A stretch of DNA of 64,000 bases from Dehalococcoidia bacterium (GTDB taxonomy: Bacteria; Chloroflexota; Dehalococcoidia; UBA2979): NCBI GenBank assembly GCA_965262725.1, contig OZ253555.1, positions 320,001 to 384,000 of the forward strand, written 5' to 3'. Below are positions 1 through 64,000 of the stretch, piece by piece (within the stretch, counting starts at the first letter, position 1; the number at the start of each line of letters is the position of its first letter). The translations under genes were made by a program, and so were the position numbers. The notes under the pieces were generated by a model that ran no database searches, was not told the DNA's origin, and worked only from the letters and a program-made list of their open reading frames with translations.

Positions 1-3000
1 TGGACGTGACGCGAGATGAGATCTGATGCGTCCTCGGCCACCCCCTGAGAGACGCGGGCGCCGGCATCCTCCGCCTCGGAGAGCGCGATCAGGACCCAGG
101 CCGTGATCCAGAGATCGGTCCGGCAGTCTGCGCACCACGCCCAGCCTCCGTCGTACCTCTGCCAGCTGATCAACTTGGCGACATCGGCGTGGAGCTGGTT
201 CGTCTGCCCTGGATCCAGGTCGCCGCCCTGCGAGCGCTTCACCGCGACGGTTGCGATCACGCGGCTCGCGACGCGCTCACTCCGCTCGTAGCGACGCGGC
301 GCGAAGCGATGCAGTTCGTCGGCAAGTGTCCCGACGAGCGAGCCCTGCACCGAGATCTCGAGCTCCCCCTGCTCCCGGATCGCGTAGTCCGGCAGGTAGA
401 CCGCCTCGACCGCGAGCGCGCCATCGATCACCCCTCCCGTGGCGGTGGTCTCCGCGGTGACGTTGAGGTGCACCGGCAGGGCGATCTCGACGGCATCGCC
501 GAGGCCGCCTGCTGCCGAGGCATCGAAGCGGACCTGCGCCGTGCCCTCAGCGACCGCGCGGGCCGGCCACTCGACGACCTCCGAGCGATCCGGCTGGATG
601 CGCACGATGCGGGCGACCGAGCCGTCCAGCGTGAGGCCGTCGGCCCGGACGGTGACGGTCACGTCGCGGGCGGATGTCGTCCCGTTTCGCACGAGCGCGC
701 GCAGTGTCACCTCGTCGCCAACGCGGAGGAAGCGAGGGAGCGCGGGGCGTACGAGCAATGGGAGCGTCACCAGCAGCTCACTCGTTGCCTCGCCCACCTG
801 CGTCGTCCCGCTGACGGCGCGCGCCTGGGCGCGCCAGGTCGTCGCGTTGTCGGGCAGTTTCAGCTCGAAGCTGGCCCTGCCGTTCTCGTCCGTCTCGAGC
901 TGGCCCTCCCACAGCGCGGTGTTGCGGAAGTCCTGTCGCAGCCGCGAGGTGTCTCCGCCCCCTCCCTTGCCGCTCGCATCCTCGGGAACCTTCAGGATGT
1001 CGTTGTGGCGGTCGATCGAGACACCGAGAGAGGAGGAGGTCGCGACCCCCAGCGCCCGCTGGAACCAGAACGCGCGCATCCCGTCGGGCCCCACCTCCTC
1101 GGCCAGCGAGAGCACCGCCTGGTCGGCGATGGCCACCGACACCTCCGCGGCCACGCCGCGCCCCTTCCAGTCCGTGACCGTGACCTCGTAGCGGACGGTC
1201 TCGCCGGGCGCCGCGCGCTCGCGGTCGGGCTCGATACGCACGTCGAGGCGACGCGGAGCCGTGGAGACCGGCAACTCGACGTAGCCGATGTGGTAGCGCG
1301 GAACCGGATCGTCTCCCGTCGGCGCGCGGTAGAGCACGACGCTGACGTAGATGTTCGGGAGATGGCGATCCTCGATCGGGATACGCAGCACCTCACTGTT
1401 GGTCTCGAACCGGCGGACCTCGGTGCTCAGGATGCCGCCGCGCTCGATGGTGACGAGACCGACGGCGCCGGCGAAGGGTGCGGGCACGAGCACCTCGGCG
1501 ACGTCGCCCACCTCGTACTCGTCCCGGTCGGGGATGAGCTCGATCAGGTCGTCGTTGCGCACCCGCCAGGGTGCGTGGCTGTGGCCGCTCACCCAGAGGT
1601 AGGTGGCGGAGCGCGCCACGCGGCCCTCGTTGTCGACCGACTCCGCCACCAGGCGGTACGAGCCGGACGACGGCGGCGTGAATTGAATCGACGCCTCGGC
1701 GGCGGCGGCGGTCGTCGCGGACTGCACGTCGATCTCGGTCTCGACCAGCTCGCTCTGGTAGTAGCGGCCGCCACCCGTGGCACCGACCTTCGTGGTCACC
1801 CACCGGCGCTCGTATGCGCGCACCGTGACGGGCCGGCGGGGCGCGATCACCCCCTCGACATCGACGGTGACGAGCCGCACCACCTCGGGTTCGCCGGCCG
1901 CGGCGATGTAGGAGTCCGTGCGAATGCCGGCGTACCACGACGCGGGGTGGACCGTGACGGCGGTGCTGCCGGCCACCGCCTGAGCGCTCTCGTCGCGCAC
2001 CGTGGCACTGAGGGTGAAGAGCTGCGTTCCCTCTCCCGCCATGAGCGCGGCCGTCACCTCGTACGAGGCCCGGCCGCCGGGGCCTGCCTCGGTGCTGCCC
2101 TGCGCGCGCAGCGGCGAACCGTCGGGAGCCGAGTAGTAGCGGTAGTGGGAGAACGAGTAGTCCTCGTAGCCCTCGACGCGGATCCGCGTCGGCGAGGCCA
2201 GAACGGCCCAGTCGACGGTTGCTCCCTCGACGCCACCACCGAAATAGAACTCGGCCGTCGTCTCGACAGGGATCTGCTCACCGTCGATGTAGTGCTCCTC
2301 CGGCGTCTCAACACGGACGCGGAACTCGGGCACGCGGAACTGCTCGACCGTGAAGGTCGTCGACGTGATCTGGCCGGGAGCCGGTCCCAGGTACCGACGT
2401 CCCTCGCTGCCGTACAGGCGGATCGAGTACGTACCGGTGGCCCCTCCCTCCGGGATCACGAACTCGCCCTCGAGCGTGCCGAACTCGTTGACGACCGTGG
2501 TAGTGCTCGACAGTTCCCTGAACTTCGAGTCGGTGACGACGATGGTGAAGGTCTCGCTCGGTCGGGGCAGTGAGTACGTCGCGTCGTCGTCGCGGCGGAC
2601 GACCGCCTTGTACGAGACGGTCTCACCGGTCCGGTAAATCGGCCTTTCGGTGTAGACGTGGGCGAGCAGGTCGAACGTCGACGACGAGAACGGCACAGTG
2701 AGCTTCCACGGCTCGCTGCCCTGCTGCCATTTCGTCGAGGCCACGCCGAAGCGCCCGTCGTCGTCGAGACGCAGGAGGTAGCGGCCCCACCTCGCGTTCG
2801 GGATGTGGAGGTCGGCGAGCCCGTCGGCGTCCGTCAGGGTCGTCCCCTGCAGGTACCGGGTCCCGGCGTACGAGGCGTGCTCGACGTCAATACCGTCGAG
2901 CGGCTCGCCGGTGTCGTAGTCGAGAACCCACGCGATCACCTGGTCATGCGACTGCTTGGTGATGATCGCCGTGTCGACGACGCTGAACATCAGCGCCTTG

Positions 3001-4910
3001 CGGCGTGAGCCGAGGTTGGAGTCCGCGAAGACGACGTAGCTGCCCTTCGGCAGTGGCGCGCCGTCCGCGAGAGAGGTGGAGTAGAGCCGGCCCACGTAGC
3101 GGTCCTCCTCACTCGTCTGGACGGTCCACTCACGAAGGCGAGTCTGCGAAGGCAGGAAGGGGTTCCAGACTCTCCTCTTCCGATCGGTGTTCTCGATCTG
3201 GACCGAGCGCCAGATGTCGATGTACTCGCGGGCCAGCAGCATGCGGGCCTCGCCGTCGGTGAGCGGATACAGCTGGAAGTGCACCGTCGGGGCGTTCACC
3301 GCGCGGAAGAAGAGCTCCGGCTCGGTGGTCGCCGAGTACGTCGCGAACCAGCTGGGGATGGAGAGATCCATCGACCGTCCGGGCAGACGGGGCGGCGCCG
3401 GGGCCCGGGTGGTGAACGGGAGCTCGTACGGCGGCAGCGGCGCTCCGCCTCGATCCCGGATGCCCCCCGCGATGGTGACCGTGTACTGAGTCGAGTGCTC
3501 GAGCGGAGCGTCGATGACCACCCGGTCGTAGTACGCCCACACGCTGACGTCGTCGGGGTCGACACCGCTGACCGAGATCCGGCCCTCGACGGAGGAGGGG
3601 TCCAGCGGGTTGTTGTACGTGAACGCGATGTTCCGCCACGGCAACGCCGTCTGGGAGCCGTGGCGGGGCTCGGTGCGGATGAGGCGCGGCCAGTCGAGCG
3701 TGGTGAACGTCGCGATGCGCTCAGCGGGCGTCGCCACGCCTGTGGCGCCGAGCATGCCGGCGCGCGCGATCACAGTGTACCGGGAGCTGCGCAGCAAGGG
3801 CCTGAGCGGCGTGAGCGTGACGACGGTGCCGCCGTCGCTCCAGGTGAGGGCGACCGGTACGTCTCGATCATCCGGGCCCGCGTACAGGCCCCGGATGATC
3901 TCGGCCTCCCGCCCGGTCGGGCCCAGGTTCGTGATGCGGAACCGAAGACCCCGCTCCACCGACGCTCGGTCCATCGGCTGGTTGAAGGTGACCACGATGG
4001 CGCGGTCCGGCTCCACGAACTTCGAGTTGTGGGCGGGGGAGATACCATCCACCCGCGGCAGGGTGGTGGTGAAGCGCCACGCGACGTCCTCCTCCAGCAC
4101 CCCGTCCGCTGCCGACGTCAGCCCCGCCGGGATGCGCACTTGGTACTCGGTGCTGGGGCGCAGATCGCTCGGGGTGAAGCGGTACAGCGAGGTGTTGAGC
4201 CACTCGCCCTCGCCGTCGAGCGGCGGGTCGAACTCGAGCACCGTCGGGCCGGGCCCTTCCTGCAACACCGTGAGCGGGGCCACCGCGCGGTTGAACTGGA
4301 CGAGGATCTGCGCGTTCGAGGGCACCCCGCGGTCGCCGTCCCCGGGGATCATGTAGACCACCTCGAGCTGGCCCTCGACGGTGAAGGCCTGCTCGTAGTC
4401 CTGGTCGAGTCCGGCGGCGGCGCCGTCCACGAGCACGCGGTAACGACCGCCCCGTCCCCAGCCGGGGAACTCGGGCTGAAACAGCAGGGTCCGCTCGTCG
4501 GCCCACACGAAAGAGCCCGCGATAGGTGGCTCGACCGCGACGAGCTGGCTGGCGTCTGTTGTCGGCGGGGGCTCCCGGAACACGATCTGTGCAAACGCGA
4601 GCCGGGGCACCTCCTCCCCGGCTGGCGTGACCGTGACGGGCGGTGGTGGTGGGGCGGGCGTCGGCGTGGCGGGAGTTACGGTCGGCGTGGTGGGAGTCGC
4701 GGTCGGCGTGGCGGGAGTTACGGTCGGCGTGGCGGCCGGCGTCGGGGGAGTGGTGCTCTGCGGCTCGGCGGTCGGCGCGATGACTCTCTCGACGTTGCCG
4801 TCACCGCCTGGGCGAGCCAGTACGACCGCGACCACGATCACGGGCGCCAGGATGATGGCCAGCCAGAGCCACGGTGGCCCGCGCTGCCAGCCCGCGCCCG
4901 CGTTGCTCAT
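1..4910 (-). CDS. Bacterial alpha-2-macroglobulin family protein (N-terminal TM, Pro/Thr linker, Ig-like and MG domains); runs off the window's left edge
   Basis: ATG at 4910 overlaps the PBP1C stop (ATGA). Spot translation gives MSNAGAGWQRGPPWLWLAIILAPVIVVAVVLA and the MG2-type motif TEKRPIYRTGETV-like (ERPIYRTGETVSYKAVVR). The frame is still consistent at 250-360. Absent from the ORF track because no stop lies in the window. Confidence 0.88.
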   Translation of the reverse strand, partial: MSNAGAGWQRGPPWLWLAIILAPVIVVAVVLARPGGDGNVERVIAPTAEPQSTTPPTPAATPTVTPATPTATPTTPTVTPATPTPAPPPPPVTVTPAGEEVPRLAFAQIVFREPPPTTDASQLVAVEPPIAGSFVWADERTLLFQPEFPGWGRGGRYRVLVDGAAAGLDQDYEQAFTVEGQLEVVYMIPGDGDRGVPSNAQILVQFNRAVAPLTVLQEGPGPTVLEFDPPLDGEGEWLNTSLYRFTPSDLRPSTEYQVRIPAGLTSAADGVLEEDVAWRFTTTLPRVDGISPAHNSKFVEPDRAIVVTFNQPMDRASVERGLRFRITNLGPTGREAEIIRGLYAGPDDRDVPVALTWSDGGTVVTLTPLRPLLRSSRYTVIARAGMLGATGVATPAERIATFTTLDWPRLIRTEPRHGSQTALPWRNIAFTYNNPLDPSSVEGRISVSGVDPDDVSVWAYYDRVVIDAPLEHSTQYTVTIAGGIRDRGGAPLPPYELPFTTRAPAPPRLPGRSMDLSIPSWFATYSATTEPELFFRAVNAPTVHFQLYPLTDGEARMLLAREYIDIWRSVQIENTDRKRRVWNPFLPSQTRLREWTVQTSEEDRYVGRLYSTSLADGAPLPKGSYVVFADSNLGSRRKALMFSVVDTAIITKQSHDQVIAWVLDYDTGEPLDGIDVEHASYAGTRYLQGTTLTDADGLADLHIPNARWGRYLLRLDDDGRFGVASTKWQQGSEPWKLTVPFSSSTFDLLAHVYTERPIYRTGETVSYKAVVRRDDDATYSLPRPSETFTIVVTDSKFRELSSTTTVVNEFGTLEGEFVIPEGGATGTYSIRLYGSEGRRYLGPAPGQITSTTFTVEQFRVPEFRVRVETPEEHYIDGEQIPVETTAEFYFGGGVEGATVDWAVLASPTRIRVEGYEDYSFSHYRYYSAPDGSPLRAQGSTEAGPGGRASYEVTAALMAGEGTQLFTLSATVRDESAQAVAGSTAVTVHPASWYAGIRTDSYIAAAGEPEVVRLVTVDVEGVIAPRRPVTVRAYERRWVTTKVGATGGGRYYQSELVETEIDVQSATTAAAAEASIQFTPPSSGSYRLVAESVDNEGRVARSATYLWVSGHSHAPWRVRNDDLIELIPDRDEYEVGDVAEVLVPAPFAGAVGLVTIERGGILSTEVRRFETNSEVLRIPIEDRHLPNIYVSVVLYRAPTGDDPVPRYHIGYVELPVSTAPRRLDVRIEPDRERAAPGETVRYEVTVTDWKGRGVAAEVSVAIADQAVLSLAEEVGPDGMRAFWFQRALGVATSSSLGVSIDRHNDILKVPEDASGKGGGGDTSRLRQDFRNTALWEGQLETDENGRASFELKLPDNATTWRAQARAVSGTTQVGEATSELLVTLPLLVRPALPRFLRVGDEVTLRALVRNGTTSARDVTVTVRADGLTLDGSVARIVRIQPDRSEVVEWPARAVAEGTAQVRFDASAAGGLGDAVEIALPVHLNVTAETTATGGVIDGALAVEAVYLPDYAIREQGELEISVQGSLVGTLADELHRFAPRRYERSERVASRVIATVAVKRSQGGDLDPGQTNQLHADVAKLISWQRYDGGWAWCADCRTDLWITAWVLIALSEAEDAGARVSQGVAEDASDLISRHV
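4660..4735. repeat. 21-bp tandem repeat (about 3.5 copies) encoding the TPATPTV linker of the A2M protein
   Basis: gtcggcgtgg(c/t)gggagt(ta/cg)cg units starting at 4660, 4681, 4702 and 4723. Confidence 0.85.
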
Positions 4911-7183
4911 GGTCCCCGCACCTCATAGCGAGAACTCGCCGACGCGGTCGCGCCGTCAGCGAAGGTCGCCACTACCTCGAGCGTGTGCGCGCCGACGGTC
5001 ATCGGCCACACGACGTAGGCGTCGGTGCCCTGAGCGCTGCCAACAGGCACGCCGTCGACGCGGAACTCGATGCGCTCGACCCCGGCGGGCGTCGCGGCAC
5101 GGAGCAGCGTCTCCTGGCGGCGGAGTTCCGGGGCAATGTACAGCACCGCCCCTTCCGGTGGTCGCACGATCGCCACCCGCGTCGCCGATTCACGCCCGGA
5201 ATCTCCGGCGAGCCGGACGCCGCGGCGCGCCGCCCAGGGCCGCGCCTCCACGGGCGGATTGATGGCGAGCGCGCCGTCGGATCCCCGGACGTAGTACTCC
5301 TCGGTCTCCGTGGGCTCCGTCCCGGCCAGGAACCACTCGCTGACGGGTGAGGGGCAGTGCGGGCCGGGCAGCAGGCCCGTCGGCGCGCAGACGGCGGCGG
5401 TCACCACCGTCGGCGGTACGTCGAACGCGCGCACCGGACGGTCCGCCGCCACCGCCTCGATCACGTCGCGCCAGATCGGGGCGGCGCCGACGACGCCGGT
5501 GAGCCCCCGCATCGGCTCGGAGCGGGCGTTCCCAACCCACACCCCCACCACCCGGTCGGGCGTGAAGCCGACGGTCCAGTTGTCGCGGAACTCGAAGGTC
5601 GTGCCGGTCTTCACCGCGGCGGGGAACGGCGTCTCCAGCACGGAGCCGGCGCCGAATCCCGGCTCGCGCGCGATCGGGTCGCTGAGGATGTCCGCCAGCA
5701 GGAAGGCGTGCTCGGGGGACATCACGAGTCCCTGTTCAGGCGCCTCACGCTCGTACAGCACGTCGCGTGTCGCCTCGTCCCGCACCCTCTCGATCGCGTA
5801 CGGCTCGGCCAGCAGCCCACCATTCGCGATCGCGCCGTACGCGGCCGTGAGACCGAGCAGCGTCACCTCGGCCGAGCCGAGTGCGAGCGAGAGTCCATAC
5901 GGCTCCGGTGAGGCGATCTCACGCAACCCGGCGCGGTTCGCGCTGCGGACCAGCGCTCCCACCCCGATCTCGTCGAGCGTGCGGACGGCCGGCACGTTGA
6001 GCGAGGACGCAAGCGCGGTCCGGAGCGCCACCGGGCCGCGGTAGCGGTGGTCGGCGTTCTCCGGCGTATAGACGCCGATGGGGGTCTCGAAGCTGGACGG
6101 GACGTCGAGCAGCATCGACGCGGCCGTGTAGCCCTGCTCGAGGGCCGCCGCGTACAGGAGCGGCTTCATCGCCGAGCCGGGCTGGCGGGGTGCCAGCGTC
6201 ATGTTGACCTGCCCCGCCTCCGCCTCGTCGAAGTCGGAGCTGCCGACCAGCGCGAGCAGCGCACCGCTCGCCGGGTCGATCACGACCACTGCCCCGTTCC
6301 CCGCCCCCCACGCGGCGATGCGCTCGAGGCGGACCACAAGCGAACGCGTCGCTGCACGCTGCAGCGTGGCGTCGAGAGTCGTCTCGATGACGAGTCCGGG
6401 CCGGTCGACGAGATCCGGCCGAAGCGACGCCAGCTCACCGAGCACCATCGTGGCGAAATGCGGAGCGAGCGGGGCGTCCGCCTCGCCCGCGAAGCCGAGC
6501 GGGTAACCGGACGCCTCCGCAGCCTGCGCCGCCGTGATCACGCCCGTCGCGGCAAGGCGATCGAGCACGTAGCGCTGCCGGGAGAGCGCGCCCGCCGGGG
6601 CCTGCTCGTCGCCGTACAGCGCCGGCGACTGCGGCAGCCCCGCGAGGTAGCTCGCCTGCGCCAGATCGAGGTGGCGCGCGCTGACACCGAAGTAGCGCCT
6701 CGCCGCGGCCTCGATGCCGTACGCGCCCCGGCCGTAGTAGACGTGGTTGAGATACGTCTCTAACAGCTCGCGCTTCGGGAGGCGGGCTTCGAGTTGCAGC
6801 GCGATCAGCGCCTCGCGGGCCTTGCGCAGCAGCGCCGGCGCGTCGTCGTCGGGCAGGTACAGGCGCCGCGCGAGCTGTTGGGTGAGCGTCGACGCGCCGC
6901 GGGGCTGGCCCTGCCTCGCCAGAGCGTCGGTGAGTGCGCGCGCAACCGCGAACGGATCCACTCCAGGGTGACGCCAGAACCGCTGGTCCTCGGCGGCGAC
7001 GGTGGCCGACACGACTATGGGCGCGATGTCGTCGAGGGAGACCGGGATGCGGGTGCCCTCGGACGAGTCACGGAGCAGAGGCACGCCATAGCGGTCGACG
7101 AGGAGCGTTCCGGCCGCCGGGGCCTGCTCGTCGAGGGGCGTCAGTGGCGCGAGATAGGCGTAGGCCAGCAGGGCTCCCGCCAC
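4907..7183 (-). CDS. pbpC: Penicillin-binding protein 1C (transglycosylase/transpeptidase)
   Basis: EDQRFWRHPGVD, GASTLTQQLAR, SAMK (SxxK), SLN and KTGT motifs; C-terminal PBP1C Ig-like domain; classic pairing with A2M. Start codon uncertain. Confidence 0.9.
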   Translation of the reverse strand: MAGALLAYAYLAPLTPLDEQAPAAGTLLVDRYGVPLLRDSSEGTRIPVSLDDIAPIVVSATVAAEDQRFWRHPGVDPFAVARALTDALARQGQPRGASTLTQQLARRLYLPDDDAPALLRKAREALIALQLEARLPKRELLETYLNHVYYGRGAYGIEAAARRYFGVSARHLDLAQASYLAGLPQSPALYGDEQAPAGALSRQRYVLDRLAATGVITAAQAAEASGYPLGFAGEADAPLAPHFATMVLGELASLRPDLVDRPGLVIETTLDATLQRAATRSLVVRLERIAAWGAGNGAVVVIDPASGALLALVGSSDFDEAEAGQVNMTLAPRQPGSAMKPLLYAAALEQGYTAASMLLDVPSSFETPIGVYTPENADHRYRGPVALRTALASSLNVPAVRTLDEIGVGALVRSANRAGLREIASPEPYGLSLALGSAEVTLLGLTAAYGAIANGGLLAEPYAIERVRDEATRDVLYEREAPEQGLVMSPEHAFLLADILSDPIAREPGFGAGSVLETPFPAAVKTGTTFEFRDNWTVGFTPDRVVGVWVGNARSEPMRGLTGVVGAAPIWRDVIEAVAADRPVRAFDVPPTVVTAAVCAPTGLLPGPHCPSPVSEWFLAGTEPTETEEYYVRGSDGALAINPPVEARPWAARRGVRLAGDSGRESATRVAIVRPPEGAVLYIAPELRRQETLLRAATPAGVERIEFRVDGVPVGSAQGTDAYVVWPMTVGAHTLEVVATFADGATASASSRYEVRGP

Positions 7184-7311
7184 ACCGAGGAGCGCCGCCA
7201 GGGCGAGAGCGCCGCTCGCGCTGCTGCCGCGCGTCGACTGCGGCGCAGAAAGAACGTGAGCGGACCGCGGTGTGTGCGGGCCATATCGCCACTGTAGTCC
7301 GTCTCACTGAC

Positions 7312-7355
7312 TCCCAAGCAGAGGGTCGCGGGTTCGAATCCCGTCTCCCGCTCCA
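7312..7355 (+). tRNA. 3' half of tRNA-Gly(CCC); att-site fragment, not an intact gene
   Basis: TCCCAAGCAGAGGGTCGCGGGTTCGAATCCCGTCTCCCGCTCCA has anticodon loop, T arm and CCA, but no acceptor 5' strand or D arm upstream. Integrase gene about 270 bp downstream. Confidence 0.85.
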
Positions 7356-7622
7356 GATCTCTCGCCATCGCGGCGTGAGAGCCCGTTCTTAGGTTCAAAA
7401 TCTCCCATTTCGCCCCCTGACCGGCGGCGGGTGAGCCATCGCCGTCGGGCGGTTCGCTGCTCCCGCGACCCTCTGCCTCGTCGGGCCGCAGATCACGCTC
7501 AGGTCACGTCCACTTCACGCACGGATCACGGTGCGGTCACGAGATTTTGACCGCCCGGGACCGGAGGGGAGAGGGTGATGACGCGAGGCGAGAGCGGCAT
7601 GGAGCAGCGATGGAGGAGTGGG

Positions 7623-8591
7623 ATGGAGCAACTGACGCTGCGGGATCTCATCGGCTACTGGGACTTCCACAACCGCACCGAGGGAAAGTCCCCGAACACG
7701 ATCCGCTGGTACAGCTATGAGCTCGGGAAGTTCGAGCACTTCCTCGTCAGGGAGGGCTCATCGACGCTCATCGCCGAGATCGGCGAACCGCAGGTGCGGG
7801 CCTACATCGCGTACCTGCAACAGAAGCGGAAGTGGGACGACACCGAGTTCTGCCCGACGGCCGAGGAGGGACTCTCGCCCGGCGGCATCCAGAACCGCAT
7901 CCGCGCCCTCAAGGCCTTCTTCAACTGGCTGCACCGCGAGGGCTACACGGAGAGCTACCGCCTCAAGCATCTCGCCAACTACCGCGTCCCCAGCCGGGTC
8001 GTCGACGTGCTGACCGAGGCTGAGATAGGCCGTGTGCTCGCCGCCTGCGACACGAAGTCGGACTGGGGAGCGCGCGCCTACGCGATCCTCACGCTCATGC
8101 TCGACTCCGGCCTGCGCATCAGCGAGGTGGCCGGGTTGCGGACCGCGGAACTCGAACTTGACGCCGGATGGCTCAAGGTTCTGGGGAAGGGCGGCAAGGA
8201 GCGGATCGTGCCCTTCGGCACTGCCACTCAGCGGGCGCTCTGGCGCTACCAGCACCACTACCGACCGGAACCGCTGGGCCCCGATGTCTACTTCTTCCTG
8301 ACGCTCGACGGGCGCCCCCTGGGGCGTAGCGCGCTCACGCAGGCGATCAAGCGCGCCGCGATGCGCTCGGGCGTAACGCGTCTGCATCCTCACCTCTGCC
8401 GACACACTTTCGCGACGCGCTACCTGATCAACGGAGGCGACGTCTTCAGCCTCCAGCAGATCCTGGGCCACTCGACGCTGGAGATGGTGCGTCGCTACGT
8501 GAACCTCGCCTCCGCGCACGTGGCCATCCAGCACCGAAAGTTCTCGCCAATGGACCGGATCGCGGGGATGAGGTCGCGGACCAGCGGATGA
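7623..8591 (+). CDS. Tyrosine recombinase/integrase (intact)
   Basis: SGLRISE, KGGKER, HLCRHTFAT, LGH and RRY catalytic residues; N-terminal SAM-like domain. ORF track starts at 7575. Confidence 0.92.
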   Translation: MEQLTLRDLIGYWDFHNRTEGKSPNTIRWYSYELGKFEHFLVREGSSTLIAEIGEPQVRAYIAYLQQKRKWDDTEFCPTAEEGLSPGGIQNRIRALKAFFNWLHREGYTESYRLKHLANYRVPSRVVDVLTEAEIGRVLAACDTKSDWGARAYAILTLMLDSGLRISEVAGLRTAELELDAGWLKVLGKGGKERIVPFGTATQRALWRYQHHYRPEPLGPDVYFFLTLDGRPLGRSALTQAIKRAAMRSGVTRLHPHLCRHTFATRYLINGGDVFSLQQILGHSTLEMVRRYVNLASAHVAIQHRKFSPMDRIAGMRSRTSG

Positions 8592-8873
8592 TGGTCACGC
8601 CACGCGTTCTTGTAGCCATCGGCCGGGGTCGGCGGGAACAAGCACGTCGGCCGATGCCGGCGAAACAGTCGCTGGGGGGTGAATCGGCGCTTCCGAGCAG
8701 GCTCCATCACGCCGCGACAAGCCGATCGACGCAACGTGCGTAACCATCGCCGCGTGTCTCGACGGCACTGGACTAGCCCCGAACGTGTCTTGGTCCTCCT
8801 CGTGGTTGCGTTGGCCGCACTGCTCGTGGCGTATGTGGTGGGAAGTTCCTCCGAACCCACACGGGCCGCGAAA

Positions 8874-9026
8874 CCCAACGGTTGTTGAGTTCGCCGCCAG
8901 CCGTCCCAGCCTGTGCCACCACCTCGCCTTGGAGCCCTCTCTGAACCTGATATGACGGGCTCACGTGCCGTTCCGTCCTGACGCATCCTGCTCCGTTGCG
9001 CCACGCATGCCTACGAAATGCCTACG
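8874..9026 (-). repeat. att-arm module with tentative tRNA-Leu(CAA) anticodon-arm core
   Basis: cccaacggttgttgagttcgcc resembles 42059 cccaacggtttttgagtttcgcc; ends in tandem ATGCCTACG (9007, 9018). Confidence 0.55.
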
Positions 9027-9302
9027 GAGACGAGCCCCCCTTGGTCGCGGCTCTGCCGCTGCCGTCTGTTCTCACCACCGGGCAAACATCGGCATGAGTG
9101 CTCAGCTGTACGTAGCGATGGGTTGTCTGGCGGAGTGCGCTCTCGCTGCACAATGGCGCCCACGCTCGGATGGCCTGGGCGGGGAGCTTGAGTAGATTCC
9201 GGCCCCGCCTGTTGCAACCATGCTGGTCGTTGTCGAATGTGGCGACTCCTCACCGACCCCGACCCCGACCCCAACGGCAACGCCAACATCGACGCGGGTG
9301 CT

Positions 9303-9493
9303 ACCTCCACACTGCCAGGGCGCTAAGCTCGATCCTGCCCGATCCCATGCGGTCCCGCTGAGTGCCGACCAATCCTGTTTGTTCGGCTATTGCCGAGGGT
9401 GGTGTTGTCTTCTGTACCGCCCCGTCCCAGGCCGTACCACCCAACATGTACCCAAGATGTACCCACCGAAGCGGAACTGACCGGCCCCGGACG
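9303..9493 (-). repeat. att-arm module, tRNA-Ala(GGC) family, with truncated core
   Basis: acctccacactgcca core followed by about 170 bp shared with 35258, 44428 and 54542; tandem ATGTACCCA at 9446 and 9457. Confidence 0.85.
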
Positions 9494-9862
9494 GCGGGCC
9501 ACTTCTCATGAGAGTCCAACGACGTGCTGTTCGTGCGATCGCCCGTGGCCACCCAGGCTCCAGAGTTGCGCGGCAATTACCTCAAGGTCCAAGGAAGTCG
9601 TGCGCGGCTTTCAAACTGGCGGGCAGAGCTCAAGCGGGCCGCTCGGCTGGCGCCCGTGGGACGTGGCGAAGATGAAGTCGTTTCGTGTGTCCGAGTTCAC
9701 CTTCAAGGGTAGCCGCCCTGGCTATGTCCGGGGTGACTCGGATATGCACCCCGTGCACTGCGAGTTCTAGATCGTATGGAGCGCCTCACTCCAGTTCACT
9801 GATGTGGTTTCTGCGTTGAAGGCAGAGCCGGATCAGGGAGGGAGGAGGCATGCAGGAGCAAG

Positions 9863-10095
9863 ATGACGCACGTGGGGATGGATGTGCACGCGCGCACGAT
9901 CCGTGTGGCGGTGCTCGCTCCGGGAGGAGTGCAGCGGGAGGAGTGGGGCCTCGCGAACGAGCCGAGGGCGGTGGCCAGACTCGCCAGGCGGCTCCTGCGC
10001 GACGCGCCGGGCCGGTCCGTACTACGAGGCGGGCCCCACGGGCTTCGCCCTTGTGCGTACACTCCAGGCGAAGGGGATCGACTGCCGGGTAGTAG
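9863..10095 (+). pseudogene. IS110-family transposase N-terminal fragment, frameshifted and truncated
   Basis: HVGMDVHAR followed in another frame by YEAGPTGFAL...GIDCRVV. Confidence 0.8.
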
Positions 10096-10710
10096 AGCTG
10101 TGCAGAACAGGCTGCGCAAGGCAACACGTATCGGTCCGACCCGTTACCATGATCTCGTGAAATGTACGATGAACGATGTGCAATTCGCAGAGCACGCTCG
10201 CAAACAATGGAGAAGGAAGTTTGAGTAGGTGAATCAAGTGAGCCGCACAGCAAGGGACTAGGGAAACTTACAGTGAGCAAGACGACGGTGACTATACTCG
10301 TGTATGTAGAATCTGATGATCCTTGGACTGCACCCACCATCAGGGGTGATGGCGGTCAGTACTTCTCCCTTCCAGGCGCCTCTTTCGAGGAAACAGTCGG
10401 CGCACTCCGTGAGGCAGGCTTTGAGTCTCACCAAGGGCCGCAAGCGAAGCGGATTCCCTCGCCACACTAGAGTCCACATGCAGCTAGGTGGTGATATTCC
10501 GTAGAGCTGAAGAGGCAGCGGCCAAGGGAGTATGGAACAGATATTTGTCGCGCTATAGCGGCAAGGGACCGGCGTCCGATGCGACTCCCGGTCCCCTAGG
10601 CTCGCGGCTCGTAGGAAGCTGTGGATCGGCAGAGACGAGTTGGTGAGAACGGGATTGACTCTCGCTTACCTGGGCCCGTTCTCCCCGTCTAAGACGCGAC
10701 CCCGGTTGTC

Positions 10711-11420
10711 GAGCGATATACTACAAAGCCTGGGAGGACGACTTCGCGAGCGACCCGCTGCTCGCGATCATCGCCCAGGTCCGCGAGCGCCTCGGCGAGG
10801 GCTTCGCGGAGCGGGTTCGGAGCGTCGTGGAGGCGGCGGGCGCTCTGCTCTACCAGGCGGTGTCGGCCGCCTCGCTCCTCGGCGCCGGGATATCCCTCCG
10901 GCCGCTCCCGGCGGAGAGCGATCGCTCCGCCTCGGAGAGGCTCGACACCTACGATGCGAAGAGGGCAGCGACGGAGAGGCTCAGGGAGACTCTGCCGTGC
11001 CTAGCGTCCGACGTCCGGGAGGAGACCGCCCACCCGCTCGTCTTCATCATCGGCGAGCTCGACCGGTGCCGGCCGACCTTCGCGATCGCGCTCCTGGAGC
11101 GAGTCAAGCACATCTTCGACGTGCCCGACGTCGTCTTCGTGTTCGGGGTCAACCGCGTGGAGCTCACGCGCTCGGTGGAGTCGGTCTACGGCGCGATCGA
11201 GGCACGGACGTACCTCCGGCGCCTCTTCGACATGGAGTTCGTGCTCCCCGATGCCGACCCGATGCGGTTCTGCCTCTACCTGCTGCACCGCTACGGGCTG
11301 GACGCCTTCTTCTACGAGCTGAGCACCCGGGCGTCACCTCACCGAGTTCGAGACGATCTTCGAGTACCTGCCCGTGGTGGTCGACGACCTGGGTCTCTCG
11401 CTTTGCGGGGACATGACCAC
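10711..11420 (+). pseudogene. KAP-family P-loop NTPase fragment, paralog of 52613-54090
   Basis: FIIGELDRCRPTFAIALLERVKHIF nearly identical to the 52613 copy; lacks Walker A region; Walker B D>G. Confidence 0.85.
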
Positions 11421-11816
11421 TGCGGGCCGAGTTGCGGCCCGTACCTCGAGGCCGAGGCGATCCGTGTCTGAGGACCGGGCTTGGGACCTGTATAGGCGCG
11501 CCGCTCGAATCCTGGAGGGTTGCGTATCGCACGCACGGGGTCGCTTCATCGACTGCGCGAGGAATGGTGAGTGCGACTCCGAAACGGGTAGAGAACCTCC
11601 CCGCCGGCCGTCGCCACGAGTTCAACCGGGACTCCGAACACGGGCTCCAGCACCGAGCGGCCTCCGACGACCGCAAGTCCCAGAGGTCATCCTCGGCTGA
11701 CGAAACGGAAAATGCGCATACACATCTTGACAGGTCAGTCCTCGCCCGAAGACCATAGTAATTCCGCCATAGGGCGGCCTTGTCGGGGCCGCTACCGGGC
11801 GCACGGAGCCAAAGCA

Positions 11817-11978
11817 ATGCAGAAGCTCGATGCAAACGCGCTAATGCGAGACGTACTCACCGAGCTTGAAGACCTGCCCGAGGGTCTTGAACAAGATGTG
11901 CTGGCACTGGTGGATTCGGCTCCAACTTCACGGTGGGAGAAGCTGCGGGACCTCTTCTTGGATGTGTCGCGTGACTGA
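11817..11978 (+). CDS. Small acidic hypothetical protein (53 aa), overlapping the next gene's start
   Basis: GGAG RBS then MQKLDANALMRDVLTELEDL...; stop overlaps GTG 11971. Confidence 0.6.
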   Translation: MQKLDANALMRDVLTELEDLPEGLEQDVLALVDSAPTSRWEKLRDLFLDVSRD

Positions 11979-14262
11979 ACGAATCACATCGATCGCTCTA
12001 CAAGCCTTCCGTGGTGTTCGGGCAACCCTATCCATCGATTTGGCGCCTGGGCGCAGCTGCGTACTCCTAGGAGACAACGGAACGGGGAAGAGCACGCTAG
12101 CCGATGCGATCGAATGGTACTTCAATGGTCGAATCGCATTCCTCGCGAAGGAAGGCCGCAGCGAAGGTATTCGGCATCGGGGAGCATCGAGTGACCTCGT
12201 CACCAAAGTCAAAATCTGCACTAACGGATCACTAGGCGGAGTCGCTACTCCGGACACTTCCGCACGTCCGGCAGTGTTGAGTGTTGGACGTTCAGAATTG
12301 ATGATTCTCCGGGGTCGTACGCTTGCCGACTTCGTGGACAAGACGAAGGGGGAGAAGTGGAAGGCTTTTTCGGAACTGTTGGGGCTCGAGGCTATCGATC
12401 GGGTACGCCTCGATCTGCAAAGGGCAAGGAACGATCTAGACGACCAAGCGCAGCGTGCGAGCACTGAACTCTCTGAGAAGCGAGCGGTCTTAAGCGAGAT
12501 GGGCACGGGCGCGTCGGAGGAAGGCGTCTATTCCGCGATAGTCGCAAAGTGCGAGGCGGCCGGCGTCCGGTCACCTGACACTCTCGACCAAGCTCTCACT
12601 TCCGAATGGCGCAAGACCGCTGTGCCCGATGGTTCCACGGAGGAGCGCGTAGTTGCCCTGCGAGGCCTGCTGGCAGAATCGCGCGAAGCCGCGAAGAAGG
12701 CGATTGCGTTGGATCGGGTCGAGGACTGGAACGAGTTCGTCAGTAGGGAACGCGGAGACCAACTCCGTCTAGGCGTCTACAGGGCAGCCGACTCTTTGCT
12801 GCGCTCAAGCCACGCCCGAGATGGAGAGTGTCCGCTTTGCAAACAGCCACTTGGTCTCATAGTGCTTCGTGAGAGTGTGGCTACGGAGCTCCGCGAACTG
12901 GAAGGTGCAGCTGAAGCGCTGGAAGCCGAGCGACGGACGGCCCGCGGCCTTGTCGAGGCTCTACGCGAGGCCGCGCAGCGCCGAGCACGCATCGTCAGCC
13001 GCGCACTCGCACAGGGAGTGAGACTGGCACCGCCGCCCACGGTTTCGCACGATCACCTTGCTCGGAGCATCGATGAACTCTCTGAGATCGACCGCTCGGT
13101 TATCGAACCATGCCTAAGTGAATCGGCCACTTGGGATCGCGAGGTGCTAGTGGCGCTGGAGGCAGCGATCCCTGCGCCCCACGGCGGACACGATCAAGCT
13201 CTGATCGCTCTTGGAGCGCTTCTCGTTGCGGCCACTGCATGGCGCGACGCCGTGCGTCGTGACACTGCGTCCAGTGCCGCGCTGAAGCTCGCCGACCGCG
13301 TCTTCGGCCACTATCAGGCCAAACAGCACGAACAATTCAGGCAGGTCATCGCTCGGATCGCCGGTCGAGTGGCGGAGATCTACCACTTCCTGCATCCGGA
13401 AGAGGGGATCGGTGCAGTTACCATAGAGACTGTTGGGGCCAAGGGAGCCGAGCTAGCCGTCGAGTTTCACAGCAAGAAGGAGATGCCGCCGCATCGTGTC
13501 TTGAGTGAATCGCACCTGAATTCGCTAGGCATTGCGCTGTTTCTTGCGATGGCCGAGACGTCGAACGACCAGATTGGCTTCCTGGTACTGGACGATGTCG
13601 TCAATAGCTTTGATCGCGAACATCGCGGGCGCCTTGCGGAGTTGCTAGTCGACCAATTCAGTGAGACCCAGTTGATTGTCCTTACTCATGACGAGCAGTT
13701 CTTCACTCGGATTTCTCTTAGAGCGCCATCTTGGGTCCACGAGCGGTTTACTTCTTGGTCATACAACGATGGTCCGCGTACACAGCGCTACACCGGAGAT
13801 CGAATGCTCATGGAGGCGAACGAAGCACTAGAAGGCGGCGACCGCGCTGGTGCAGCGCAGAAGGGGCGGCGAGCGCTCGAGGAGCTACTCCAGGAAGCAT
13901 GCGAACGGTTGGAGGCGCTGCTCCCGTTCCGGAGGGGACAGCACAACGATCTTCGACCGGCCGTAGAGGTACTCGGCGGGCTTCGGAGAACCCTGAAGGA
14001 TCGCGCGAGATCGCTATACGCCCAACTCAACCCGCTACTACAGCACCTCGAAGCAGATCTGCAGGCCAGCCTTAATGTGGAATCTCACGCCAGCCCGGGA
14101 AGCACATCCAGTCAGGAAGTTCGCGACGCTCTAGTGCGGATCGCCGAGCTCCGTGAGTCGTTCACTTGTGCAGAGTGTGGTACGCGCGCCTGGTACGCCG
14201 GCTCGCCCGATGCATCGCGATGCAAGTGTGGTCAACATCAGTTCCCACCTGTGGACAGTTGA
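11971..14262 (+). CDS. Rad50/SMC-like ABC ATPase with zinc hook and C-terminal HEPN-like region (RloC-like)
   Basis: Walker A GDNGTGKS, CPLC hook, LSESH signature, LVLDDVVNSFD Walker B, LTHD H-loop, C-terminal LNVESH and CAEC...CKCG. Confidence 0.8.
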   Translation: MTERITSIALQAFRGVRATLSIDLAPGRSCVLLGDNGTGKSTLADAIEWYFNGRIAFLAKEGRSEGIRHRGASSDLVTKVKICTNGSLGGVATPDTSARPAVLSVGRSELMILRGRTLADFVDKTKGEKWKAFSELLGLEAIDRVRLDLQRARNDLDDQAQRASTELSEKRAVLSEMGTGASEEGVYSAIVAKCEAAGVRSPDTLDQALTSEWRKTAVPDGSTEERVVALRGLLAESREAAKKAIALDRVEDWNEFVSRERGDQLRLGVYRAADSLLRSSHARDGECPLCKQPLGLIVLRESVATELRELEGAAEALEAERRTARGLVEALREAAQRRARIVSRALAQGVRLAPPPTVSHDHLARSIDELSEIDRSVIEPCLSESATWDREVLVALEAAIPAPHGGHDQALIALGALLVAATAWRDAVRRDTASSAALKLADRVFGHYQAKQHEQFRQVIARIAGRVAEIYHFLHPEEGIGAVTIETVGAKGAELAVEFHSKKEMPPHRVLSESHLNSLGIALFLAMAETSNDQIGFLVLDDVVNSFDREHRGRLAELLVDQFSETQLIVLTHDEQFFTRISLRAPSWVHERFTSWSYNDGPRTQRYTGDRMLMEANEALEGGDRAGAAQKGRRALEELLQEACERLEALLPFRRGQHNDLRPAVEVLGGLRRTLKDRARSLYAQLNPLLQHLEADLQASLNVESHASPGSTSSQEVRDALVRIAELRESFTCAECGTRAWYAGSPDASRCKCGQHQFPPVDS

Positions 14263-14317
14263 TCTTGTGGCCTGCCCCAAAGAGCAATGGCGGCTGTCCA
14301 CCGACTCCGCCAACTTG

Positions 14318-14326
14318 TGCTATATT
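14318..14326 (+). promoter_or_regulatory. Extended -10 element upstream of the XRE-ImmA gene
   Basis: TGCTATATT lies 5 nt before ATG 14332 (possible leaderless transcript). Confidence 0.45.
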
Positions 14327-14750
14327 CGCACATGGGCTCCCTAACTCCCTCGCAGTCCCAAGAGGTTCGTTTCGTGCCAATCGCACCCCTTCCGGACTGG
14401 CAGTCCGTCGGAGCGCGCGTCGCCCTCGCGCGACGCACTCTCGGACTCACCCAAGCCGAGCTCGCCGCACGCGTCGAACTCGGCCGATCAGTGCTCGCGA
14501 AGGTGGAGAGGGGCGCTCGCCAGCTAAGCTCGAATCCACCGAACGAAGCTTGACGAGGCGGGGTGCCGGGCTGCCGGAGAGTTCGACGGGTGTGTCGGCG
14601 TTCGCCGGGCGGCGCCGGGGGCGGGCCGGAGCCAGGAGCCGTCGCTCAGCACCGCTCGGGGGCGCTGAGGGTGCGGGCGCGAGGGTGCGCGAGGCGTGGG
14701 CGGGCATGCTGGCGCGAGCTTCGGCTCCGGTTCGGCGCTGTGAGCGGGCG

Positions 14751-16076
14751 TCAGGTCGGGAGCGGTATCGCCCGTAGTCGCGCGAGCGCGGCTGCCAGCT
14801 GCCCGGCCCAGGGCCAGCGCTTCGGGAGGTGCAGGGTCCACCGCCGGGCAGAGTGGGTGAGCCGTCCGGCGAGAGAGAAGTAGCGCCGCCTGAGCGTCCT
14901 GGTCGTCACGATCCCCTCGCCGAGCCCGAGGCGTGCCGTCCAGCGGGCGAGGTTGTGCGCGATCACCTGCACCGCGAGCCACGCCGCGTTCGCGGCGAAG
15001 CGGCCCGAGGGGAGATGGTTCAACCCGACGCCGTACTTGAGGTCGCGGATCGCGTTCTCGATCTCGGCGTGACGGCGATGGTCGGCCTCCAGCTCCATCA
15101 TCTCCCCCGCGCGATCGGTGATGAAGGCGTGGTAACTGTAGTTCACGAAGAGCGCGAGCTGTGAGCCGGGCGTCGGCTTGACGCGCCGCACGATGAGCCG
15201 CACCGCGGTGGCGTCCCTCGTGTGCTGGAACGGCGTGTAGGTCGTCTCGGCGACAGCGGCGCCGCCCGCCAGCCAGTACGGGATCGGCGTCCAGTCCTCT
15301 TCCGGTATCGCCTCGATCAGCCGGCGTACGTTCGGCTGCTGGCGAATGGTGATGGAGAAGCGGACATCCTGCTTGCGACAGACGGCGACGACAGCGTGGT
15401 TGTAGAAGCCGCTGTCGGCGCGCACCGTGAGCTGCCCGCTCGCCCCGGCGTCGCGCACCCGGCCCACCGTCTCACGCAGGAAGTGGGCGGCCCCCCGAGC
15501 GGTGTTGGCACGGCCCCCGCGCAGCCGGGCCATCAGCACCTCACCCGTCCCGGCCGCCACCGCGAGCAGCGGGTGATAGCCGCGCACGCCCGTGTAGCCG
15601 TGGTGCCGGGCGCCCTCTTTCGCCAGTCCGTAGGTCTCGCAGAGCGTCGAGTCGAGGTCGATCGTGAACGGTGCCGCGCCGGGTCCCGCCCCGGCCGCCC
15701 AACTGCGGGCCAGCAACTCGCGGCTGACGCGGTCGAGCTGGCGGACGTGGCCCCAGCGGAAGCTGCGCAGGAACGTCCCGAGGGTGGACGGCGCCTTCAC
15801 CGTGCAGCCGAGCACGCGCCCGGCGCCGCCTGAGCGCATGGCATCGGCGTCATCGATGCAGTCGCCGCCCGCGAGCGCCGAGGCGATGAGAGTCATCAGC
15901 TTGTCGCCGACGTTCGCCCGCCCCGCTGCGTCACCGAGGTCGAGGTGGGCGTCTGCCAGTTCACGGAGGCCGAGCCGGCCAGCGAGCGTGGCCGGGAGCA
16001 GCAGGCCCGCGTGGTCCACGAGGCGGTCGTCGTCGAAGGCGATGTGTATCCGGTCGGGGCTGCTCGTTGCTAACAT
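14751..16076 (-). CDS. IS1380-family transposase
   Basis: IDLDST, GYHPLLA, VRADSGFY, EIENAIRDLK and RFAANAAWL motifs. Confidence 0.93.
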   Translation of the reverse strand: MLATSSPDRIHIAFDDDRLVDHAGLLLPATLAGRLGLRELADAHLDLGDAAGRANVGDKLMTLIASALAGGDCIDDADAMRSGGAGRVLGCTVKAPSTLGTFLRSFRWGHVRQLDRVSRELLARSWAAGAGPGAAPFTIDLDSTLCETYGLAKEGARHHGYTGVRGYHPLLAVAAGTGEVLMARLRGGRANTARGAAHFLRETVGRVRDAGASGQLTVRADSGFYNHAVVAVCRKQDVRFSITIRQQPNVRRLIEAIPEEDWTPIPYWLAGGAAVAETTYTPFQHTRDATAVRLIVRRVKPTPGSQLALFVNYSYHAFITDRAGEMMELEADHRRHAEIENAIRDLKYGVGLNHLPSGRFAANAAWLAVQVIAHNLARWTARLGLGEGIVTTRTLRRRYFSLAGRLTHSARRWTLHLPKRWPWAGQLAAALARLRAIPLPT

Positions 16077-16249
16077 CGAATGGGTGCTCCCTGTGGCTGT
16101 GACGTGATTCGGTCAAAAACCATTGTCCCAGCTACAGCGGAGCACCCAACCCCAGCCGCTCGCGCACTCTTCTTCGGTTCGCGGTAGGGATGCCGGTTGC
16201 CCGGCACCCCCCGCACAGATCCGGACGTGCCCTCTCGGGCATCCGGCTC

Positions 16250-17578
16250 CTACCTCAAGTGCGTGACGGCAAATCGCTCCGCAGGCCACGGGTGAAGGAT
16301 GGAGATTCGGGGCCAGTGTTTCTGGCACAGGGCAAGGATGCGCTCCCACGTGAAACGGTCGCGCTGCGACCGCCGTCGGAGAACGCGCAGCCAGAGCCGC
16401 TTCACGAAACGAACAAACTGCGTGAGCGCCGGCGAGCTGGTCGGCACCGCGTAGTAGCCAAGCCACCCACGCAGTACCCGCCCCAGCCACTGCCCCGTCG
16501 TCACGGGGTTGTCGTGCATGCGCCGCCACAACTCGGCCTTGATGGCCTTCAGCGTCCGGCGCATCCGCTTCGCAACGGGCTTGCGCCCCAGCCCGAATCT
16601 CCCGTCGCGTCGGGTCCGGCAGTAGTGCGTCATGCCGAGAAAGTCGAACGTCTCCGGTCGGCCCTCCCCGCGCTTCCGCCTGTTCGCCAGCGCGAACCTG
16701 CCGAACTCAAGTAGACGGGTCTTCTCCGGGTGCAGCTCCAGCCCGTAGGCCGCGAACCGCTCCCGGAGTGCCTTCATGAACCGCACCGCATCGCTGCGGT
16801 GCTGGAACCCCAGGACGAAGTCATCGGCATACCGCACGATGTACGCCTCGCCCCGGACCTCCCGCGGTCGCCACTCGCGCGCAAACCAGTCGTCGAGCAC
16901 GTTGTGCAGGTACACGTTCGCAAGCAGCGGCGATATCGGCGCCCCCTGCGGCATCCCCCGCACGAAATCGACTTCCGGCTCCGCGTCCATGACGCCGACG
17001 CTCAGCCACTTTCGTATCAGGCGCAACACCCGCTGGTCCCCGATGCGCATCTCCAGAAACGACATCAGCCGCCCCCGGTCGATGCTGCCGAAGAACTCCC
17101 GGATGTCCACCTCGACAATCCAGCTGACCTTGCGCCGTTCGACCGCGTAGGCCAGTGCGTCCAGCGCGTCATGCGCCGAACGCCCCGGCCTGAAGCCATG
17201 CGAGAAGCCGTAGTAGCCCGACTCGTAAATCGGGTTCAAAAGATTGTCCACCACCGCCCGCTGAACGATCTTGTCCTCCAGCGAGACGATACCGAGCGGC
17301 CGTATTCCCCCGTCCGGCTTGGGTATCTCTACCCGCCTGACGGGCTTCGCCCGGTACGCTCCACGGTGTACGCGGCCATGCAGGTCGAGCAATCGCTCGT
17401 CCAGCCCGTCCCCGTATTCTCGCCACCTCACCCCGTCCACGCCCGGAGCCGCATCCCGCTTCAACGCGAGATACGCCTCCCGCAGCGCCTCCGGCGTGAT
17501 GTGGTGCAAGAGCGCGGTGAGTTTCTCTCCCGGCTTCCGTTCCACGAACTGCCGTATCCTCTCCGCTCCGGGTGACAC
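16250..17578 (-). CDS. ltrA: Group II intron reverse transcriptase/maturase, no endonuclease domain
   Basis: TALLHHI, APGVDG, RPLGI, PQGAPISPLLAN, YADD and FDFLG motifs. Confidence 0.93.
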   Translation of the reverse strand: MSPGAERIRQFVERKPGEKLTALLHHITPEALREAYLALKRDAAPGVDGVRWREYGDGLDERLLDLHGRVHRGAYRAKPVRRVEIPKPDGGIRPLGIVSLEDKIVQRAVVDNLLNPIYESGYYGFSHGFRPGRSAHDALDALAYAVERRKVSWIVEVDIREFFGSIDRGRLMSFLEMRIGDQRVLRLIRKWLSVGVMDAEPEVDFVRGMPQGAPISPLLANVYLHNVLDDWFAREWRPREVRGEAYIVRYADDFVLGFQHRSDAVRFMKALRERFAAYGLELHPEKTRLLEFGRFALANRRKRGEGRPETFDFLGMTHYCRTRRDGRFGLGRKPVAKRMRRTLKAIKAELWRRMHDNPVTTGQWLGRVLRGWLGYYAVPTSSPALTQFVRFVKRLWLRVLRRRSQRDRFTWERILALCQKHWPRISILHPWPAERFAVTHLR

Positions 17579-17689
17579 CGCACCCCGACTCTGCGTCCGG
17601 ACCGTGCCGGTGCTTTGAGGATTCCTCTCGGTTGGGGCCCTTTGCTCCAGCGACTCCGCCGGGGCTCGCGCCCCCTTCTATGAGGGTCG

Positions 17690-18023
17690 TCTGATCCGCA
17701 AGGCCGACGTGGCGGCCTTCTGCGCCGTTCTACCGATCGCGCCTCCCGTCCGCAGCCCTGTGGTGGTTGTCGGTGCCGATGCGAGTGGTGCCGCCGTCTT
17801 GTCCCCGGGACGTTGTGGTGACCGTGCTTCTATTCGCACTCGTCGAGGGGCCGCTCCGGGCCCGGTGCATGATGATCAGCCTGTCTCCAGGGTGTGGGCG
17901 CTGCCATCTTGTTCCCGTCCTCGTTGGGACCAGGGGGTTCCGCAGTCGCCCGCGTGTCGGCATCTCTCGTATCCTCCGAAGCCCACCGGCCGCCCGGTCG
18001 CCTCGCTCCTCGCGTGCTGTCTG
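17690..18023 (-). ncRNA. Candidate bridge/seekRNA of the IS1111-type element
   Basis: Non-coding 3' end containing paired segments that match the target (17932-37, 17908-14) and the donor junction (17871-75, 17827-33), each pair flanking a stem-loop. Confidence 0.72.
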
Positions 18024-19115
18024 CTACGCCGCCTCGGCCGCGCGCGCGTGGCGCAACGGCTCGTAGACCTCCCCGCTCTTCCAGAGCGCAAGCATCAGCA
18101 CCGCCAGTCGCCTCGCGACCGCGACGACGGCACGCTTCTTCGCATTGCCGGCCCCCGACTCCGCGTAACGCAGCCCCCACCTGCGGAGGTCGCTGTCGGG
18201 GCCGAAGGGGCCCAGGATGTAGTGCGCGGCCTGGTTCAGCACCCGGCGCAGCGCCACGTCCCCTTCCTTCGTGATCCGCAGCTGGGGCTGCCGATCACCG
18301 GAATCGCGGCTCCGGGGCACCAGCCCCAGGTAGGGCCCCACCTCCCTGTTCTTGGGGAAGCGGGCCGGGTCCTCGATGGTGAGGATGAAGGTGAGCGAGG
18401 TGATCGGGCCGACGCCCACGATCTGCCGCAGCGCGCCGGTCTCCGCGTAGCGCTCGCACATCGCGGCGAGCTTCTTGTCGGCCTGGCGGATCTCCCCGGT
18501 CAGCTGCTCGATCTGGTGGAGCACCGGCAGCAGCGCCGGGCCCAGCTCCTCGGGGATGTGCTCTCTGACCGCGCGGTGGAAGGCCGGCGCCGTGCAGCCC
18601 GGAAGCGCCGCGCCCCACGCCTTCACCGCGCCCCGGACGTGGTTGATGAACATCGTGCGCGCCCGGACCAGCGCCTCGCGGCTGCGGAGCACCTGGAGGT
18701 CCGCCTGCGCCATGGCGCTTCGGTGCCGGATGGGGAAGAGGAGCGCCGGGTCGAATCGGCCGAGCCGTGCGAGGTGCTCGGCATCGGAGCGGTCGGTCTT
18801 GCGCTGGCTGCGCGCGATCAGCCTGACCTGCCTCGGGTTGGCGACGATCACGTCGTGACCGAGCTCCGCGAACATCCGGCTCAGCCACGGGGACCGCGGC
18901 CCCACCTCCATCACCACCCGCGCGCCCTGCAGTGGGGTGAGCGCCCGCGTGAGCGCCGCGGTCGTGGTGCGGACTCGCTCCTCCCGCACGATCTCCCCGT
19001 CGCCACCGAGGACGCAGAGGTGACTGTAGCGGTCGCTGACGTCGATGCCGACAGTCACGAGCTCCGCATCCCCCACCTTCCTGCTCTCTGTGACATCTGA
19101 TGTACGCTGTGCCAC
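18024..19115 (-). CDS. IS110-family recombinase (DEDD)
   Basis: VGIDVS, VMEVG, KTDRSDA, IVGVGPIT, YLGLVP...SG and AVVAVARRL motifs; GTG 19115 after AGGAG. Confidence 0.93.
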   Translation of the reverse strand: MAQRTSDVTESRKVGDAELVTVGIDVSDRYSHLCVLGGDGEIVREERVRTTTAALTRALTPLQGARVVMEVGPRSPWLSRMFAELGHDVIVANPRQVRLIARSQRKTDRSDAEHLARLGRFDPALLFPIRHRSAMAQADLQVLRSREALVRARTMFINHVRGAVKAWGAALPGCTAPAFHRAVREHIPEELGPALLPVLHQIEQLTGEIRQADKKLAAMCERYAETGALRQIVGVGPITSLTFILTIEDPARFPKNREVGPYLGLVPRSRDSGDRQPQLRITKEGDVALRRVLNQAAHYILGPFGPDSDLRRWGLRYAESGAGNAKKRAVVAVARRLAVLMLALWKSGEVYEPLRHARAAEAA

Positions 19116-20623
19116 GGTCGGTCTCCTACCTCTCTCGGCTCGCCTGAGCCGTTCTCCTGGGCCACCACGTGAGCCCGTGCTTGGAGGGGAAGTATCCCCT
19201 CTGAGGAGGGGACCGACCCTCATGTCATCTTGTTCGCCGCCTTCATCGCTCGTACGGCCCCATCAGACTGCTGCGCATCGTGCATCATCGGCTACGGTTT
19301 ACGTCCCTTCCCGACGCGGTCCCGGCGTACGACTCGTCGGGACAACGCGCAGCTCTCCCAAGTCCCGGCGATAGACGTGTGTGCGTGCATGGGGTCTTCG
19401 ACACCGTGGGGCCCGACCACGACTCGCCAGTAGCGCCGTCGCCGGTATTGCCTTCGACCAATCCAAGAGCCTCGGCACCCCAAATGGCCCTTTCGATGCT
19501 CATTAGCCCCGCCCGCACACCCCGCTGCCGACGCTTCACAAGCCGCCTCGCGACGACCCGCGCACGGCTCGCGGAATGACATGAGTGGCTAGCTCTTTGC
19601 CATAGAGGACTTCCACCTCCTGCCTACTCGCCAGTTAGCCTGGCGCTCTGGATCAGGGCTAAGCGCCCTTGAACTCATGGCGCTCGCCAGGGAGACAGGC
19701 CTACCTATCGACTGGTTCGTCGCAGAATCGTCTCCGACCGTTACCAGCCACCGTGCGGGCAGTCTCAGCGCGTCAACGATCGTCAACGTGCGTGTCGATG
19801 TCCTCGTGCGGGACGTGACCCAGCTCATCGAGATGCATCTGCTTCGCACGGACGCGAAGCGGCCCGACCTGCGCGTTCCCCGCGATGTCGCGGGCGCCGA
19901 GGCGGCCGCACGCGCCGTGCGCACCCACCTCGAAGCCGACGCTGAGCACCCCATCGACCTCGCCGCGGCGGCTGAACGACTCGGCGTCTTCGCCTACTCG
20001 CTCGCGTTGCCGCAGAGCGACGTGGATGGCGGCTACGTGGCGCTCGACGACCAGCTCGGCGTCGCCCTGATCAACGGTGACCAGCCGTCGGCACGCCGCC
20101 GCTACACACTCGCTCACGAGATTGGCCATCATGTCTTCCAGGACGAGTATGCCGTTGACGTCGCCGCCACCGGCCGCTCGGAGACCGAGCGCACTATCGA
20201 TGCCTTTGCGATCCATCTGCTGTTGCCGCGCGCCACACTCGCTGACCGGTGGCGCGAGTTGGACGGCGACGATGAGCCCCGGACTGCCGCGCTCATCATC
20301 GGTGCCGAATACCGAGTCAGTTGGACAGCGCTCTGCGCGCAGCTCATCAATCTCGGCGTCGTGGAGCGATTCCGAGGCGAGATCATGCGGGAAACGACAC
20401 CGGTCGGGGGCGAGTACGCGGAGCTCGGCCTCGACATCGTCGAGGAGCTCGATGCGCCCTACGTCCCTCGCGGCGTCGCGCGCGCCGCCATCAGCGGCTA
20501 CCGCAGCCACCGCCTCGGCTTAGGACGAACCCTCGAGCTGCTCCACGGCACACTGGGTGAAGCGGACCTGCCCGACCGCCACGTCGTTCCGCTTGATGCG
20601 CTCGCCGGCGAGCTGCGTAGTCT

Positions 20624-20882
20624 GTGACGGATGTCGCGTTCGTCTTCGACGCCGGCCCGCTCAGCCACTTCGCGCGCGCGGGCCGGCTCGATGCGCTGCA
20701 CTTGATCTGCAGCGAGGCACGCCTCACGGTCACCGAGGCAGTGATCGGCGAGCTCGCCAGAGGCACCGCGACATACCCCTCGCTGCAGGACGTGATCGAG
20801 GCGGATTGACTGCAGCACGTCCGCGTGGACGGCCTCGCTGAGCTGGCAGCGTTCGCCGAGTACGCGCGGGTCCTTGGCTCCT
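20624..20882 (+). pseudogene. PIN-like toxin gene coupled to XRE-ImmA (RosmerTA-like pair); premature TGA and truncation by IS256
   Basis: MTDVAFVFDAGPLSHFARAGRLD...VIGEL; frame continues past TGA at 20807-09 (LQHVRVDGLAEL); start overlaps the ImmA stop. Confidence 0.65.
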
Positions 20883-22970
20883 GAGGTATAGCCAGAAGTT
20901 GTGGATGAGCCAGGAGAGAGAGGCGGCGTACCCTCCCTGAGTCAACAGGAGTGGCCGGGAAGCCGGCCGGGGAGGAGTACGCCGGATGTTGAGGATAGTC
21001 CATGAGGGAGGCGAGCGGGAAGCGGGGCCGGGGACGCAGGTCGGACTGGACGAGCTCTGCCGTATGGCCGCCCAGGAGATGCTCGGGGTGGCGCTGGAGG
21101 CCGAACGGCAGGCCTACCTCGAGCGCCACGCGGGCGCGGTCGATGGAGAGGGCCGCCGCGTGGTCGTCGGCAACGGCTACGCCCGCGCGAGAGAGATCAC
21201 CACCGCCGCGGGACGGGTCGCCGTGCAGGCGCCGCGCGTCGACGACCGCCGTCCCGGCGAGCGCTACATCTCGGCGCTTCTGCCGCCCTACATGCGGCGC
21301 TCGCCCAAGGTGACCGAGGTGTTGCCGCTGCTCTACCTGCGCGGGCTCTCGACGGGCGACTTCCTGCCCGCCCTGTCGGCGTTCTTCGGCTCGGGGGCGG
21401 GGCTCTCCGCCTCGACCGTGGGGCGGCTCACGGAGGCGTGGCAGGCCGACCACGAGCGCTGGCAGCGACGCAGCCTGGCCGAGGTCGACTACGTCTACCT
21501 CTGGGCGGACGGCGTCCACTTCACCGTGCGTCTCGAGGAGGACCGGCTCTGCTGCCTGGTGCTGGTCGGGGTGCGCCCGGACGGCCGCAAGGAGCTGGTG
21601 GCCGTGCAGGACGGCTACCGTGAGGACACCCAGTCCTGGCTCGACCTGCTGCGGGACCTGCGCGAGCGGGGCATGCGCGACCCCGAGCTGGCCGTCGGCG
21701 ACGGGGCGCTCGGGTTCTGGGCGGCGCTGCGGGAGGTCTTCCCCCGGACCCGCGAGCAGCGCTGCTGGGTGCACAAGACCGCGAACGTCCTGGCGTCGCT
21801 GCCCGAGCGCGTCCAGGGGGAAGCGACGCGGGCGCTCCACGCCGTCTCCGGAGCCGCGACGCGCGCCGGGGCGCTGGATGCGGCGCGCGCCTTCGCCGGG
21901 CAGTTCGCGCAGTGGCCGAAGGCGACAGCGAAGGTCGCCGACGACCTCGAACGGCTGCTCGCGTTCCACGACTTCCCGTCCGAGCACCACGTGCACCTGC
22001 GCACCACGAGTAGGGTGAGGAGCTGGCGCGGTACGCGCTGTAGGCCGGTGGCGCTCTTGTTCCGAGCAGGTTTCCCCGCGGTGCCCAATCCCACGGCCAT
22101 GGCATATCGCCCGTTTCCAGCTCCTCCCCGTCAAACCGGACAGGCGGTTCTCCCGCATCCGGCTTACCGACGCCCTTCACCGGACGGCATTCGGTTTCAC
22201 CCGCCACGACCGGTTCGGCCGCGGTGCGACAACCCATCCACTGAGCGAGAGCAGACCGAGGCGGGTCGCATGGCGGTATGACACGCCGTACCGCAGACGT
22301 TGCCGACTGCGCCGACGCTTACCCCACCACACCACCAGCCGCAACGCGGCGTACGCACTGAGCTTGCGGAACGACTTCGCCACGTTCCCGTAACGAAAAT
22401 AGCCCGCCCAGCCGCGCAGGAGGCGGTTCACCTCCTGCACGATGCGCTCCACGCTCAACACCAACCGTGACCGCACCGTCATCTCACGGATGCGGTCACG
22501 TGCATGCTGCATCGCTCGTCGCGAGGGAAAGCGTGCAAGGAATCGGAGATTCGAACCCCGCCTAGCCCGTACCCACCGGTGTTCAAAGCCGAGGAACTCC
22601 AGCCCCTCGCCTCCTTCCGCCAGGTGCACGATGCGGGTCTTCTCCGCCTTCAGCTCCAGTCCGAGCTCGGCGACCAGCTCACGGAGCAGCGCCAGCGCCG
22701 CATCCGCTTCCCGCTGCGTTCCGCAGAGCACCACAAGGTCGTCGGCATATCGCACCAGCACTCCCCGGCCCCTCGTCTCCCATTCCCGGTCAACCCGGTG
22801 CAGATAGACGTTGGCCAGAAGCGGGGATACTACCCCGCCCTGTGGCGTACCCGTCACGCTGTGCCGCACGGCCCCGGACTCCATCACCCCGGCACGGAGC
22901 ATCGCCCGCACCAGCTTCAGGAGCTTCCGGTCATATATCCGCTCCTCCACCGCCTCCATCAACCGGTCGT

Positions 22971-23832
22971 GTAGGGTCAGGGGCTGGCGCGGTGCGAGCC
23001 GTAGGCGGTGGCGCATCAGTTCCAAGCCGGTTTCCCGGTGGTGCCCAACTCCACGGCCATAGCAGCGTCCGTCTCCAGCCCCTGCCACATCGAACCGGAC
23101 GTGAGGTTCTCCCTCATCCGGCTCACCGATGCCCTTCACCAGATGGCATGCAGCGCTCCCCACAACGTGGGTCGTGCCTTGGCCAGCCGGTACAGCATGT
23201 GCGGAGAGCCTCGAACCCTACCAAGTGGTTGCTAGCCCCGAGGGGCACTCACCAGTCCACACCCCCAGCAACATGCACGGACAAAGTAGGGGTCCTTCCC
23301 ATCACCGGCGGTTATGTTGTCCGTCCGGCTCCAGCGGTACTACGACCCCCTCCGCCACCCTTCCGGCTGGCTGTCCACTTCCCGGCTCTGACCGGTTATA
23401 GGACGCCTCGCTCCGACGCCCTCTCACAGGGTGCCGGGCCGGGGAGGGCTTCTCCGGTTCCCGTCGCTACCTTCCGTACGTTCCACGTCCCATACGCCGG
23501 GAGGTTTCTTGAGGCTGCATTCCAGGATCTTCACCTCGTCCATGGCCTTCGCCCTGACCACCCGGGCTCGGCTCCTCCTTGGTCCTGTCAATAGACAGGC
23601 GAGTCTCACGGCGCGGCAGACTTCGCGTCATGCTGCGGACCGCACGTTTGCTCCCCCTCATAGGGCTCTTGACGTCGGGCTTCGACGCAGACCGTTTCCC
23701 GTCCACGCCGCCGACCTGCTAACGGGCCTCCTGACAGTTACCCGTGCCGGACTCTCACCGGCTGGCAGCAACGAGCATGTCTCCGGACCGGTCACGTCAT
23801 CACGTCACCACCCCTTCGACTTCCGGACGCAC
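22971..23832 (-). mobile_element. ORF-less group II intron, copy 1 (862 bp)
   Basis: GTGCG...CCCTAC ends; domain V GAGCCGGATGAGGGAGAACCTCACGTCCGGTTCGA; no RT; removal restores FESIPHDRL. Confidence 0.92.
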
Positions 23833-24257
23833 GCGGTATCGACTCGAAACACGAGGCGATATCCGTCTCCACCACCCATCGCCGACCCCGCCACGTCTCA
23901 TCAATGAGCACTTGCAGGGCATCATGCGCCGCACGCTTCGGGCGAAAGCCAAAGCTACACGGCAGAAAGTCGGCCTCAAAGACCGGCTCCGCCACCAGCT
24001 TCAGCGCTGCCTGTACGATGCGGTCGTGGACCGTCGGGATAGAGAGCGGTCGTCGCTCCGACCGTCCGGGCTTGGGAATCCAGACCCGGCGGCTCGGCTG
24101 CACGCGATAGCTCTCCGCCTTCAGTTCCACGTGGGAATGATGCTCTGAATTGGCCCCACCTGGAGCCGTTTTGATCCTTTGAATTGGCCCCACCCCCGAC
24201 CCATCCAGGACCTACGCTCGGGTGACTGCATGACTCCCGGAGCGAGGGAAGAGGAGT

Positions 24258-25892
24258 GTGTCGAGAGTGGAGCTGTTCGAGTCTATCCGACGGATGGCGA
24301 GGGAGGAGGAGCTGTCGATCCATGAGCTGGGACGCCGGCATGGCGTGCACCGGCGCACGGTGCGGCAGGCTCTTGGGTCGGCGATACCCCCGGAACGCAA
24401 GCAGGCGACCCGCGTGGCCCCGAAGCTCGGGCCGTACGTCTCGGTCATCCGGGGCTGGCTCGTGGACGACCTCAGCGCGCCGCGCAAGCAGCGGCACACG
24501 GCCCGGCGCATCTGGGAGCGCCTCGTCGACGAACACGGGGCGACGGTGGCCGAGCCCACGGTCCGCGCCTGCGTCGCGCGCCTGCGTCGCGAGATCCAGG
24601 GCGGGCGCGCGGTTGTGACGATCCCGCAGGTCCATCCTCCCGGCGAGGAGGCGGAGGTCGACTTCGGCACGGTGACGGTGTGGCTGGAGGGCGTCGAGAC
24701 CCGGCTGGCGATGTTCGTGATGCGGCTCTCGCATTCGGGGCGGGCGGCGCACGTCTGCTTCGTCGGCGAGGGCCAGGAGTCTCTGCTCGAGGGGCACGTG
24801 GTCGCCTTCGAGCGGCTCGGCGGAGTGCCGCGGCGCATCCGCTACGACAATCTGACGGCGGCCGTCACCACCGTGCTGCAGGGACGCGAGCGCCTGCAGA
24901 CCGAGCGCTTCATCGCGCTCCGCTCGCATTACGGCTTCGACAGCTTCTTCTGTGAGCCCGGCATCGAGGGCGCGCACGAGAAGGGCGGTGTGGAGGGCGA
25001 GGTCGGCCGCTTCCGCCGGCGGCACTTCGTGCCGGTCCCGAAGGTGGCGACCCTCGGCGAGCTGAACGAACGAGTGCGGGAGGCGGACCGCACCGACGAC
25101 GCCCGGCACATCGAGAGCCGCCTCGCCACCGTCGGCGAGATGGGAGAGAACGAGAAGGCCTCGCTGCGTCCGCTTCCGGCGGAGCGCTTCGACCCGTCAA
25201 TCCCGCTGCGCGCGAAGGTCGACCGCAAGGCGCGCATCGCCGTGCGTAGCTCCCGCTACTCGGTCCCGGCGGCCTATGCAGGCCGGAAGCTGGACGTGCG
25301 GCTGTCCGGGAACAGCCTGACCGTGTGGGCCGAGGGGCGTGAAGTCGCCCACCACGAGCGCAGCGCCCGCACCGGAGCAGAGGTCCTGCTGCTCGACCAC
25401 TATCTGGAGGTGCTCGCGCGCAAGCCCGGGGCGGTCCCGGGCTCGGTGGCGCTCCAGCAGGCGCGTGCGAAGGGACACGTCACAGCCGAGCATCAGCGCT
25501 TCTGGGACCGCGCCCGCCGCAAGCTCGGCGACCGCGCGGGCACGCAGGCGTACATCGAGGTCCTGCTCCTGCATCGCCATCTTCCCTTCACGGCGGTGCA
25601 CGCCGCGCTCGGGACGGTCAACAGGATCCAGTCGGTGAACCCCGAACTGGTCGCCATCGAGGCGCGCCGTCTCGCCGACCGCAGGCCACCAGACGCCGCC
25701 GTCGAGAGACCGCACCTGGAGCGCTACGACCGACCTGCCCCGCTCCTCGATGGCTACGATGCGCTGCTCTCGGGTGATTCCCGATGGCCCGGCACGTCGC
25801 CGGGCGGGCGCTCCCGCGCTCCGCGGTCTGCCGAGAACGCGTCGCACACCACCACAACCGCCGTCACCGCTGCGGTGTCGACGGCACGCTGA
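24258..25892 (+). CDS. istA: IS21 transposase
   Basis: RKQRHTARRI, EVDFG, YDNL and EKGGVEGEVG motifs. Confidence 0.93.
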   Translation: MSRVELFESIRRMAREEELSIHELGRRHGVHRRTVRQALGSAIPPERKQATRVAPKLGPYVSVIRGWLVDDLSAPRKQRHTARRIWERLVDEHGATVAEPTVRACVARLRREIQGGRAVVTIPQVHPPGEEAEVDFGTVTVWLEGVETRLAMFVMRLSHSGRAAHVCFVGEGQESLLEGHVVAFERLGGVPRRIRYDNLTAAVTTVLQGRERLQTERFIALRSHYGFDSFFCEPGIEGAHEKGGVEGEVGRFRRRHFVPVPKVATLGELNERVREADRTDDARHIESRLATVGEMGENEKASLRPLPAERFDPSIPLRAKVDRKARIAVRSSRYSVPAAYAGRKLDVRLSGNSLTVWAEGREVAHHERSARTGAEVLLLDHYLEVLARKPGAVPGSVALQQARAKGHVTAEHQRFWDRARRKLGDRAGTQAYIEVLLLHRHLPFTAVHAALGTVNRIQSVNPELVAIEARRLADRRPPDAAVERPHLERYDRPAPLLDGYDALLSGDSRWPGTSPGGRSRAPRSAENASHTTTTAVTAAVSTAR

Positions 25893-25908
25893 CCACAGGA
25901 GGCACCCG

Positions 25909-26691
25909 ATGACAGCACCCCTCACCGACCAGGCCGCGGAGCTGACAATCGAGGCGATCTGCCGCGAGCTCCGTCTCCCCACCGTCAGGAAGCAGGCGCT
26001 CCCGCTCGCCGAAGCCGCGGTCCGAGACCGGATCACCCATCTGGGCTATCTCGCCGAAGTGCTGGGAGCCGAACGCGATGACCGTGAGGAGCGGCGCCGT
26101 CAGCGCCGTATCGTCGAGGCGCGGTTCCCGCGTTTCAAGTACCTCGCCGACTTCGACCTCGAGGCGGCGCCGACAGTCGACGCGCCGGCGCTCGCCACGC
26201 TGGAGCGCTGCGACTGGGTCGAAAGGGGCGAGCCCGTCGTCCTGCTCGGTGACAGCGGCACCGGGAAGTCACACCTGCTCATCGGCCTCGGCATGGCCGC
26301 CTGCCACCTGGGGCTGCGCGTGCGGTACATGACCACGGCCGCCCTGGTGAATGAACTGGCCGAAGCGTCGGATGATCGCGCGCTCTCACGCCTCGTCGCC
26401 CGCTACGGCCGCCTCGACCTGCTCTGCCTGGATGAGTTCGGGTACGTCCACCTCGACCCGCGCGGTGCCGAAATGCTGTTCCAGATCCTGACCGAGCGCG
26501 AGGAACGGGCATCGGTCGCCGTCGCCTCCAACTCCCCGTTCTCCGAGTGGGGCCGCATCTTCACCGACCCTCGTCTCGCCGCGGCCGTCGTTGACCGCCT
26601 CACCTACCGTGCCCATATCATCGAGACCGGCACCGAGTCCTACCGGCTCCGGGCCTCGACCTCCCCGAGAGGAGGTGCCCCAACGACCTGA
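25909..26691 (+). CDS. istB: IS21 helper ATPase
   Basis: GDSGTGKSH, LLCLDEFGY and AVVDRL motifs; AGGAGG RBS. Confidence 0.93.
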   Translation: MTAPLTDQAAELTIEAICRELRLPTVRKQALPLAEAAVRDRITHLGYLAEVLGAERDDREERRRQRRIVEARFPRFKYLADFDLEAAPTVDAPALATLERCDWVERGEPVVLLGDSGTGKSHLLIGLGMAACHLGLRVRYMTTAALVNELAEASDDRALSRLVARYGRLDLLCLDEFGYVHLDPRGAEMLFQILTEREERASVAVASNSPFSEWGRIFTDPRLAAAVVDRLTYRAHIIETGTESYRLRASTSPRGGAPTT

Positions 26692-27973
26692 TCCCGGTCC
26701 CCGGGGGTGGGGCCAGATCAGAGGATCAAAGTGGGGCCAGATGTAAGCATCATTCCCATTCCACGGACAGTTCGTCAAGCAGTCGGTCCACGCCGTAGCG
26801 TTCGACCTCGGCAAGGGTGATGCCGTCGATGCCGGCTGCGCCGCGATTGCGACGCACTTGCCCCCACCCGCGCTCCAGAACGTCCCTGCGGTGGACCTTG
26901 TCGTAGAGCGCATGAAAACGTCGTCCGGGCTCGGCCTTGGCCGCCCGGTAGAGCGTGCGCTGTAGTTCTCGGACCGTTTCCTTGGCGGGTCTAGCCTCCA
27001 CGGGCACTCACCGATCCTTCCCCAAGCAACACGCACAGGCGAAGTAGCGGCCCTTCCCTCACCGGCGGTTCTGTTGTCCGCTCGGCTCAGTCGGTAATAT
27101 GGCCGCCTCCGACTCCCTCCCGGCAGGTCGCCCACTTCCCGGCTCATCACCGGTTATAGGACGCCTCACTCCGACACCATTCCGCAGGTACCGGGCCGGG
27201 GAGGGCCTCCCTTGTTCCCGTTGTCACCTTCCACACGTTCCACGCCCCTTACGCCGGGAAGTTCTTCGAGATTGCGATTCCAGGTCTTCATCTCTTCCAT
27301 GGCCTTCGCCCTGAGGGTCGGGGCTCGGCTCTTCCTCTTTCCCGCCAATGGCGGGGACTCTTACGACGCGGCAGGCTTCGCTTTATGCTGCGGACCGTGT
27401 GTTTGCTTCCCCTGAAAGGGCTTTCGACGTCGGGCTCCGACCCGGTCCGTTTCCAGACCAAGCCGCCGACCTGCTACCGAGCCTCCTGATAGTTACCCGG
27501 ACCGGACTTGCACCGGTTGGCGACAACGAGCACGTCTCCAGACTGGTCAGGTCATCCTGCACCGTCCTTCAACTTCAAGGCGCACACCCGATCGAGTCCA
27601 CCTTCGCCACGGTGCGGCTGCGCCAGCGCGTCACGAAGGGCGCCGGCTCCCGGTCGGCGGGACTGGCGATGGCCTACAAACTGCTCGATGCGGCGCAGCA
27701 GCGCTGGCGGCGGGTGAATGCCCCGCATCTCGTCGCCGTCGTCCGGGCGGGCGGCGTCTTCGTCGATGGCGTCCTACAGGAACGAGCCGTCAGCCCGGAT
27801 GCGAGCGACGATGCAAGCCACGGGAGGTACGCCGCCTGACTTGCCCTGGCCAGCGATCCACAACTCTTGACGATATCTCTCACACGACGGCCGCTTCGCG
27901 CTCCTCCGCACGCTCAACACCGGTCAGGGTCCAGCATCTCCAGCGGCGAGGGCCGCGGGGGCTGGAGGAGGGG

Positions 27974-28060
27974 ATGCTCGGGATGCGCGAGGTGCACGTC
28001 CTGCGGCACAGGGTCGTGATCGAGGGCAAGAGCCAGAGAGCGGTCGCCCGAGAGATGGCC
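27974..28060 (+). pseudogene. IS21 IstA N-terminal fragment
   Basis: MLGMREVHVLRHRVVIEGKSQRAVAREM after GGAGG, then similarity is lost. Confidence 0.6.
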
Positions 28061-28164
28061 TCAGCCGCACACCGTCTGCCGCTACATGACGATGATGACG
28101 CTGCTCTCCCCGCCGGGGAGCGAACTCACGTCTTCGCTGCCCCCACGGGTGTGTGGCACCAGCC

Positions 28165-28776
28165 TCAGATGTGAGCGCCGAGGTTATAGTCCGTGTCGTC
28201 GCGAACTGCATCGAAGTCGGCACGCCTCAGCCAGTGGCACCACAGTCTGCGGCCCTTGAGGCTGAGACGCTGCCGGTAGTGCTCGGCGCGCCAGCCCGCC
28301 ACTTCAACCCTGTGGCCACCGCCACCGTCGAGCACAGCCTCGACAGCGGGCACTAGGTCTGTGTCGGCCGAACAGAGTATCGCGATGTCGTAGCTGCCGG
28401 ACATCGCGAGCCTCACCATGTCCAGAGCAATGGCGACGTCGATGCCCTTCTCCTCAGGGCGCTGGCCACCAGCGTTGTGTGGCCATCTGTGCGGATAGCG
28501 AAGCGGTCGGCTGAAGACGTAGCAGCCATCTCTTTCCCATGCTTGGCATTGTCGAAGATTCGCCGCGTGAGCCCTAGGCTGGAGGAAGCCGCCGGGCCGC
28601 CCCGTGTATACGCGCACCTCTTCAAGCGTCCTGCCGCTGTCTCTCGAGGCGAGGTGTTCACCCAGCGCGCGTGGGTGGAATTGGCCGTTGCGCACCGGCT
28701 CTTCGGGCTCGAAGAATGCCCGCTTGGCGCTTCGGTAGAAGTTCTGGGCATCGACGAACACCACTACGCGTTCCAC
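28165..28776 (-). CDS. NYN-domain (PIN-fold) RNase
   Basis: VFVDAQN, EEKGIDVAIALDMV and SADTDLVPAVE motifs. Confidence 0.9.
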   Translation of the reverse strand: MERVVVFVDAQNFYRSAKRAFFEPEEPVRNGQFHPRALGEHLASRDSGRTLEEVRVYTGRPGGFLQPRAHAANLRQCQAWERDGCYVFSRPLRYPHRWPHNAGGQRPEEKGIDVAIALDMVRLAMSGSYDIAILCSADTDLVPAVEAVLDGGGGHRVEVAGWRAEHYRQRLSLKGRRLWCHWLRRADFDAVRDDTDYNLGAHI

Positions 28777-28794
28777 GAACCCAGCCTTGACGTC

Positions 28795-28838
28795 AAAACC
28801 CCGCCAGCCCCTTGCGGAGCGGCGGGGAGGATTGCTGG
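28795..28838 (-). terminator. Terminator-like hairpin in the 5' leader of the NYN gene
   Basis: CCCCGCC-GCTCC-GCAA-GGGGCT-GGCGGGG-TTTT ends about 20 nt before the start codon. Confidence 0.65.
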
Positions 28839-28947
28839 CATCATCGCACAGATCGTCGAGATCTCAAAGCAACTCAAGGCTGGTAGGCCCTGTCGAGGGC
28901 CGGTCGTCCCGGCGACCCGCTGTGCACGGCTCCTGCGGTCACACTCA

Positions 28948-31900
28948 CTAGTCACCCGAGAGGGCCTCTTCCTCTGCGTCTCTGACGCGGGCGTCCTCGA
29001 TGATGGCCCTGAGGGAGCGGAGAGTCGCCTTGGCCCAGCGCCGCACGTTGGGATGCGGGTGGTCCAGAAGCTGCGTTATCGGTTCCTGGTAGGTCGACCA
29101 GTAGCCTTCCTCCGGTCCCCACCAACCCCCGGTGCTCATGTTCGACATAGCGGCCTCGGTCACGTCCTTGCGATCCCCGAACTCTGCGATCAGTCGAACC
29201 AAGACTGGGTGCACGACGAGCTCCCTGCCGTCACCCTCTCGCGCCTTGAGGAAGCCAACGACCCTCGCCGCGAAAGCCGGTGCCCGTTCGGGATGGGCAT
29301 GGCACCAAGCGATGAGAGCGTCCTCTGGGAGCCGCAGAATAGGTGCCGTGTACTCCCCGCGCCCCCAACGGACACCGCCACCCAGGAGAGACTGAAGGAG
29401 GAATGCCCTTACTGGTTCGGCGGAGACAATTGCTGAGCCGATGAGTGGCCACGAAACTCCAGGGAAGTTGGAAAGGAGGGAAGGGAGCACCCTCTCGATC
29501 ACACGGGTGCCATCGTAGTCTGCGACGTTCGCCACGGCCCTTGCCAGCGTGAAGGCAGTCGCGGACGCGTCTTCGTCGGCCGCTCCCCTCTCGAGCATCC
29601 ACGTGAGGATCTCCTCGAACTGGTGCATTGCCGTGTTGCCGTGCGGCTGGCTGGCCCATGGCCAACGTAGAGCGTTCTCTGCAATCTTGCGGACCTGCGG
29701 CCGTAGCGCATCTAATCTGTCGCGGTCTCGATGGACGTAGAGCCCCATCAGGTCTAGGGCTCCGGCGAACGCCTCACCGCTGTGATCCAGCATGGCGTCG
29801 AACAGCGGGATAGCCACCGGAGGCGGAACGTCCGTCAGTCCGCTGCCGATAGTCCCCCACGTGAGCCATCGAGGAGACAGGTGCCCACTCTGCAGTGCGG
29901 CGATCACCAGTCCGACGTCAATGGGACTGACGCCGAGCGTCGAACACATCAATGGGAGTGTCGGGGCTAGTACCGACGACTCAACTGCCCTCCACTTGAG
30001 GCTCTCCACAACATCCGGCTCGGTATCTGCAATGCCGATGACGTAACCCACGAGGAGACCGTAGTTCCGCTCCTCCTGCGGGGCTTCCTCAATCGCCCGA
30101 ATCATGGGTTCCAGCCAGTAGTTCGCCGGCCTAGCCAACCTTGCGATGGCTTCACCGAATGCATCGGTCATCCGCTGCTGGCCGCGGCTTAGCTGTGGCA
30201 GGAGCGCTTTGAGGGTCTCAGTCTGCTGGACGGCCTCGGCCGCGAGTTCTCGCACCTCTTCGACCTGGCGCTGACGCTGCTTCTCGTAGTTCTGGCCCGC
30301 CGCAGCCAGGTGATCCCATGGCATGTCGGTCACAGAGAAGTGCACCCGTGCTTCTAGGCTCTTTGGCTGTACGAGTTGCGCTAGTGCCCGGATCCTGTCC
30401 GAGAGTGCGCCATCTTCCAGGATCTCTGGGTCAGCGAGAGTCGACTCGAGGGCCGTCAGAGCCTCGGTCCAGTGAGCACCAGCGGCTCCGACCTGCTCAA
30501 CGATGAGCTCCGCCACATCGATCAGGCCGTGCCGGATCAGCGGGCCAAGCGCGGTCCCTAGGGAGCCGCGCGCAAGAGAGCCAGCTTGATCAGGATGCAC
30601 GGCGAGACCGACCAGCCGGTTCGCGCATCCACGCACGTATCCGTAAGCCTCGTCATGAGTCTTGGGCCGCCACTCCTTGAGCGCAGGACGGGATCCATGC
30701 GCTTCGGGGCCGGCAATGCGCGAGAACTGGTCCAGTTCAAGTCCCGCCGTCAGGGCTCGGGCGACCAGCTCTCGACGAGTTGGATCGTCCGTTGCTCCAA
30801 GGTCATCCAGAAGGACGAGTCGCTGAGTTCCATCGGCTTCCGTGCCAGCCAAGAGCAGCGGGAAGAGGGCTAGGAACTGGCCAGTCGCATTGTTGCTCCA
30901 GTCCTCGTTCTCGGCCGCGGCAAGCCGCAACAGGAGGCTCGCTCCCTCCTCGAAGGTCTGTGAGGCGAACGCTATCCTCTCCAGCGCCCAGACGAGGTGC
31001 CGTCGCGCGTCGCCAGCGATGCTGGCGAGATCCTCGACATCCTCCAGCGAGCGCTCTATCTGCGCCGCGACGATGCCGGTGTCAATCTCCGCCAGTTGCG
31101 ACAACACCTCGGCGTGCCCAGGCGCGAGGAGGCCCTCCAGACCATCGAAGGGTCCTCCGTACCGGCAGACGTGCGTCAGCACGGCCCTTGCAATGCCGAG
31201 TGTGTTGAGGAGTTTGAGCTGCCTCGCGGCCTGGACATTCAGGCTAGGGTCGTCGCCGAACGTGGTAGGGGTGGAACTGTCGGCGAGCACTTCGTCCCAC
31301 GTGTCCTCGCTCCAGTCCTTCCACTGTCTCTCAGCAAGCCTCATTGCGATTGGCCGAGGCTCAATCGACACGTAGCGACCTCGCCATCGGGCAACGCCCC
31401 TCTCGGCGAGTCTTTTCGCACCCGTCCGCAGCGCGTCCGGGGTCACGTCGAGTCCTAGGCGGGCGATTCTGGCGACTTGACCATCGACAGGGCGTTCGAT
31501 CCCAACCAGCCCGAATGTTGCCAGCAGGGTTGCCGACTTGAGCAGGATCCCGGGGTCATGTGGAGTACGCCCGAGGACGTACGCATCAACTAGCTGTTCA
31601 TCTGTCGCGCGGGCAACAGGCAGGGAATCGAGCCATGCCTGCGTGACGAGGATGGCGATTCCGGGAAAGCCCTGCGAGAAGTGCACGAGGCGAGACTGAT
31701 CCGCAGCCGCGAGGCCGGGAGCCAGGCGGTTGACGATCGCTTCGGTCACGGATGGCGGAGCCGGCTCCACACGCAGCGTCTCGTCGCGAAGCGTGTCGGG
31801 TTCTTCATCGTCAACGGTGATCAGCGACAGCTGACTGGTGCCGCGCAGAACCATTCGCGCCAGAACCCGATGACTCTCAGGAGCACAGCGATCAACTACG

Positions 31901-33009
31901 ACAATCGCGCGCGTTCCGCTGTCGGCGAGGTTCTGAACGGCCCCCTTGATGGCCTCGGCGCCAGTCTCCCCCTCCACCGCGTAGAGCACCAGACTCGTGA
32001 GACCCTCGGATGCCCCTTCGCCAGGAACCCCCCGGCGGAGGGCTTCGAGTACGAGGCGAGACTTGCCGATTTCCGCCAACCCAACCAGGCGGCCTACGCT
32101 CCGAGGCTGTCCGATCGCTACTCGCTCGCGCAGGAAAATGCCGATCTCGTCAAGGCGCCGGTCCTCCACCCAGGGCGAACCATCGTGTTCGGCGCGGTCG
32201 GCCCAGTGGTGCCACGAGCGAAACGGGCCAAGGAGGCCGGGGCTCGCGCTCTCCAGGAGCGAGTGGGCAACCGCTGGATGAGCGTTGATCCATGCAGCAA
32301 GCTGGCTAGCGTCCCGGAAGCGAACTCGGGCACCATGGATGTCCAATCCGGCGCGGAGGAGCGCGTCGAGCATCTTCTCTTCTCGCGCCGCGATCTGCTG
32401 CTGCGTGTACGGGCGGGTGGACAGCATGATGTAGTGCCCCCCGCTCTCAAGGGCGGAGCGGATCATCGGTTTGACCTCTCCGGTTTTCGTGACCATCTCG
32501 CGCCCTGCCGCTGCCGGCCCGATGCTCCCGGTCTTCAGCTGAAAGAGACAAAGTCGGCCGGGAAGGAAGGGAGTTCGCTCTTGTCGCTCCTCCCAGCTGA
32601 TGCGCGCGTCCTCGCCTCCGTCGGGCGCATCAATGTTGTCCGTAACGTGAATACCATCAGCTGGAAGGCCTTGAGCGAGGGCTTCCGCGTGTAGCAGCAG
32701 GCGCACGCACCTCTGAAGCTCCAGCTTCGACATGGTGGCCACGTGGTGGCTCGTCACCCCGAAGGGAAGAGGTCGAGAGACTGCGGGGTGTGACCGTCGG
32801 TCGGGATACAACTTGCCGAGAGCCCCCGGATCTGCCTTGAGGAGAAGGAGCAAGTTCACGATCGCCGCTGATGGTGCCACCGTCCCCGTTTCGTACTTGG
32901 CGAAGGCGTTCGGTCCCCCGCCGATCAGTTCGCCGGCCTCGCGTTGCGTTAGACCGAGGCTCTCCCGGACTACGCGGATCTCGTCAGGCTCAAGCGGCGC
33001 GGTGGGCAT
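28948..33009 (-). CDS. 1353-aa MqsA-like HTH + PD-(D/E)XK-like nuclease + STAND-like P-loop + helical repeats
   Basis: LTQREAGELIGGGPNAFAKYETG; DGGED...QLKTG; GLAEIGKS; IVVVDRC; long helical C-terminus. Confidence 0.75.
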   Translation of the reverse strand: MPTAPLEPDEIRVVRESLGLTQREAGELIGGGPNAFAKYETGTVAPSAAIVNLLLLLKADPGALGKLYPDRRSHPAVSRPLPFGVTSHHVATMSKLELQRCVRLLLHAEALAQGLPADGIHVTDNIDAPDGGEDARISWEERQERTPFLPGRLCLFQLKTGSIGPAAAGREMVTKTGEVKPMIRSALESGGHYIMLSTRPYTQQQIAAREEKMLDALLRAGLDIHGARVRFRDASQLAAWINAHPAVAHSLLESASPGLLGPFRSWHHWADRAEHDGSPWVEDRRLDEIGIFLRERVAIGQPRSVGRLVGLAEIGKSRLVLEALRRGVPGEGASEGLTSLVLYAVEGETGAEAIKGAVQNLADSGTRAIVVVDRCAPESHRVLARMVLRGTSQLSLITVDDEEPDTLRDETLRVEPAPPSVTEAIVNRLAPGLAAADQSRLVHFSQGFPGIAILVTQAWLDSLPVARATDEQLVDAYVLGRTPHDPGILLKSATLLATFGLVGIERPVDGQVARIARLGLDVTPDALRTGAKRLAERGVARWRGRYVSIEPRPIAMRLAERQWKDWSEDTWDEVLADSSTPTTFGDDPSLNVQAARQLKLLNTLGIARAVLTHVCRYGGPFDGLEGLLAPGHAEVLSQLAEIDTGIVAAQIERSLEDVEDLASIAGDARRHLVWALERIAFASQTFEEGASLLLRLAAAENEDWSNNATGQFLALFPLLLAGTEADGTQRLVLLDDLGATDDPTRRELVARALTAGLELDQFSRIAGPEAHGSRPALKEWRPKTHDEAYGYVRGCANRLVGLAVHPDQAGSLARGSLGTALGPLIRHGLIDVAELIVEQVGAAGAHWTEALTALESTLADPEILEDGALSDRIRALAQLVQPKSLEARVHFSVTDMPWDHLAAAGQNYEKQRQRQVEEVRELAAEAVQQTETLKALLPQLSRGQQRMTDAFGEAIARLARPANYWLEPMIRAIEEAPQEERNYGLLVGYVIGIADTEPDVVESLKWRAVESSVLAPTLPLMCSTLGVSPIDVGLVIAALQSGHLSPRWLTWGTIGSGLTDVPPPVAIPLFDAMLDHSGEAFAGALDLMGLYVHRDRDRLDALRPQVRKIAENALRWPWASQPHGNTAMHQFEEILTWMLERGAADEDASATAFTLARAVANVADYDGTRVIERVLPSLLSNFPGVSWPLIGSAIVSAEPVRAFLLQSLLGGGVRWGRGEYTAPILRLPEDALIAWCHAHPERAPAFAARVVGFLKAREGDGRELVVHPVLVRLIAEFGDRKDVTEAAMSNMSTGGWWGPEEGYWSTYQEPITQLLDHPHPNVRRWAKATLRSLRAIIEDARVRDAEEEALSGD

Positions 33010-33024
33010 CTGAACAATCCTGAT

Positions 33025-33050
33025 ACCATGATGGTGTAAACAACATTACA
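33025..33050. promoter_or_regulatory. Operator-like palindromes upstream of the HTH fusion gene
   Basis: ACCAT-G-ATGGT (33025-35) and TGTAA-N6-TTACA (33035-50). Confidence 0.45.
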
Positions 33051-33186
33051 TGACCCATGCTAGTCGGCTAGCCCCTCGACCGCAACCCCGACCTGCACTC
33101 GTCCGGGATTCCGGCCCGTCCGGAACTCGGTGTCAGTTGGCGCATGACCCTGGTGGCGCGGTCGCGGCGGGCGAGCACCCCCGACG

Positions 33187-33900
33187 TCAGCGGCGCCGCC
33201 GGCGCCGGCGCTTTCGCCATTCCTCCATCGTCTGCGCCCCCTTGCTGAGGTTGCACCTGGCACAAAGCGCCTGCAGGTTTTCGCGCGCATTGGTGCCGCC
33301 ACGGGCGATCGGCGTCATGTGGTCCACGTGGGCGGTGGCTACCGTGATGGGTCGGCGGCATCCGGGGCACCGTCCGCCCGTCTCGGCGACCAGGCGCGGC
33401 GCGTGGCGACGCAGCGGGGCTCGATCGGTGGAGCTGGCGATGCACGCCTCGCACCTCGGCGCTCTCAGGCGGTCGGGGTGGAACAGGTACAGCCCGCACT
33501 TCTGGCAGCGGTAGCGGTACATGAGGGGCGGGAGCGGCAGGCGCAGCTCCTTGCTCGCCACGTGGCGATCGTAGAGGTGACGGACCGAGCGATTGCCCAC
33601 CCACCGACGCCCCGCCTCGAGCATCGCCAGGTAGCGCCGACACTTCACGCACGGCTCATGCGGCACGGGGTCGCCGGCGAAGCGCCGTGTTGGTGCGTCC
33701 TCGGGGCGGTAGGTATCCAGGCGACCGAGGATCACGCTAGGCCAGCCCGCAGGAGGTGGAGACGGCACGCCCCAGGCGCGCAACTGGGTTCGTGAGTAGC
33801 CACCTCGGGCCGTGCGGCCGGCGCGCAGCCCGTCCCCGGTGACGCGAGCTGCCGCCCATCCCCACCACGTGGGGGAGCGCTGCTCGTCAGTCAGTGGCAT
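33187..33900 (-). CDS. HNH endonuclease with extra Cys pairs
   Basis: CPGC...HVDHMTPIARGGTNARENLQALCARCNLSKG. Confidence 0.85.
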   Translation of the reverse strand: MPLTDEQRSPTWWGWAAARVTGDGLRAGRTARGGYSRTQLRAWGVPSPPPAGWPSVILGRLDTYRPEDAPTRRFAGDPVPHEPCVKCRRYLAMLEAGRRWVGNRSVRHLYDRHVASKELRLPLPPLMYRYRCQKCGLYLFHPDRLRAPRCEACIASSTDRAPLRRHAPRLVAETGGRCPGCRRPITVATAHVDHMTPIARGGTNARENLQALCARCNLSKGAQTMEEWRKRRRRRRR

Positions 33901-34127
33901 CGTCTGCACCCGACCCACCCAATGTCTCACCTGTCATGGCGAGCCTTACGATCGCGGTGGCACGCCCAGCTCGGCCAGCAACCTCCCGATGAGGCGGTCA
34001 GGGCCAGCAGCTTGTCGCCGGCGTGCGCTCGTCCTGCTGCTTCGGGGCCAGTTAGTGCTTCGCTCCTATTTCCGCACGTTCGATATCGGGCATCCCTAGG
34101 CTCGCTGGTCGACCCCGTCTACGCTGT

Positions 34128-34694
34128 TCAAGCGTCGGTTGAGTCGCTGGCGAGTATCGGGGCGCCAGATCTGCCCCGGTCCCATTGGTAGATCGGCGAT
34201 GCGTGCGAGCCTCGGGCATCAGTCCAGCCGATCTTCATGAGAGAGTGGTCCGAGACGTGCAAGTCCCCTGGTACGGGCGGGTGGAATTCATACTCGGCGA
34301 AGGAAAACGAGCCGAGTCCCTCGAGGCGCTCGCGGTAGAACACACCGCCCTTGTCGCCTTGGCGGTATGCCACCGAAATGTTGGTGGCCTCACCCCGCCC
34401 GGTGTTCTGGACCAATATCCAGAAGGGGGGGATCCCCCACATTCGCCCCGCCGTCCCTTCGGATGTGCGCGCCCGCTCCCGATGCGCAATAATGAGATTC
34501 GCGAGTCCTTCTTCTGCCCGACGGGCGTGCTCGATCTTCACGAGCTCTGCGGTCGCATTGGCCATCTCTCTCGTAGCGGATGCCATACCGCTGGTCTTCC
34601 AGGCCAACCAACCGGTGGCAATCGCAAGCAAGGCCGTCACCACGGCAAGGACGAGAGTGCCGATCGCAGTCCAGTCCCCGGCTAGATCATCCAT
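34128..34694 (-). CDS. Hypothetical membrane-anchored protein
   Basis: WTAIGTLVLAVVTALLAIATGWLAW TM, coiled segment, then ILVQNTGRGEATNI. Confidence 0.65.
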   Translation of the reverse strand: MDDLAGDWTAIGTLVLAVVTALLAIATGWLAWKTSGMASATREMANATAELVKIEHARRAEEGLANLIIAHRERARTSEGTAGRMWGIPPFWILVQNTGRGEATNISVAYRQGDKGGVFYRERLEGLGSFSFAEYEFHPPVPGDLHVSDHSLMKIGWTDARGSHASPIYQWDRGRSGAPILASDSTDA

Positions 34695-35850
34695 CGGTAC
34701 AAGATAGACGACCCATACCTTTGAGGCCCCATGCGCGCGGGTAGCGCCGTCACCGCAACGCTGCGGTGCGGCGCCGGCACCTCCGAAGAACAACGGTAGC
34801 CCACTCCGGGCGGCTGTCCTGAGAACACAGCCAGCCGGGGGCTCGCCCGCGACCGCATGAGAGGATACTCGCCTCCCAGCCCGTACCCTCTCGTCACACC
34901 GGATCCCACCGAACATGGCCACAACTTGGCCACAAGATCGGCCCACGCGCAGCCTTCACGGGGGTGGTCGGCTAAGGGCACGCGGTGGACCACACCGGGC
35001 GTGACCATGCAGAGCCTGGGGCTCCGAGCGATGTCGCTTGAGCTGCGTAACGCACGCATCTGAAGCCCGCCGAGCGCGGCGTCCATCTACGCGGCAACCC
35101 GGCGCAGCGGCTCGGCCGCGACTCTGGACGTGGGTATCGGGCTCGCGCCTCCGAAGGTTTCTCCAGCCCTCCGCGAAAGAGCGAACCAACGAGGGCAATG
35201 ACCCTGGCGAAGTGGCACATAGACCCTGGCGATTCACATGATGGCTCCAAAATTCTGGGGCGCTAAGCTCGATCCTGTCCGATCCCATGCGGTCCCTCTG
35301 AGTGCCGACCAATCCTGTTCGCTCGGCCAATGCCGAGGCTGGTGTTGTCTTCTGTACCGGCTCGTCCCAGGCAGTACCACCCAACATGTACAAGATGTAC
35401 CCACTGCAGCGGAGCTGACCGGCCTGACGGGACCCCTTCGTGAGACCGAAGCCGAACCGCGTGAAATTGCCCCGCTGAGCACGTCCGCGTAATGCCGGGC
35501 GACGCAGCCATGCAACGCAGTGTCTCGTTCACTATCGAGAGGCCGGTCCTGAGCTGGCCACGCCAATACTCCCGAGGGAGGCGGGCGCGTTCGTGCACAC
35601 GCTGAAGAGGCAGACCGCTTCGCGCAGGACGACGTCGCGGGCGCTCCAGTTGAATCGTTCGAGCGCGGCGAAGCGGAAGTCATCGTAAATACGTCCCCGC
35701 CGCCTCCGTACGCACGCTCGACGATCTTGCCCGTGAGTCTCCGCAGGCGGGCCGCTGGGCGGCTTTGCGGTCGCCCGGAGACGCGGCCGGGACCGGCCTC
35801 ATTCGGCTGAGGCGCGTCTTTGCACGGGCCGATCACGTAGACTCACTGAC

Positions 35851-36552
35851 ATGCCATCGAGGCAGCATGAGCAGTGGAAAGGCGCGTTCCTAGACTTGCT
35901 CCTTCGGAAGCTGACGCCCTGCGCCTACTGCTCGCTCGGGCTTCGTGACAACCATCCCCCGTGGCACCTCTACGAAGAGCGCTCGATCGCCTCCCAGTTC
36001 ATCACGTGGAGGTGTCGTTCCGGCGGACACGACCACATCTTCGACCTGCTCGACGGAGCCGTCCGCGCCGTTGCCGAACGGCGGCTGTCACGGGCGCAGG
36101 GGGGTTACTGCGTGCCCGACATCACGATGCTCGACGCGCGCGACGAGCCAACGGCGCTGCTCGAGGTCGAGCACACCCATGCGCCGGAGCGCTCGCTCAT
36201 CGCCGCCGGGGAGCGCGACATCCCGCTCTTCGTGGTGTCCGCCCCGGCGGACTGGCTGCTCGAGCCCGGCTTCGCTCCGCCCGAAGCCTGGGGCCACACA
36301 GCCGAGGATCGCGCGCTGCGCGAGGGGGCGGACGCGTTCAACCGTTCACCGGGCAGCGACCTCAGCCGCCGCTTCACGTACTCCACCGTCGACGAGGATG
36401 ACGGCCACCTCGCCTCCGGTCGCTACGTCGGCTCCGCGCCCGGCCCCGGCGACCGGCCCCCGTTGCATGGCCACGCGATCCAGGCCCGAAGCTGCTCGTG
36501 GTCGTGTGATCGCGCGCACGAGGCCCTGAAGCGGCAGTGGCCCGGGCACTAG
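35851..36552 (+). CDS. Putative PD-(D/E)XK-type nuclease (CoiA-like core) with Cys/His motifs
   Basis: HEQWK, CAYC, and YCVPDITMLD...ALLEVEHTH. Confidence 0.6.
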   Translation: MPSRQHEQWKGAFLDLLLRKLTPCAYCSLGLRDNHPPWHLYEERSIASQFITWRCRSGGHDHIFDLLDGAVRAVAERRLSRAQGGYCVPDITMLDARDEPTALLEVEHTHAPERSLIAAGERDIPLFVVSAPADWLLEPGFAPPEAWGHTAEDRALREGADAFNRSPGSDLSRRFTYSTVDEDDGHLASGRYVGSAPGPGDRPPLHGHAIQARSCSWSCDRAHEALKRQWPGH

Positions 36553-36670
36553 GCGCGGGAGCCTCGGCAGAAGGGCGGCGGGGCTCATTCTCAATGGAAA
36601 GACGTTCAGGCCCGATGGGGTCGCCTCGCTCCTTCTTCGCCGAGTTTGGGTCGGCTGGGACTACAGGGCG

Positions 36671-36850
36671 CGCGACCAAGGGCTCATGAGACCTCCAGAA
36701 TCGGTGCTGATTGGTCCCGGGACGTGTGACTTGGTCCCTCTCCAATCCTGAATCGAGCGGTCGCCGTCACGCCGCGTCCCCTGTCGTACCGCCCTGTGCC
36801 TCCGTGTTGATCCCCAAATTGATCCCCAATTATTGTCCTTCTTAGCAATT
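36671..36850 (-). repeat. att-arm module with tentative tRNA-Met(CAT) core
   Basis: Minus strand GGTCTCATGAGCCCTTGGTCGCG (copy 2 has CTCATAA); tandem TTGATCCCCAA at 36807 and 36819. Confidence 0.65.
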
Positions 36851-37208
36851 GCATCTTTTTGGCCAAGTGGGGTCGCCGACATCTTGGGGGCCCCAACGGC
36901 TTTTTTCGTTTCCGGACAGGCGTGCGGCGCAGCTCCCGGGTGAGACTCACGATGGCGGCTCGACGACGACAGCGGTCATCGCCCGCTCCTTCCCGCGCCG
37001 GTTCGTCGCTGCAGGCCTGGGCGAACAACACTGTGGGCCCGGGCGGGACCGGTCCGTTGGCGTGCAGTTCGCCTGAGCGGGCCCCCCAGAACGTGATGCG
37101 TGCTGCGGCGACATGCTAGCGCCGGATCACCAGCGGCTCCAGCGGGCCCGGCGCCCCCGCCGATGTCGAGCTGCGTCACGCGGCTCCGAGCGGCCCCTCG
37201 CGGACTGA

Positions 37209-37733
37209 CTAGCTGCGCTCTCGCAGGAAGACGATCAGATCCAGATCGCCGGGCGAACAACCCAACTGGGTCAGGCGGACGGCCGCCTCGGCGCGGTACT
37301 GGGTTCCGTGGTTGACAAGGTGCGCCACCAACTGATCGAGTTGCTGTTCGTTGGCGACTCCAGACTGGTTCCTGTACACGACGGTGCTTGTCGCTTCGTC
37401 GTCAGTCAGAGCCGAGGCGAATTGGTGTTGCCTGGATTCCTCTTCGCGCCACGCCCCCACAAGTGCCTGGAATGTCGGAAGCTCGGTCTCCGCCAACTGA
37501 TCTGACCGTCGTGCATCGGCGAGCTCGTCCGGCGGCAGACGACCCTCCCAGCGCGCGAGCCACACGATCTCGGAGACGACGATGTGTACAAGCGTCGCAT
37601 GCAGACTGCCGAAGCTCAGTCCGTCGGCCCGCGCAAAGTAGTCCGGGTCGCTCGTCTCCGCGGAGCGGTCGATAATCAGCTTGTTCGCCCAGCGGTTGTA
37701 GTCGAGTAGCAGTCGAAGATGGTCAGCAGTCAC
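37209..37733 (-). CDS. DinB-family protein
   Basis: YNRWAN, SLHATLVHI...WLARW and HLVNHGTQYR...DL motifs. Confidence 0.88.
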   Translation of the reverse strand: MTADHLRLLLDYNRWANKLIIDRSAETSDPDYFARADGLSFGSLHATLVHIVVSEIVWLARWEGRLPPDELADARRSDQLAETELPTFQALVGAWREEESRQHQFASALTDDEATSTVVYRNQSGVANEQQLDQLVAHLVNHGTQYRAEAAVRLTQLGCSPGDLDLIVFLRERS

Positions 37734-37838
37734 TCGGGGAGTCTGTCCGCTCGCTGCGACTTGCGCAATCGTGTGCAGCCAAGATGAGACGGCGCCCGCC
37801 AGCGTCGGGGCGAGATCACGAAGACGGGCAACAACCAC

Positions 37839-38390
37839 GTGCAAATGGCGCGGCGTGTCGGCGCCCACGAGCAGCGGGTGCTGGACGAGGAGGAGCTGGG
37901 TGCGCTCCTGCGACAGGTCGACGGGACGGCGCACGATGCACCGATCCGGCTGACGCTCGCGACCGGCCCGCGCCAGGGTGAGCTGCTGGCGCTCCGCTGG
38001 GAGGATGTCGAACTCCGCCGCGGCGAGCTGACCGTCAATCGCAACGCTACAGGTCCTCCCCGCGGAGGGCGTCCGCTTCCGGCCGCCCAAGACGCCGAAC
38101 GCGCGCCGCACGATCGAACTCTCGGCCGCGACGGCCGCGCTGCTGGAGCGGCACCGGCGGGCGCAGGGGCGGCAGAGGCTCCGCGCCGGATCCTCTTGGC
38201 GCGACCGGGGGCTCCCCTTTCCGTCGCAGGTCGGCACGCCCTGGCTGCCGCGGAACTTCTACCGCGGCTACAGGGCCCACGTCGCGGGGGCCGGGATTGC
38301 GAGGCCCAAGGCGGTCGTGTGGCACACGCTTGGCCACACCGCTGCCACGCACTGGATCAAGACCGGCGTGGAGATCCACGTCGTGAGCCA
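37839..38390 (+). pseudogene. Degraded phage-type tyrosine integrase
   Basis: TGPRQGELLALRWEDV, frameshift, PKTPNARRTI, and HTLGHTAAT (catalytic R>G); truncated. Confidence 0.85.
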
Positions 38391-38673
38391 ACCCCGGCCC
38401 ATCCCAGCTCCGTGGTTTCTCGACGAATCGCTGCACTCGGTCTTGGTCGTCGATCACAAGGGCTCCGCCCGCCGCGGATGTCGCGGCTGCGAGCGGCCCC
38501 CGCTCGCTCCCGTCGCCCGGCCCGCACCTGCTCGCACCCCTCCGACCGTGCGCAGCCCGCAGAGTGCGGCCGGCCGCCGAGCGGCGTAGCGCCGGCCTCG
38601 GCGCGCCCCGCTCCGTGGCCCGCGGGTGCGCCGCGCGCTACGGTGCGCGGGCACACGTGGGACGGAGAGGCGC

Positions 38674-39489
38674 ATGGCCCTGGAGCCGACCTTCGAGCGA
38701 GACGGCGACCGGATCATCCCGGGCGAGGCGGCCCGCGGGCCGTGGAGTCGCGAGACGGTAGGCGGCGGCCAGCTCACCTCGCTGCTCGCCTCGGGCGTCG
38801 AACGCCACGCCGACGACGACCTGCACCCCGCGCGCATCACCTTCGATCTCTTCCGCGCCGCACCGTGGGCGCCGCTCGCGCTCACGACGCACGTCGTCCG
38901 CGACGGGTGGCGCATCCGCGTCGTCGACGTCTCGCTCCAGCACGAGGGCGTCGAGGTCGCTCGCGCGTCGGGGCTGCTGATACGCCGCTCGCAGGAGCCG
39001 CCGGGCCAGGTCGCGCAGCCGCCCTCGAACGCGATGCCCGCGCCCGAGGGCTTCGAGCCGGACCTGCCGTTGGACCCGAAGGCCAAGCGCGACCCGCGCG
39101 CGGGCGAGAGCCGCAGCGTGCGCCGCACCGGCGGCGCGGAGCCCGCGATCCGCTGGATACGCCGCAGCGCGCCGCTGCTCCCCGATCACGAGCTCACGGC
39201 GCTGGAGCGCGTGGCGGCGGCGGCCGACGCCGCGAGTCCCGTCTCGAACCGCAGCGACGAGGGGCTCTACTTCGTCAACCCGGATTCGACGCTGCTGCTG
39301 CACCGCCTGCCCGTGGGCGAGTGGATCTGCGTGGAGACGGTCGCACGCGGCGCCGCGGACGGCGTCTCCGTGGCGACCTGCATGCTGCACGACACCTCGG
39401 GCCCTATCGGCAGCGCGACGGTGGCCGGCGTGGCGACCGCGCTCAACGAGCTGATCGGCCGCCGCGCCTCGCACGCCCCCGGCGCCTGA
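38674..39489 (+). CDS. Thioesterase-family (double HotDog) protein
   Basis: GPWSRETVGGG, ARITFDLFR, AAAAD and FVNPDSTLLLHRLPVGEWI motifs. Confidence 0.85.
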   Translation: MALEPTFERDGDRIIPGEAARGPWSRETVGGGQLTSLLASGVERHADDDLHPARITFDLFRAAPWAPLALTTHVVRDGWRIRVVDVSLQHEGVEVARASGLLIRRSQEPPGQVAQPPSNAMPAPEGFEPDLPLDPKAKRDPRAGESRSVRRTGGAEPAIRWIRRSAPLLPDHELTALERVAAAADAASPVSNRSDEGLYFVNPDSTLLLHRLPVGEWICVETVARGAADGVSVATCMLHDTSGPIGSATVAGVATALNELIGRRASHAPGA

Positions 39490-40292
39490 GCGCGCCCACC
39501 CGCGCCACCTCGACAGGCCGCGGAGCACCGGGCTGCGGCGGGTGCCGGCGCGCGCGCCGGGCGGCGAGCTGCACCGAGGCAGCCCCCCGATGCTGCGGCG
39601 CCGCGTCGGCACCTACGGTGGATCGCCAACGGCTGGAGGCTCGCGTGCGCCGTCGACCGTCACCGCCTCGCCGCGGCGCGGCCCCGCTCGAGGCGCGCCG
39701 GGCGGGCGCCGCCATGGGGCGTCGGCGGTGAGCCGGCAGCGCTGGCGCTCGCGCGCGGGCGACGACGCCGGCGGCGTGGGAGCGCGCCCCGTGGCGATGG
39801 GCGCGACGGCGGCGGACGGGCGGTGGCTCCGGCGCATCGCGGTCGCGACGCCGGACCTGGTGCGCCAGGCGCTGCCGTGGCTGCTCGCCGCGGTCGCGCT
39901 CGCGGCCGTCGCCGCCTACATCGTGAGCAGCCTGACGAGCCTCCGTCACACCGCGCGCGTCGCCGCCGAGCTCGGCGACGTGCGCGCGGCGGGCGCGCTG
40001 ACGATCGGCGCCGCCTTCACCCCGATCGAGTTCGGCGGCGGCGAGGGCGCGGTGCGCGCGACCTCGGGCGCGGCGCTGCAGCGTCTGGAGGAGACACGGC
40101 CCGAGGTCGAGGCGCTCCTCGGCCCGGCCACCGCCGAAGAGCGGCTGCGCGCCGTGGAGCCGTCGCTCGTCGATCTGCGTGACGGACTGATCGCGCTCGA
40201 TGGAGACGGCGACGCGTTCGTCCAGAGCGGGGCGGCGGTCGCGTTCGTCTCGTTCACGTCACAGGTGTCCGCTCCATGCCAGCCGGATCATG

Positions 40293-41126
40293 TCAGTCAT
40301 GATCACTGTGTCGATGCCCTTCTCTCCTCCACACAATGCGCATACGCGTTCGGCGTACGTACAGAAGACCCAGTGCAGCCAGGGCGATCGCCCCGGCCAC
40401 TAGGCCCATCGCCCAACGCCTAACAGGGGGATCGGGCGATGTCGCCTCGTCCGGCACAGGGGGATTGGGCGACAGCGCCTCTCCCGGCGCAGGAGGGTCA
40501 GGCGGTGTCGCCTCTCCCGGCACAGAAGTGACCAACCCGGCTTCGGGCAACCGACCCTCGCCCAGCACATCGATGTCCGCCTGAGCGTCTTGAAGTCTCC
40601 CTGGCCGCGAGCAAGCGTTGGTCGCCAGGCTGCCCGTTAGCGTGCTACTCCCAGTATCGTCTTCCGCGATCCGATACGCGTACACAAGATATTGGCCGCC
40701 CTCGCGAAAGTTGGCAGTGCACGAAGTCGTAGGATCCACCAGAAAGATCGTTGAGAATGGCTCTCCCTTCCACACGCGAGAGACCCGTAGCTCAACCACG
40801 CGATAGTAACCGGCCGCAGGATCATAGGACCCGACCGGATCGCTCATATTCACTACGCGTCCGGCGAACACGGCGGCCGAGCGCGCGAGCATGTCCTCTG
40901 CGGATGGGAATTCCTTGCAGAGGCACGCAGACGCACGCTCGGGCGTCCAGAACAGTGCGAGGCTGAGGAGCAGCGCCACGGCTGCGAGACGCACCAACCA
41001 CGTGCACCTGGGAGGCACCGTACACACGGCCGGCAGCCTTGGGCGGTGCGCCCGAGACGCCGCCAGGGTCGCGATCAACGCGAGCCGCCGCGAGGTCGCG
41101 ACGATGAGAGCGCCCCGCAGCATCAT
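40293..41126 (-). CDS. Secreted TIMP/NTR-like protein with Pro-rich linker and C-terminal TM
   Basis: Signal ending ASA-CLC, VFAGRV, WKG, SC...YLVYA...CSR; start uncertain. Confidence 0.7.
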   Translation of the reverse strand: MMLRGALIVATSRRLALIATLAASRAHRPRLPAVCTVPPRCTWLVRLAAVALLLSLALFWTPERASACLCKEFPSAEDMLARSAAVFAGRVVNMSDPVGSYDPAAGYYRVVELRVSRVWKGEPFSTIFLVDPTTSCTANFREGGQYLVYAYRIAEDDTGSSTLTGSLATNACSRPGRLQDAQADIDVLGEGRLPEAGLVTSVPGEATPPDPPAPGEALSPNPPVPDEATSPDPPVRRWAMGLVAGAIALAALGLLYVRRTRMRIVWRREGHRHSDHD

Positions 41127-41586
41127 TGCCGTAGCCTACATCGCACCTCGCAAGGCGTGACCCAATGAGGAACTGCGTAACGCCTGCTACTGGGTGCGAA
41201 ATGGATCCAATCCATGCCCAGTTTGGCGATCGTTACTTCCGCACGGAACTTGAGCACGTCCCGTGTGCAACATCGATCGCCTGCTCGGAACATCGGTCGG
41301 ACTCGGGCTCAAGACTGGCGGCCCTTGGGCAGCACGAGAGGGCCGGCTGCGTTTGGGGACTGCTGTGGCAGCGACGCGCAGGGCACAGGGAGCGAGCCAC
41401 TGGTGCGCCGCCGGGACGCACTGGATCAAGGCCGGCGTGCCGGTGACAGCGCGCCGGCGACCGGTTGCTCATCGCCGGGTCGAGGATGGCAGGGGGCAAC
41501 GAGCCATGCCAGCGCTGCCGGTCTTCGCGATCTCGGACGCTACTGGGACCGCAGTGAGAATATAAGGGGGCAGGCGATCTAGCATT

Positions 41587-41630
41587 TGGTGGACCTGAGG
41601 GGGCTCGAACCCCTGACCTCCACACTGCCA
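41587..41630 (-). tRNA. 3' half of tRNA-Ala(GGC); att fragment
   Basis: TGGCAGTGTGGAGGTCAGGGGTTCGAGCCCCCTCAGGTCCACCA; its arm differs from the other Ala modules and ends in tandem ATGGCCCAAA (41759, 41770). Confidence 0.88.
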
Positions 41631-41814
41631 GTGGGCTAGGCTCGATCCCGTCGCGTTTCCCCACATCCCGCCATGGGGAGTTTCGTACCTGCGCATTGGG
41701 GTATCCCGGCGCTCTGGACGCGTCTCATCCCGGGACAACCCGTCACGTACCATGAAACATGGCCCAAAGATGGCCCAAACGCCCCGCGAGCGCGGCTGCC
41801 GAGTTCGCCGTGGA

Positions 41815-41859
41815 CTGTCACGGTGGAGATCGTCGGTTCGAATCCGATCGGGGTCGCCA
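41815..41859 (+). tRNA. 3' half of tRNA-Asp(GTC); att fragment
   Basis: CTGTCACGGTGGAGATCGTCGGTTCGAATCCGATCGGGGTCGCCA followed by tandem TTGGGGCCATT (41917, 41928). Confidence 0.85.
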
Positions 41860-42058
41860 CCATCCAAACCTGAAACCGGGCTCTTGGACGCTGCGGGTCG
41901 TGCCGCGTGGGCTCCGTTGGGGCCATTTTGGGGCCATTCGCGCGATCAAGCGACCCGGTGGCCCGCTCTATCCCGAATCCGCCCCGAGCTGATTCCCAAT
42001 TGCTGGCTTCCTTAGCAATTGTGTCCCGGCCGGATTGCGGGCGCCGACCATGCGAGGT

Positions 42059-42214
42059 CCCAACGGTTTTTGAGTTTCGCCACTGCCGTACCAGTGGGTC
42101 CCTCCTTGGCCCACTTGGTCCCATTCTCCAACCTGAGACTGTGATCGCCGTCGTGTCCTGTCCCATGCGATCCCACCTGTTTCTGCGCAGTCCGGCCCCA
42201 ATTCGGCCCCAATT
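42059..42214 (-). repeat. att-arm module with tentative tRNA-Leu(CAA) core
   Basis: Minus strand CTCAAAAACCGTTGGG; periodic GTCCC motifs; tandem CGGCCCCAATT (42193, 42204). Confidence 0.6.
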
Positions 42215-42354
42215 GTTCAGGCTCTGAGCAGTTTGCCACTGAGCAGGATGACAAGTGGAAGTTCCCGGTTCGGTCCCATGTCTTGAACCTGCCACGCGAC
42301 CGGACGTGCATCACCGCGCACACACCTCAGTGGCGAGCCGTTTCGCCGGTCACG

Positions 42355-42650
42355 TCCGACGCGGATGCCGCGCCGGCGCAGCATCGACTTGAAGGCGACG
42401 GCGTGCTCGCGCTTACGCGTGAAGCGGCTGAACTTCCAGACGAGGACCTCCTCGAAGGGCGCGCCTGACTCGCCGGCCTCGTCGAGCATCCTCCTGAAGT
42501 GCGGCCTATCGGCGACGCGACCGCTCTCGGCCTCATCGACGTACTCGCGCACGACCAGGTAGTTGTTCTTCTCGGCGTGCTCGCGCAGCGCGCGCAGCTG
42601 GGCGGCGACAGAGAGGTCGATGTCCTGGCGGTCGCTGGAGACTCGCGAGC
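42355..42650 (-). pseudogene. Large serine recombinase N-terminal fragment
   Basis: RVSSDRQ...YVDEAESG...DRP...LVWKFSRFTR, truncated at both ends. Confidence 0.85.
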
Positions 42651-42806
42651 AGCTCGACGAGCAGCTCCCACGTCCCACCGCCCGTGCCGTCCTCGGCGGC
42701 CGGTGCGCCCTCGAAGTCCGGTATGTTCGGGCCCCGCGTCGCCGAGGATCGTGCCGCCCTCGGCGAGGGGGAGGGCGTAGGCGGTGTTGTCGCCGAGGGG
42801 AGCGGG

Positions 42807-43667
42807 TCAGTCACGGTTGAATGCAGAGTTCCGTTCCGCCTCCTTCACCTCGATCAGCCGACGGGCGGGTTCGAGGTCTGCCTGGGATCCGATTACCCCC
42901 ACCGCCCAGACATAGAACGTGACAAACCATGGGTCGTCGTGCGCATCGTCGTAGAGCGATCGCAGGAGCGAGAGCCTCTGTGGATCGCGAGTTCGGCCAA
43001 TTGCCCAAGCCGTCTCGGCTGGTAGCTTCCTCGCTACCGTCATCGCGAGTGCGGGGTCAACTACGATCAGCCGTTCGATAAGCCGCGCTCTTGCTCCGCT
43101 CGGGCGAGAATCGCGATCTCGCTTTGTGTCAGACCGTTCAAGGAGCTGTACGCAGTCGCCCGCCGATAGCTCATCGGCGAACCCAGCAAGTAACGAGAGC
43201 GCTTCTCGGTCTTGGTGCTCGGCATAGAGTCCCAGCAGAATCTTCACGAGTTGTCTATCGAGTCCGCAGAGCCGGAGCGCTCGGTACCCGGTTCGACGAT
43301 GGATCACGCGTGGCCCCTCCAGAAGCCGGGTGCCGAGCGACCGCGCTCGCGGCGGTGGGACGAGCCTAATCAGCCGAAACAGTGCGCGATCAACGCGACG
43401 ACCCTCTTCGCCACGTCGCTTCATGCCGACATCCACGAGGTAGTCGAGCTTGTCAGCGATCTGACTCGTGATCGCGAGATCGTCCGATGGGTAGTCAGCC
43501 AGATAGTTGATCGCATCGGCAGGATATTCGTGATGCAGGACTGAATCGAGACGTCCGATGAGCTCATCAGCAGGCGTGCACCGGAGTTCGGCGAGTTCGA
43601 TCGTGGACCGCAGGTCGGTCAGCCGACGCCACCAAGGATCCCACTCGACATGGTCGCTAGCGCTCAT
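42807..43667 (-). CDS. Hypothetical helical protein
   Basis: 286-aa ORF starting 6 nt after the upstream stop; no motif recognised. Confidence 0.6.
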   Translation of the reverse strand: MSASDHVEWDPWWRRLTDLRSTIELAELRCTPADELIGRLDSVLHHEYPADAINYLADYPSDDLAITSQIADKLDYLVDVGMKRRGEEGRRVDRALFRLIRLVPPPRARSLGTRLLEGPRVIHRRTGYRALRLCGLDRQLVKILLGLYAEHQDREALSLLAGFADELSAGDCVQLLERSDTKRDRDSRPSGARARLIERLIVVDPALAMTVARKLPAETAWAIGRTRDPQRLSLLRSLYDDAHDDPWFVTFYVWAVGVIGSQADLEPARRLIEVKEAERNSAFNRD

Positions 43668-43673
43668 GATCCC

Positions 43674-44309
43674 TCACCCAGCAGCCACGTGCGCACCATC
43701 ACGTGTCGCTGTCGCCGTTCCCATCTGCCTCTCGACGGCCTGGCGGACGAGCCCCATTACATACCGGAGGTCTTCCGCCTCGCTGAGGTCTACCTCCACG
43801 TCGCCGTTCCCCCAGCGACCGAGGTTGGTGACGTCCTTGGCAAGGCCTCTAGGATCGTGCAGCTCATGGAACCGCATATTCAACGCGAGACGGAGCCGCG
43901 AAGCCAGTGGCACCACGTCCACAAAGTTGGTTTCTGCCTTGTACGCAACGTAGTGCTTGAGGAACTCTTCGGTGACCACGGGGCCGAGCGCGAGCACTTC
44001 TTTCCGGAACATGTCGAATAGCGGTCGGAACGGGCTTCCCGGAGCAAGGTACGGGTGATCGTCAATCGTGTACGTCTCAGCCGTACGTCGCTCCGGCTGC
44101 GTCCGGTAGGGGGCGAGGCTCTCGGCCGACAGGTCGACATCCGCCCAGACGCTTGCAGCCACGCTCGCAAGACGTTCTGCCCGGAGCTCAATCGCCTGCT
44201 CGTCCCATCGCTCTAGCGATCCGATGCCCACGTTCAGTCTGAGCGGGCTCACCCTGAAGCCGCCCTCCACGTCGAGCTTCTCGACGAAGGGGCGGTCACT
44301 GTACTCCAC
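43674..44309 (-). pseudogene. C-terminal fragment of a GmrSD-like (DUF262/DUF1524/DUF5655) protein
   Basis: YSDRPFVEK...SPLRLN, YVAYKAETNFVDV and DVTNLGRWGNGDVEV; 5' part missing. Confidence 0.78.
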
Positions 44310-44427
44310 AGGTGTCGTCTCATTGGCGAGCCGCTTCGCCGGTCATGTCCCCGCGTCCGACGCGCCATAGTCGGGCGACGAGGATGACGTCCGGCATGCT
44401 CCGAGGCAGGGACGTTCTCGAACATCC

Positions 44428-44619
44428 GACCTCCACACTGCCAGGGCGCTAAGCTCGTTCCTGTCCGATCCCAAGCGGTCCCGCTGAGTGCCGACTAGTC
44501 CTGTTTGCTCGGCTAGTGCCGAGGTTGGGGTGGTGTGCTGTACCGCCTCGTCCCATGCAGTACCACCCAGCATGTACCCAACATGTACCCACCGCAGCGG
44601 AGGTGACCGGCCCCGGACG
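44428..44619 (-). repeat. att-arm module, tRNA-Ala(GGC) family
   Basis: gacctccacactgcca core plus conserved arm with tandem ATGTACCCA. Confidence 0.85.
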
Positions 44620-44979
44620 CGAGTCCACTCCTCATAAGAGTCGCGGCGCTTCTCGAGCAAGTCTCGCCACCGGTCGGACCGTGGGTGAACGTCCGTACGG
44701 CCGACGGGGCTGGACAATCTCCCCACTGATGTACCCAACACCGGCGGCCGCGCGGCGTCCAATGCCCGGGCTTGGGCTTTGGCGGTTGGTGGGCCCACGT
44801 TGACTGTACTGCGAACTTTCGAGTTGGCCGTGGGGCTGTGAGCCGAGGAGTCAGAGGAACCACCGCAAGACGGAGAGGTCCTCTTCGCGGCCTCACGGCA
44901 TGGTGATCGGCAGGCTCGAATCTTCGCTGGCTCACCAAGGGAGACTGTACGACGAACTTTGTGCTGACCGTGGGCCTTC

Positions 44980-45503
44980 ATGCCCCTCCGTCACGACGGT
45001 AGGGCCCTTTTCCGCACCGCCGGGCGAAGGCTCGAGAGCAACGAGATAGTTGCGCGCTTCCTGGCCACCATGAGTGTGGTCCTCGCAGATCGCGATAAGC
45101 CGGTCCCGCTGCGAGTCGTAGCGCATGTCAGCGAAGCGAAACGGTTGGTTGGGGGTGATGGGAACGGGATCGGGCGCTTCGTCCGAACGTCGGTAGACGC
45201 GCTGGTCGGCGAAGTTCGCAAAGTAGGTGATCCCGTCGTGGGTCAAGACCGGTGCGCCGTCGTACTCGTGGACGCGGGTACGCACGTTGTAGCCAGGTGG
45301 CGTGAGATCGGTTGATGTGCCGTCAGCCTCGCCGCGCACGAGAACGTAGCGCCCTTCTTCCGTTGGTCGTCCTTCGAGCCAGTAGGTGACCTGCCCATCG
45401 AGCGCTGTCCCTCCGAGGCGGATGGCCTGGAGGTGATCACGTCAGAGGTGATTGGGGACTTCCAAGAGCCGTACGGGGCGACCTGTGGCGTCGACGAGGG
45501 CAT
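44980..45503 (-). pseudogene. S9-family peptidase N-terminal fragment, frameshifted
   Basis: APYGSWKSPIT, then NVRTRVHEY...FADQRVY...RFADM. Confidence 0.8.
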
Positions 45504-45539
45504 AGGGCAAACCTTTCGCGGCGGATTGTAGGCACGGGC

Positions 45540-45634
45540 TGCGGCTTGATGCGCCGCTGGGGATGATCGTTCGGGACGAACGCCTCAGCCGTCACCGCCA
45601 GCATGGTCGTGGTCTGCCGCCCTCGCTCGCGCAT
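45540..45634 (-). pseudogene. IS5/IS1182-like transposase N-terminal fragment
   Basis: MRERGRQTTTML...FVPNDHPQRRIK. Confidence 0.5.
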
Positions 45635-45987
45635 GGGGAACGGGGGCGAACTGTGGGGAGCTCAGGGAGACCCTGCGCCACGCCCCCCGCTGCGGAGCGG
45701 GGGGCTACGGGGGCCGCCGCGGCGCGCTCCACGGCCACCGCGCGGTCACCGCTCCCTCCTGCGGTGCCTCCTCATCGGTCGAGCCGGTCTAGGATGACGA
45801 GCACCGACGCCACGCCGCCCGACAGGGCGCCGAACGCGAGGATGGCCGGGCTCAGCTGCGAGGCACGGGGGATGCCCGCCGAATGGCCACAACTTGGCCA
45901 CAATTGTTCGCGCTTCTTAGCGGGTCTAGGCGTCGGGATTGAACCTGAGGAGGTGGCGGTTTGCGGATTCGAATCGAGACCAGCCGC

Positions 45988-47028
45988 CTAGCCGCTCTCG
46001 CGGTCGCCGACGCGTCGTAGGATTGTGCGCCCCTCTCGGTTGGCCCCCACTCCCTCGGTCGCACGCGCGCGATAGGCTCGCTGTTTTTCAGCATTGAGGC
46101 ATGGTCGGCTGCAATACCGAGTGCCGGTGCTGATGACGCGGAACATCCGCGTACAGGAGCCTCTTTGGCAGAAGCGGAAGTCGTGCCCCGCGGCGATGTC
46201 GTTGGCTGCGATCACCGCCAGTGCCGCTACTGCCGACGGCGCTGACCAGCGAAGGTCAGTCCCTCGACTACTGCGCGGCACGAGTACCTGCCGAGCTGGG
46301 GCCTGCAGGTAGTTGATCTGCGTGAAGGCCTGGAGTCGGTCTAGTACTGGGAGGCTTGCATTCAGACCCTGATTCGCCCAATCGAGGGCCCTGCGGAACG
46401 CCAGAGCCGCAGCCATGAAGTCAGGCACGCACTCCCGATACGACTCACGGAACTCCTTGGTGCCGGGTTCTGGCCACTCTCGGCTGAGCATCACCTCAGC
46501 TTCGCGACCGAGCGGGTCCTGCGAGACGAAGAGATGGGGGTTCCATTTGTGCAGGTCGGCCCACAGGGACGGGAAGAATCTCCACCACGTGCGAGTTAGG
46601 GCCTCGCTATAGAGGGAGTCGTCCCAACCTATCGACGGGTCGAGCTTGCGGAGCAGAGCGGCTGGCTCCGCAGTGGTGGTCTGGGACTGCCACCCGTAGC
46701 CGACCCACCGATGGACCGTACCCATCGGCAGCGTGACCTCGGCAGTCATCTGGAGCAACGCTCCCGTCGGCCCGTAGCGGGCGGACCACTCGGTGATGCG
46801 CCGCTTCTCGGAGTCGGTGGGCGGCAGGAATTCGTTCTCCCGGTCGGGATCAGGGACATTTGCCAGCTCAAGGTATGCGGGATTCCGCGTACGACTCACA
46901 CCGCTCCCGGCATTGTCGCTCCAGAGGTCGAACCCGATTGGCTCTCGCGAACTGCCCGACGGCAGGACATACCCGTCCCGGATCTCGTACTGGTCGAACC
47001 GCCACCAGGGGAAAGCATGAATATCCAT
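45988..47028 (-). CDS. Hypothetical protein with C-terminal CGNR-like zinc finger
   Basis: FCQRGSCTRMF...RYCSRPCLNAEKQRAYRAR. Confidence 0.72.
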   Translation of the reverse strand: MDIHAFPWWRFDQYEIRDGYVLPSGSSREPIGFDLWSDNAGSGVSRTRNPAYLELANVPDPDRENEFLPPTDSEKRRITEWSARYGPTGALLQMTAEVTLPMGTVHRWVGYGWQSQTTTAEPAALLRKLDPSIGWDDSLYSEALTRTWWRFFPSLWADLHKWNPHLFVSQDPLGREAEVMLSREWPEPGTKEFRESYRECVPDFMAAALAFRRALDWANQGLNASLPVLDRLQAFTQINYLQAPARQVLVPRSSRGTDLRWSAPSAVAALAVIAANDIAAGHDFRFCQRGSCTRMFRVISTGTRYCSRPCLNAEKQRAYRARATEGVGANREGRTILRRVGDRESG

Positions 47029-47165
47029 CGTCGTTACCCTCCTGTTACCCTGATATAGTAACGCAATCGGCGCTATCCTCTAGGGACCGCGTCGGGCCGC
47101 TTGGCCCGATGCTCCGAGCGGAGAGTGTGATGTCCGTGCTCCAGACGGGAGGTGATTCGGGAGCC

Positions 47166-47687
47166 ATGGTCGATCGCGTTGGGATCTACATCGACGGGCC
47201 CAACCTCTACGGAGGTGCGCGGCGGCTGACCGGAGATGGTGGTCTCGACATCCCCGCGCTCGTGCGGTCGATCGCCGGTGGCCGCGAGATTGCGGACGTT
47301 CGCTTCTGGACCGGAGTCCTAAACCAAGCCTACGGAGCCGATGCGTACGCGAGACAGCGCCGGTTCTTCGCAGCCATCGAGCAACAACTCCCCAATGCAA
47401 GAATCGGGCGTGCCAGCATCAGGGACCGCGGTGGCCGACAGGTGGAGAAGGGCGTGGATGTAGGAGTCGCGCTCGATCTCGTCATGGGCGCTTACGAAGA
47501 TCGCTGGGACGTGGGCATTGTTGTGAGCGGGGACGGCGATCTGGCGAGGGCGGGACATCTTGTCGCCGAGATGGGGAAGAAATTCGAGGTCGTGTGCTGC
47601 GCTCGGACGCTTAGCGGGCTCCTACGGGCCGAAGCACACAGGACCACGGTGCTTCACGCTGACGATCTTCGCGCATTCCAGCGCTGA
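47166..47687 (+). CDS. NYN-domain RNase
   Basis: IYIDGPNLY, VEKGVDVGVALDLV and VSGDGDL motifs. Confidence 0.9.
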   Translation: MVDRVGIYIDGPNLYGGARRLTGDGGLDIPALVRSIAGGREIADVRFWTGVLNQAYGADAYARQRRFFAAIEQQLPNARIGRASIRDRGGRQVEKGVDVGVALDLVMGAYEDRWDVGIVVSGDGDLARAGHLVAEMGKKFEVVCCARTLSGLLRAEAHRTTVLHADDLRAFQR

Positions 47688-48247
47688 GAAGACGAAGCCC
47701 GCCGTGGTGCCGAGGCACGACGACGGGCGGATAAACGTGGCTCATGCCACGAAGAGATATTCGGGCTTCTCGGCCCCGCTTGTCAAGGCGGCAGTTGGCT
47801 GGCCCTCGTACCCCTGACGCCCTCTTGCAACATCCCAGAAGAAGGAGAGTCGATACTCAAGGCGATAGGCCTTGGATTGGGGCGGGTAGCAGGAGGGCGG
47901 TTGAACGTGCCTGAACCCAACGAGGTCATCCACACGTGGACCGACGAGGACGACTTGCTGAACAACATTCGGGGCGTGCTCTTCGAGAAGACTGGCCGGC
48001 ATGCCGGGTTCGGGCCGGGCGCCGCCCCGACAGTGGAGTACGTTCTGACGCTCCAGGACCGCTTCGGCGAGCCGCTCCGGTTCCCTCTCAGGCTGGTATC
48101 ACGAACGAGCTTCCCTCTCGAGGGGGGCGAAAGTGCGAAGGAGCAGCATCGAGATGACTGACGCACGCGAAGAGCACATCGCACGGCTCGAGGCCCACGT
48201 GGCGGCCCTGCCGACCTTCCTCATCGCTCCGAGGAGCTCGACATGGT

Positions 48248-50044
48248 GTGCTACCTCTTCAGGAACAAGCGATGTCCGCATTGAATGATCAACGCCCTCC
48301 GATCCGTATCACTCGTGTACGTCTATTGAACTTTAAGGGATTCGAGAAGTATTCGCTTACCCTCGACCCGATGACGATACTCGTCGGTCCGAATAACGCC
48401 GGAAAATCCACCATAATCGGTGCGTTTCGGGCGCTAAGTGTTGCTTTGCGCACGGCGCGTGCGCGCAGGCCCGTGATATTGCAGCGAGGCGATCGTAGCC
48501 AACGCGGATACCGAATTCCGACCGAGGGAATCCCGATCTCCGTCGAGAACGCTCAGCATAACTATTCGGATCAGGACGCCGTTGCGGAGTTCGAGCTTTC
48601 GAACGGCCGAACGCTTAGTTTGCTTTTTCCCCCCGGCAGAAGTTGCTCGCTAGTAGTTGACGCCGATGGGCCAATCATTAGAACTGTTGCCGATTTCAAG
48701 CATCACTTTCCAATTGATGTTGGCGTAGTACTTGTGTTGGGTCCGGTGGAACATAATGAGCAGGTCGTGGAAGACCAAACGCTGCAGCGCAATCTTCAGA
48801 CTCATCGCGCCTCAAGGCATTTTCGGAACTATTGGTACCGAAGCAGTAGGGACGAATTCCAGGCATTCCGGCACGCAGTCATGAGCTCATGGGATGACGT
48901 GGATATCGAATTCCGAGAATTGTCGTTCGGTTCAAGCGCTCCCGCCGTCGTACACATGATGTGTACGGAAAGGCGCATGACGCGAGAACTCTATTGGATG
49001 GGCTTCGGCTTTCATGTTTGGCTGCAGATCATGACACATGTGTTGAGAGCACGCGACGCGACTATTCTGGTGATCGATGAGCCTGAGACCTATCTGCACC
49101 CCGCGCTACAGCGGCACCTCCTGGGTGTCCTTCGCGGCGCGGGACCTGACTGCTTACTGGCTACGCACTCCTCGGAGCTTGTTGGCGACGCCGAGCGCAC
49201 CGAGATCGTCCTCGTCGATAAGGCACGACAATTGGGCAAGAGGCTTGGCTCTGGTGCCCACGGTGATGCGCTTGATGCTCTTGGCTCTAGGTTCAACTTC
49301 GCCCTCACGGATGTCTTGCGCCACCGTGCGGCCATCCTTGTGGAGGGGGAGACTGACTTGAAGCACCTCAAGTTGCTGGGGAGTCGTCTGTCGCCTGCAG
49401 TGCTCGGCGGCACGAGAATCCCGCCACTGATCCCCCTTGGAGGACATCGACCTGACGACGCGCGAGACATTGCACGGGCCATGAAGACACTAGTGGGGCC
49501 CGATGTCCGGCTCGCCGTCGTGCTTGACCGTGACTACCGGTCGGATGAAGAAATCGAGGCGCTTGAGGCTGCGCTGCGCGAGGATTTTCGTATAGCTCAT
49601 GTTCTCTGGAGGAAGGAACTTGAGAATTACTTCCTAACCCCTAGTTTGATCGAGAGGACGCTTCGAGCACGGAACGATGAGGAAAGCAGCAGCCTTGACG
49701 TCGTATCGCTTCTGCGATCGTTAACCGACGACTTGCACGCGGTGGCCCAGGGTCAGTGTGTGGCACAGCATCTCGCCTATGGCGCGAGGACGAGATCCGG
49801 AGTGGACCCTGCTACCCTGAGCCAGGAGGCTCTCGAGCGCTTTCGTATCCGCTGGACGACGCTCGACAGCCGCCTTGAACTCGTCTCAGGGAAGGATCTT
49901 CTACGACGACTGAATGCTGCGCTTCAAGAGCAGGGGAGGAAAGCCCTCACGATGCCGCAGCTGACAAGATGGATGACGGGGAATGACATCCCACGTGAGA
50001 TGATGACGCTCCTGCGCGAGCTTGACGTGCTGAACCCTCTCTAG
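48248..50044 (+). CDS. OLD-family ATP-dependent nuclease (ABC ATPase + TOPRIM)
   Basis: GPNNAGKS, IDEPETYLHP, ATHS, LVEGETD, LDRD and ELENY motifs. Confidence 0.88.
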   Translation: MLPLQEQAMSALNDQRPPIRITRVRLLNFKGFEKYSLTLDPMTILVGPNNAGKSTIIGAFRALSVALRTARARRPVILQRGDRSQRGYRIPTEGIPISVENAQHNYSDQDAVAEFELSNGRTLSLLFPPGRSCSLVVDADGPIIRTVADFKHHFPIDVGVVLVLGPVEHNEQVVEDQTLQRNLQTHRASRHFRNYWYRSSRDEFQAFRHAVMSSWDDVDIEFRELSFGSSAPAVVHMMCTERRMTRELYWMGFGFHVWLQIMTHVLRARDATILVIDEPETYLHPALQRHLLGVLRGAGPDCLLATHSSELVGDAERTEIVLVDKARQLGKRLGSGAHGDALDALGSRFNFALTDVLRHRAAILVEGETDLKHLKLLGSRLSPAVLGGTRIPPLIPLGGHRPDDARDIARAMKTLVGPDVRLAVVLDRDYRSDEEIEALEAALREDFRIAHVLWRKELENYFLTPSLIERTLRARNDEESSSLDVVSLLRSLTDDLHAVAQGQCVAQHLAYGARTRSGVDPATLSQEALERFRIRWTTLDSRLELVSGKDLLRRLNAALQEQGRKALTMPQLTRWMTGNDIPREMMTLLRELDVLNPL

Positions 50045-50256
50045 AGGGAATGGTACGGTCTGCGCGGAGGGCGCAACTCCGGACGGAAGCCTACTTGAGG
50101 TGCCGGGTCGGGCCGGTCGACCGGGGAATCTCACGACGACCGGGTGGGATCCCGCACCGCCGCGACCGTGGCCACGTGGCCGGGAACGCCCGGCCGGAAG
50201 GGCATATGCTAGCGCCCCCGGCAGGCACTGACGTCCGGTAGCGAGAAGGGCCGCCT

Positions 50257-51006
50257 GTGCATGTGTACGCGAGTTCGACCGACGAGTTGTCCGGCGACGC
50301 GGTCCTGTGGAGGTACATGAGCTTCGCGAAGTTCATGTCGATGCTCGACAGCAGAAGCCTCTTCCTCTCGAGCATTGCGAGCGTCGACGACCAGTTCGAG
50401 GGGTCGCTGCCCCGCGGCAACGTCCTTCTGCACAGGTGGCTCAGGGAGCGCGAAGCGTCGGCGGACTCGGAGAGAGGGTCACCAGACATCGAGGAGTTTG
50501 CGAGGCGCCGGAGACGCTCCGTCGTCGTGAACTGCTGGCACCGCTCGGAGCACGAGTCCGTGGCCATGTGGAGGCTATACGCGGGAGGGCGGGAAGGCGT
50601 CGCCGTCAGGACGACCGCTGCGGATCTCCGTGGGTGCTTCCTGGAGAGTCCGCCGACGTTCGTACTCCCCGTCCGCTACATCGACTTCGACGAGGATACT
50701 GTCGACGAGATCAACGACTTCCCCCGCTACCTCGTGAAGAGGAAGCCTTTCGAGTTCGAGTCCGAGGTGCGGGCGATCAAGTTCGACGTGCCCATGAAGG
50801 ATGGAGAGATAGACCGCTCGCCGGAGTCCTATCGGCGGCCTGGCGTCCGGAACAAGGTCGACCTGGGCCTGCTCATGGGGGAAGTGATCGTCGCACCGGG
50901 AGCTGGCTCGTGGTTCTTCGAACTCGTCACGGAAGTCACGGCCCGGCACGTCTCCGGCGTGGCAGTTCGCCGCTCGTCCCTCGACTGGCAGCCAGTGTGG
51001 GGCTAG
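50257..51006 (+). CDS. DUF2971-like protein
   Basis: LWRYMSFAKF, NCWH, ESVAMWRLY and KRKPFEFESEVR motifs. Confidence 0.78.
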   Translation: MHVYASSTDELSGDAVLWRYMSFAKFMSMLDSRSLFLSSIASVDDQFEGSLPRGNVLLHRWLREREASADSERGSPDIEEFARRRRRSVVVNCWHRSEHESVAMWRLYAGGREGVAVRTTAADLRGCFLESPPTFVLPVRYIDFDEDTVDEINDFPRYLVKRKPFEFESEVRAIKFDVPMKDGEIDRSPESYRRPGVRNKVDLGLLMGEVIVAPGAGSWFFELVTEVTARHVSGVAVRRSSLDWQPVWG

Positions 51007-51119
51007 CACGCGCGGGCCCCCCGCGATCGGCCCCCCCTGAATCGGAGCGTGACGGCCTCCGTCCGAGGCAGCCCCGCGACGATGCGGGGGGCCAGAGGTG
51101 GGCGTCTTCGATCGCGACA

Positions 51120-51300
51120 CCGGAGGCCAATGGCATCGGCCGAGCGGCTCGTGGGCACGTTCCGGCGTGAATGCCTGGACCACATCATCGTGGTGACCGA
51201 GCGCCACCTGCGCTACGTGCCGCGCGAGTTCGTGCGTCACTACAACGCCGTGCGGCCGCACCGGACGCTGGGGCTCGACGTCCCGGAGCCCGGGACCGGT
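51120..51300 (+). pseudogene. Integrase-core (IS481/IS3-like) C-terminal fragment
   Basis: AERLVGTFRRECLDH...HYNAVRPHRTL. Confidence 0.75.
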
Positions 51301-51353
51301 CCACCCGCCCCCGCAACAGGAACCGAGCTTTCTGAAGGAGGTAAGAGAGCAGG

Positions 51354-52249
51354 GTGACAACACAGGAACCATTGAACGACAGACACATCGGCTGCCCATT
51401 CCAGATACAGATGTGCGATCTGCAAGGCGGCATCAGTTTGGGGACCGCCTTCTTCTATGAGACGCAGGGAGAGACGTTCATCATTACGAACTGGCACAAC
51501 GTAACCGGAAAAGATCCGCTCACAGGCCAGTCGTTGGACACTGGTGGACGTTACCCCTTGTACATCCGGGCCAAGTGGGTTGTACGCGGTAAAGACCGTG
51601 AAGACGGCGCCTTCTCAGGGCATCTGGCAGCGCATCAGGTTGAGATCGAGGACGACGATGGTCCTCTCTGGTTCGAGCATCCCGAGCTCGGCTCGCTCTG
51701 CGACGTAGTTGCGATACCGTGGTCTGAGTCTCCGGTTGGGAAAGTGGCGTTTTCAATAACCCGGCGAACAAGATCGATGATGGGCTTATCCCCATAGACC
51801 CGGGGCTGAAAGCCCTGGTGATAGGGTTCCCGCGAGGACTTAGCACGGGGCCGGGGTTGCCAGTCATAAAGTCGGGGACGTTGGCATCGACTCCTGGCTA
51901 TGAGGTCCGACTCGGGGGAGCGTTCTCATCTGTGGGCGGAATGCAAGACGGCGTTTCACTCCCGGCGATGCTGCTCGACGTGCATACGGTGCCCGGAATG
52001 TCGGGCTCCCCTGTGTTCGGTGAGTACAGTGGATTCTGGAATCCGAAGGACCCACGCCGGCCTGGGATCTCCGACGACTCCACGTTCGGAGTCGGCCGAG
52101 TGTTTCTCGGCTGCCACAGTTCCCGGGTGCTCGAGGTTGAGGAACGAGCTGGACTGGCGATCTGTTACGGAGCCGACGTCATCGAAGAAATCTGTCGCAC
52201 CAAGCATGGCGGGTCGCGGTTCCCTCGTGCGCCAGAGACTTCGAACTGA
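51354..52249 (+). pseudogene. Trypsin-like serine protease, frameshifted near 51720
   Basis: GTAFF, ITNWHNV and DVVA in one frame; IGFP and PGMSGSPV in the next. Confidence 0.8.
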
Positions 52250-52612
52250 TGCCGGTACCCTCGACCGCATCAAGGACCGTATTCGGCGCCTGACGCTGAG
52301 CGCGCGTGAGCGCCTGCCGGATGCGCCGGGGCAGCCCCGGTCAGGCTCCGGCACACCACGAGCAGCTCAGCGTCGGGCGGAACTCGCTGCAGGAGCAGCG
52401 CTCGGCGATGGTGCGGGCGCGCGGACAGCCGCAGGCCATCCGGCCCCGCCGCGGTGGCGGCGCGCGCGCCGGCCCGGTAGCCTCCTCCTCGGCTCCCCGC
52501 TGAGGCAGGCCCGTGGTGACGCACACCGGCCCCGGCCAGCCCCGTCTCCGGTTGCGGGCAGCCCCTGCGTGCCTGCAGCGCGCCCGTCCGGCGTCGGCTT
52601 CCCTCTGACGGC

Positions 52613-54090
52613 ATGGCGCAGCGGACCGACCCCACCGACGCCTCGCCCGAGCGGCCCGCGCTCGCGCTCCCCGAACGGGAGCCCGACCCTGGGAACCCCT
52701 GGTCCGACGACATGCTCGATCGCAGAGCGATCGGAAAGCGCCTGACGAACATCGTCTCATCGCAGAAGGCGCCCTTCGTCATCAGCGTCGACGGCCGCTG
52801 GGGGACCGGGAAGACCTTCGTGCTGAAGCGCTGGGCGCAGGAGCTGCGCACATGCGACCCCGGCTGGCGGGCGATCTACTACAACGCCTGGGAGGACGAC
52901 TTCGCGAGCGACCCGCTGCTCGCGATCATTGCGCAGGTCCGCGAGCACCTCGGCGAGGGCTTCGCAGAGCGGGTCCGCAGCGTCGTGGAGGCGGCGGGCC
53001 CCCTGCTCTACCATGCGGTGTCGGCCGCCTCGCTCCTCGGCACCGGGATGTCCCTCCCGCCGCTCCCGACGGAAGGTGATCGCCCCGCCTCGGAGAGGCT
53101 CGACGCCTACGATGCGAAGAGGGCGGCGACGGAGGAGCTCAGGAAGACCCTGCGGCTCCTGGCGTCCGACGTCCGGGAGGAGACTGGCCACCCGGTCGTG
53201 TTCATCATCGACGAGCTCGACCGGTGCAGACCGACCTTCGCGATCGCGCTGCTGGAGCGGGTCAAGCACATCTTCGACGTACCCGATGTCGTCTTCGTGT
53301 TCGGGGTCAACCGCCACGAACTCACGCGCTCGGTGGAGTCGGTCTACGGCGCGATCGAGGCGGGGACGTACCTTCGGCGCTTCTTCGACATGGAGTTCGT
53401 GCTCCCCGAGGCTGACCCGATGCGGTTCTGCCTCTACCTGCTGCACCGCTACGGGCTGGAGGCCTTCTTCTTCGAGCTGAGCACGCGCGCACGCGGCAGG
53501 GTCACCTCACCGAGTTCCAGACGATCTCCGAGTACCTGCCCGTGGTGGTCGGCGACCTGGGTCTCTCGCTCCGGGACATGGACTACTGCGTCCGGCTGCT
53601 GGCCCTGGCGGCGGGGGACCTCGAGCAGGGTGAGACGCTCCATCCGGCGCTCTTTGTCGTCCTCGTCGCGGTCAAGATCGACGACCCGCAGCTCTACCGC
53701 CGCTTCGTCGACGGCACCGCCCGCGGCGCGGAGCTCATCGATCACCTCAACGAGCGCCGACGGCGGACCCGCGCCGGCAGCGGCCGGTACCGGACGCGCG
53801 AAGAAGGGCGCATCCTCGACCTCGTGGAGGCCGCCGTCTACTGCGCGGACGATGCCGGCATCACCCAGACGCAGCTGGAGCTGCGGCTGCGGGGCGCCGC
53901 CCCGACGCTGCCCGACTACCTCTCCTCGGAGACGGCGGAGCTCGATCGCGAGGTCCCCATGGACCGCGAGCGCCTGAGTCACCTGGAGACCATGGTCCGC
54001 AGGTGCGCCACCGATCCCGCCCGGTACGGCGTCAGTCGCAGGTACTTGGCCGGGACGATCGACCTCTACTCTGGTCCGGGGGGGCGGTGA
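52613..54090 (+). pseudogene. KAP-family P-loop NTPase, frameshifted near 53505
   Basis: GRWGTGKT, YNAWEDD and FIIDELDRCRP motifs; C-terminus continues in ORF 53542-54090. Confidence 0.87.
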
Positions 54091-54497
54091 CCGCGCGCGC
54101 CTCGTCCCTCGCGGCGCGTCGAGAGCGGGCCTGGCTCGCGACCAGCGAGGGCTTCGTCGTCGGGCACCGCGGAGACGACGTGAGCGCGGCGGGCCCGTAG
54201 CATCGGTACACGGCAGATTGCCGGACGCGCCAGCTGAGTAGCGTCGGCGTTGCTATCGAGCGGGCGGAGATCGCGAGTGCGTGCGATCGTCGGGCTCCAT
54301 CTCGTGCTAGCAAGCGCGATGCCTCCAAAATTCCGGTGTGGAGCACGGAGCGTGTGCCCGCCCGTGTGGCCATCCCCTAGGTTGCGGACGGCAGATTGTA
54401 GAGGTCGAGCCCGGCCATCTGCGCGCGTGCATGTAACCAACATGTACCCGGTTGGCGGCGCTTGCGCGGGGTCAACGCTGGGATTTGAACCTGAAGA

Positions 54498-54541
54498 TGG
54501 TGGACCTGAGGGGGCTCGAACCCCTGACCTCCACACTGCCA
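54498..54541 (-). tRNA. 3' half of tRNA-Ala(GGC) with arms on both sides (attP-like)
   Basis: Identical to 41587-41630; ATGTA(A/C)CC pairs at 54431/54442 and 54670/54681. Confidence 0.88.
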
Positions 54542-56131
54542 GGGCGCTAAGCTCGATCCTGTCCTATCCCATGCGGTCCCGCTGAGTGCCGACCAATCCT
54601 GTCTGTTCGGCCAGTGCCGAGGTTGGTGTTGCCTGCTGTACCGCCTCGTCCCATGCAGTACCACCCAACATGTACCCGAAATGTACCCACCGCAGCGGAG
54701 CTGACCGGCCTGACGGGACCCCTTCGTGAGACCGCAACCGAACCGCGTGAAGCTGCCCCGCTGAGCACGTCCGCGTGATGCTGGGCGACGCGGCCATTCA
54801 ACGCAGTGTGTCGTTCACTATCGAGAGGCCGGTCCTGAGCTGGCCACGCCAATACTCCCCGGGGGAGGCGGGCGCGTTCATGCACACGCTGAAGAGGCAG
54901 ACCGCTTAGCGCAGGACGAGGTCGCGGGCGCTCCAGTTGAATCGTTCGAGCGCGGCGAAGCGGAAGTCATCGTAATACGTCCCCGCCGCCTCCGTACGGA
55001 CGCTCGACGATCTTGCCCGTGAGTCTCCGCAGACGGGCCGTTGGGCGGCTTGGCGGTCGCCCGGAGACCCGGCCGGGACCGGGCCTCATTCGGCTGAGGC
55101 GCGTCTTTGCACGGGCCGATCACGTAGACTCACTGACATGCCATCGCGCCAGCATGAGCAGTGGAAAGGCGCGCTCCTAGACCTGCTCCTTCGGAAGCTG
55201 ACGCCCTGCGCCTACTGCTCGCTCGGGCTTCGTGCCAACCATCCCCCGTGGCACCTCTACGAAGAGCGCTCGATCGCCTCCCAGTTCATCACGTGGAGGT
55301 GTCGTTCCGGCGGACACGACCACCTCTTCGACCTGCTCGACGGAGCCGTCCGCGCCGTTGCCGAACGGCGTCTGTCACTGGAGCAGGGGGGTTACTGCGT
55401 GCCCGACATCACCATGCTCGACGCGCGCGACGAGCCAACGGCGCTGCTTGAGGTCGAGCACACTCATGCGCCGGAGCGCTCGCTCATCGCCGCCGGGGAG
55501 CGCGACATCCCGCTCTTTGTGGTGTCCGCTCCGGCGGACTGGCTGCTCGAGCCCGGCTTCGCCCCGCCCGAAGCCTGGGCCACACAGCCGAGGATCGCAC
55601 CCTGCGCGAGGGGGCGGACGCGTTCAACCGTTCACCGGGCAGCGATCTCAGCCGCCGCTTCGCGTACTCCACCGTCGAGGACGATGACGGCCGCCTCGCC
55701 TCCGGTCGCTACGTCGGCTCCGCGCCCAGCCCCGGCGACCGGCCCCCGTTGCGTGGCCACGCGATCCAGGCCCGAAGCTGCTCGTGGTCGTGTGATCGCG
55801 CGCACGAGGCCCTGAGGCGGCAGTGGCCCGGGCGCTAGGCGCGGGCCCCTCGGCAGAAGGGCGGCGGGGCTCATTCTCAATGGAAAGACGTTCAGGTCGA
55901 TGGGATTCGCTCCTTCTTCGCCGAGTCTGGGTCGGCTGGGACGACAGGGCACGCGACCAAGGGCTTATGAGACCTCCGGAATCGGTGCTGATTGGTCCCG
56001 GGACGTGCGATCTGGTCCCTCTCCAATCCTGAGTCGGGCGGTCGCCGTCACGCCGCGTCCCCTGTCGTACCGCGCTGTGCCGCGGTGTTGATCCCCAAAT
56101 TGATCCCCAATTGCTGCCCTTCTTAGCAATT
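54542..56131. repeat. About 1.6-kb duplicated unit, copy 2
   Basis: Matches 35258-36850; Met-like core at 55952-55974. Confidence 0.9.
55138..55838 (+). pseudogene. Second copy of the nuclease-like gene; one G missing near 55578
   Basis: ctgggcc versus ctggggcc in copy 1; could be a homopolymer sequencing error. Confidence 0.75.
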
Positions 56132-56269
56132 GAATCTCTGGACGCCTGAGGACGTGTACCCGCGGTTTGCTATCCCGCCTGGGGCTTGACACGGTCCGTA
56201 CGATGACGGGCTCGTATTCGCCATGTTCGCGTGCTGAAGTCACGGCGAACCCGGACCCGAGGAGACAAG

Positions 56270-57520
56270 ATGCCCTTTGAGCGGCGACTAGCGGACGAGG
56301 CCGCCGATCTCTTGGCCAGTCTCGGCTACGGGCACGTGGCGCGCGAAGTCCAGGTCGGAGCCGGTCGGAAGGCGGCTGCCCGAGCCGACTTGGTGGCTTG
56401 GGGCCCCGATGAGTCCGGCGCCCTCTCACCGCTTGTGCTCGTCGAAGTCAAGGGTACCTTCGGTGAGCCACCCCCCCGGGGAGTGCTCGCTCAGCTTGCC
56501 GCATACGCGAACGTCCTAGGCACGCCTCAGAACTTCGTGTACGACGGGTCCTGGCACGAGGCTGACCCTTCCTTCGTCGAGTTCTTTCGGTCGGAAGGCC
56601 CACGCCCATCGCGCGCGACCGCCCGGCCTTCTGTGAGCCGAGAGGCGTTCGCCCAGTTGCTGCGTGACGTCGCCGGCCAGCGGCAAGGGCCGGCGGACGG
56701 GCAGGGATCCCGCGACTGGGGAGCGCTCCTGGCAGCGAGCAGCGAAGCTCTCGAGCTGGGGACGGCGTTCGAGCCCGGAAGTGGTGCGGTTTGGGGAAGC
56801 GTCGACTGGGTCAAGGCGCAAGGCAAGGATCTCGTGCGCCAAGCGGCTACGCCTGAGCCGGTAGCACGCGCGATGGCGCAACTGCTACGGCCGTCTCCAG
56901 ACTCCGTCGTCCTTGACCCCGCCTGCGGGATCGGTTCGATTCTCTGGGCGGCAGCAGATTGGGCGCGTGCTGAGGGTGTAGGGCTCCGCTACGAGGGACA
57001 GGATATCTCCCCGCCTCTCACTGACCTGGCAAGCGCGATCGCGCATCTTTCCGGCGAAGAATTCGAGATCCGCTGCGTTGACTCTCTCACCGCCGAGGCA
57101 GACCGCGTCGACTACATCGCATGCGACCCGCCGATGGCGGCGCGGCTCGCTAGTCCCTACGTCATGGCCGACGGGTCGCCAACCACCGACGCCGATGTCG
57201 CATTCATAGATCGCGCACTGTCTCTGCTGCGGCCACGCGGGCGGGCCGTGCTCTTGGTGCGCCGCGGAGTCCTTGGCGGCGGCGGAGCCGCTCGCCGCCT
57301 TCGCGAAGCTGTCCTCGGGCGAGCTCGGGTGACCGCTGTCGTCGGGCTGCCCCCCGGCGTCCTCGAGCCTTTCACCGGCCTATCACCGGCGCTTCTCGTG
57401 CTGGAAGACGCCGCGCCAACTCAGACGCTCATGGCAGAGCTGAGGGAAGACTGGAGCGAGCAGGTGTCGCCTAGTGGCGGTTTTCTGCGTGAGTACCTAC
57501 GGCACTTGGAGGCCGAATGA
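56270..57520 (+). CDS. N6-adenine methyltransferase with N-terminal PD-(D/E)XK-like domain
   Basis: RADLV...LVEVK; TPEPVA; DPACGIGS motif I; DPPM motif IV variant; GGAG RBS. Confidence 0.8.
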   Translation: MPFERRLADEAADLLASLGYGHVAREVQVGAGRKAAARADLVAWGPDESGALSPLVLVEVKGTFGEPPPRGVLAQLAAYANVLGTPQNFVYDGSWHEADPSFVEFFRSEGPRPSRATARPSVSREAFAQLLRDVAGQRQGPADGQGSRDWGALLAASSEALELGTAFEPGSGAVWGSVDWVKAQGKDLVRQAATPEPVARAMAQLLRPSPDSVVLDPACGIGSILWAAADWARAEGVGLRYEGQDISPPLTDLASAIAHLSGEEFEIRCVDSLTAEADRVDYIACDPPMAARLASPYVMADGSPTTDADVAFIDRALSLLRPRGRAVLLVRRGVLGGGGAARRLREAVLGRARVTAVVGLPPGVLEPFTGLSPALLVLEDAAPTQTLMAELREDWSEQVSPSGGFLREYLRHLEAE

Positions 57521-58704
57521 GTCGTTGGGGGCTCGTCTGGGTAGAGCGCGAGTCCTTCGATCCCAGGTCCCTTCCTGAGCTCGCGGAAGGTGCACACCCC
57601 GCCTCATACAGCGGCCCCGTTCAGCTCGTCTCCGATGTCGCTCAGGCGATCGCCCCTCTGCGGCGCCCCCGCACCGCCGACCTCGTGGTCACCCCGCGAA
57701 GCATCGACCAGTTCACAGGACGGATCACACGGCTCTTCGAGTCCCATTCAGGGCTAGTGCAGCGCGTCGGGATCAACGGACTAGCCCTTGGTGATGTCCT
57801 TGTGCCGGCGGCCGGCGGGCTCTGTCACCTCGTAGACGGCCAAAGCGCTGCGCTGGCGTTCTCGTCGAGATTTGTGGCGCTGCGACCTCACTCTGTTTCG
57901 GGACTCATGCTGTGGGCGCTGCTGTCCTCTCGCTGGGGAATCCGGGCACGTCGATCGGCCGCTCCGGTGACATCTCGGTCCCTCTCCCCCGGCACGCTCG
58001 GCTCCATCCGGATTCCCAGTCTCGCCCACGGCGACCTCCTGGATAGTCCCCACCTCTCTCCGCCCAACGAGCGGTTGGTCAGACTCCTCCCCGAGCCATC
58101 CGTGGCTCTTGAGCTAGAAGGCGCCGAGTCGAGCCAGTGGCGGACAGTCCATCTACAGGCGATGGGTGCCTGGGACCCGCGGATCGTCGACACAGTCACC
58201 ATCACCGGTCCGCGCCGGCCGATCCGAGAGTTCGCCGATGTCACGGCGGCGAGGGGAGTGCCGGAACGGCATCAGCTCGCCGGTCCTGTTGGCGGGTCAC
58301 TGCCAGTGCTCTTGGCGCGCGACGTGAGCATCGGGGCGAGCGCGACGACGTGGGCTCCGAGGGACCTCGTAACGACGGTGGCCGCACCGGGAGACGTGGT
58401 CGTCACCAGGATCGGGCCGCGCCACCGCGTCGCTCTCGTCGACCGCGAACTAGCGATCGGCTCCGAGTTACTCGTTGTCCACTGCGGGGACCCTCAAGTA
58501 GGCCGCGCGCTCGCCTCGTACCTCGACAGTCCGGAAGGACGTAAGAGGCTCGGCGGACTTGAGATCGGATCCGTCATGCGGCGGGTACCCGCGGCAGCGC
58601 TGGCCGGGCTGGAGGTGCCCTGGCCCCTGCGAGACGGGGAGTCCGAGGCCGGGAATCGCCCAACGCTCGCCGACAGGATCGCTGAGGAGTTGCCTTGGCA
58701 CTAG
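57517..58704 (+). CDS. Divergent restriction specificity (HsdS-like) subunit
   Basis: Two TRD-like halves (GDVLV...IRIP; PGDVVVTRIG...YLDS...LEVP); ATGA-coupled to the MTase. Confidence 0.65.
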   Translation: MSRWGLVWVERESFDPRSLPELAEGAHPASYSGPVQLVSDVAQAIAPLRRPRTADLVVTPRSIDQFTGRITRLFESHSGLVQRVGINGLALGDVLVPAAGGLCHLVDGQSAALAFSSRFVALRPHSVSGLMLWALLSSRWGIRARRSAAPVTSRSLSPGTLGSIRIPSLAHGDLLDSPHLSPPNERLVRLLPEPSVALELEGAESSQWRTVHLQAMGAWDPRIVDTVTITGPRRPIREFADVTAARGVPERHQLAGPVGGSLPVLLARDVSIGASATTWAPRDLVTTVAAPGDVVVTRIGPRHRVALVDRELAIGSELLVVHCGDPQVGRALASYLDSPEGRKRLGGLEIGSVMRRVPAAALAGLEVPWPLRDGESEAGNRPTLADRIAEELPWH

Positions 58705-59552
58705 GCTGCGAGCTGTCGCCGCTCGTCCTCAGCACGCTCTACGAGAGGGTACTGAGCCTCAAGTCGGACAACTCCCTCGTAGCCTTCAGCGACCGCGCGG
58801 CGCAACTCGGTCTGGATGACGACTGGTTCCGGTCCGCGATCGACGCGTACCGGCGCATGGCGGAGCTTGACTATCCGGACGTGCACACGAACCACTCCCT
58901 GCTGGCAACGTGGCTGCTCGCTGGTGAGAGACGAAACGCCAAGCTGCAGAGTGCGGAACTGGATGCCGAGTTCGCCGCACTCCCCACGACCGACGCCGAT
59001 CACCAAGCAGTACTCAGATGCTGGACCCTGGGCAAAGTGGCATTGGCACCGGACCAATGGGGTCCTCGAGCGCTCGCCGTACCGGCCTGTCCGCCTGCCG
59101 ATCCCAATGTGGCCGCTGCCTACGAAGGGCTGATCCGTCACGCCACGGCGCTTGCGGACCACGGCGAGTTCGGGGAGATGGCGCACACGGCTGTTGTCTT
59201 CAGACTGCACACCTTGGTCGAGGGCATCCTCCCGGGCACGGACTCGCCCGAGGCACGCTTCCGGGAGCGGCTAGCGAATGTCCGAGGCATCCTGACTCCC
59301 AACGAGGCGGACACTTGGCGCGCCAGTGCGGAGCATCTCTACCACCCGCGCAATGTGATGACACACCTGCACCAAGGGAAGAGCCCAAGCAGCTTCAGCG
59401 ACTACGCGAGCGACTACGATGCCGTCCAATCGGTGCGAGCTCCCGCTCTCGCCTGCGCGCTCCTTGTGTTCGACCAGGTCAGTGTCGAGCAGAGTGAGGC
59501 TACAGGGCCTGGAGTGATCGCCGCGGTCGAGCGCGACATCGATATGGTGTGA
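58695..59552 (+). CDS. Hypothetical protein with HEPN-like RxxxxH motif
   Basis: YHPRNVMTH with upstream LVEG helix; start overlaps the HsdS-like stop. Confidence 0.6.
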   Translation: MALGCELSPLVLSTLYERVLSLKSDNSLVAFSDRAAQLGLDDDWFRSAIDAYRRMAELDYPDVHTNHSLLATWLLAGERRNAKLQSAELDAEFAALPTTDADHQAVLRCWTLGKVALAPDQWGPRALAVPACPPADPNVAAAYEGLIRHATALADHGEFGEMAHTAVVFRLHTLVEGILPGTDSPEARFRERLANVRGILTPNEADTWRASAEHLYHPRNVMTHLHQGKSPSSFSDYASDYDAVQSVRAPALACALLVFDQVSVEQSEATGPGVIAAVERDIDMV

Positions 59553-60619
59553 GGTTGACTCACTCGGCACACCGCGAGCTCACGGCGTTCCCGTCGTGGA
59601 GGAGACAGGGCTGAGCATGCCTCAGGCTGCGACAGGCCTCAATTGAGCAGCTCTTGCCGGGGTGTCACCGCGACCCGGCGCTGGAAGAGCGCTCGGGGCT
59701 CCGGCCGCACGATGACGGGCGCACGGCACTACGGCGGGTCAGCAGCGCGCTCTCTCGCCGCGGGCCGAGCGCGTACCTGTACACCCGCCGCCATTGCATC
59801 GGCAGTCGGCGGACCGGAGGGGCGTGTTGTCTCCGAGGAGTCCCGTGAAGATGCAGAGACAGTCCTCGATCTCGTGCGGTTCGAGGCGCGCGAACGCGGG
59901 GGCCAGATCGGTGACGGCGATTGTCCGCGGTCGTCCGACGACATCGACTGCATTCTGGCGAGGTTGGGGTCGCCGGCACTTGGGGGCCAACGGGTCTTGA
60001 GTTCTCCCGGCTGGTGCCCTGCGGCGGCGCTCAACCCGGTGATCCTCCGCACGACCCCCTGGATGAGGGGGGGACGGGTGCGCCGATGCGGCTGCTCGAC
60101 GTGAGCCCGCTCGTTGTCGGCGAGGGCAGTGTCATGCCCGAGCGGTGGCAGCGCCGCCTGGGCTATCGCCAGAAGCGCGGGGCTCAGCCCGCGCCGCGGG
60201 GCGGTGGAGCCGCAACGTGCGGAGCTGAGTCGGCCGCGCGAGCCCCGACGGTGTCCCAAAGCCGTGAGGTCAGCTCCAGCGCGCGACGATTGCCCTGATG
60301 GCGAGCGCGATCCGGCGCTCAACTGAAGCCAGCCGGACCAGCCCGGGCCAGAACGCGAGGATGGCCGTCTCCGTGCCGAAGCGAGGGCCGGCGACTAGCC
60401 CCAGCGCAAGCTGTCCACGCGAAGAAGGCCGACGCTGACCACGGGCTTCCAGAGGAGCGCTTTACATATCGCCCGAAGCGAGGTCGTTACGGCGCTTCCC
60501 CAGCGTGTAGCGCAGCCCAAGCGGCAGGCGGTCGCCCTCGGGATCATCGCGGTATAGATGTTCCAACATGGCCAACTCGTGGAGTTCCGCCGACTCGCGG
60601 ATGCGGCGCAACTCGTCTA

Positions 60620-62657
60620 GTGTCCCGAGTCGCAATAGAGACATATAACGGGTATGGTGCGGCACAGCGGGGTTGTGCCCCATGGGGCAGACTCTGGAGT
60701 GTAGGGTCAGGGGCTGGCGCGGTGCGAGCCGTAGGCGGTGGCGCATCAGTTCCAAGCCGGTTTCCCGGTGGTGCCCAACTCCACGGCCATAGCAGCGTCC
60801 GTCTCCAGCCCCTGCCACATCGAACCGGACGTGAGGTTCTCCCTCATCCGGCTCACCGATGCCCTTCACCAGATGGCATGCAGCGCTCCCCACAACGTGG
60901 GTCGTGCCTTGGCCAGCCGGTACAGCATGTGCGGAGAGCCTCGAACCCTACCAAGTGGTTGCTAGCCCCGAGGGGCACTCACCAGTCCACACCCCCAGCA
61001 ACATGCACGGACAAAGTAGGGGTCCTTCCCATCACCGGCGGTTATGTTGTCCGTCCGGCTCCAGCGGTACTACGACCCCCTCCGCCACCCTTCCGGCTGG
61101 CTGTCCACTTCCCGGCTCTGACCGGTTATAGGACGCCTCGCTCCGACGCCCTCTCACAGGGTGCCGGGCCGGGGAGGGCTTCTCCGGTTCCCGTCGCTAC
61201 CTTCCGTACGTTCCACGTCCCATACGCCGGGAGGTTTCTTGAGGCTGCATTCCAGGATCTTCACCTCGTCCATGGCCTTCGCCCTGACCACCCGGGCTCG
61301 GCTCCTCCTTGGTCCTGTCAATAGACAGGCGAGTCTCACGGCGCGGCAGACTTCGCGTCATGCTGCGGACCGCACGTTTGCTCCCCCTCATAGGGCTCTT
61401 GACGTCGGGCTTCGACGCAGACCGTTTCCCGTCCACGCCGCCGACCTGCTAACGGGCCTCCTGACAGTTACCCGTGCCGGACTCTCACCGGCTGGCAGCA
61501 ACGAGCATGTCTCCGGACCGGTCACGTCATCACGTCACCACCCCTTCGACTTCCGGACGCACGTGATGAGCACCCGAATCGGACGGCCGACGGTCGCGAT
61601 CGTCCTGAGCGACGAGGAGCGTGAGACGCTGGAGCGGTGGGCGCGCCGGCCGACATCGGCCCAGGCGCTGGCGCTGCGCTGTCGCATCGTCCTTGCAGCG
61701 GCCGAGGGGACATCGAATAAGGCGATCGCCGCGGCGCTCGATTGCCATCCGATCACCGTCGGCAAGTGGCGCCGGCGCTTTGCCCAGTGGCGGCTCGATG
61801 GGCTACAGGATGAGCCGCGCCCCGGGGCGCCGCGCACGATCACCGATGCACAGGTGGAAGCGGTGATCGTCACGACGCTGGAGGAGCAGCCTCCCAACGC
61901 GACGCACTGGTCGACCAGATCGATGGCAGCCGCGCTCGGGATGTCGCAGTCGGGGATCTCCAGGATCTGGCGCGCCTTCGGCCTGAAGCCGCACCTCGTG
62001 GAGAGCTTCAAGCTGTCGCCCGACCCGCAGTTCATCGACAAGGTCCGTGACGTGGCCGGGCTCTATCTCAACCCGCCCGACGCGGCGGTTGTGCTGTGCG
62101 TGGACGAGAAGACCCAGATCCAGGCACTCGACCGCACCGCTCAGACGGTGCCGATGATGCCCGGCGTCCCCGCCCGCCAGACGCACGACTACATCCGTCA
62201 CGGCACGACGAACCTCTACGCGGCGCTCGATGTCGCTTCGGGATGCGTGATCACGGAGATGACCCCCCGGCACCGGGCTCGGGAGTTCCAGCAGTTCCTC
62301 ACCCTCATCGACCGCAGCGTTCCCCGTGAACTGGCGGTGCATGTCGTGCTCGACAACGTCTCCACGCACCGCACGCCCGCCATCCAGCGCTGGCTCCAGC
62401 GCCATCCCCGCTTCACCTTGCATTTCACGCCGACCTACAGCTCCTGGATGAACCTCGTGGAGCGCTGGTTTGCAGAGCTCACCAGCAAGTGGCTCCGGCG
62501 CGGCACGCACCACAGCGTCCCTGATCTGATCCGCTCAGTGGAGATGTGGGTCGCCAGCTGGAACGAGAATCCGAGGCCCTTCATCTGGCACAAGTCCGCG
62601 GACCAGATCCTTGACAACCTCGCCGGATATCTAGAGCGCATCCCTGACTCGGGACAC
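60620..62657 (+). mobile_element. IS630-family element (about 1.18 kb net)
   Basis: TIR GTGTCCCGAGTC / GACTCGGGACAC; TA duplication within CTAG. Confidence 0.92.
60701..61562 (-). mobile_element. ORF-less group II intron, copy 2 (862 bp)
   Basis: Same length and, by eye, same sequence as 22971-23832; sits between the GGAG RBS and the start codon of the IS630 transposase. Confidence 0.92.
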
Positions 62658-62660
62658 TAG
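61566..62660 (+). CDS. IS630-family transposase
   Basis: CVDEKTQIQAL, DYIRHGT, LDNVSTH and SSWMNLVERWF motifs. Confidence 0.93.
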   Translation: MSTRIGRPTVAIVLSDEERETLERWARRPTSAQALALRCRIVLAAAEGTSNKAIAAALDCHPITVGKWRRRFAQWRLDGLQDEPRPGAPRTITDAQVEAVIVTTLEEQPPNATHWSTRSMAAALGMSQSGISRIWRAFGLKPHLVESFKLSPDPQFIDKVRDVAGLYLNPPDAAVVLCVDEKTQIQALDRTAQTVPMMPGVPARQTHDYIRHGTTNLYAALDVASGCVITEMTPRHRAREFQQFLTLIDRSVPRELAVHVVLDNVSTHRTPAIQRWLQRHPRFTLHFTPTYSSWMNLVERWFAELTSKWLRRGTHHSVPDLIRSVEMWVASWNENPRPFIWHKSADQILDNLAGYLERIPDSGH

Positions 62661-62789
62661 CACCTCTGCTTCGAAGTCGGTCATGTCAGGCATAGCGCCC
62701 CCCCTTGAGTTCGACTCAGCCAGTGAAACACCCCCTGAGGCTGTTGACCATGGCTCGCGTTGGGACCGCGCATCGCCGATCAGCTTCAG

Positions 62790-63250
62790 CGGGAAGACGG
62801 CGGCGTCCTACGACAAGTTTGCTCTCGACTCGCGCCCCCAACTCGGCAGGCTGATGGTCGCGCACAGAGGCGAGAATGACGCCATCGTCACCCACCACCT
62901 CGACGGTGCCGGGTTCCAGCAGAACGCGTCCGAACGCCACGGCAAGCGGCCTCGGGCGATGTGCGCGGACGGCCGCCGCCGCCGTGCTCGGCTGGTGGCC
63001 ACTCGCCACCCCCCGCGCGCATGCGCAGCAGGCGCCCGATCCGCCTGCGGCCCTCATCGGCCGCGACCCCCGGCGTGTATCCGTGCTGTCATCGACTGGC
63101 CTCGGGCTATCAGAAGCCGCTCATGGGCACGAGAGCTGGATGAGTACATTGCGCGCGAGGTGCTGCCGCACGTGTCGGACGCTTGGGTCGACGGGAGCAA
63201 GACGAAGATCGGCTGCAAGACCCCGCTCAACCGCCACCTCTACGAGGCTG
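62790..63250 (+). pseudogene. Remnants of type I R-M genes (HsdR and HsdM C-termini)
   Basis: DKF...LM...ENDAIVT...FQ and EYIAREVLPHVSDAWVDGSKTKIG...NRH. Confidence 0.6.
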
Positions 63251-63583
63251 ACCTACGCCGTCGTGATTGAGCAGACCCCGAACAACTACGGTGCCTACGC
63301 GCCGGACGTGCCCGGCTGCATCAGCGCTGCCGGCACCCCCGATAAAATGCTGGCGATGATCCGCGAGGCTCGCACCTTCCACATCGAGGCACTGATCGAA
63401 GACGGCGATCCCGTACCCGAACCCACGATGTCCATTGACGACGCGAGCCCGTACCACAGCCAGGCCCTCTCCGAGGCCGATGAGGAGTTGCTGGCGGAGT
63501 ACGGTGATGCCCCTCCGACGCTCTCGACGCGGTTCGAGCTGGTCGAGATCGAAGTTCCTGCCCTGCAGCCCGAGGCCGTGTAG
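63242..63583 (+). pseudogene. hicB: HicB-family antitoxin lacking a normal start codon
   Basis: YAVVIEQTPNNYGAYAPDVPGCIS...GDPVPEP. Confidence 0.78.
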
Positions 63584-63600
63584 GTCGTCGCAGGGGACTA

Positions 63601-63763
63601 ATGGACCTCGCTCTGGTAGACGGAGAACGGCGGACACCACCAGGGGGCCGCGGCCTCTGTCAGTACTGTGGCATCGCGATGGTCGCGAGGTGCGGACGCG
63701 TCAAGATGTGGCACTGGGGCGCACATGCCGCGATCAAGTTGCGACCCTTGGTGGGGCGGCGAG
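63601..63763 (+). pseudogene. CoiA-like N-terminal fragment, frameshifted
   Basis: ALVDGER...CQYC...ARCGRVKMWHW, then AH...CDPWW. Confidence 0.72.
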
Positions 63764-64000
63764 CGTGGCTGGCTGGGCTACTACGCGGTCCCAGTCCGCC
63801 GCATGCCGCCTAGCCGGACGACGGGTAGTCGGTATCGTCACGGACGCGTTCATAGTCCTCGCGCCGGAGCCAGTGGCACCAGATATTGCGATTCTCCATG
63901 CTCAGTCGTTGCCGGTAGCGCTCCGAGCGCCAGCCCGCGACCTCGACCCGTGCGGACCCTTCCCCGTCGAGCACTTCTTCGATTGCGGGAATGAGGTCCG

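Follow-up and report, generated by a model that had tools for sequence, protein, structure and literature searches.

Nine integration-site-like modules among defence genes of a Dehalococcoidia bacterium, probable remains of serially integrated elements

We detected nine recombination-site modules of about 200 bases, all in plus orientation and spread among anti-phage and mobile genes, in a window of 64,000 nucleotides from a Dehalococcoidia bacterium (GCA_965262725.1, OZ253555.1:320001-384000), the whole stretch of DNA analysed here. With moderate confidence we suggest that a family of integrative elements, mobilised by tyrosine integrases, integrated here serially and then decayed, and that the modules mark their junctions as scars, two of the sites being complete and attP-like. 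Stacking by successive insertion is a known route of genomic-island building, and an array of this kind is already known from Dehalococcoides and Prochlorococcus.

The layout shared by all nine modules consists of a core edge, an arm with phased GT(A/C)CC boxes of the same sense, and, at the end, a direct repeat (DR) in tandem whose two units of 10-11 nt recur at a period of 11-12 bp, i.e. one-turn spacing (Table 1). Counted from the final base of CCAG/CCAA, which is the core edge, up to the DR, the arm measures 126 nt in the five Ala modules and 126-127 nt in the four others, about 12 helical turns. The sequence-only reading made earlier of this DNA had described nine modules of one layout and orientation, each ended by a direct repeat of this period, which is confirmed here, and arms of 130-170 bp, which are too long. 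The module-derived profile recovered exactly these nine full-length copies in the window (E 1e-55 to 2e-24) and one truncated copy. Identity between subfamilies is 39-50% (ungapped, in register; z 2.8-6.1 versus shifted registers), and despite so few common bases no indels in module length occur between them. DR-only sites were detected at 34912, 45883, 54430 and 41916 (inverted), and of the 13 DR sites in all, 12 are plus-strand. No match to the arm was detected in plasmid or phage collections, and the exact-pattern scan of species-representative genomes for the Ala core-arm junction gave two hits, neither with a module.

Table 1. Coordinates of the modules and associated features, counted from the first letter of the window
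Feature	Position	Strand	Description
tRNA-Gly(CCC) 3' fragment	7311-7355	+	anticodon loop CTCCCAA 7311-7317, T-arm, U73-CCA
Five direct repeats (G/C)(A/G/T)TCACG	7491-7541	+	exact 11-bp period; starts 7491, 7502, 7513, 7524, 7535
Xer-like tyrosine integrase	7575-8591	+	Pfam Phage_integrase 9e-34 and SAM-like domains; sole one in window
Module Leu1	8874-9027	+	core CCCAACGGTTGTT, arm, DR 9006-9027; no upstream arm site (X-core-P type)
Module Ala1	9303-9514	+	16-nt tRNA-Ala block 9303-9318 (edge 9318), 126-nt arm, DR 9445-9465
Ala1 second site CTCATGAGAG	9505-9514		
Truncated module	34881-34936	+	last ~25 nt of arm and DR (ATGGCCACAACTTGGCCACAA); model positions 160-214, E 6e-4
Module Ala2	35243-35403	+	degenerate core (CTCCAAAATTCTGG), arm, DR with small deletion
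ORF233	35851-36552	+	cargo of duplicated unit; PD-(D/E)xK-like motif
Module Met1	36671-36904	+	edge 36679, CTCATGAGAC 36683-36692, DR 36806-36828
Box CTTCTTAGCAATTG	36838-36851		after Met1 DR
Third Leu-type core copy	36892-36904		no arm after core (P'-core-Y type)
Segment S4	36906-41586	.	4.7 kb, GC 0.711; DinB-family, acyl-CoA thioesterase and other genes
Module Ala3	41587-41778	-	complete tRNA-Ala(GGC) 3' half 41587-41631, arm, DR 41758-41778
tRNA-Asp(GUC) 3' fragment	41815-41859	+	anticodon loop to CCA; 36 nt past Ala3 DR
Inverted DR, module DR motif	41916-41939	inverted	after tRNA-Asp fragment
Module Leu2	42008-42211	+	box TTCCTTAGCAATTG 42008-42021, core 42059, edge 42063, DR 42190-42211
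Serine recombinase, truncated	42217-42678	-	N-terminal catalytic domain only, 153 aa; Pfam Resolvase 1.9e-18
Module Ala4	44400-44640	+	17-nt tRNA-Ala block 44428-44444, arm, DR 44571-44591
Ala4 second site CTCATAAGAG	44631-44640		
DR-only site	45883-45960	+	DR 45883-45905, box-like CTTCTTAGC, T-arm-like stretch 45935-45945; no arm after
Module Ala5	54430-54689	+	complete tRNA-Ala 3' half 54498-54542 (minus strand), arm, DR 54669-54689
Module Met2	55952-56132	+	edge 55960, DR 56087-56109, box 56119-56132

The Ala(GGC) pieces are on the minus strand and comprise two complete 3' halves, two 16-17-nt blocks and one degenerate copy. The earlier claim of a minus-strand tRNA piece beginning at the anticodon loop thus holds in full for two of the five Ala modules, Ala3 (from the CCA end to the anticodon loop) and Ala5, which carry the complete 45-nt half; the contiguous tRNA-Ala part is reduced to 17 nt in Ala4, where a degenerate T-loop-like stretch precedes the block, to 16 nt in Ala1 and to 1 nt in Ala2. 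The piece corresponds to the 3' part of an ARAGORN-called tRNA-Ala(ggc) gene in a Rhodococcus plasmid. Four Ala cores are directly oriented, a number reached in 0 of 100 shuffles. The two complete halves are identical (45/45), whereas the arms of the same two modules agree at no more than about 51% of positions, a contrast that fits a tRNA part set by the host gene and not by the element; the Ala3 arm is also the divergent one, about 50% identical to the remaining Ala arms. Left of the Ala5 core are a DR-only site (54430-54452) and a T-arm-like stretch (54481-54491), so that arm sites lie on either side and Ala5 is either attP-like or an internal tandem junction.

Each Ala module additionally has a second anticodon-loop-like site on the plus strand, 33-39 nt past the DR, which in Ala3 is the whole tRNA-Asp 3' half. 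The second-site motif CTYATRAGAS is also the left end of the Met-type modules, and all four of its occurrences in the window are inside modules, the pattern having been picked after seeing them. This geometry does not seem derivable from ordinary integration and would count against the serial-integration reading.

The cores previously labelled 'Met?' and 'Leu?' align to one another and have no T-loop motif beside them (the six T-loop matches in the window are all elsewhere). Among 72,556 plasmid/chromid records, which do contain matches to the Ala, Gly and Asp pieces, nothing matched the Met? region, and the Leu? region gave chance-level matches only. Neither is confirmed as a tRNA core, and of the proposed five or so specificities three verifiable tRNAs (Ala, Gly, Asp) are left, alongside one or perhaps two cores of non-tRNA type. 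Each of the three Leu-type cores has its own configuration: X-core-P in Leu1, P'-core-Y in the copy at 36892 and P'-core-P in Leu2, where arms flanking the core on both sides suggest an attP-like site. The truncated serine recombinase ends directly at the Leu2 DR; its best NCBIfam match is CcrB, far under the cut-off.

The Gly and Asp fragments face the other way, as had been noted, both being read on the plus strand. The Asp piece corresponds to the 3' part of an ARAGORN-called tRNA-Asp(gtc) gene in a Mycolicibacterium plasmid. The Gly fragment, with its T-loop motif at 7331, is single copy in the window and matches 295 plasmid/chromid records; the one match checked by ARAGORN did not overlap a called tRNA, hence the Gly isotype rests on reading of the sequence. 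The 5' half of tRNA-Gly is absent from the site, and the PBP1C start codon (7286, minus strand; N-terminus set from relatives) is 25 nt from the Gly piece, leaving no space for a 5' half, so this is not a normal tRNA junction. ARAGORN found no intact tRNA-Ala, Gly or Asp gene in the window, and its sole call, a tRNA-Ser (22535-22616, minus strand), is probably spurious, being inside a group II intron RT/maturase ORF; no intact tRNA gene had been noted earlier.

The single intact integrase of the window, also noted earlier, probably starts at the ATG at 7623. The family HMM detected no second tyrosine integrase among 1104 stop-to-stop ORFs, and Pfam detected no integrase or remnant near the modules in the 116 ORFs scanned, nor beside any of the nine. 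Tandem arrays usually retain some integrases. The resident enzyme scores about 180 bits with the XerC/XerD models (cut-offs about 330) and has no detected arm-binding N-terminal domain. Its integron-integrase score of 68.6 against a cut-off of 265 rejects that identity, and the description 'cassette-like' fails in the integron sense, since the arms also do not fold. Its closest relatives are 322 aa long and 94-97% identical, the named ones being from Dehalococcoidia/Chloroflexi MAGs. The TCACG repeats, which follow the Gly piece after 134 nt and lie shortly before the integrase gene, differ from the module repeats, and the order of the locus (tRNA piece, 134 nt, five 11-bp-phased repeats, integrase) resembles that of the modules. 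The proposed pile-up of integrative elements is supported by the att-site anatomy and the one polarity, with an integrase at one locus only, and is narrowed from about five specificities to the three verifiable tRNAs and the non-tRNA type.

Segment S4 has the composition of the housekeeping flank (GC 0.711 and 0.709) versus 0.64-0.69 for the remaining long segments, and no mobile or defence matches in Pfam or PADLOC, so it is probably native chromosome dividing the region into two islands. Ala3, Ala4 and Ala5 are stacked to its right; the leftmost Ala junction (41587) abuts this core-composition segment, as serial integration into one tRNA-Ala gene predicts, and the Ala half at this junction appears to be that of the native tRNA-Ala gene. 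Left of S4, the island has direct copies of the second, non-tRNA core at its borders (CCCAACGGYTKTT at 8874 and 36892), with an attP-like copy at 42059. The left island also contains Ala1 and Ala2, whose contiguous tRNA identity is down to 16 nt and 1 nt; simple stacking at a single tRNA gene does not account for these two. PADLOC confirmed the defence cargo between modules (PD-Lambda-4, LmuB-like ATPase, OLD/GajA-like, PDC-S20, S18, S31 and a type I R-M-like set), which is intermixed with IS elements and group II introns and is unrelated from one inter-module segment to the next.

If the modules are such junction scars, the Ala crossover should lie within the 16-17-nt block GACCTCCACACTGCCAG, which is common to four of the five copies. 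The phased box/DR array could be the docking surface for a putative arm-binding protein, an integrase domain or accessory factor, that would hold the core in the recombination complex. The tRNA-Ala gene at the right end of S4 would have been struck repeatedly, each new element integrating at the regenerated site and pushing older ones away, to give Ala3 (41587), Ala4 (44400) and Ala5 (54498); the intact tRNA-Ala gene would then be right of the last module, probably outside the window. Afterwards the integrases may have been lost and the order scrambled through deletions, a 1.6-kb duplication and the insertion of IS elements and group II introns, and the defence-bearing segments are probably now fixed or rarely mobile.

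The duplicated 1.6-kb unit (35245-36856 and 54529-56137, 94% identical) has Ala2 at its left end and Met2 at the right end of its second copy. The homology begins inside the Ala core and stops just past the box. The module pairs 36671/55952 and 35243/54527 share this duplication and are thus not independent. The second copy of its cargo ORF233 (55138 onward) is frameshifted (1-nt indel at 36290); ORF233 has no Pfam, PADLOC or NCBIfam family, and in the Atlas it neighbours hypothetical proteins of phages, one cluster of which has CoiA_N in 14% of its members. The presence of the unit in two different flanks could also suggest that the modules are live sites of integrase-less, cis-mobilizable cargo, moved by an integrase from elsewhere in the genome or from an incoming element as an exchangeable defence array, which is the earlier reading. 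The full core-to-DR length without indel in all nine modules and the arms on either side, like a complete attP, at 54430-54689 and 42008-42211 are consistent with this, as are five more protein clusters of 94-97% identical integrases, which stem from other assemblies and point to an element type circulating now, and the similar movement proposed for integrase-less tandem islands in the available text on Dehalococcoides (PMC3146451). However, no enzyme could be matched to the modules, the repeats of the resident integrase being unlike theirs, and the modules are the least conserved blocks of the duplication (87% and 92.5% versus 95-96% for the ORF and spacer between). In one copy the core is degenerate and the DR damaged, as if it were decaying instead of being kept functional. 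The heavy IS/intron load, the KAP NTPase and serine recombinase fragments and the frameshifted ORF225 are further signs of decay, and we consider live sites unlikely.

Segmental duplication demonstrably made one module pair, and the modules might instead be a dispersed non-coding repeat, miniature or regulatory, which captured a tRNA-Ala piece once and was spread by duplication and homologous recombination. Descent could account for a tRNA-Ala piece at fixed distance, no integrase accompanies the modules, and significant inverted repeats flank two of the nine (Ala3 z 5.0, Ala4 z 3.1), but terminal inverted repeats are missing from the other seven. A tRNA part conserved 45/45 beside arms of about 51% identity is not what descent alone would give, homology between copies ends at varying depths in the core (45, 17, 16 and 1 nt) in the manner of recombination junctions, and the Leu-type core is found with an arm on one side, on the opposite side or on both sides. 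The arms have no stable fold (z -1.65 to +0.89, 8 folds) and no codon-phase bias in substitutions, and the Gly-integrase module is an example of an intact relative, making a repeat family still less probable than live sites. That the array is an assembly artefact, with chimeric joins at collapsed repeats in metagenome-derived sequence, is very improbable: the nearest protein relatives are mostly from metagenome assemblies and the PBP1C gene is frameshifted versus its 100%-identical cluster representative, but copies 87-92% identical or less would not collapse, misjoins do not yield such regular spacing and orientation, and the reading frame of the representative (820 aa, 4 contigs, longest 6.98 Mb) continues across the Gly fragment, which places the PBP1C-Gly junction in at least one other assembly.

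Junction scars of serial integration, the reading we favour, have relatives among known systems. Lambda-type attP sites carry arm-type direct repeats, helically phased, on both sides of the core, and a class of tRNA-targeting integrases reportedly crosses over at the anticodon loop and duplicates the 3' half, as described by Williams in 2002. The modules share the anticodon-loop core, the duplicated 3' half and the arm repeats at fixed phased distances; lambda-type integrases bind arms via an N-terminal domain, whereas the Xer-like resident integrase is without that domain and arm binding here is predicted. For ICESt1-related elements of Streptococcus thermophilus, Pavlovic et al. in 2004 are said to have shown a helper element and composite excision experimentally. 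These elements likewise include integrase-less segments with direct att sites, built by recombination of an incoming element with a resident att; mobility is experimental there and the present array is known from its sequence.

Prochlorococcus tycheposon islands by tRNA genes arise, in the available part of the report, by successive integrations parted by partial tRNA copies, with fragmented-integrase remnants, scattered partial tRNAs and defence or adaptive cargo (Hackl et al., bioRxiv 10.1101/2020.12.28.424599). As that part describes them, many tycheposon copies have kept their integrases and replication modules, with one tRNA per island, whereas here the modules are without integrases and at least three tRNA types and non-tRNA cores are at one locus.

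The Dehalococcoides high-plasticity regions, as far as the available text of the reports goes, have tandem ssrA/tRNA-Ala islands with repeated tRNA-Ala 3' fragments, 15 islands that lack an integration module and for which cis-mobilization by accretion was proposed, and inverted fragments at which inversions occur (McMurdie et al. 2009, PMC2764846; 2011, PMC3146451). In the same text the repeats are short direct ones of 19-58 bp, the ssrA islands use serine recombinases and the cargo is reductive dehalogenases, whereas here a conserved 126-127-nt arm is combined with phased repeats, the cargo is defence genes, non-tRNA cores occur among the modules, and no intact target gene was seen in this window. 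The two systems share a phylum-level neighbourhood, as judged by the integrase and PBP1C relatives.

We detected nine copies of a module of approximately 200 nt, consisting of a core edge, an arm with GT(A/C)CC boxes and a tandem direct repeat (DR), by repeat finding, self-BLAST, MAFFT and nhmmer, and all four methods recovered the coordinates, common layout and single orientation proposed by the sequence-only reading. The profile built from the nine modules gave full-length matches to those nine only (E 1e-55 to 2e-24), with an additional truncated copy at 34881-34935. Every module terminates in a two-unit direct repeat of the general form CATG-NN-CCCAA, with a period of 11-12 bp. The repeat scan and a DR profile detected 13 such sites in the window, nine in the modules and four solitary (34912, 45883, 54430 and, inverted, 41916), 12 of the 13 being on the plus strand. 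Taking the last base of CCAG (Ala modules) or CCAA (the others) as the core edge, the distance from core to DR was 126 nt in 5/5 Ala modules and 126-127 nt in the remaining four, which replaces the 130-170 bp estimated previously for the arm; arm-type repeats at a fixed distance from the core, as expected of an att site, were thus found in 9/9 modules.

The arms were aligned base by base, ungapped, and their identities were tested against shifted registers. In-register identity is 88-91% among Ala1, Ala4 and Ala5, and ~51% between Ala3 and these three; the Met1, Leu1 and Leu2 arms are mutually 45-50% identical, and the Ala group shares 39-41% with the Met/Leu group, every value being 2.8-6.1 sd over the shifted-register comparison. 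All nine modules belong to a single repeat family, in which two subfamilies keep the same rigid length of roughly twelve helical turns. A 1.6-kb duplication (35245-36856 and 54529-56137, 94% identical) spans both Met? modules as well as Ala2 (35243) and Ala5 (54527), so the Met1/Met2 and Ala2/Ala5 pairs are not independent.

Features of the locus and the order of sites along it (int, integrase gene; DR, direct repeat; ORF233 and ORF225, the two copies of the duplicated cargo ORF; S4, segment of core-genome composition)
Feature	Coordinates	Strand	Remarks
Leu1 module	8874		Leu-type core
Ala1 module	9303		tRNA-Ala core
Ala2 module	35243		degenerate tRNA-Ala core
Met1 module	36671		Met-type core
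Ala3 module	41587		tRNA-Ala core
Leu2 module	42059		Leu-type core
Ala4 module	44400		tRNA-Ala core
Ala5 module	54498		tRNA-Ala core
Met2 module	55952		Met-type core
S4	36906-41586		
KAP NTPase fragment	10696-11424		90% identical to part of the full gene (52854-53590)
LmuB-like SMC ATPase	11866-14262		PADLOC
NYN protein	28165-28776		PADLOC
PD-Lambda-4_A-like protein	28948-33009	-	PADLOC 1e-74; 1353 aa
Truncated serine recombinase	42217-42678	-	Pfam; ends against the Leu2 DR
PDC-S18/DUF5655	43674-44309		PADLOC
OLD/GajA-like ATPase	48248-50044		PADLOC
PDC-S31	50257-51006		PADLOC
KAP NTPase, PDC-S20 type, full gene	52613-53977		PADLOC
Methyltransferase and specificity-subunit pair	56231-58704		PADLOC
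IS elements in the island-like part			DDE_Tnp_1_4, IS110, Mutator, IS21 istA/istB, IS630-like
Site order, part 1			Gly, int, Leu1, Ala1, then 25 kb of cargo with IS elements and introns
Site order, part 2			DR 34912, Ala2, ORF233, Met1, box, Leu core, then S4
Site order, part 3			Ala3, Asp, inverted DR, box, Leu2, then 2.2 kb of cargo
Site order, part 4			Ala4, 1.3 kb, DR 45883, then 8.5 kb of cargo
Site order, part 5			DR 54430, Ala5, ORF225, Met2, box, then type I R-M-like genes and beyond

The Ala pieces are unambiguously tRNA-Ala. The stretches at 41587-41631 and 54498-54542 are identical 45-mers that carry, on the minus strand, the anticodon loop CUGGCAG with its stem, the T-arm and the acceptor strand with U70, A73 and CCA, and a tRNA-Ala(ggc) gene called by ARAGORN on a Rhodococcus plasmid matches the 45-mer with its 3' part. 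Contiguous Ala bases number 17 from the loop at 44428-44444 and 16 at 9303-9318, and the stretch at 35243-35258 is degenerate. The plus-strand piece at 41815-41859 is matched by the 3' part of a tRNA-Asp(gtc) gene that ARAGORN calls on a Mycolicibacterium plasmid. The piece at 7311-7355 has, by direct reading, the loop CTCCCAA, a canonical T-arm and U73-CCA; it was matched in 295 plasmid/chromid records, and since ARAGORN called no tRNA overlapping the one match that was checked, its putative assignment to tRNA-Gly rests on reading the sequence. The core is a tRNA 3' part, as in tRNA-targeting att sites, for the Ala, Gly and Asp pieces, with T-loops and CCA ends read directly and the Ala and Asp pieces compared to plasmid tRNA genes. 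As had been claimed, the Gly and Asp fragments are on the plus strand and face the opposite way to the minus-strand Ala pieces. In the Rhodococcus erythropolis plasmid NZ_CP050126.1, a site-specific integrase gene (3104-4372) adjoins the tRNA-Ala(ggc) gene matching the Ala piece, which is another tRNA-Ala(GGC)-associated integrase, from an unrelated phylum.

About five tRNA specificities had been proposed and three could be verified (Ala, Gly and Asp), the cores tentatively labelled Met? and Leu? having neither a T-loop nor a tRNA match. No T-loop motif lies beside these cores, and the six T-loop motifs of the window are all elsewhere. Among plasmid/chromid records, the Met? region had no match and the Leu? 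region had three chance-level matches only, outside the core. The Met? and Leu? cores align mutually (CCAA-G/C-GG-Y-T-NN-TGAG) and also with the arm side of the Ala modules, and carry an anticodon-loop-like heptamer that is alone insufficient to assign tRNA identity; they could be targets other than tRNAs or short blocks of tRNA-like identity. The three Leu-type cores (8862-8890, 36884-36904 and 42047-42075) share the form CCG-N(10-17)-CGG with a T-rich run behind it and resemble the 3' half of a plus-strand intrinsic terminator. The terminator scan flags the copy at 36884-36904 only, and the region has no excess of terminator-like sites (6 against 4.0 +/- 2.2 expected).

Rfam at a permissive threshold did not report the tRNA fragments, and relaxing the ARAGORN thresholds produced pure noise (128 and 543 calls). 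The first 30 nt of the arm were considered as a decayed tRNA 5' half and rejected, ~9/24 positions agreeing by eye with the Rhodococcus tRNA-Ala. The earlier claim that no intact tRNA gene is present held for tRNA-Ala, Gly and Asp, none of which has an intact gene in the 64-kb window, at an island end or elsewhere. The sole ARAGORN call, tRNA-Ser(tga) at 22535-22616 on the minus strand, is located inside a group II intron RT/maturase ORF (22177-23163, RVT_1 and GIIM) and is probably a false positive.

The sole tyrosine recombinase of the window is encoded at 7575-8591 and has a SAM-like core-binding domain and a catalytic domain, in agreement with the single intact integrase reported before; an HMM built from its relatives found no second integrase or remnant among 1104 stop-to-stop ORFs of at least 35 aa. 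The integrase is Xer-like, scored at ~180 bits by the XerC/XerD models, under their cut-offs. An integron integrase identity was rejected (68.6 bits against a cut-off of 265, the XerC/XerD models scoring higher). Its relatives are 322 aa long, so that translation probably starts at 7623, and the protein is devoid of an arm-binding domain. Every match to plasmid proteins was below 35% identity, with no informative context. Within ~1 kb of the modules, 116 ORFs yielded no recombinase-like Pfam domain except the truncated serine recombinase. An integrase next to its putative att site was found for the Gly piece alone; an integrase or remnant is nearby in 0/9 modules.

The Gly piece and the integrase gene form a unit arranged like the modules, in which 134 nt separate the tRNA piece from five TCACG repeats (period exactly 11 bp) and int follows the repeats; profile search detected no homology of its arm to the module arms, and its tRNA piece is oriented opposite to the Ala pieces. 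The Gly piece is located 25 nt from the start codon of the PBP1C gene, leaving no room for a tRNA 5' half. Either integration at a secondary site or a subsequent deletion produced this junction. The 820-aa PBP1C cluster representative reads through the Gly piece; the same junction is therefore present in another assembly, which argues against an assembly artefact. In the window, PBP1C appears frameshifted near 7200 (stretch 7184-7303, minus strand) compared to this 100%-identical representative, its conserved N-terminus (ATG at 7286) being in another frame than the remainder of the gene, and the 820-aa model of the representative extends too far, running through the tRNA-Gly fragment.

The window has a G+C content of ~67%. 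Positions 1-7286 carry minus-strand housekeeping genes, including alpha-2-macroglobulin and PBP1C, and the named closest relatives of the integrase and PBP1C are from Chloroflexi, Dehalococcoidia and Limnocylindria metagenome-assembled genomes. All of the window from ~7300 rightward is island-like, with the tyrosine integrase, IS elements, four copies or fragments of group II introns and many defence-type genes; S4, inside it, has a native-like composition. The previous description of the cargo as defence genes was correct, PADLOC models matching multiple proteins, but IS elements and introns make up much of the DNA in between. The PD-Lambda-4_A-like protein has an MqsA-type HTH at its N-terminus, and its neighbours encode the NYN-domain protein and an HNH protein (33187-33930). 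The KAP NTPase gene and its fragment are a second segmental duplication, linking both islands. Two 865-bp intron stretches (22969-23833 and 60699-61563) are 100% identical, and a third copy (26991-27598) is ~79% identical. A different intron class occupies 16177-19613 (RT at 16250-17578); an IS110-family transposase gene (18024-19223) sits between its D5/6 and D1-D4 Rfam matches, suggesting an IS nested in the intron.

Serial site-specific integration (accretion) into tRNA sites, followed by decay, is in our opinion the probable origin of the locus. The G+C fraction of S4 is 0.711, compared to 0.709 in the housekeeping flank and 0.64-0.69 in the other long segments, and Pfam and PADLOC detected no mobile or defence matches in it. 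Its right end abuts Ala3 at the complete tRNA-Ala 3' half, with the further Ala modules at 44400 and 54498 to the right; its left end is joined to a Leu-type core copy with box and DR on the core's left and the arm absent on the right. A 28-kb stretch left of S4 is enclosed by direct copies of the Leu-type core, the one at 8874 preceding an arm and the one at 36892 following an arm, and the two-armed copy at 42008-42211 looks like the corresponding attP. Ala5 has arms on both sides, a DR of the same type being located 46 nt left of the tRNA piece. In total, four Ala and three Leu-type cores in direct orientation bound segments in which HMM and Pfam ORF searches detected no integrase. S4 also contains three tandem 33-bp repeats (40423-40521, 79-82% identical) at the 3' end of a 293-aa ORF.

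Under accretion, successive insertions into a single minus-strand tRNA-Ala gene bordering S4 would give the observed right-hand Ala stack: the outermost junction would retain the native tRNA 3' half and native flank, inner junctions would be flanked by the other arm of the previous element, and the intact tRNA-Ala gene would end up far to the right, past the last module and possibly past the window. Candidate breakpoints of gain and loss would be the 16-17-nt Ala block, CCCAACGGYTKTT and CTCATRAGA. A possible secondary site, CTCCAAAATTCYGG (35243 compared to 54320), is identical at 17/19 positions, but its local alignment score (28) is no higher than shuffled sequences can give (mean 23.7, max 38), and the direct repeats around ORF233, TCGTGAGACC and TCATGAGACC, are too short for significance. 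The 233-aa ORF itself (35851-36552 and 55138-55839) has a PD-(D/E)xK-like motif and no family match, its second copy being frameshifted after ~residue 147; its atlas neighbours are phage hypothetical proteins, one cluster having CoiA_N in 14% of members.

3' halves from two different tRNAs, facing outward ~185 nt apart, are not a product of ordinary integration, and this geometry suggested another reading, which we consider improbable: the modules would be a modular docking system of chained attP-like landing pads, at which short-core, arm-less circles are exchanged by a trans-acting Xer-like recombinase and an arm-binding factor. Past the DR of every Ala module, at 33-39 nt, comes a second anticodon-loop-like site on the plus strand (CTCATGAGAG in Ala1, CTCATAAGAG in Ala4, TTCGTGAGAC in Ala2 and Ala5, and the whole tRNA-Asp 3' half in Ala3). 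The pattern CTYATRAGAS, chosen post hoc, occurs four times in the window, always on the plus strand, twice as a second site and twice as the left end of a Met module; the Met1 module is followed by a Leu-type core, so that the right-hand site of one type is the left-hand site of another. Two arm sites would then flank each core, the near one with its DR 33-75 nt to the left and the far one with its DR 126-127 nt to the right; Ala-type modules would end in CTCATRAGAG, the Met-type start, and Met-type modules in CCCAACGG, the Leu-type start, and the inserted circles would be, for instance, the 1.2-kb ORF233 segment or defence gene sets. Within the 1.6-kb duplication, conservation is lowest in the modules (87% and 92.5%, compared to 95-96% for the spacer and ORF), the first copy having a degenerate core and a DR deletion and the second a frameshifted ORF. 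The low module conservation, damaged copies, arms that neither fold nor code for integrase pieces, inverted repeats at only two of nine modules, and the Gly junction argue against a working system.

Known element types were rejected on sequence features. Integron attC sites were dismissed because eight DNA folds of the arms (6 modules, 2 on both strands) gave z of -1.65 to +0.89, with no single-strand fold, and a miniature inverted-repeat element because inverted ends are significant in 2/9 modules only (Ala3 and Ala4). An SSV/Mx8-type attP inside an integrase gene, like arms made of coding sequence or of a split integrase, is contradicted by the absence of integrase-HMM matches from ORFs over the arms and by substitutions free of codon-phase bias (e.g., 18/21/26 and 25/17/23).

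If accretion is true, the locus clearly illustrates at the sequence level, for a phylum that is not among the well-studied ones, defence island assembly by repeated site-specific integration at a tRNA gene and subsequent integrase loss. The mobile elements of Chloroflexota are poorly charted; the strict, indel-free 126-127-bp arm across diverged copies defines a searchable att-site family, predicts an arm-binding protein and helps to delimit island segments in Chloroflexota genomes. The docking system, if true, would be an integron-like cassette platform of tRNA-derived double-stranded sites in this phylum.

An exact-pattern scan of species-representative genomes for the Ala core-arm junction gave two loci (Plesiocystis and Burkholderia), neither counted as a module copy; the Plesiocystis match, when read, had no tRNA piece or arm. 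The Ala module matched plasmids by its tRNA part alone (10 records) and had no match in phages. Current concepts are unchanged, since tandem tRNA-fragment islands, including integrase-less ones, have already been described. In Dehalococcoides, the ssrA repeat occurs 11 times downstream of ssrA (PMC2764846), and fifteen of the tandem ssrA islands are described in PMC3146451 as having no integration module and proposed to be cis-mobilizable and moved by accretion. Prochlorococcus islands, as outlined in bioRxiv 10.1101/2020.12.28.424599, contain successive integrations divided by partial tRNAs and degenerate remnants, and tRNA gene fragments from integrating elements are called pervasive in PMC9897764. 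The locus is a further member of this known kind, tandem islands marked by tRNA fragments, and what is particular to it is the conserved, rigid arm and the mixture of cores.

Follow-up and report, generated by a model that had tools for sequence, protein, structure and literature searches.

A complete IS1111-type insertion sequence within a Dehalococcoidia group II intron and its putative 3' guide RNA

A group II intron in the genome of a Dehalococcoidia bacterium is interrupted by a transposase gene, which raises the question of what the inserted element is and how it came to this particular site. The window analyzed here was a 64,000-nt stretch of contig OZ253555.1 (assembly GCA_965262725.1); positions are counted from its first letter and features are collected in Table 1. 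Comparison of sequences within this genome and with related genomes led us to regard the insertion as an intact IS1111-type element whose recombinase would be guided by a 3' non-coding RNA to a DNA site of the intron. We assign this explanation as a whole a probability of roughly 0.9.

Table 1. Features of the inserted element and of its host intron (positions in the window)
Feature	Position	Strand	Basis or remark
Complete IS110-family (IS1111-type) insertion sequence, 1554 bp	17677..19230	-	Four full copies with the same ends
Left subterminal inverted repeat ATGAGGGTCG	19214..19223	-	10 bp, 7 nt inside the end
Right subterminal inverted repeat CGACCCTCAT	17680..17689	-	10 bp, 3 nt inside the end
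Transposase/recombinase gene, 363 aa, start GTG 19115	18024..19115	-	Pfam, NCBIfam, translation
Predicted seekRNA/bridge RNA scaffold, 148 nt	17824..17971	-	Alignment A2; covariance model R1
Predicted target-binding module: outer stem GGGCGACUGC (17942-51) / GCAGCGCCC (17896-904)	17896..17951	-	MFE and consensus folds
Putative target guide, 5' arm AACCCCCU	17932..17939	-	CCCCCU pairs with AGGGGG = core + right target half, IS orientation
Inner hairpin GUCC-CAACGA-GGAC separating the target guides	17917..17930	-	Folds; pairs retained in relatives
Putative target guide, 3' arm GAACAAG	17908..17914	-	= left target half + core (GAACA-AG, IS orientation)
Putative donor guide, 5' arm UCAUC	17871..17875	-	Complement of GATGA at the left end (AG/ATGAC...)
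Stem GCAC/GUGC around hairpin GGGCC/GGCCC, between the donor guides	17836..17868	-	Proposed structure
Putative donor guide, 3' arm AUAGAAG	17827..17833	-	= right end + core (...CATAGA-AG)
Host group II intron (1918 nt when the IS is removed)	16177..19648	-	Borders from 12 copies at different loci
Reverse transcriptase/maturase ORF, intron-encoded, intact, 442 aa	16250..17578	-	PF00078, 1.4e-36

Four full-length copies of the element (query positions 1-1554) with identical ends were found in the genome: A, in the window, and B, C, and D. Only five positions differed among the four, and the IS sequences of C and D were identical. The flanks of all four copies read ...CGCGCCCCCT / TCTATGAGGG...CATGTCATCT / TGTTCGCCG (slash, junction), and the site was in every case CCCCCT/TGTTCG within a group II intron. 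The 11-mer CCCCCTTGTTC was uninterrupted in nine near-identical introns and in one diverged intron. Written as the recombination target of the window element, the site reads GGCGAACAAGGGGGCG. In metagenome contigs from three of the four runs examined (three studies), position 17674 was joined to 19229 with 1554 bases skipped and three ambiguous letters; the exact cut is ambiguous by 2-3 nt because CT (here CTT) is shared. Empty sites had a single CT dinucleotide and filled sites had one at each junction, which was also the case for relative E, a related element of the same genome. No target duplication accompanied insertion, which used a core dinucleotide common to the target and the joined ends. 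The element bounds, the empty target CCCCCT/TGTTCG, and the shared CT core proposed in the first-pass annotation were thereby borne out, the bounds by the four copies, the empty paralogous sites, and the contig joints.

An AGGAG Shine-Dalgarno sequence (19120-30) preceded the GTG start of the transposase gene. Both domains of IS110 recombinases were found in its product: the N-terminal DEDD RuvC-like domain (PF01548, DEDD_Tnp_IS110, 2.7e-19, profile positions 1-151 of 155) and the C-terminal Transposase_20 domain (PF02371, 7.2e-18). The NCBIfam model NF033542, "IS110 family RNA-guided transposase", matched with 217 bits (cut-off 140). The motifs GIDVS, MEVG, and KTDRSDA, picked by eye after known family motifs, presumably contain the D/E/D/D residues. 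In a phmmer search of the PDB, similarity to IS621 (E 2e-9) and ISCro4 (3e-10) was concentrated in the C-terminal domain, the one domain that aligned significantly.

Passages of Siddiquee et al. (2024, PMC11187229) describe a long 3' non-coding region, subterminal inverted repeats, a top-strand guide followed by a bottom-strand guide, and transposases of 330-350 aa as features of IS1111 elements, and the hallmarks that we used agree with passages of Durrant et al. (2024, PMC11208160). The window element had 347 nt of non-coding sequence downstream of the transposase gene (17677-18023) versus 115 nt at the 5' side, and inverted repeats of 10 bp (7-17 bp in the IS1111 subgroup). In IS orientation, CCCCCU, the complement of top-strand AGGGGG, stood 5' of GAACAAG, which equals the top strand. 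Like ISEc11, ISPa11, ISKpn4, and ISPst6, as presented in passages of PMC11187229, it encoded a DEDD transposase with a GL-P----SG motif; the sequence GLVPRSRDSG fits the serine motif G--P----SG given there. Further likenesses to the IS1111 seekRNA elements in those passages are the long non-coding region downstream of tnp, short terminal extensions outside the subterminal repeats, and a short predicted RNA in which the top-strand match lies 5' of the bottom-strand match, the two overlapping at the crossover. In contrast to them, the host is a high-GC member of Dehalococcoidia and the transposase has 363 aa. Layout, subterminal repeats, and guide order support placing the element in the IS1111 type of the IS110 family, as the first-pass annotation had done with its recombinase.

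The host had the ribozyme domains of a group II intron and a reverse transcriptase/maturase ORF in domain IV. It began with GAGCG at 19648 and ended with ...CCGCGAAC at 16177. Rfam model RF02005 matched at 19613-19392 (E 2.8e-50, 170 bits) and RF00029 (D5/D6) at 16251-16177 with 39.9 bits, slightly below its gathering score of 40. Class E, the label of the first-pass annotation, would be a tentative assignment; a literature search on the Rfam model name returned nothing about intron class. The ORF scored 326.9 bits with TIGR04416 (cut-off 300), and tblastn against plasmids gave only generic "ltrA" matches of 55-57% identity. Twelve near-identical introns with intron-precise borders occupied different loci, nine of them without the IS. 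The element had the orientation of the intron, with 161 nt separating it from the preceding D1-D4 match and 98 nt from the ORF start that follows. Its target was a conserved stretch of domain IV, immediately 5' of a GNRA-capped hairpin, in a multicopy intron; therefore, the element inhabits another mobile element. The first-pass annotation had placed the programmed target upstream of this ORF, which agrees with the site, and had taken it to be intron RNA, which does not agree with family precedent: by that precedent, double-stranded intron DNA would be recognized.

The specificity of the site was evident from the whole 3.67-Mb genome. The 11-mer occurred empty 11 times, ten of them in introns, and the single perfect copy outside introns (genome position 2481572) was unoccupied. 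A third intron type with a different right half-site (GAACA/AAGAGG) was unoccupied at this site in all three copies. It had been suggested to check whether other copies of the element also reside in group II introns, and all four full copies did so, at the same site.

A common site would be uninformative on targeting if the IS had entered an intron once and then traveled as its cargo, by retrohoming of a 3.5-kb composite. Domain IV of group II introns is said to tolerate inserts. The location of the IS in domain IV in the intron's own orientation, the identical IS sequences of C and D, and the presence of occupied introns at different, intron-precise loci are all in line with such an origin. 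However, in the intron SNP matrix the backbone of D grouped with one empty copy (3361100) and that of C with two others (2028804 and 2476411); on this ground, composite-intron retrohoming was rejected as the source of C and D. Copy B, moreover, was found in a clearly different, diverged intron lineage without an ORF (flanks roughly 72-87% identical), and nine of the twelve near-identical introns were empty. Since the intron backbones differ between the occupied copies, we regard these as separate insertions; the introns of C and D are not mutual nearest relatives while their IS sequences are identical, which points to independent insertion of the two. Carriage by the intron is, thus, an unlikely explanation.

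The preferred reading, RNA-guided targeting, draws on the 3' non-coding region. Covariance model R1 matched a scaffold in all five guide-bearing copies of the genome and in diverged relatives. The putative guide columns were the sole hypervariable columns of this otherwise near-invariant scaffold (alignment A2), and the metagenome contigs differed from the window at exactly the guide positions. All four guide matches reported by the first-pass annotation on the minus strand (CCCCCT, GAACAAG, TCATC, and ATAGAAG) were recovered, CCCCCT at 17932-37 within AACCCCCT (17932-39). The outer stem of the target-binding module closes an internal loop in which both target guides lie; this stem did not vary within A2, and a single GC-to-CG exchange was seen among diverged relatives. 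The hairpin between the target guides exists with four pairs, GUCC/GGAC, instead of the five pairs GTCCC/AGGAC noted earlier, and showed a CG-to-AU change in two sequences. A stem between the donor guides had been noted as well, and its outer and inner helices could be specified (Table 1). Five pairs with compensatory changes fell in helices 4 and 5 of this donor stem region.

Over the proposed structure, 97.2% of cells were paired, and compensatory changes were seen in 7 of 26 pairs versus at most one in slid controls, values obtained with an alignment fitted to the model. The single-sequence fold was about as stable as its shuffles (z = -0.23), and a search of Rfam 15 with an E limit of 1 gave no match in the non-coding region. 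Applied to A2, RNAalifold paired GAUGCCGA over a long range with the donor 5' guide and placed a GUGC/GCAC hairpin across the donor 3' guide; neither was adopted, the latter because its pairing is broken in two or three of nine sequences, and both may form as alternative folds.

The guide matches in the window element are short: 6 and 7 nt for the target, 5 and 7 nt for the donor. Taken alone, matches of 5-7 nt within 347 nt would be weak evidence. We judged them to exceed chance because they covary with the target and the ends and because they are the sole hypervariable columns of the scaffold; on this comparison, the four matches are probably real guides.

The covariation was observed most directly in relative E, which is 93-96% identical to the window element and has a different target, GGAAGCT/GAGGGAG, inside an IS3-type HTH_Tnp_1 orfA. 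The 5' arm of its target guide was CGGAAGCU instead of CCCCCU, its own flank being AG/CTTCCG; the 3' arm was CCCUCAG instead of GAACAAG, with a left flank of CCCTC/AG. Its donor guides changed in step with its ends (UCAUC to CCAUC, AUAGAAG to AUGGAAG): relatives with the CCAUC guide had the left end AGATGGC and those with AUGGAAG had the right end CATGGA-AG. All four guide segments differed in E as flanks and ends differed, and the scaffold was unchanged. Across a clade sampled from the same genome, one genome of the same genus, and several other Dehalococcoidia MAGs, the 5' guide matched its own flank over at least 6 nt in 14 of 20 insertions, whereas only 3 of 380 non-cognate pairings reached this length. 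For the 3' guide, matches of at least 5 nt were seen in 11 of 17 insertions versus 9 of 324 non-cognate pairs. The guide/target covariation that the first-pass annotation had proposed to look for among homologues was, thus, present.

Exceptions were rearranged or unexplained copies. The flanks of L058 and L056 did not fit their own guides, L045 and L049 failed on the 5' side, and the site of L063 fitted the guides of a sister element. In another genome, the left end of L059 lay in the same intron site with unrelated target guides; this copy is internally deleted and truncated at its 3' end and is, therefore, likely a chimera. The first-pass annotation had named unrelated targets combined with constant guides as evidence against guiding; in E, the guides change with the target. 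The exceptions listed above count against the guided reading.

The recombinase protein alone might recognize the intron site, the matches in the 3' region being a coincidence or a product of ancestry. The shortness of the matches, the unremarkable stability of the single-sequence fold, and the occupation of the same site by L059 with different guide segments lend this explanation something. It does not account for four segments that change together with target and ends in a close relative or for the excess of cognate over non-cognate matches, and transposases 88-94% identical to that of the window were found in quite different targets. We consider it very improbable. Least probable is a functional guide RNA in the 5' (left-end) region of an IS110-type element, with the 3' region conserved as, e.g., a promoter or terminator: a non-coding region downstream of the gene occurs in some IS110-type elements according to passages of PMC11187229, and the transposase is slightly longer than quoted for IS1111, but the left non-coding end is just 115 nt, the covarying guides all lie within the 3' region, and the 10-bp subterminal repeats and top-then-bottom guide order are IS1111 features in the same source.

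According to the guided-recombinase explanation, a DEDD recombinase would be directed by a ~150-nt transcript of the 3' non-coding region. Two guides in one module would read both strands of GAACA-AG-GGGG (IS orientation; plus strand CCCCCT/TGTTC), and two in the other would read the junction at which both ends of the element meet in the excised circle (...CATAGA-AG-ATGAC...). Recombination at the common AG/CT core would then insert the element without target duplication. By analogy with the IS110/IS1111 family, the RNA should exist and bind the recombinase, and the element should move via a circular intermediate. None of the 24 runs listed with the sequence was an RNA run, and the contigs of the four runs examined contained no circle junction.

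This scheme resembles that of IS621, whose bridge RNA (Durrant et al. 2024, PMC11208160; structures 8WT6 and related) is described there as consisting of two modules, with left and right target and donor guides that each include the shared core dinucleotide (CT on one strand), both target and donor being programmable. The IS621 RNA lies in the left end and has the reversed guide order, whereas that of the window element would lie in the 3' region. The predicted donor guides flank a stem in an apparent multi-branch region, unlike the simple internal loop of IS621; passages of PMC11208160 note multi-branch donor regions for many IS1111 members. The mechanism (seekRNA/bridge RNA) has been known since 2024, and the kind of target looks new. 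Targets in passages of PMC11187229 are REP sequences, attC, and a transposon end, with each close relative having its own target, as here; the intron target of the window element was read from sequence. Elements IS4321/IS5075 and IS1111-attC, mentioned in PMC11208160, are likewise site-specific, inserted in one orientation, and targeted within mobile elements, namely Tn21-family terminal repeats and integron attC, respectively. In contrast, the hosts here are group II introns and, for relatives, IS3 orfA and IS21 ends. A literature search at the level of listings and abstracts turned up no group II intron among reported IS110/IS1111 targets; supplementary target lists of PMC11208160 and PMC11187229 might include some.

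In relatives, guides fitted an IS3 gene, an IS21 end, or the 5' end of the intron; the clade, therefore, appears to aim at other mobile elements. A second intron-resident IS110-family element, IS-2, had a tandemly duplicated non-coding region; its guide reading is ambiguous because part of the matches falls in one unit and part in the other. It is possible, albeit doubtful, that a young IS1111-type clade of these Dehalococcoidia has diversified its guides to inhabit almost only mobile elements, forming a layered network of RNA-guided hyperparasites. In this tentative picture, group II introns would be a repeatedly chosen host with three separate sites: domain IV (window element), nt 10-12 of the intron 5' end (sister element), and a site ~118 nt further 5' (a second IS110-family lineage). 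IS3 orfA and an IS21 end would be the non-intron targets, and introns would in turn adjoin IS ends. Retrohoming of the introns in L049 and L064 into the IS left end was considered, but the 3' exon that this would predict was sought and not found. If the picture is true, the co-oriented insertion in domain IV could allow transcription of the IS within the intron and perhaps joint spread.

Relative E and the window element would represent natural reprogramming of guides: in one genome, two close relatives differ essentially in guide and end positions and have two targets. The pair offers ready material for guide swaps in a lineage distant from the enterobacterial systems on which work has concentrated so far, and covariance model R1 provides a means of finding the guide RNA in high-GC Chloroflexota. 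For annotation, the element accounts for the "broken" appearance of these introns, which a transposase gene interrupts. Group II introns would join REP, attC, and transposon ends among the natural targets of IS1111 elements. Residence inside a multicopy intron would harm no host gene, and fresh sites would be continually produced; RNA-guided recombinases may, in this way, specialize on retroelements as safe, self-renewing landing sites.

Element A (see the table) is an insertion sequence of the IS110 family, and its assignment to the IS1111 type in the first-pass annotation is supported by its layout. Its transposase carries both IS110 domains and scored 217 bits against the NCBIfam model "IS110 family RNA-guided transposase" (cut-off 140); its GLVPRSRDSG segment corresponds to the GL-P----SG motif of PMC11187229 (excerpt). 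The non-coding ends comprise 115 nt on the left and 347 nt on the right, with 10-base subterminal inverted repeats (ATGAGGGTCG / CGACCCTCAT) set 7 and 3 nt inside the ends. This end layout and the subterminal repeats are shared with the IS1111 branch, whose hallmarks they are according to excerpts of PMC11187229 and PMC11208160. Close to the right end, at a distance of ~25 nt (window 17702-17717, minus strand), GGCCGCCACGUCGGCC is followed by UUGCGGA; the stretch is unchanged even in 68%-identical relatives and, from its sequence, could be a terminator-like hairpin or a piece of a junction promoter.

Coordinates of the insertion sequences and of the host intron
Feature	Position	Strand	Details
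Insertion sequence A	17677-19230	minus	1554 bp
Transposase gene of A	GTG at 19115	minus	363 aa; AGGAG ahead; DEDD_Tnp_IS110 and Transposase_20 domains
Group-II-D1D4-6 (Rfam)	19613-19392	minus	170 bits, E 2.8e-50
D5/D6 (Rfam model)	16251-16177	minus	39.9 bits vs gathering score 40
RT/maturase ORF	17578-16250	minus	442 aa; PF00078; TIGR04416 326.9 bits vs 300
Group II intron ends	5' 19648 (GAGCG...), 3' 16177 (...CCGCGAAC)	minus	comparison of copies at different loci
Second IS110-family element (own genome, G000)	G000:C1 1921491-1923463; 1952029-1954124; within 2020834-2026852; 1956371-1958599	antisense to intron	
Second IS110-family element in locus L042	~3030-5125 and ~7372-9600		part of same loci

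The genome of the organism (3.67 Mb, 70.6% G+C) has its nearest relatives in the public genome collection among Dehalococcoidia MAGs. Element A lies within the intron in the same orientation, 161 nt past the D1-D4 match and 98 nt ahead of the RT start. The first-pass annotation regarded it as programmed against group II intron RNA; the segment is indeed inside a group II intron, upstream of the RT, and by family precedent the target would be the intron DNA.

Four full-length copies (A to D), differing at 5 positions, were found in the genome, each flanked by CGCGCCCCCT and TGTTCGCCG; the suggestion to look for other copies within group II introns thus gave the same intron site in 4/4 cases. 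The site was uninterrupted in nine near-identical (at least 99%) introns and in one diverged intron. The 11-mer CCCCCTTGTTC occurred 11 times in the genome, 10 of them within introns; at the eleventh (2481572), the site was empty and Rfam found no intron. In three of the four metagenome runs examined (three studies), contigs passed directly from 17674 to 19229 and lacked the 1554 bases between, the joint being ambiguous by 3 letters; this empty form confirms the borders of A. A third intron type with a changed right half-site (GGCGAACA^AAGAGG, where ^ marks the junction) had the A-site unoccupied in 3/3 copies.

The possibility that the IS was merely copied along with its intron was rejected. 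Introns A, C, and D, all occupied, lie at separate loci with unlike 5' exons. In the SNP matrix of ten intron copies, the nearest group for D was the empty copy 3361100, and that for C was the empty pair 2028804 and 2476411; IS copies C and D are identical, though their introns group apart. Copy B is hosted by a separate, ORF-less intron lineage with flanks ~72-87% identical to those of A. These groupings and the distinct lineage of B show separate entries: this one site was invaded on three or four occasions at least.

As to the introns themselves, five copies (A, C, 2473310, 2028804, 1925415) have a common repeated 3' exon, CGAAGAAGAGTGCGCGAGCGGC…GGGTGCTCCGCTGTAGCTGGGACAATGG (e.g., window 16100-16176), and the 5' exon of the copy at 2473311 is the terminal repeat of the IS21-family element of this genome; these introns thus seem to insert next to, or within, other repeats. 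Two otherwise near-identical introns (1875648-1877443 and 1522334-1524988) were broken within the RT ORF by ~1.3- and ~2.2-kb insertions, at intron 3'-part positions ~440-469.

All four motifs named in the first-pass annotation as guides were located where it had placed them. In IS orientation, the target of A reads GGCGAACA-AG-GGGGCGCG. The 5' target guide CCCCCU would pair with the top strand over the core and right half, and the 3' guide GAACAAG with the bottom strand over the left half and core; in the predicted fold, they flank a GUCC/GGAC hairpin in an internal loop that has GGGCGACUGC/GCAGCGCCC as its closing stem. The top-then-bottom order is that reported for IS1111-type seekRNAs, opposite to that of IS110 types (PMC11187229, excerpt). 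The donor guides UCAUC and AUAGAAG were predicted to flank a GCAC/GUGC stem enclosing a GGGCC/GGCCC hairpin, and would read the joined ends ...CATAGA-AG-ATGAC... with the same geometry; donor guides of many IS1111 members lie in a multi-branch region (Durrant et al., PMC11208160, excerpt). If element A behaves like other members of its family, it would leave its site as a circle; its RNA would then hold the circle junction and the target together, with strand exchange at the AG/CT core. No circle junction was seen in contigs of four metagenome runs, and among 24 sequencing runs listed there was no RNA run with the sequence. The single-RNA fold was not more stable than shuffles (z = -0.23). In the diverged set aligned to the covariance model (window 17824-17971), 97.2% of cells pair, with compensatory changes in 7/26 pairs vs at most 1 in slid controls, the alignment being fitted to the model, which tilts the result in its favour.

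Relative E of the same genome, 93-96% identical to the A copies, occupies a different target, GCGGAAGCT^GAGGGAGG, within an HTH_Tnp_1 (IS3-type orfA) gene. In the 3' region, the scaffolds of A and E are almost identical, and the four segments differ. The 5' arm of the target guide changes from AACCCCCU in A to CGGAAGCU in E (flank in IS orientation, AG^CTTCCG) and the 3' arm from GAACAAG to CCCUCAG (left flank, CCCTC^AG). In the donor guide, A has UCAUC with the left end AGATGAC, and E has CCAUC with AGATGGC; for the other arm, AUAGAAG goes with the right end CATAGA in A, and AUGGAAG with CATGGA in E. On sequence grounds, the four short segments are real guides. E is itself split by a 2.6-kb IS21-family element (1708744-1711347, L071) encoding IstA (rve and Mu-transposase C-terminal domains) and IstB, which gave 15 near-full-length BLAST matches of 96.9-100% identity, the L071 copy included.

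Further guide sets came from G003, a genome of the same genus, and from other Dehalococcoidia MAGs; 14 sets were tabulated, A and E included. Only the two target-guide segments were hypervariable in a 9-sequence scaffold alignment. Scoring covered 21 insertions, 20 with a right and 17 with a left flank; the second tandem copy in L053, L048 (L029 locus), the truncated L057, and L060-L062 and L064, whose scaffold pattern did not match, were omitted. For the 5' guide, a match of at least 6 consecutive bases to the cognate flank was present in 14/20 cases vs 3/380 non-cognate pairings (one site common to two elements); for the 3' guide, a run of at least 5 from the invariant AG was present in 11/17 vs 9/324, rows with a common guide set being not independent in either comparison. 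The guide/target covariation to be sought among homologues was therefore present both in E and across the clade.

Several loci departed from this pattern. The guides of L058 and L056 did not fit their flanks, and the 5'-side match failed in L045 and L049. The site of the internally deleted L063 fits the L045-47 guides, yet the guides carried are the L049/50 set. L059 (2326-3330; OZ252046.1, another genome) has its left end exactly at the A-site and unrelated target guides (GCGCGCUCC / CGAGUAG); with an internal deletion in tnp and the 3' end lost after the donor stem, it is probably a chimera, recombination between family members being the likeliest cause. In L053 (3600-4620; Dehalococcoidia MAG OZ244720.1), a single transposase gene precedes a series of tandem repeats with two complete and one partial copies of the seekRNA model and five right ends, one fused directly to a donor module (…CATAGAAG^CAGGATGTGCC…); the array may have arisen by recombination at an internal, donor-junction-like GGAAG-CAGG site.

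All identifiable targets of the relatives are in other mobile elements: IS3-type orfA for E; the left end of an IS21-family element, 12 nt in from its terminus, for G3c, called by likeness to the end of the own-genome IS21 element; and, for L050, whose guides fit, the 5' end of a group II intron at nucleotides 10-12, antisense (GAGCGCCAGG-CT-ACCTGGTG). Metagenome contigs unlike the window exactly at guide positions carried the L050-type set. In two other genomes (L049:2340-2400 and L064:2340-2400), a group II intron in antisense orientation adjoins, precisely at its 5' terminus, IS left-end position 4 (…GCGCTC^TGGCATGAG…). The usual 5' exon of this intron (…CCTGATCCA) is similar to the IS end read in antisense (…CTCATGCCA), and the cognate intron site of the IS is intact, 10 nt off; the junction may reflect homing of the intron into the IS or aberrant recombination by the IS.

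The use of guide RNAs by IS110/IS1111 elements to find their targets has been established since 2024, and the papers concerned also cite IS1111 members whose targets lie in other mobile elements, at Tn21-type ends or attC (PMC11208160, PMC11187229; excerpts). The mechanism proposed for element A is thus already known, and A is a further IS1111-type member with an apparently unreported intron target: among the papers listed in full-text literature searches, judged by their abstracts and with the 2024 supplementary target tables outside the scope, none describes an IS110/IS1111 element aimed at a group II intron, nor do passages of one further preprint mention one.

A second, unrelated IS110-family element of ~1.97 kb is present in four intron copies of the genome, at the site CCGGGAC^...^TGGGAGG, ~118 nt 5' of the A-site; the host intron of copy B contains both elements. 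It encodes a DEDD transposase of 370 aa and has 12-bp subterminal repeats (ATGGATGCCTCG); in its 3' non-coding region, a guide-RNA-like unit is duplicated in tandem, the two units differing in short segments. Taken with the A-site and the intron 5'-end site of L050, the intron site of this element indicates that group II introns are a recurrent host for the IS110 family here.
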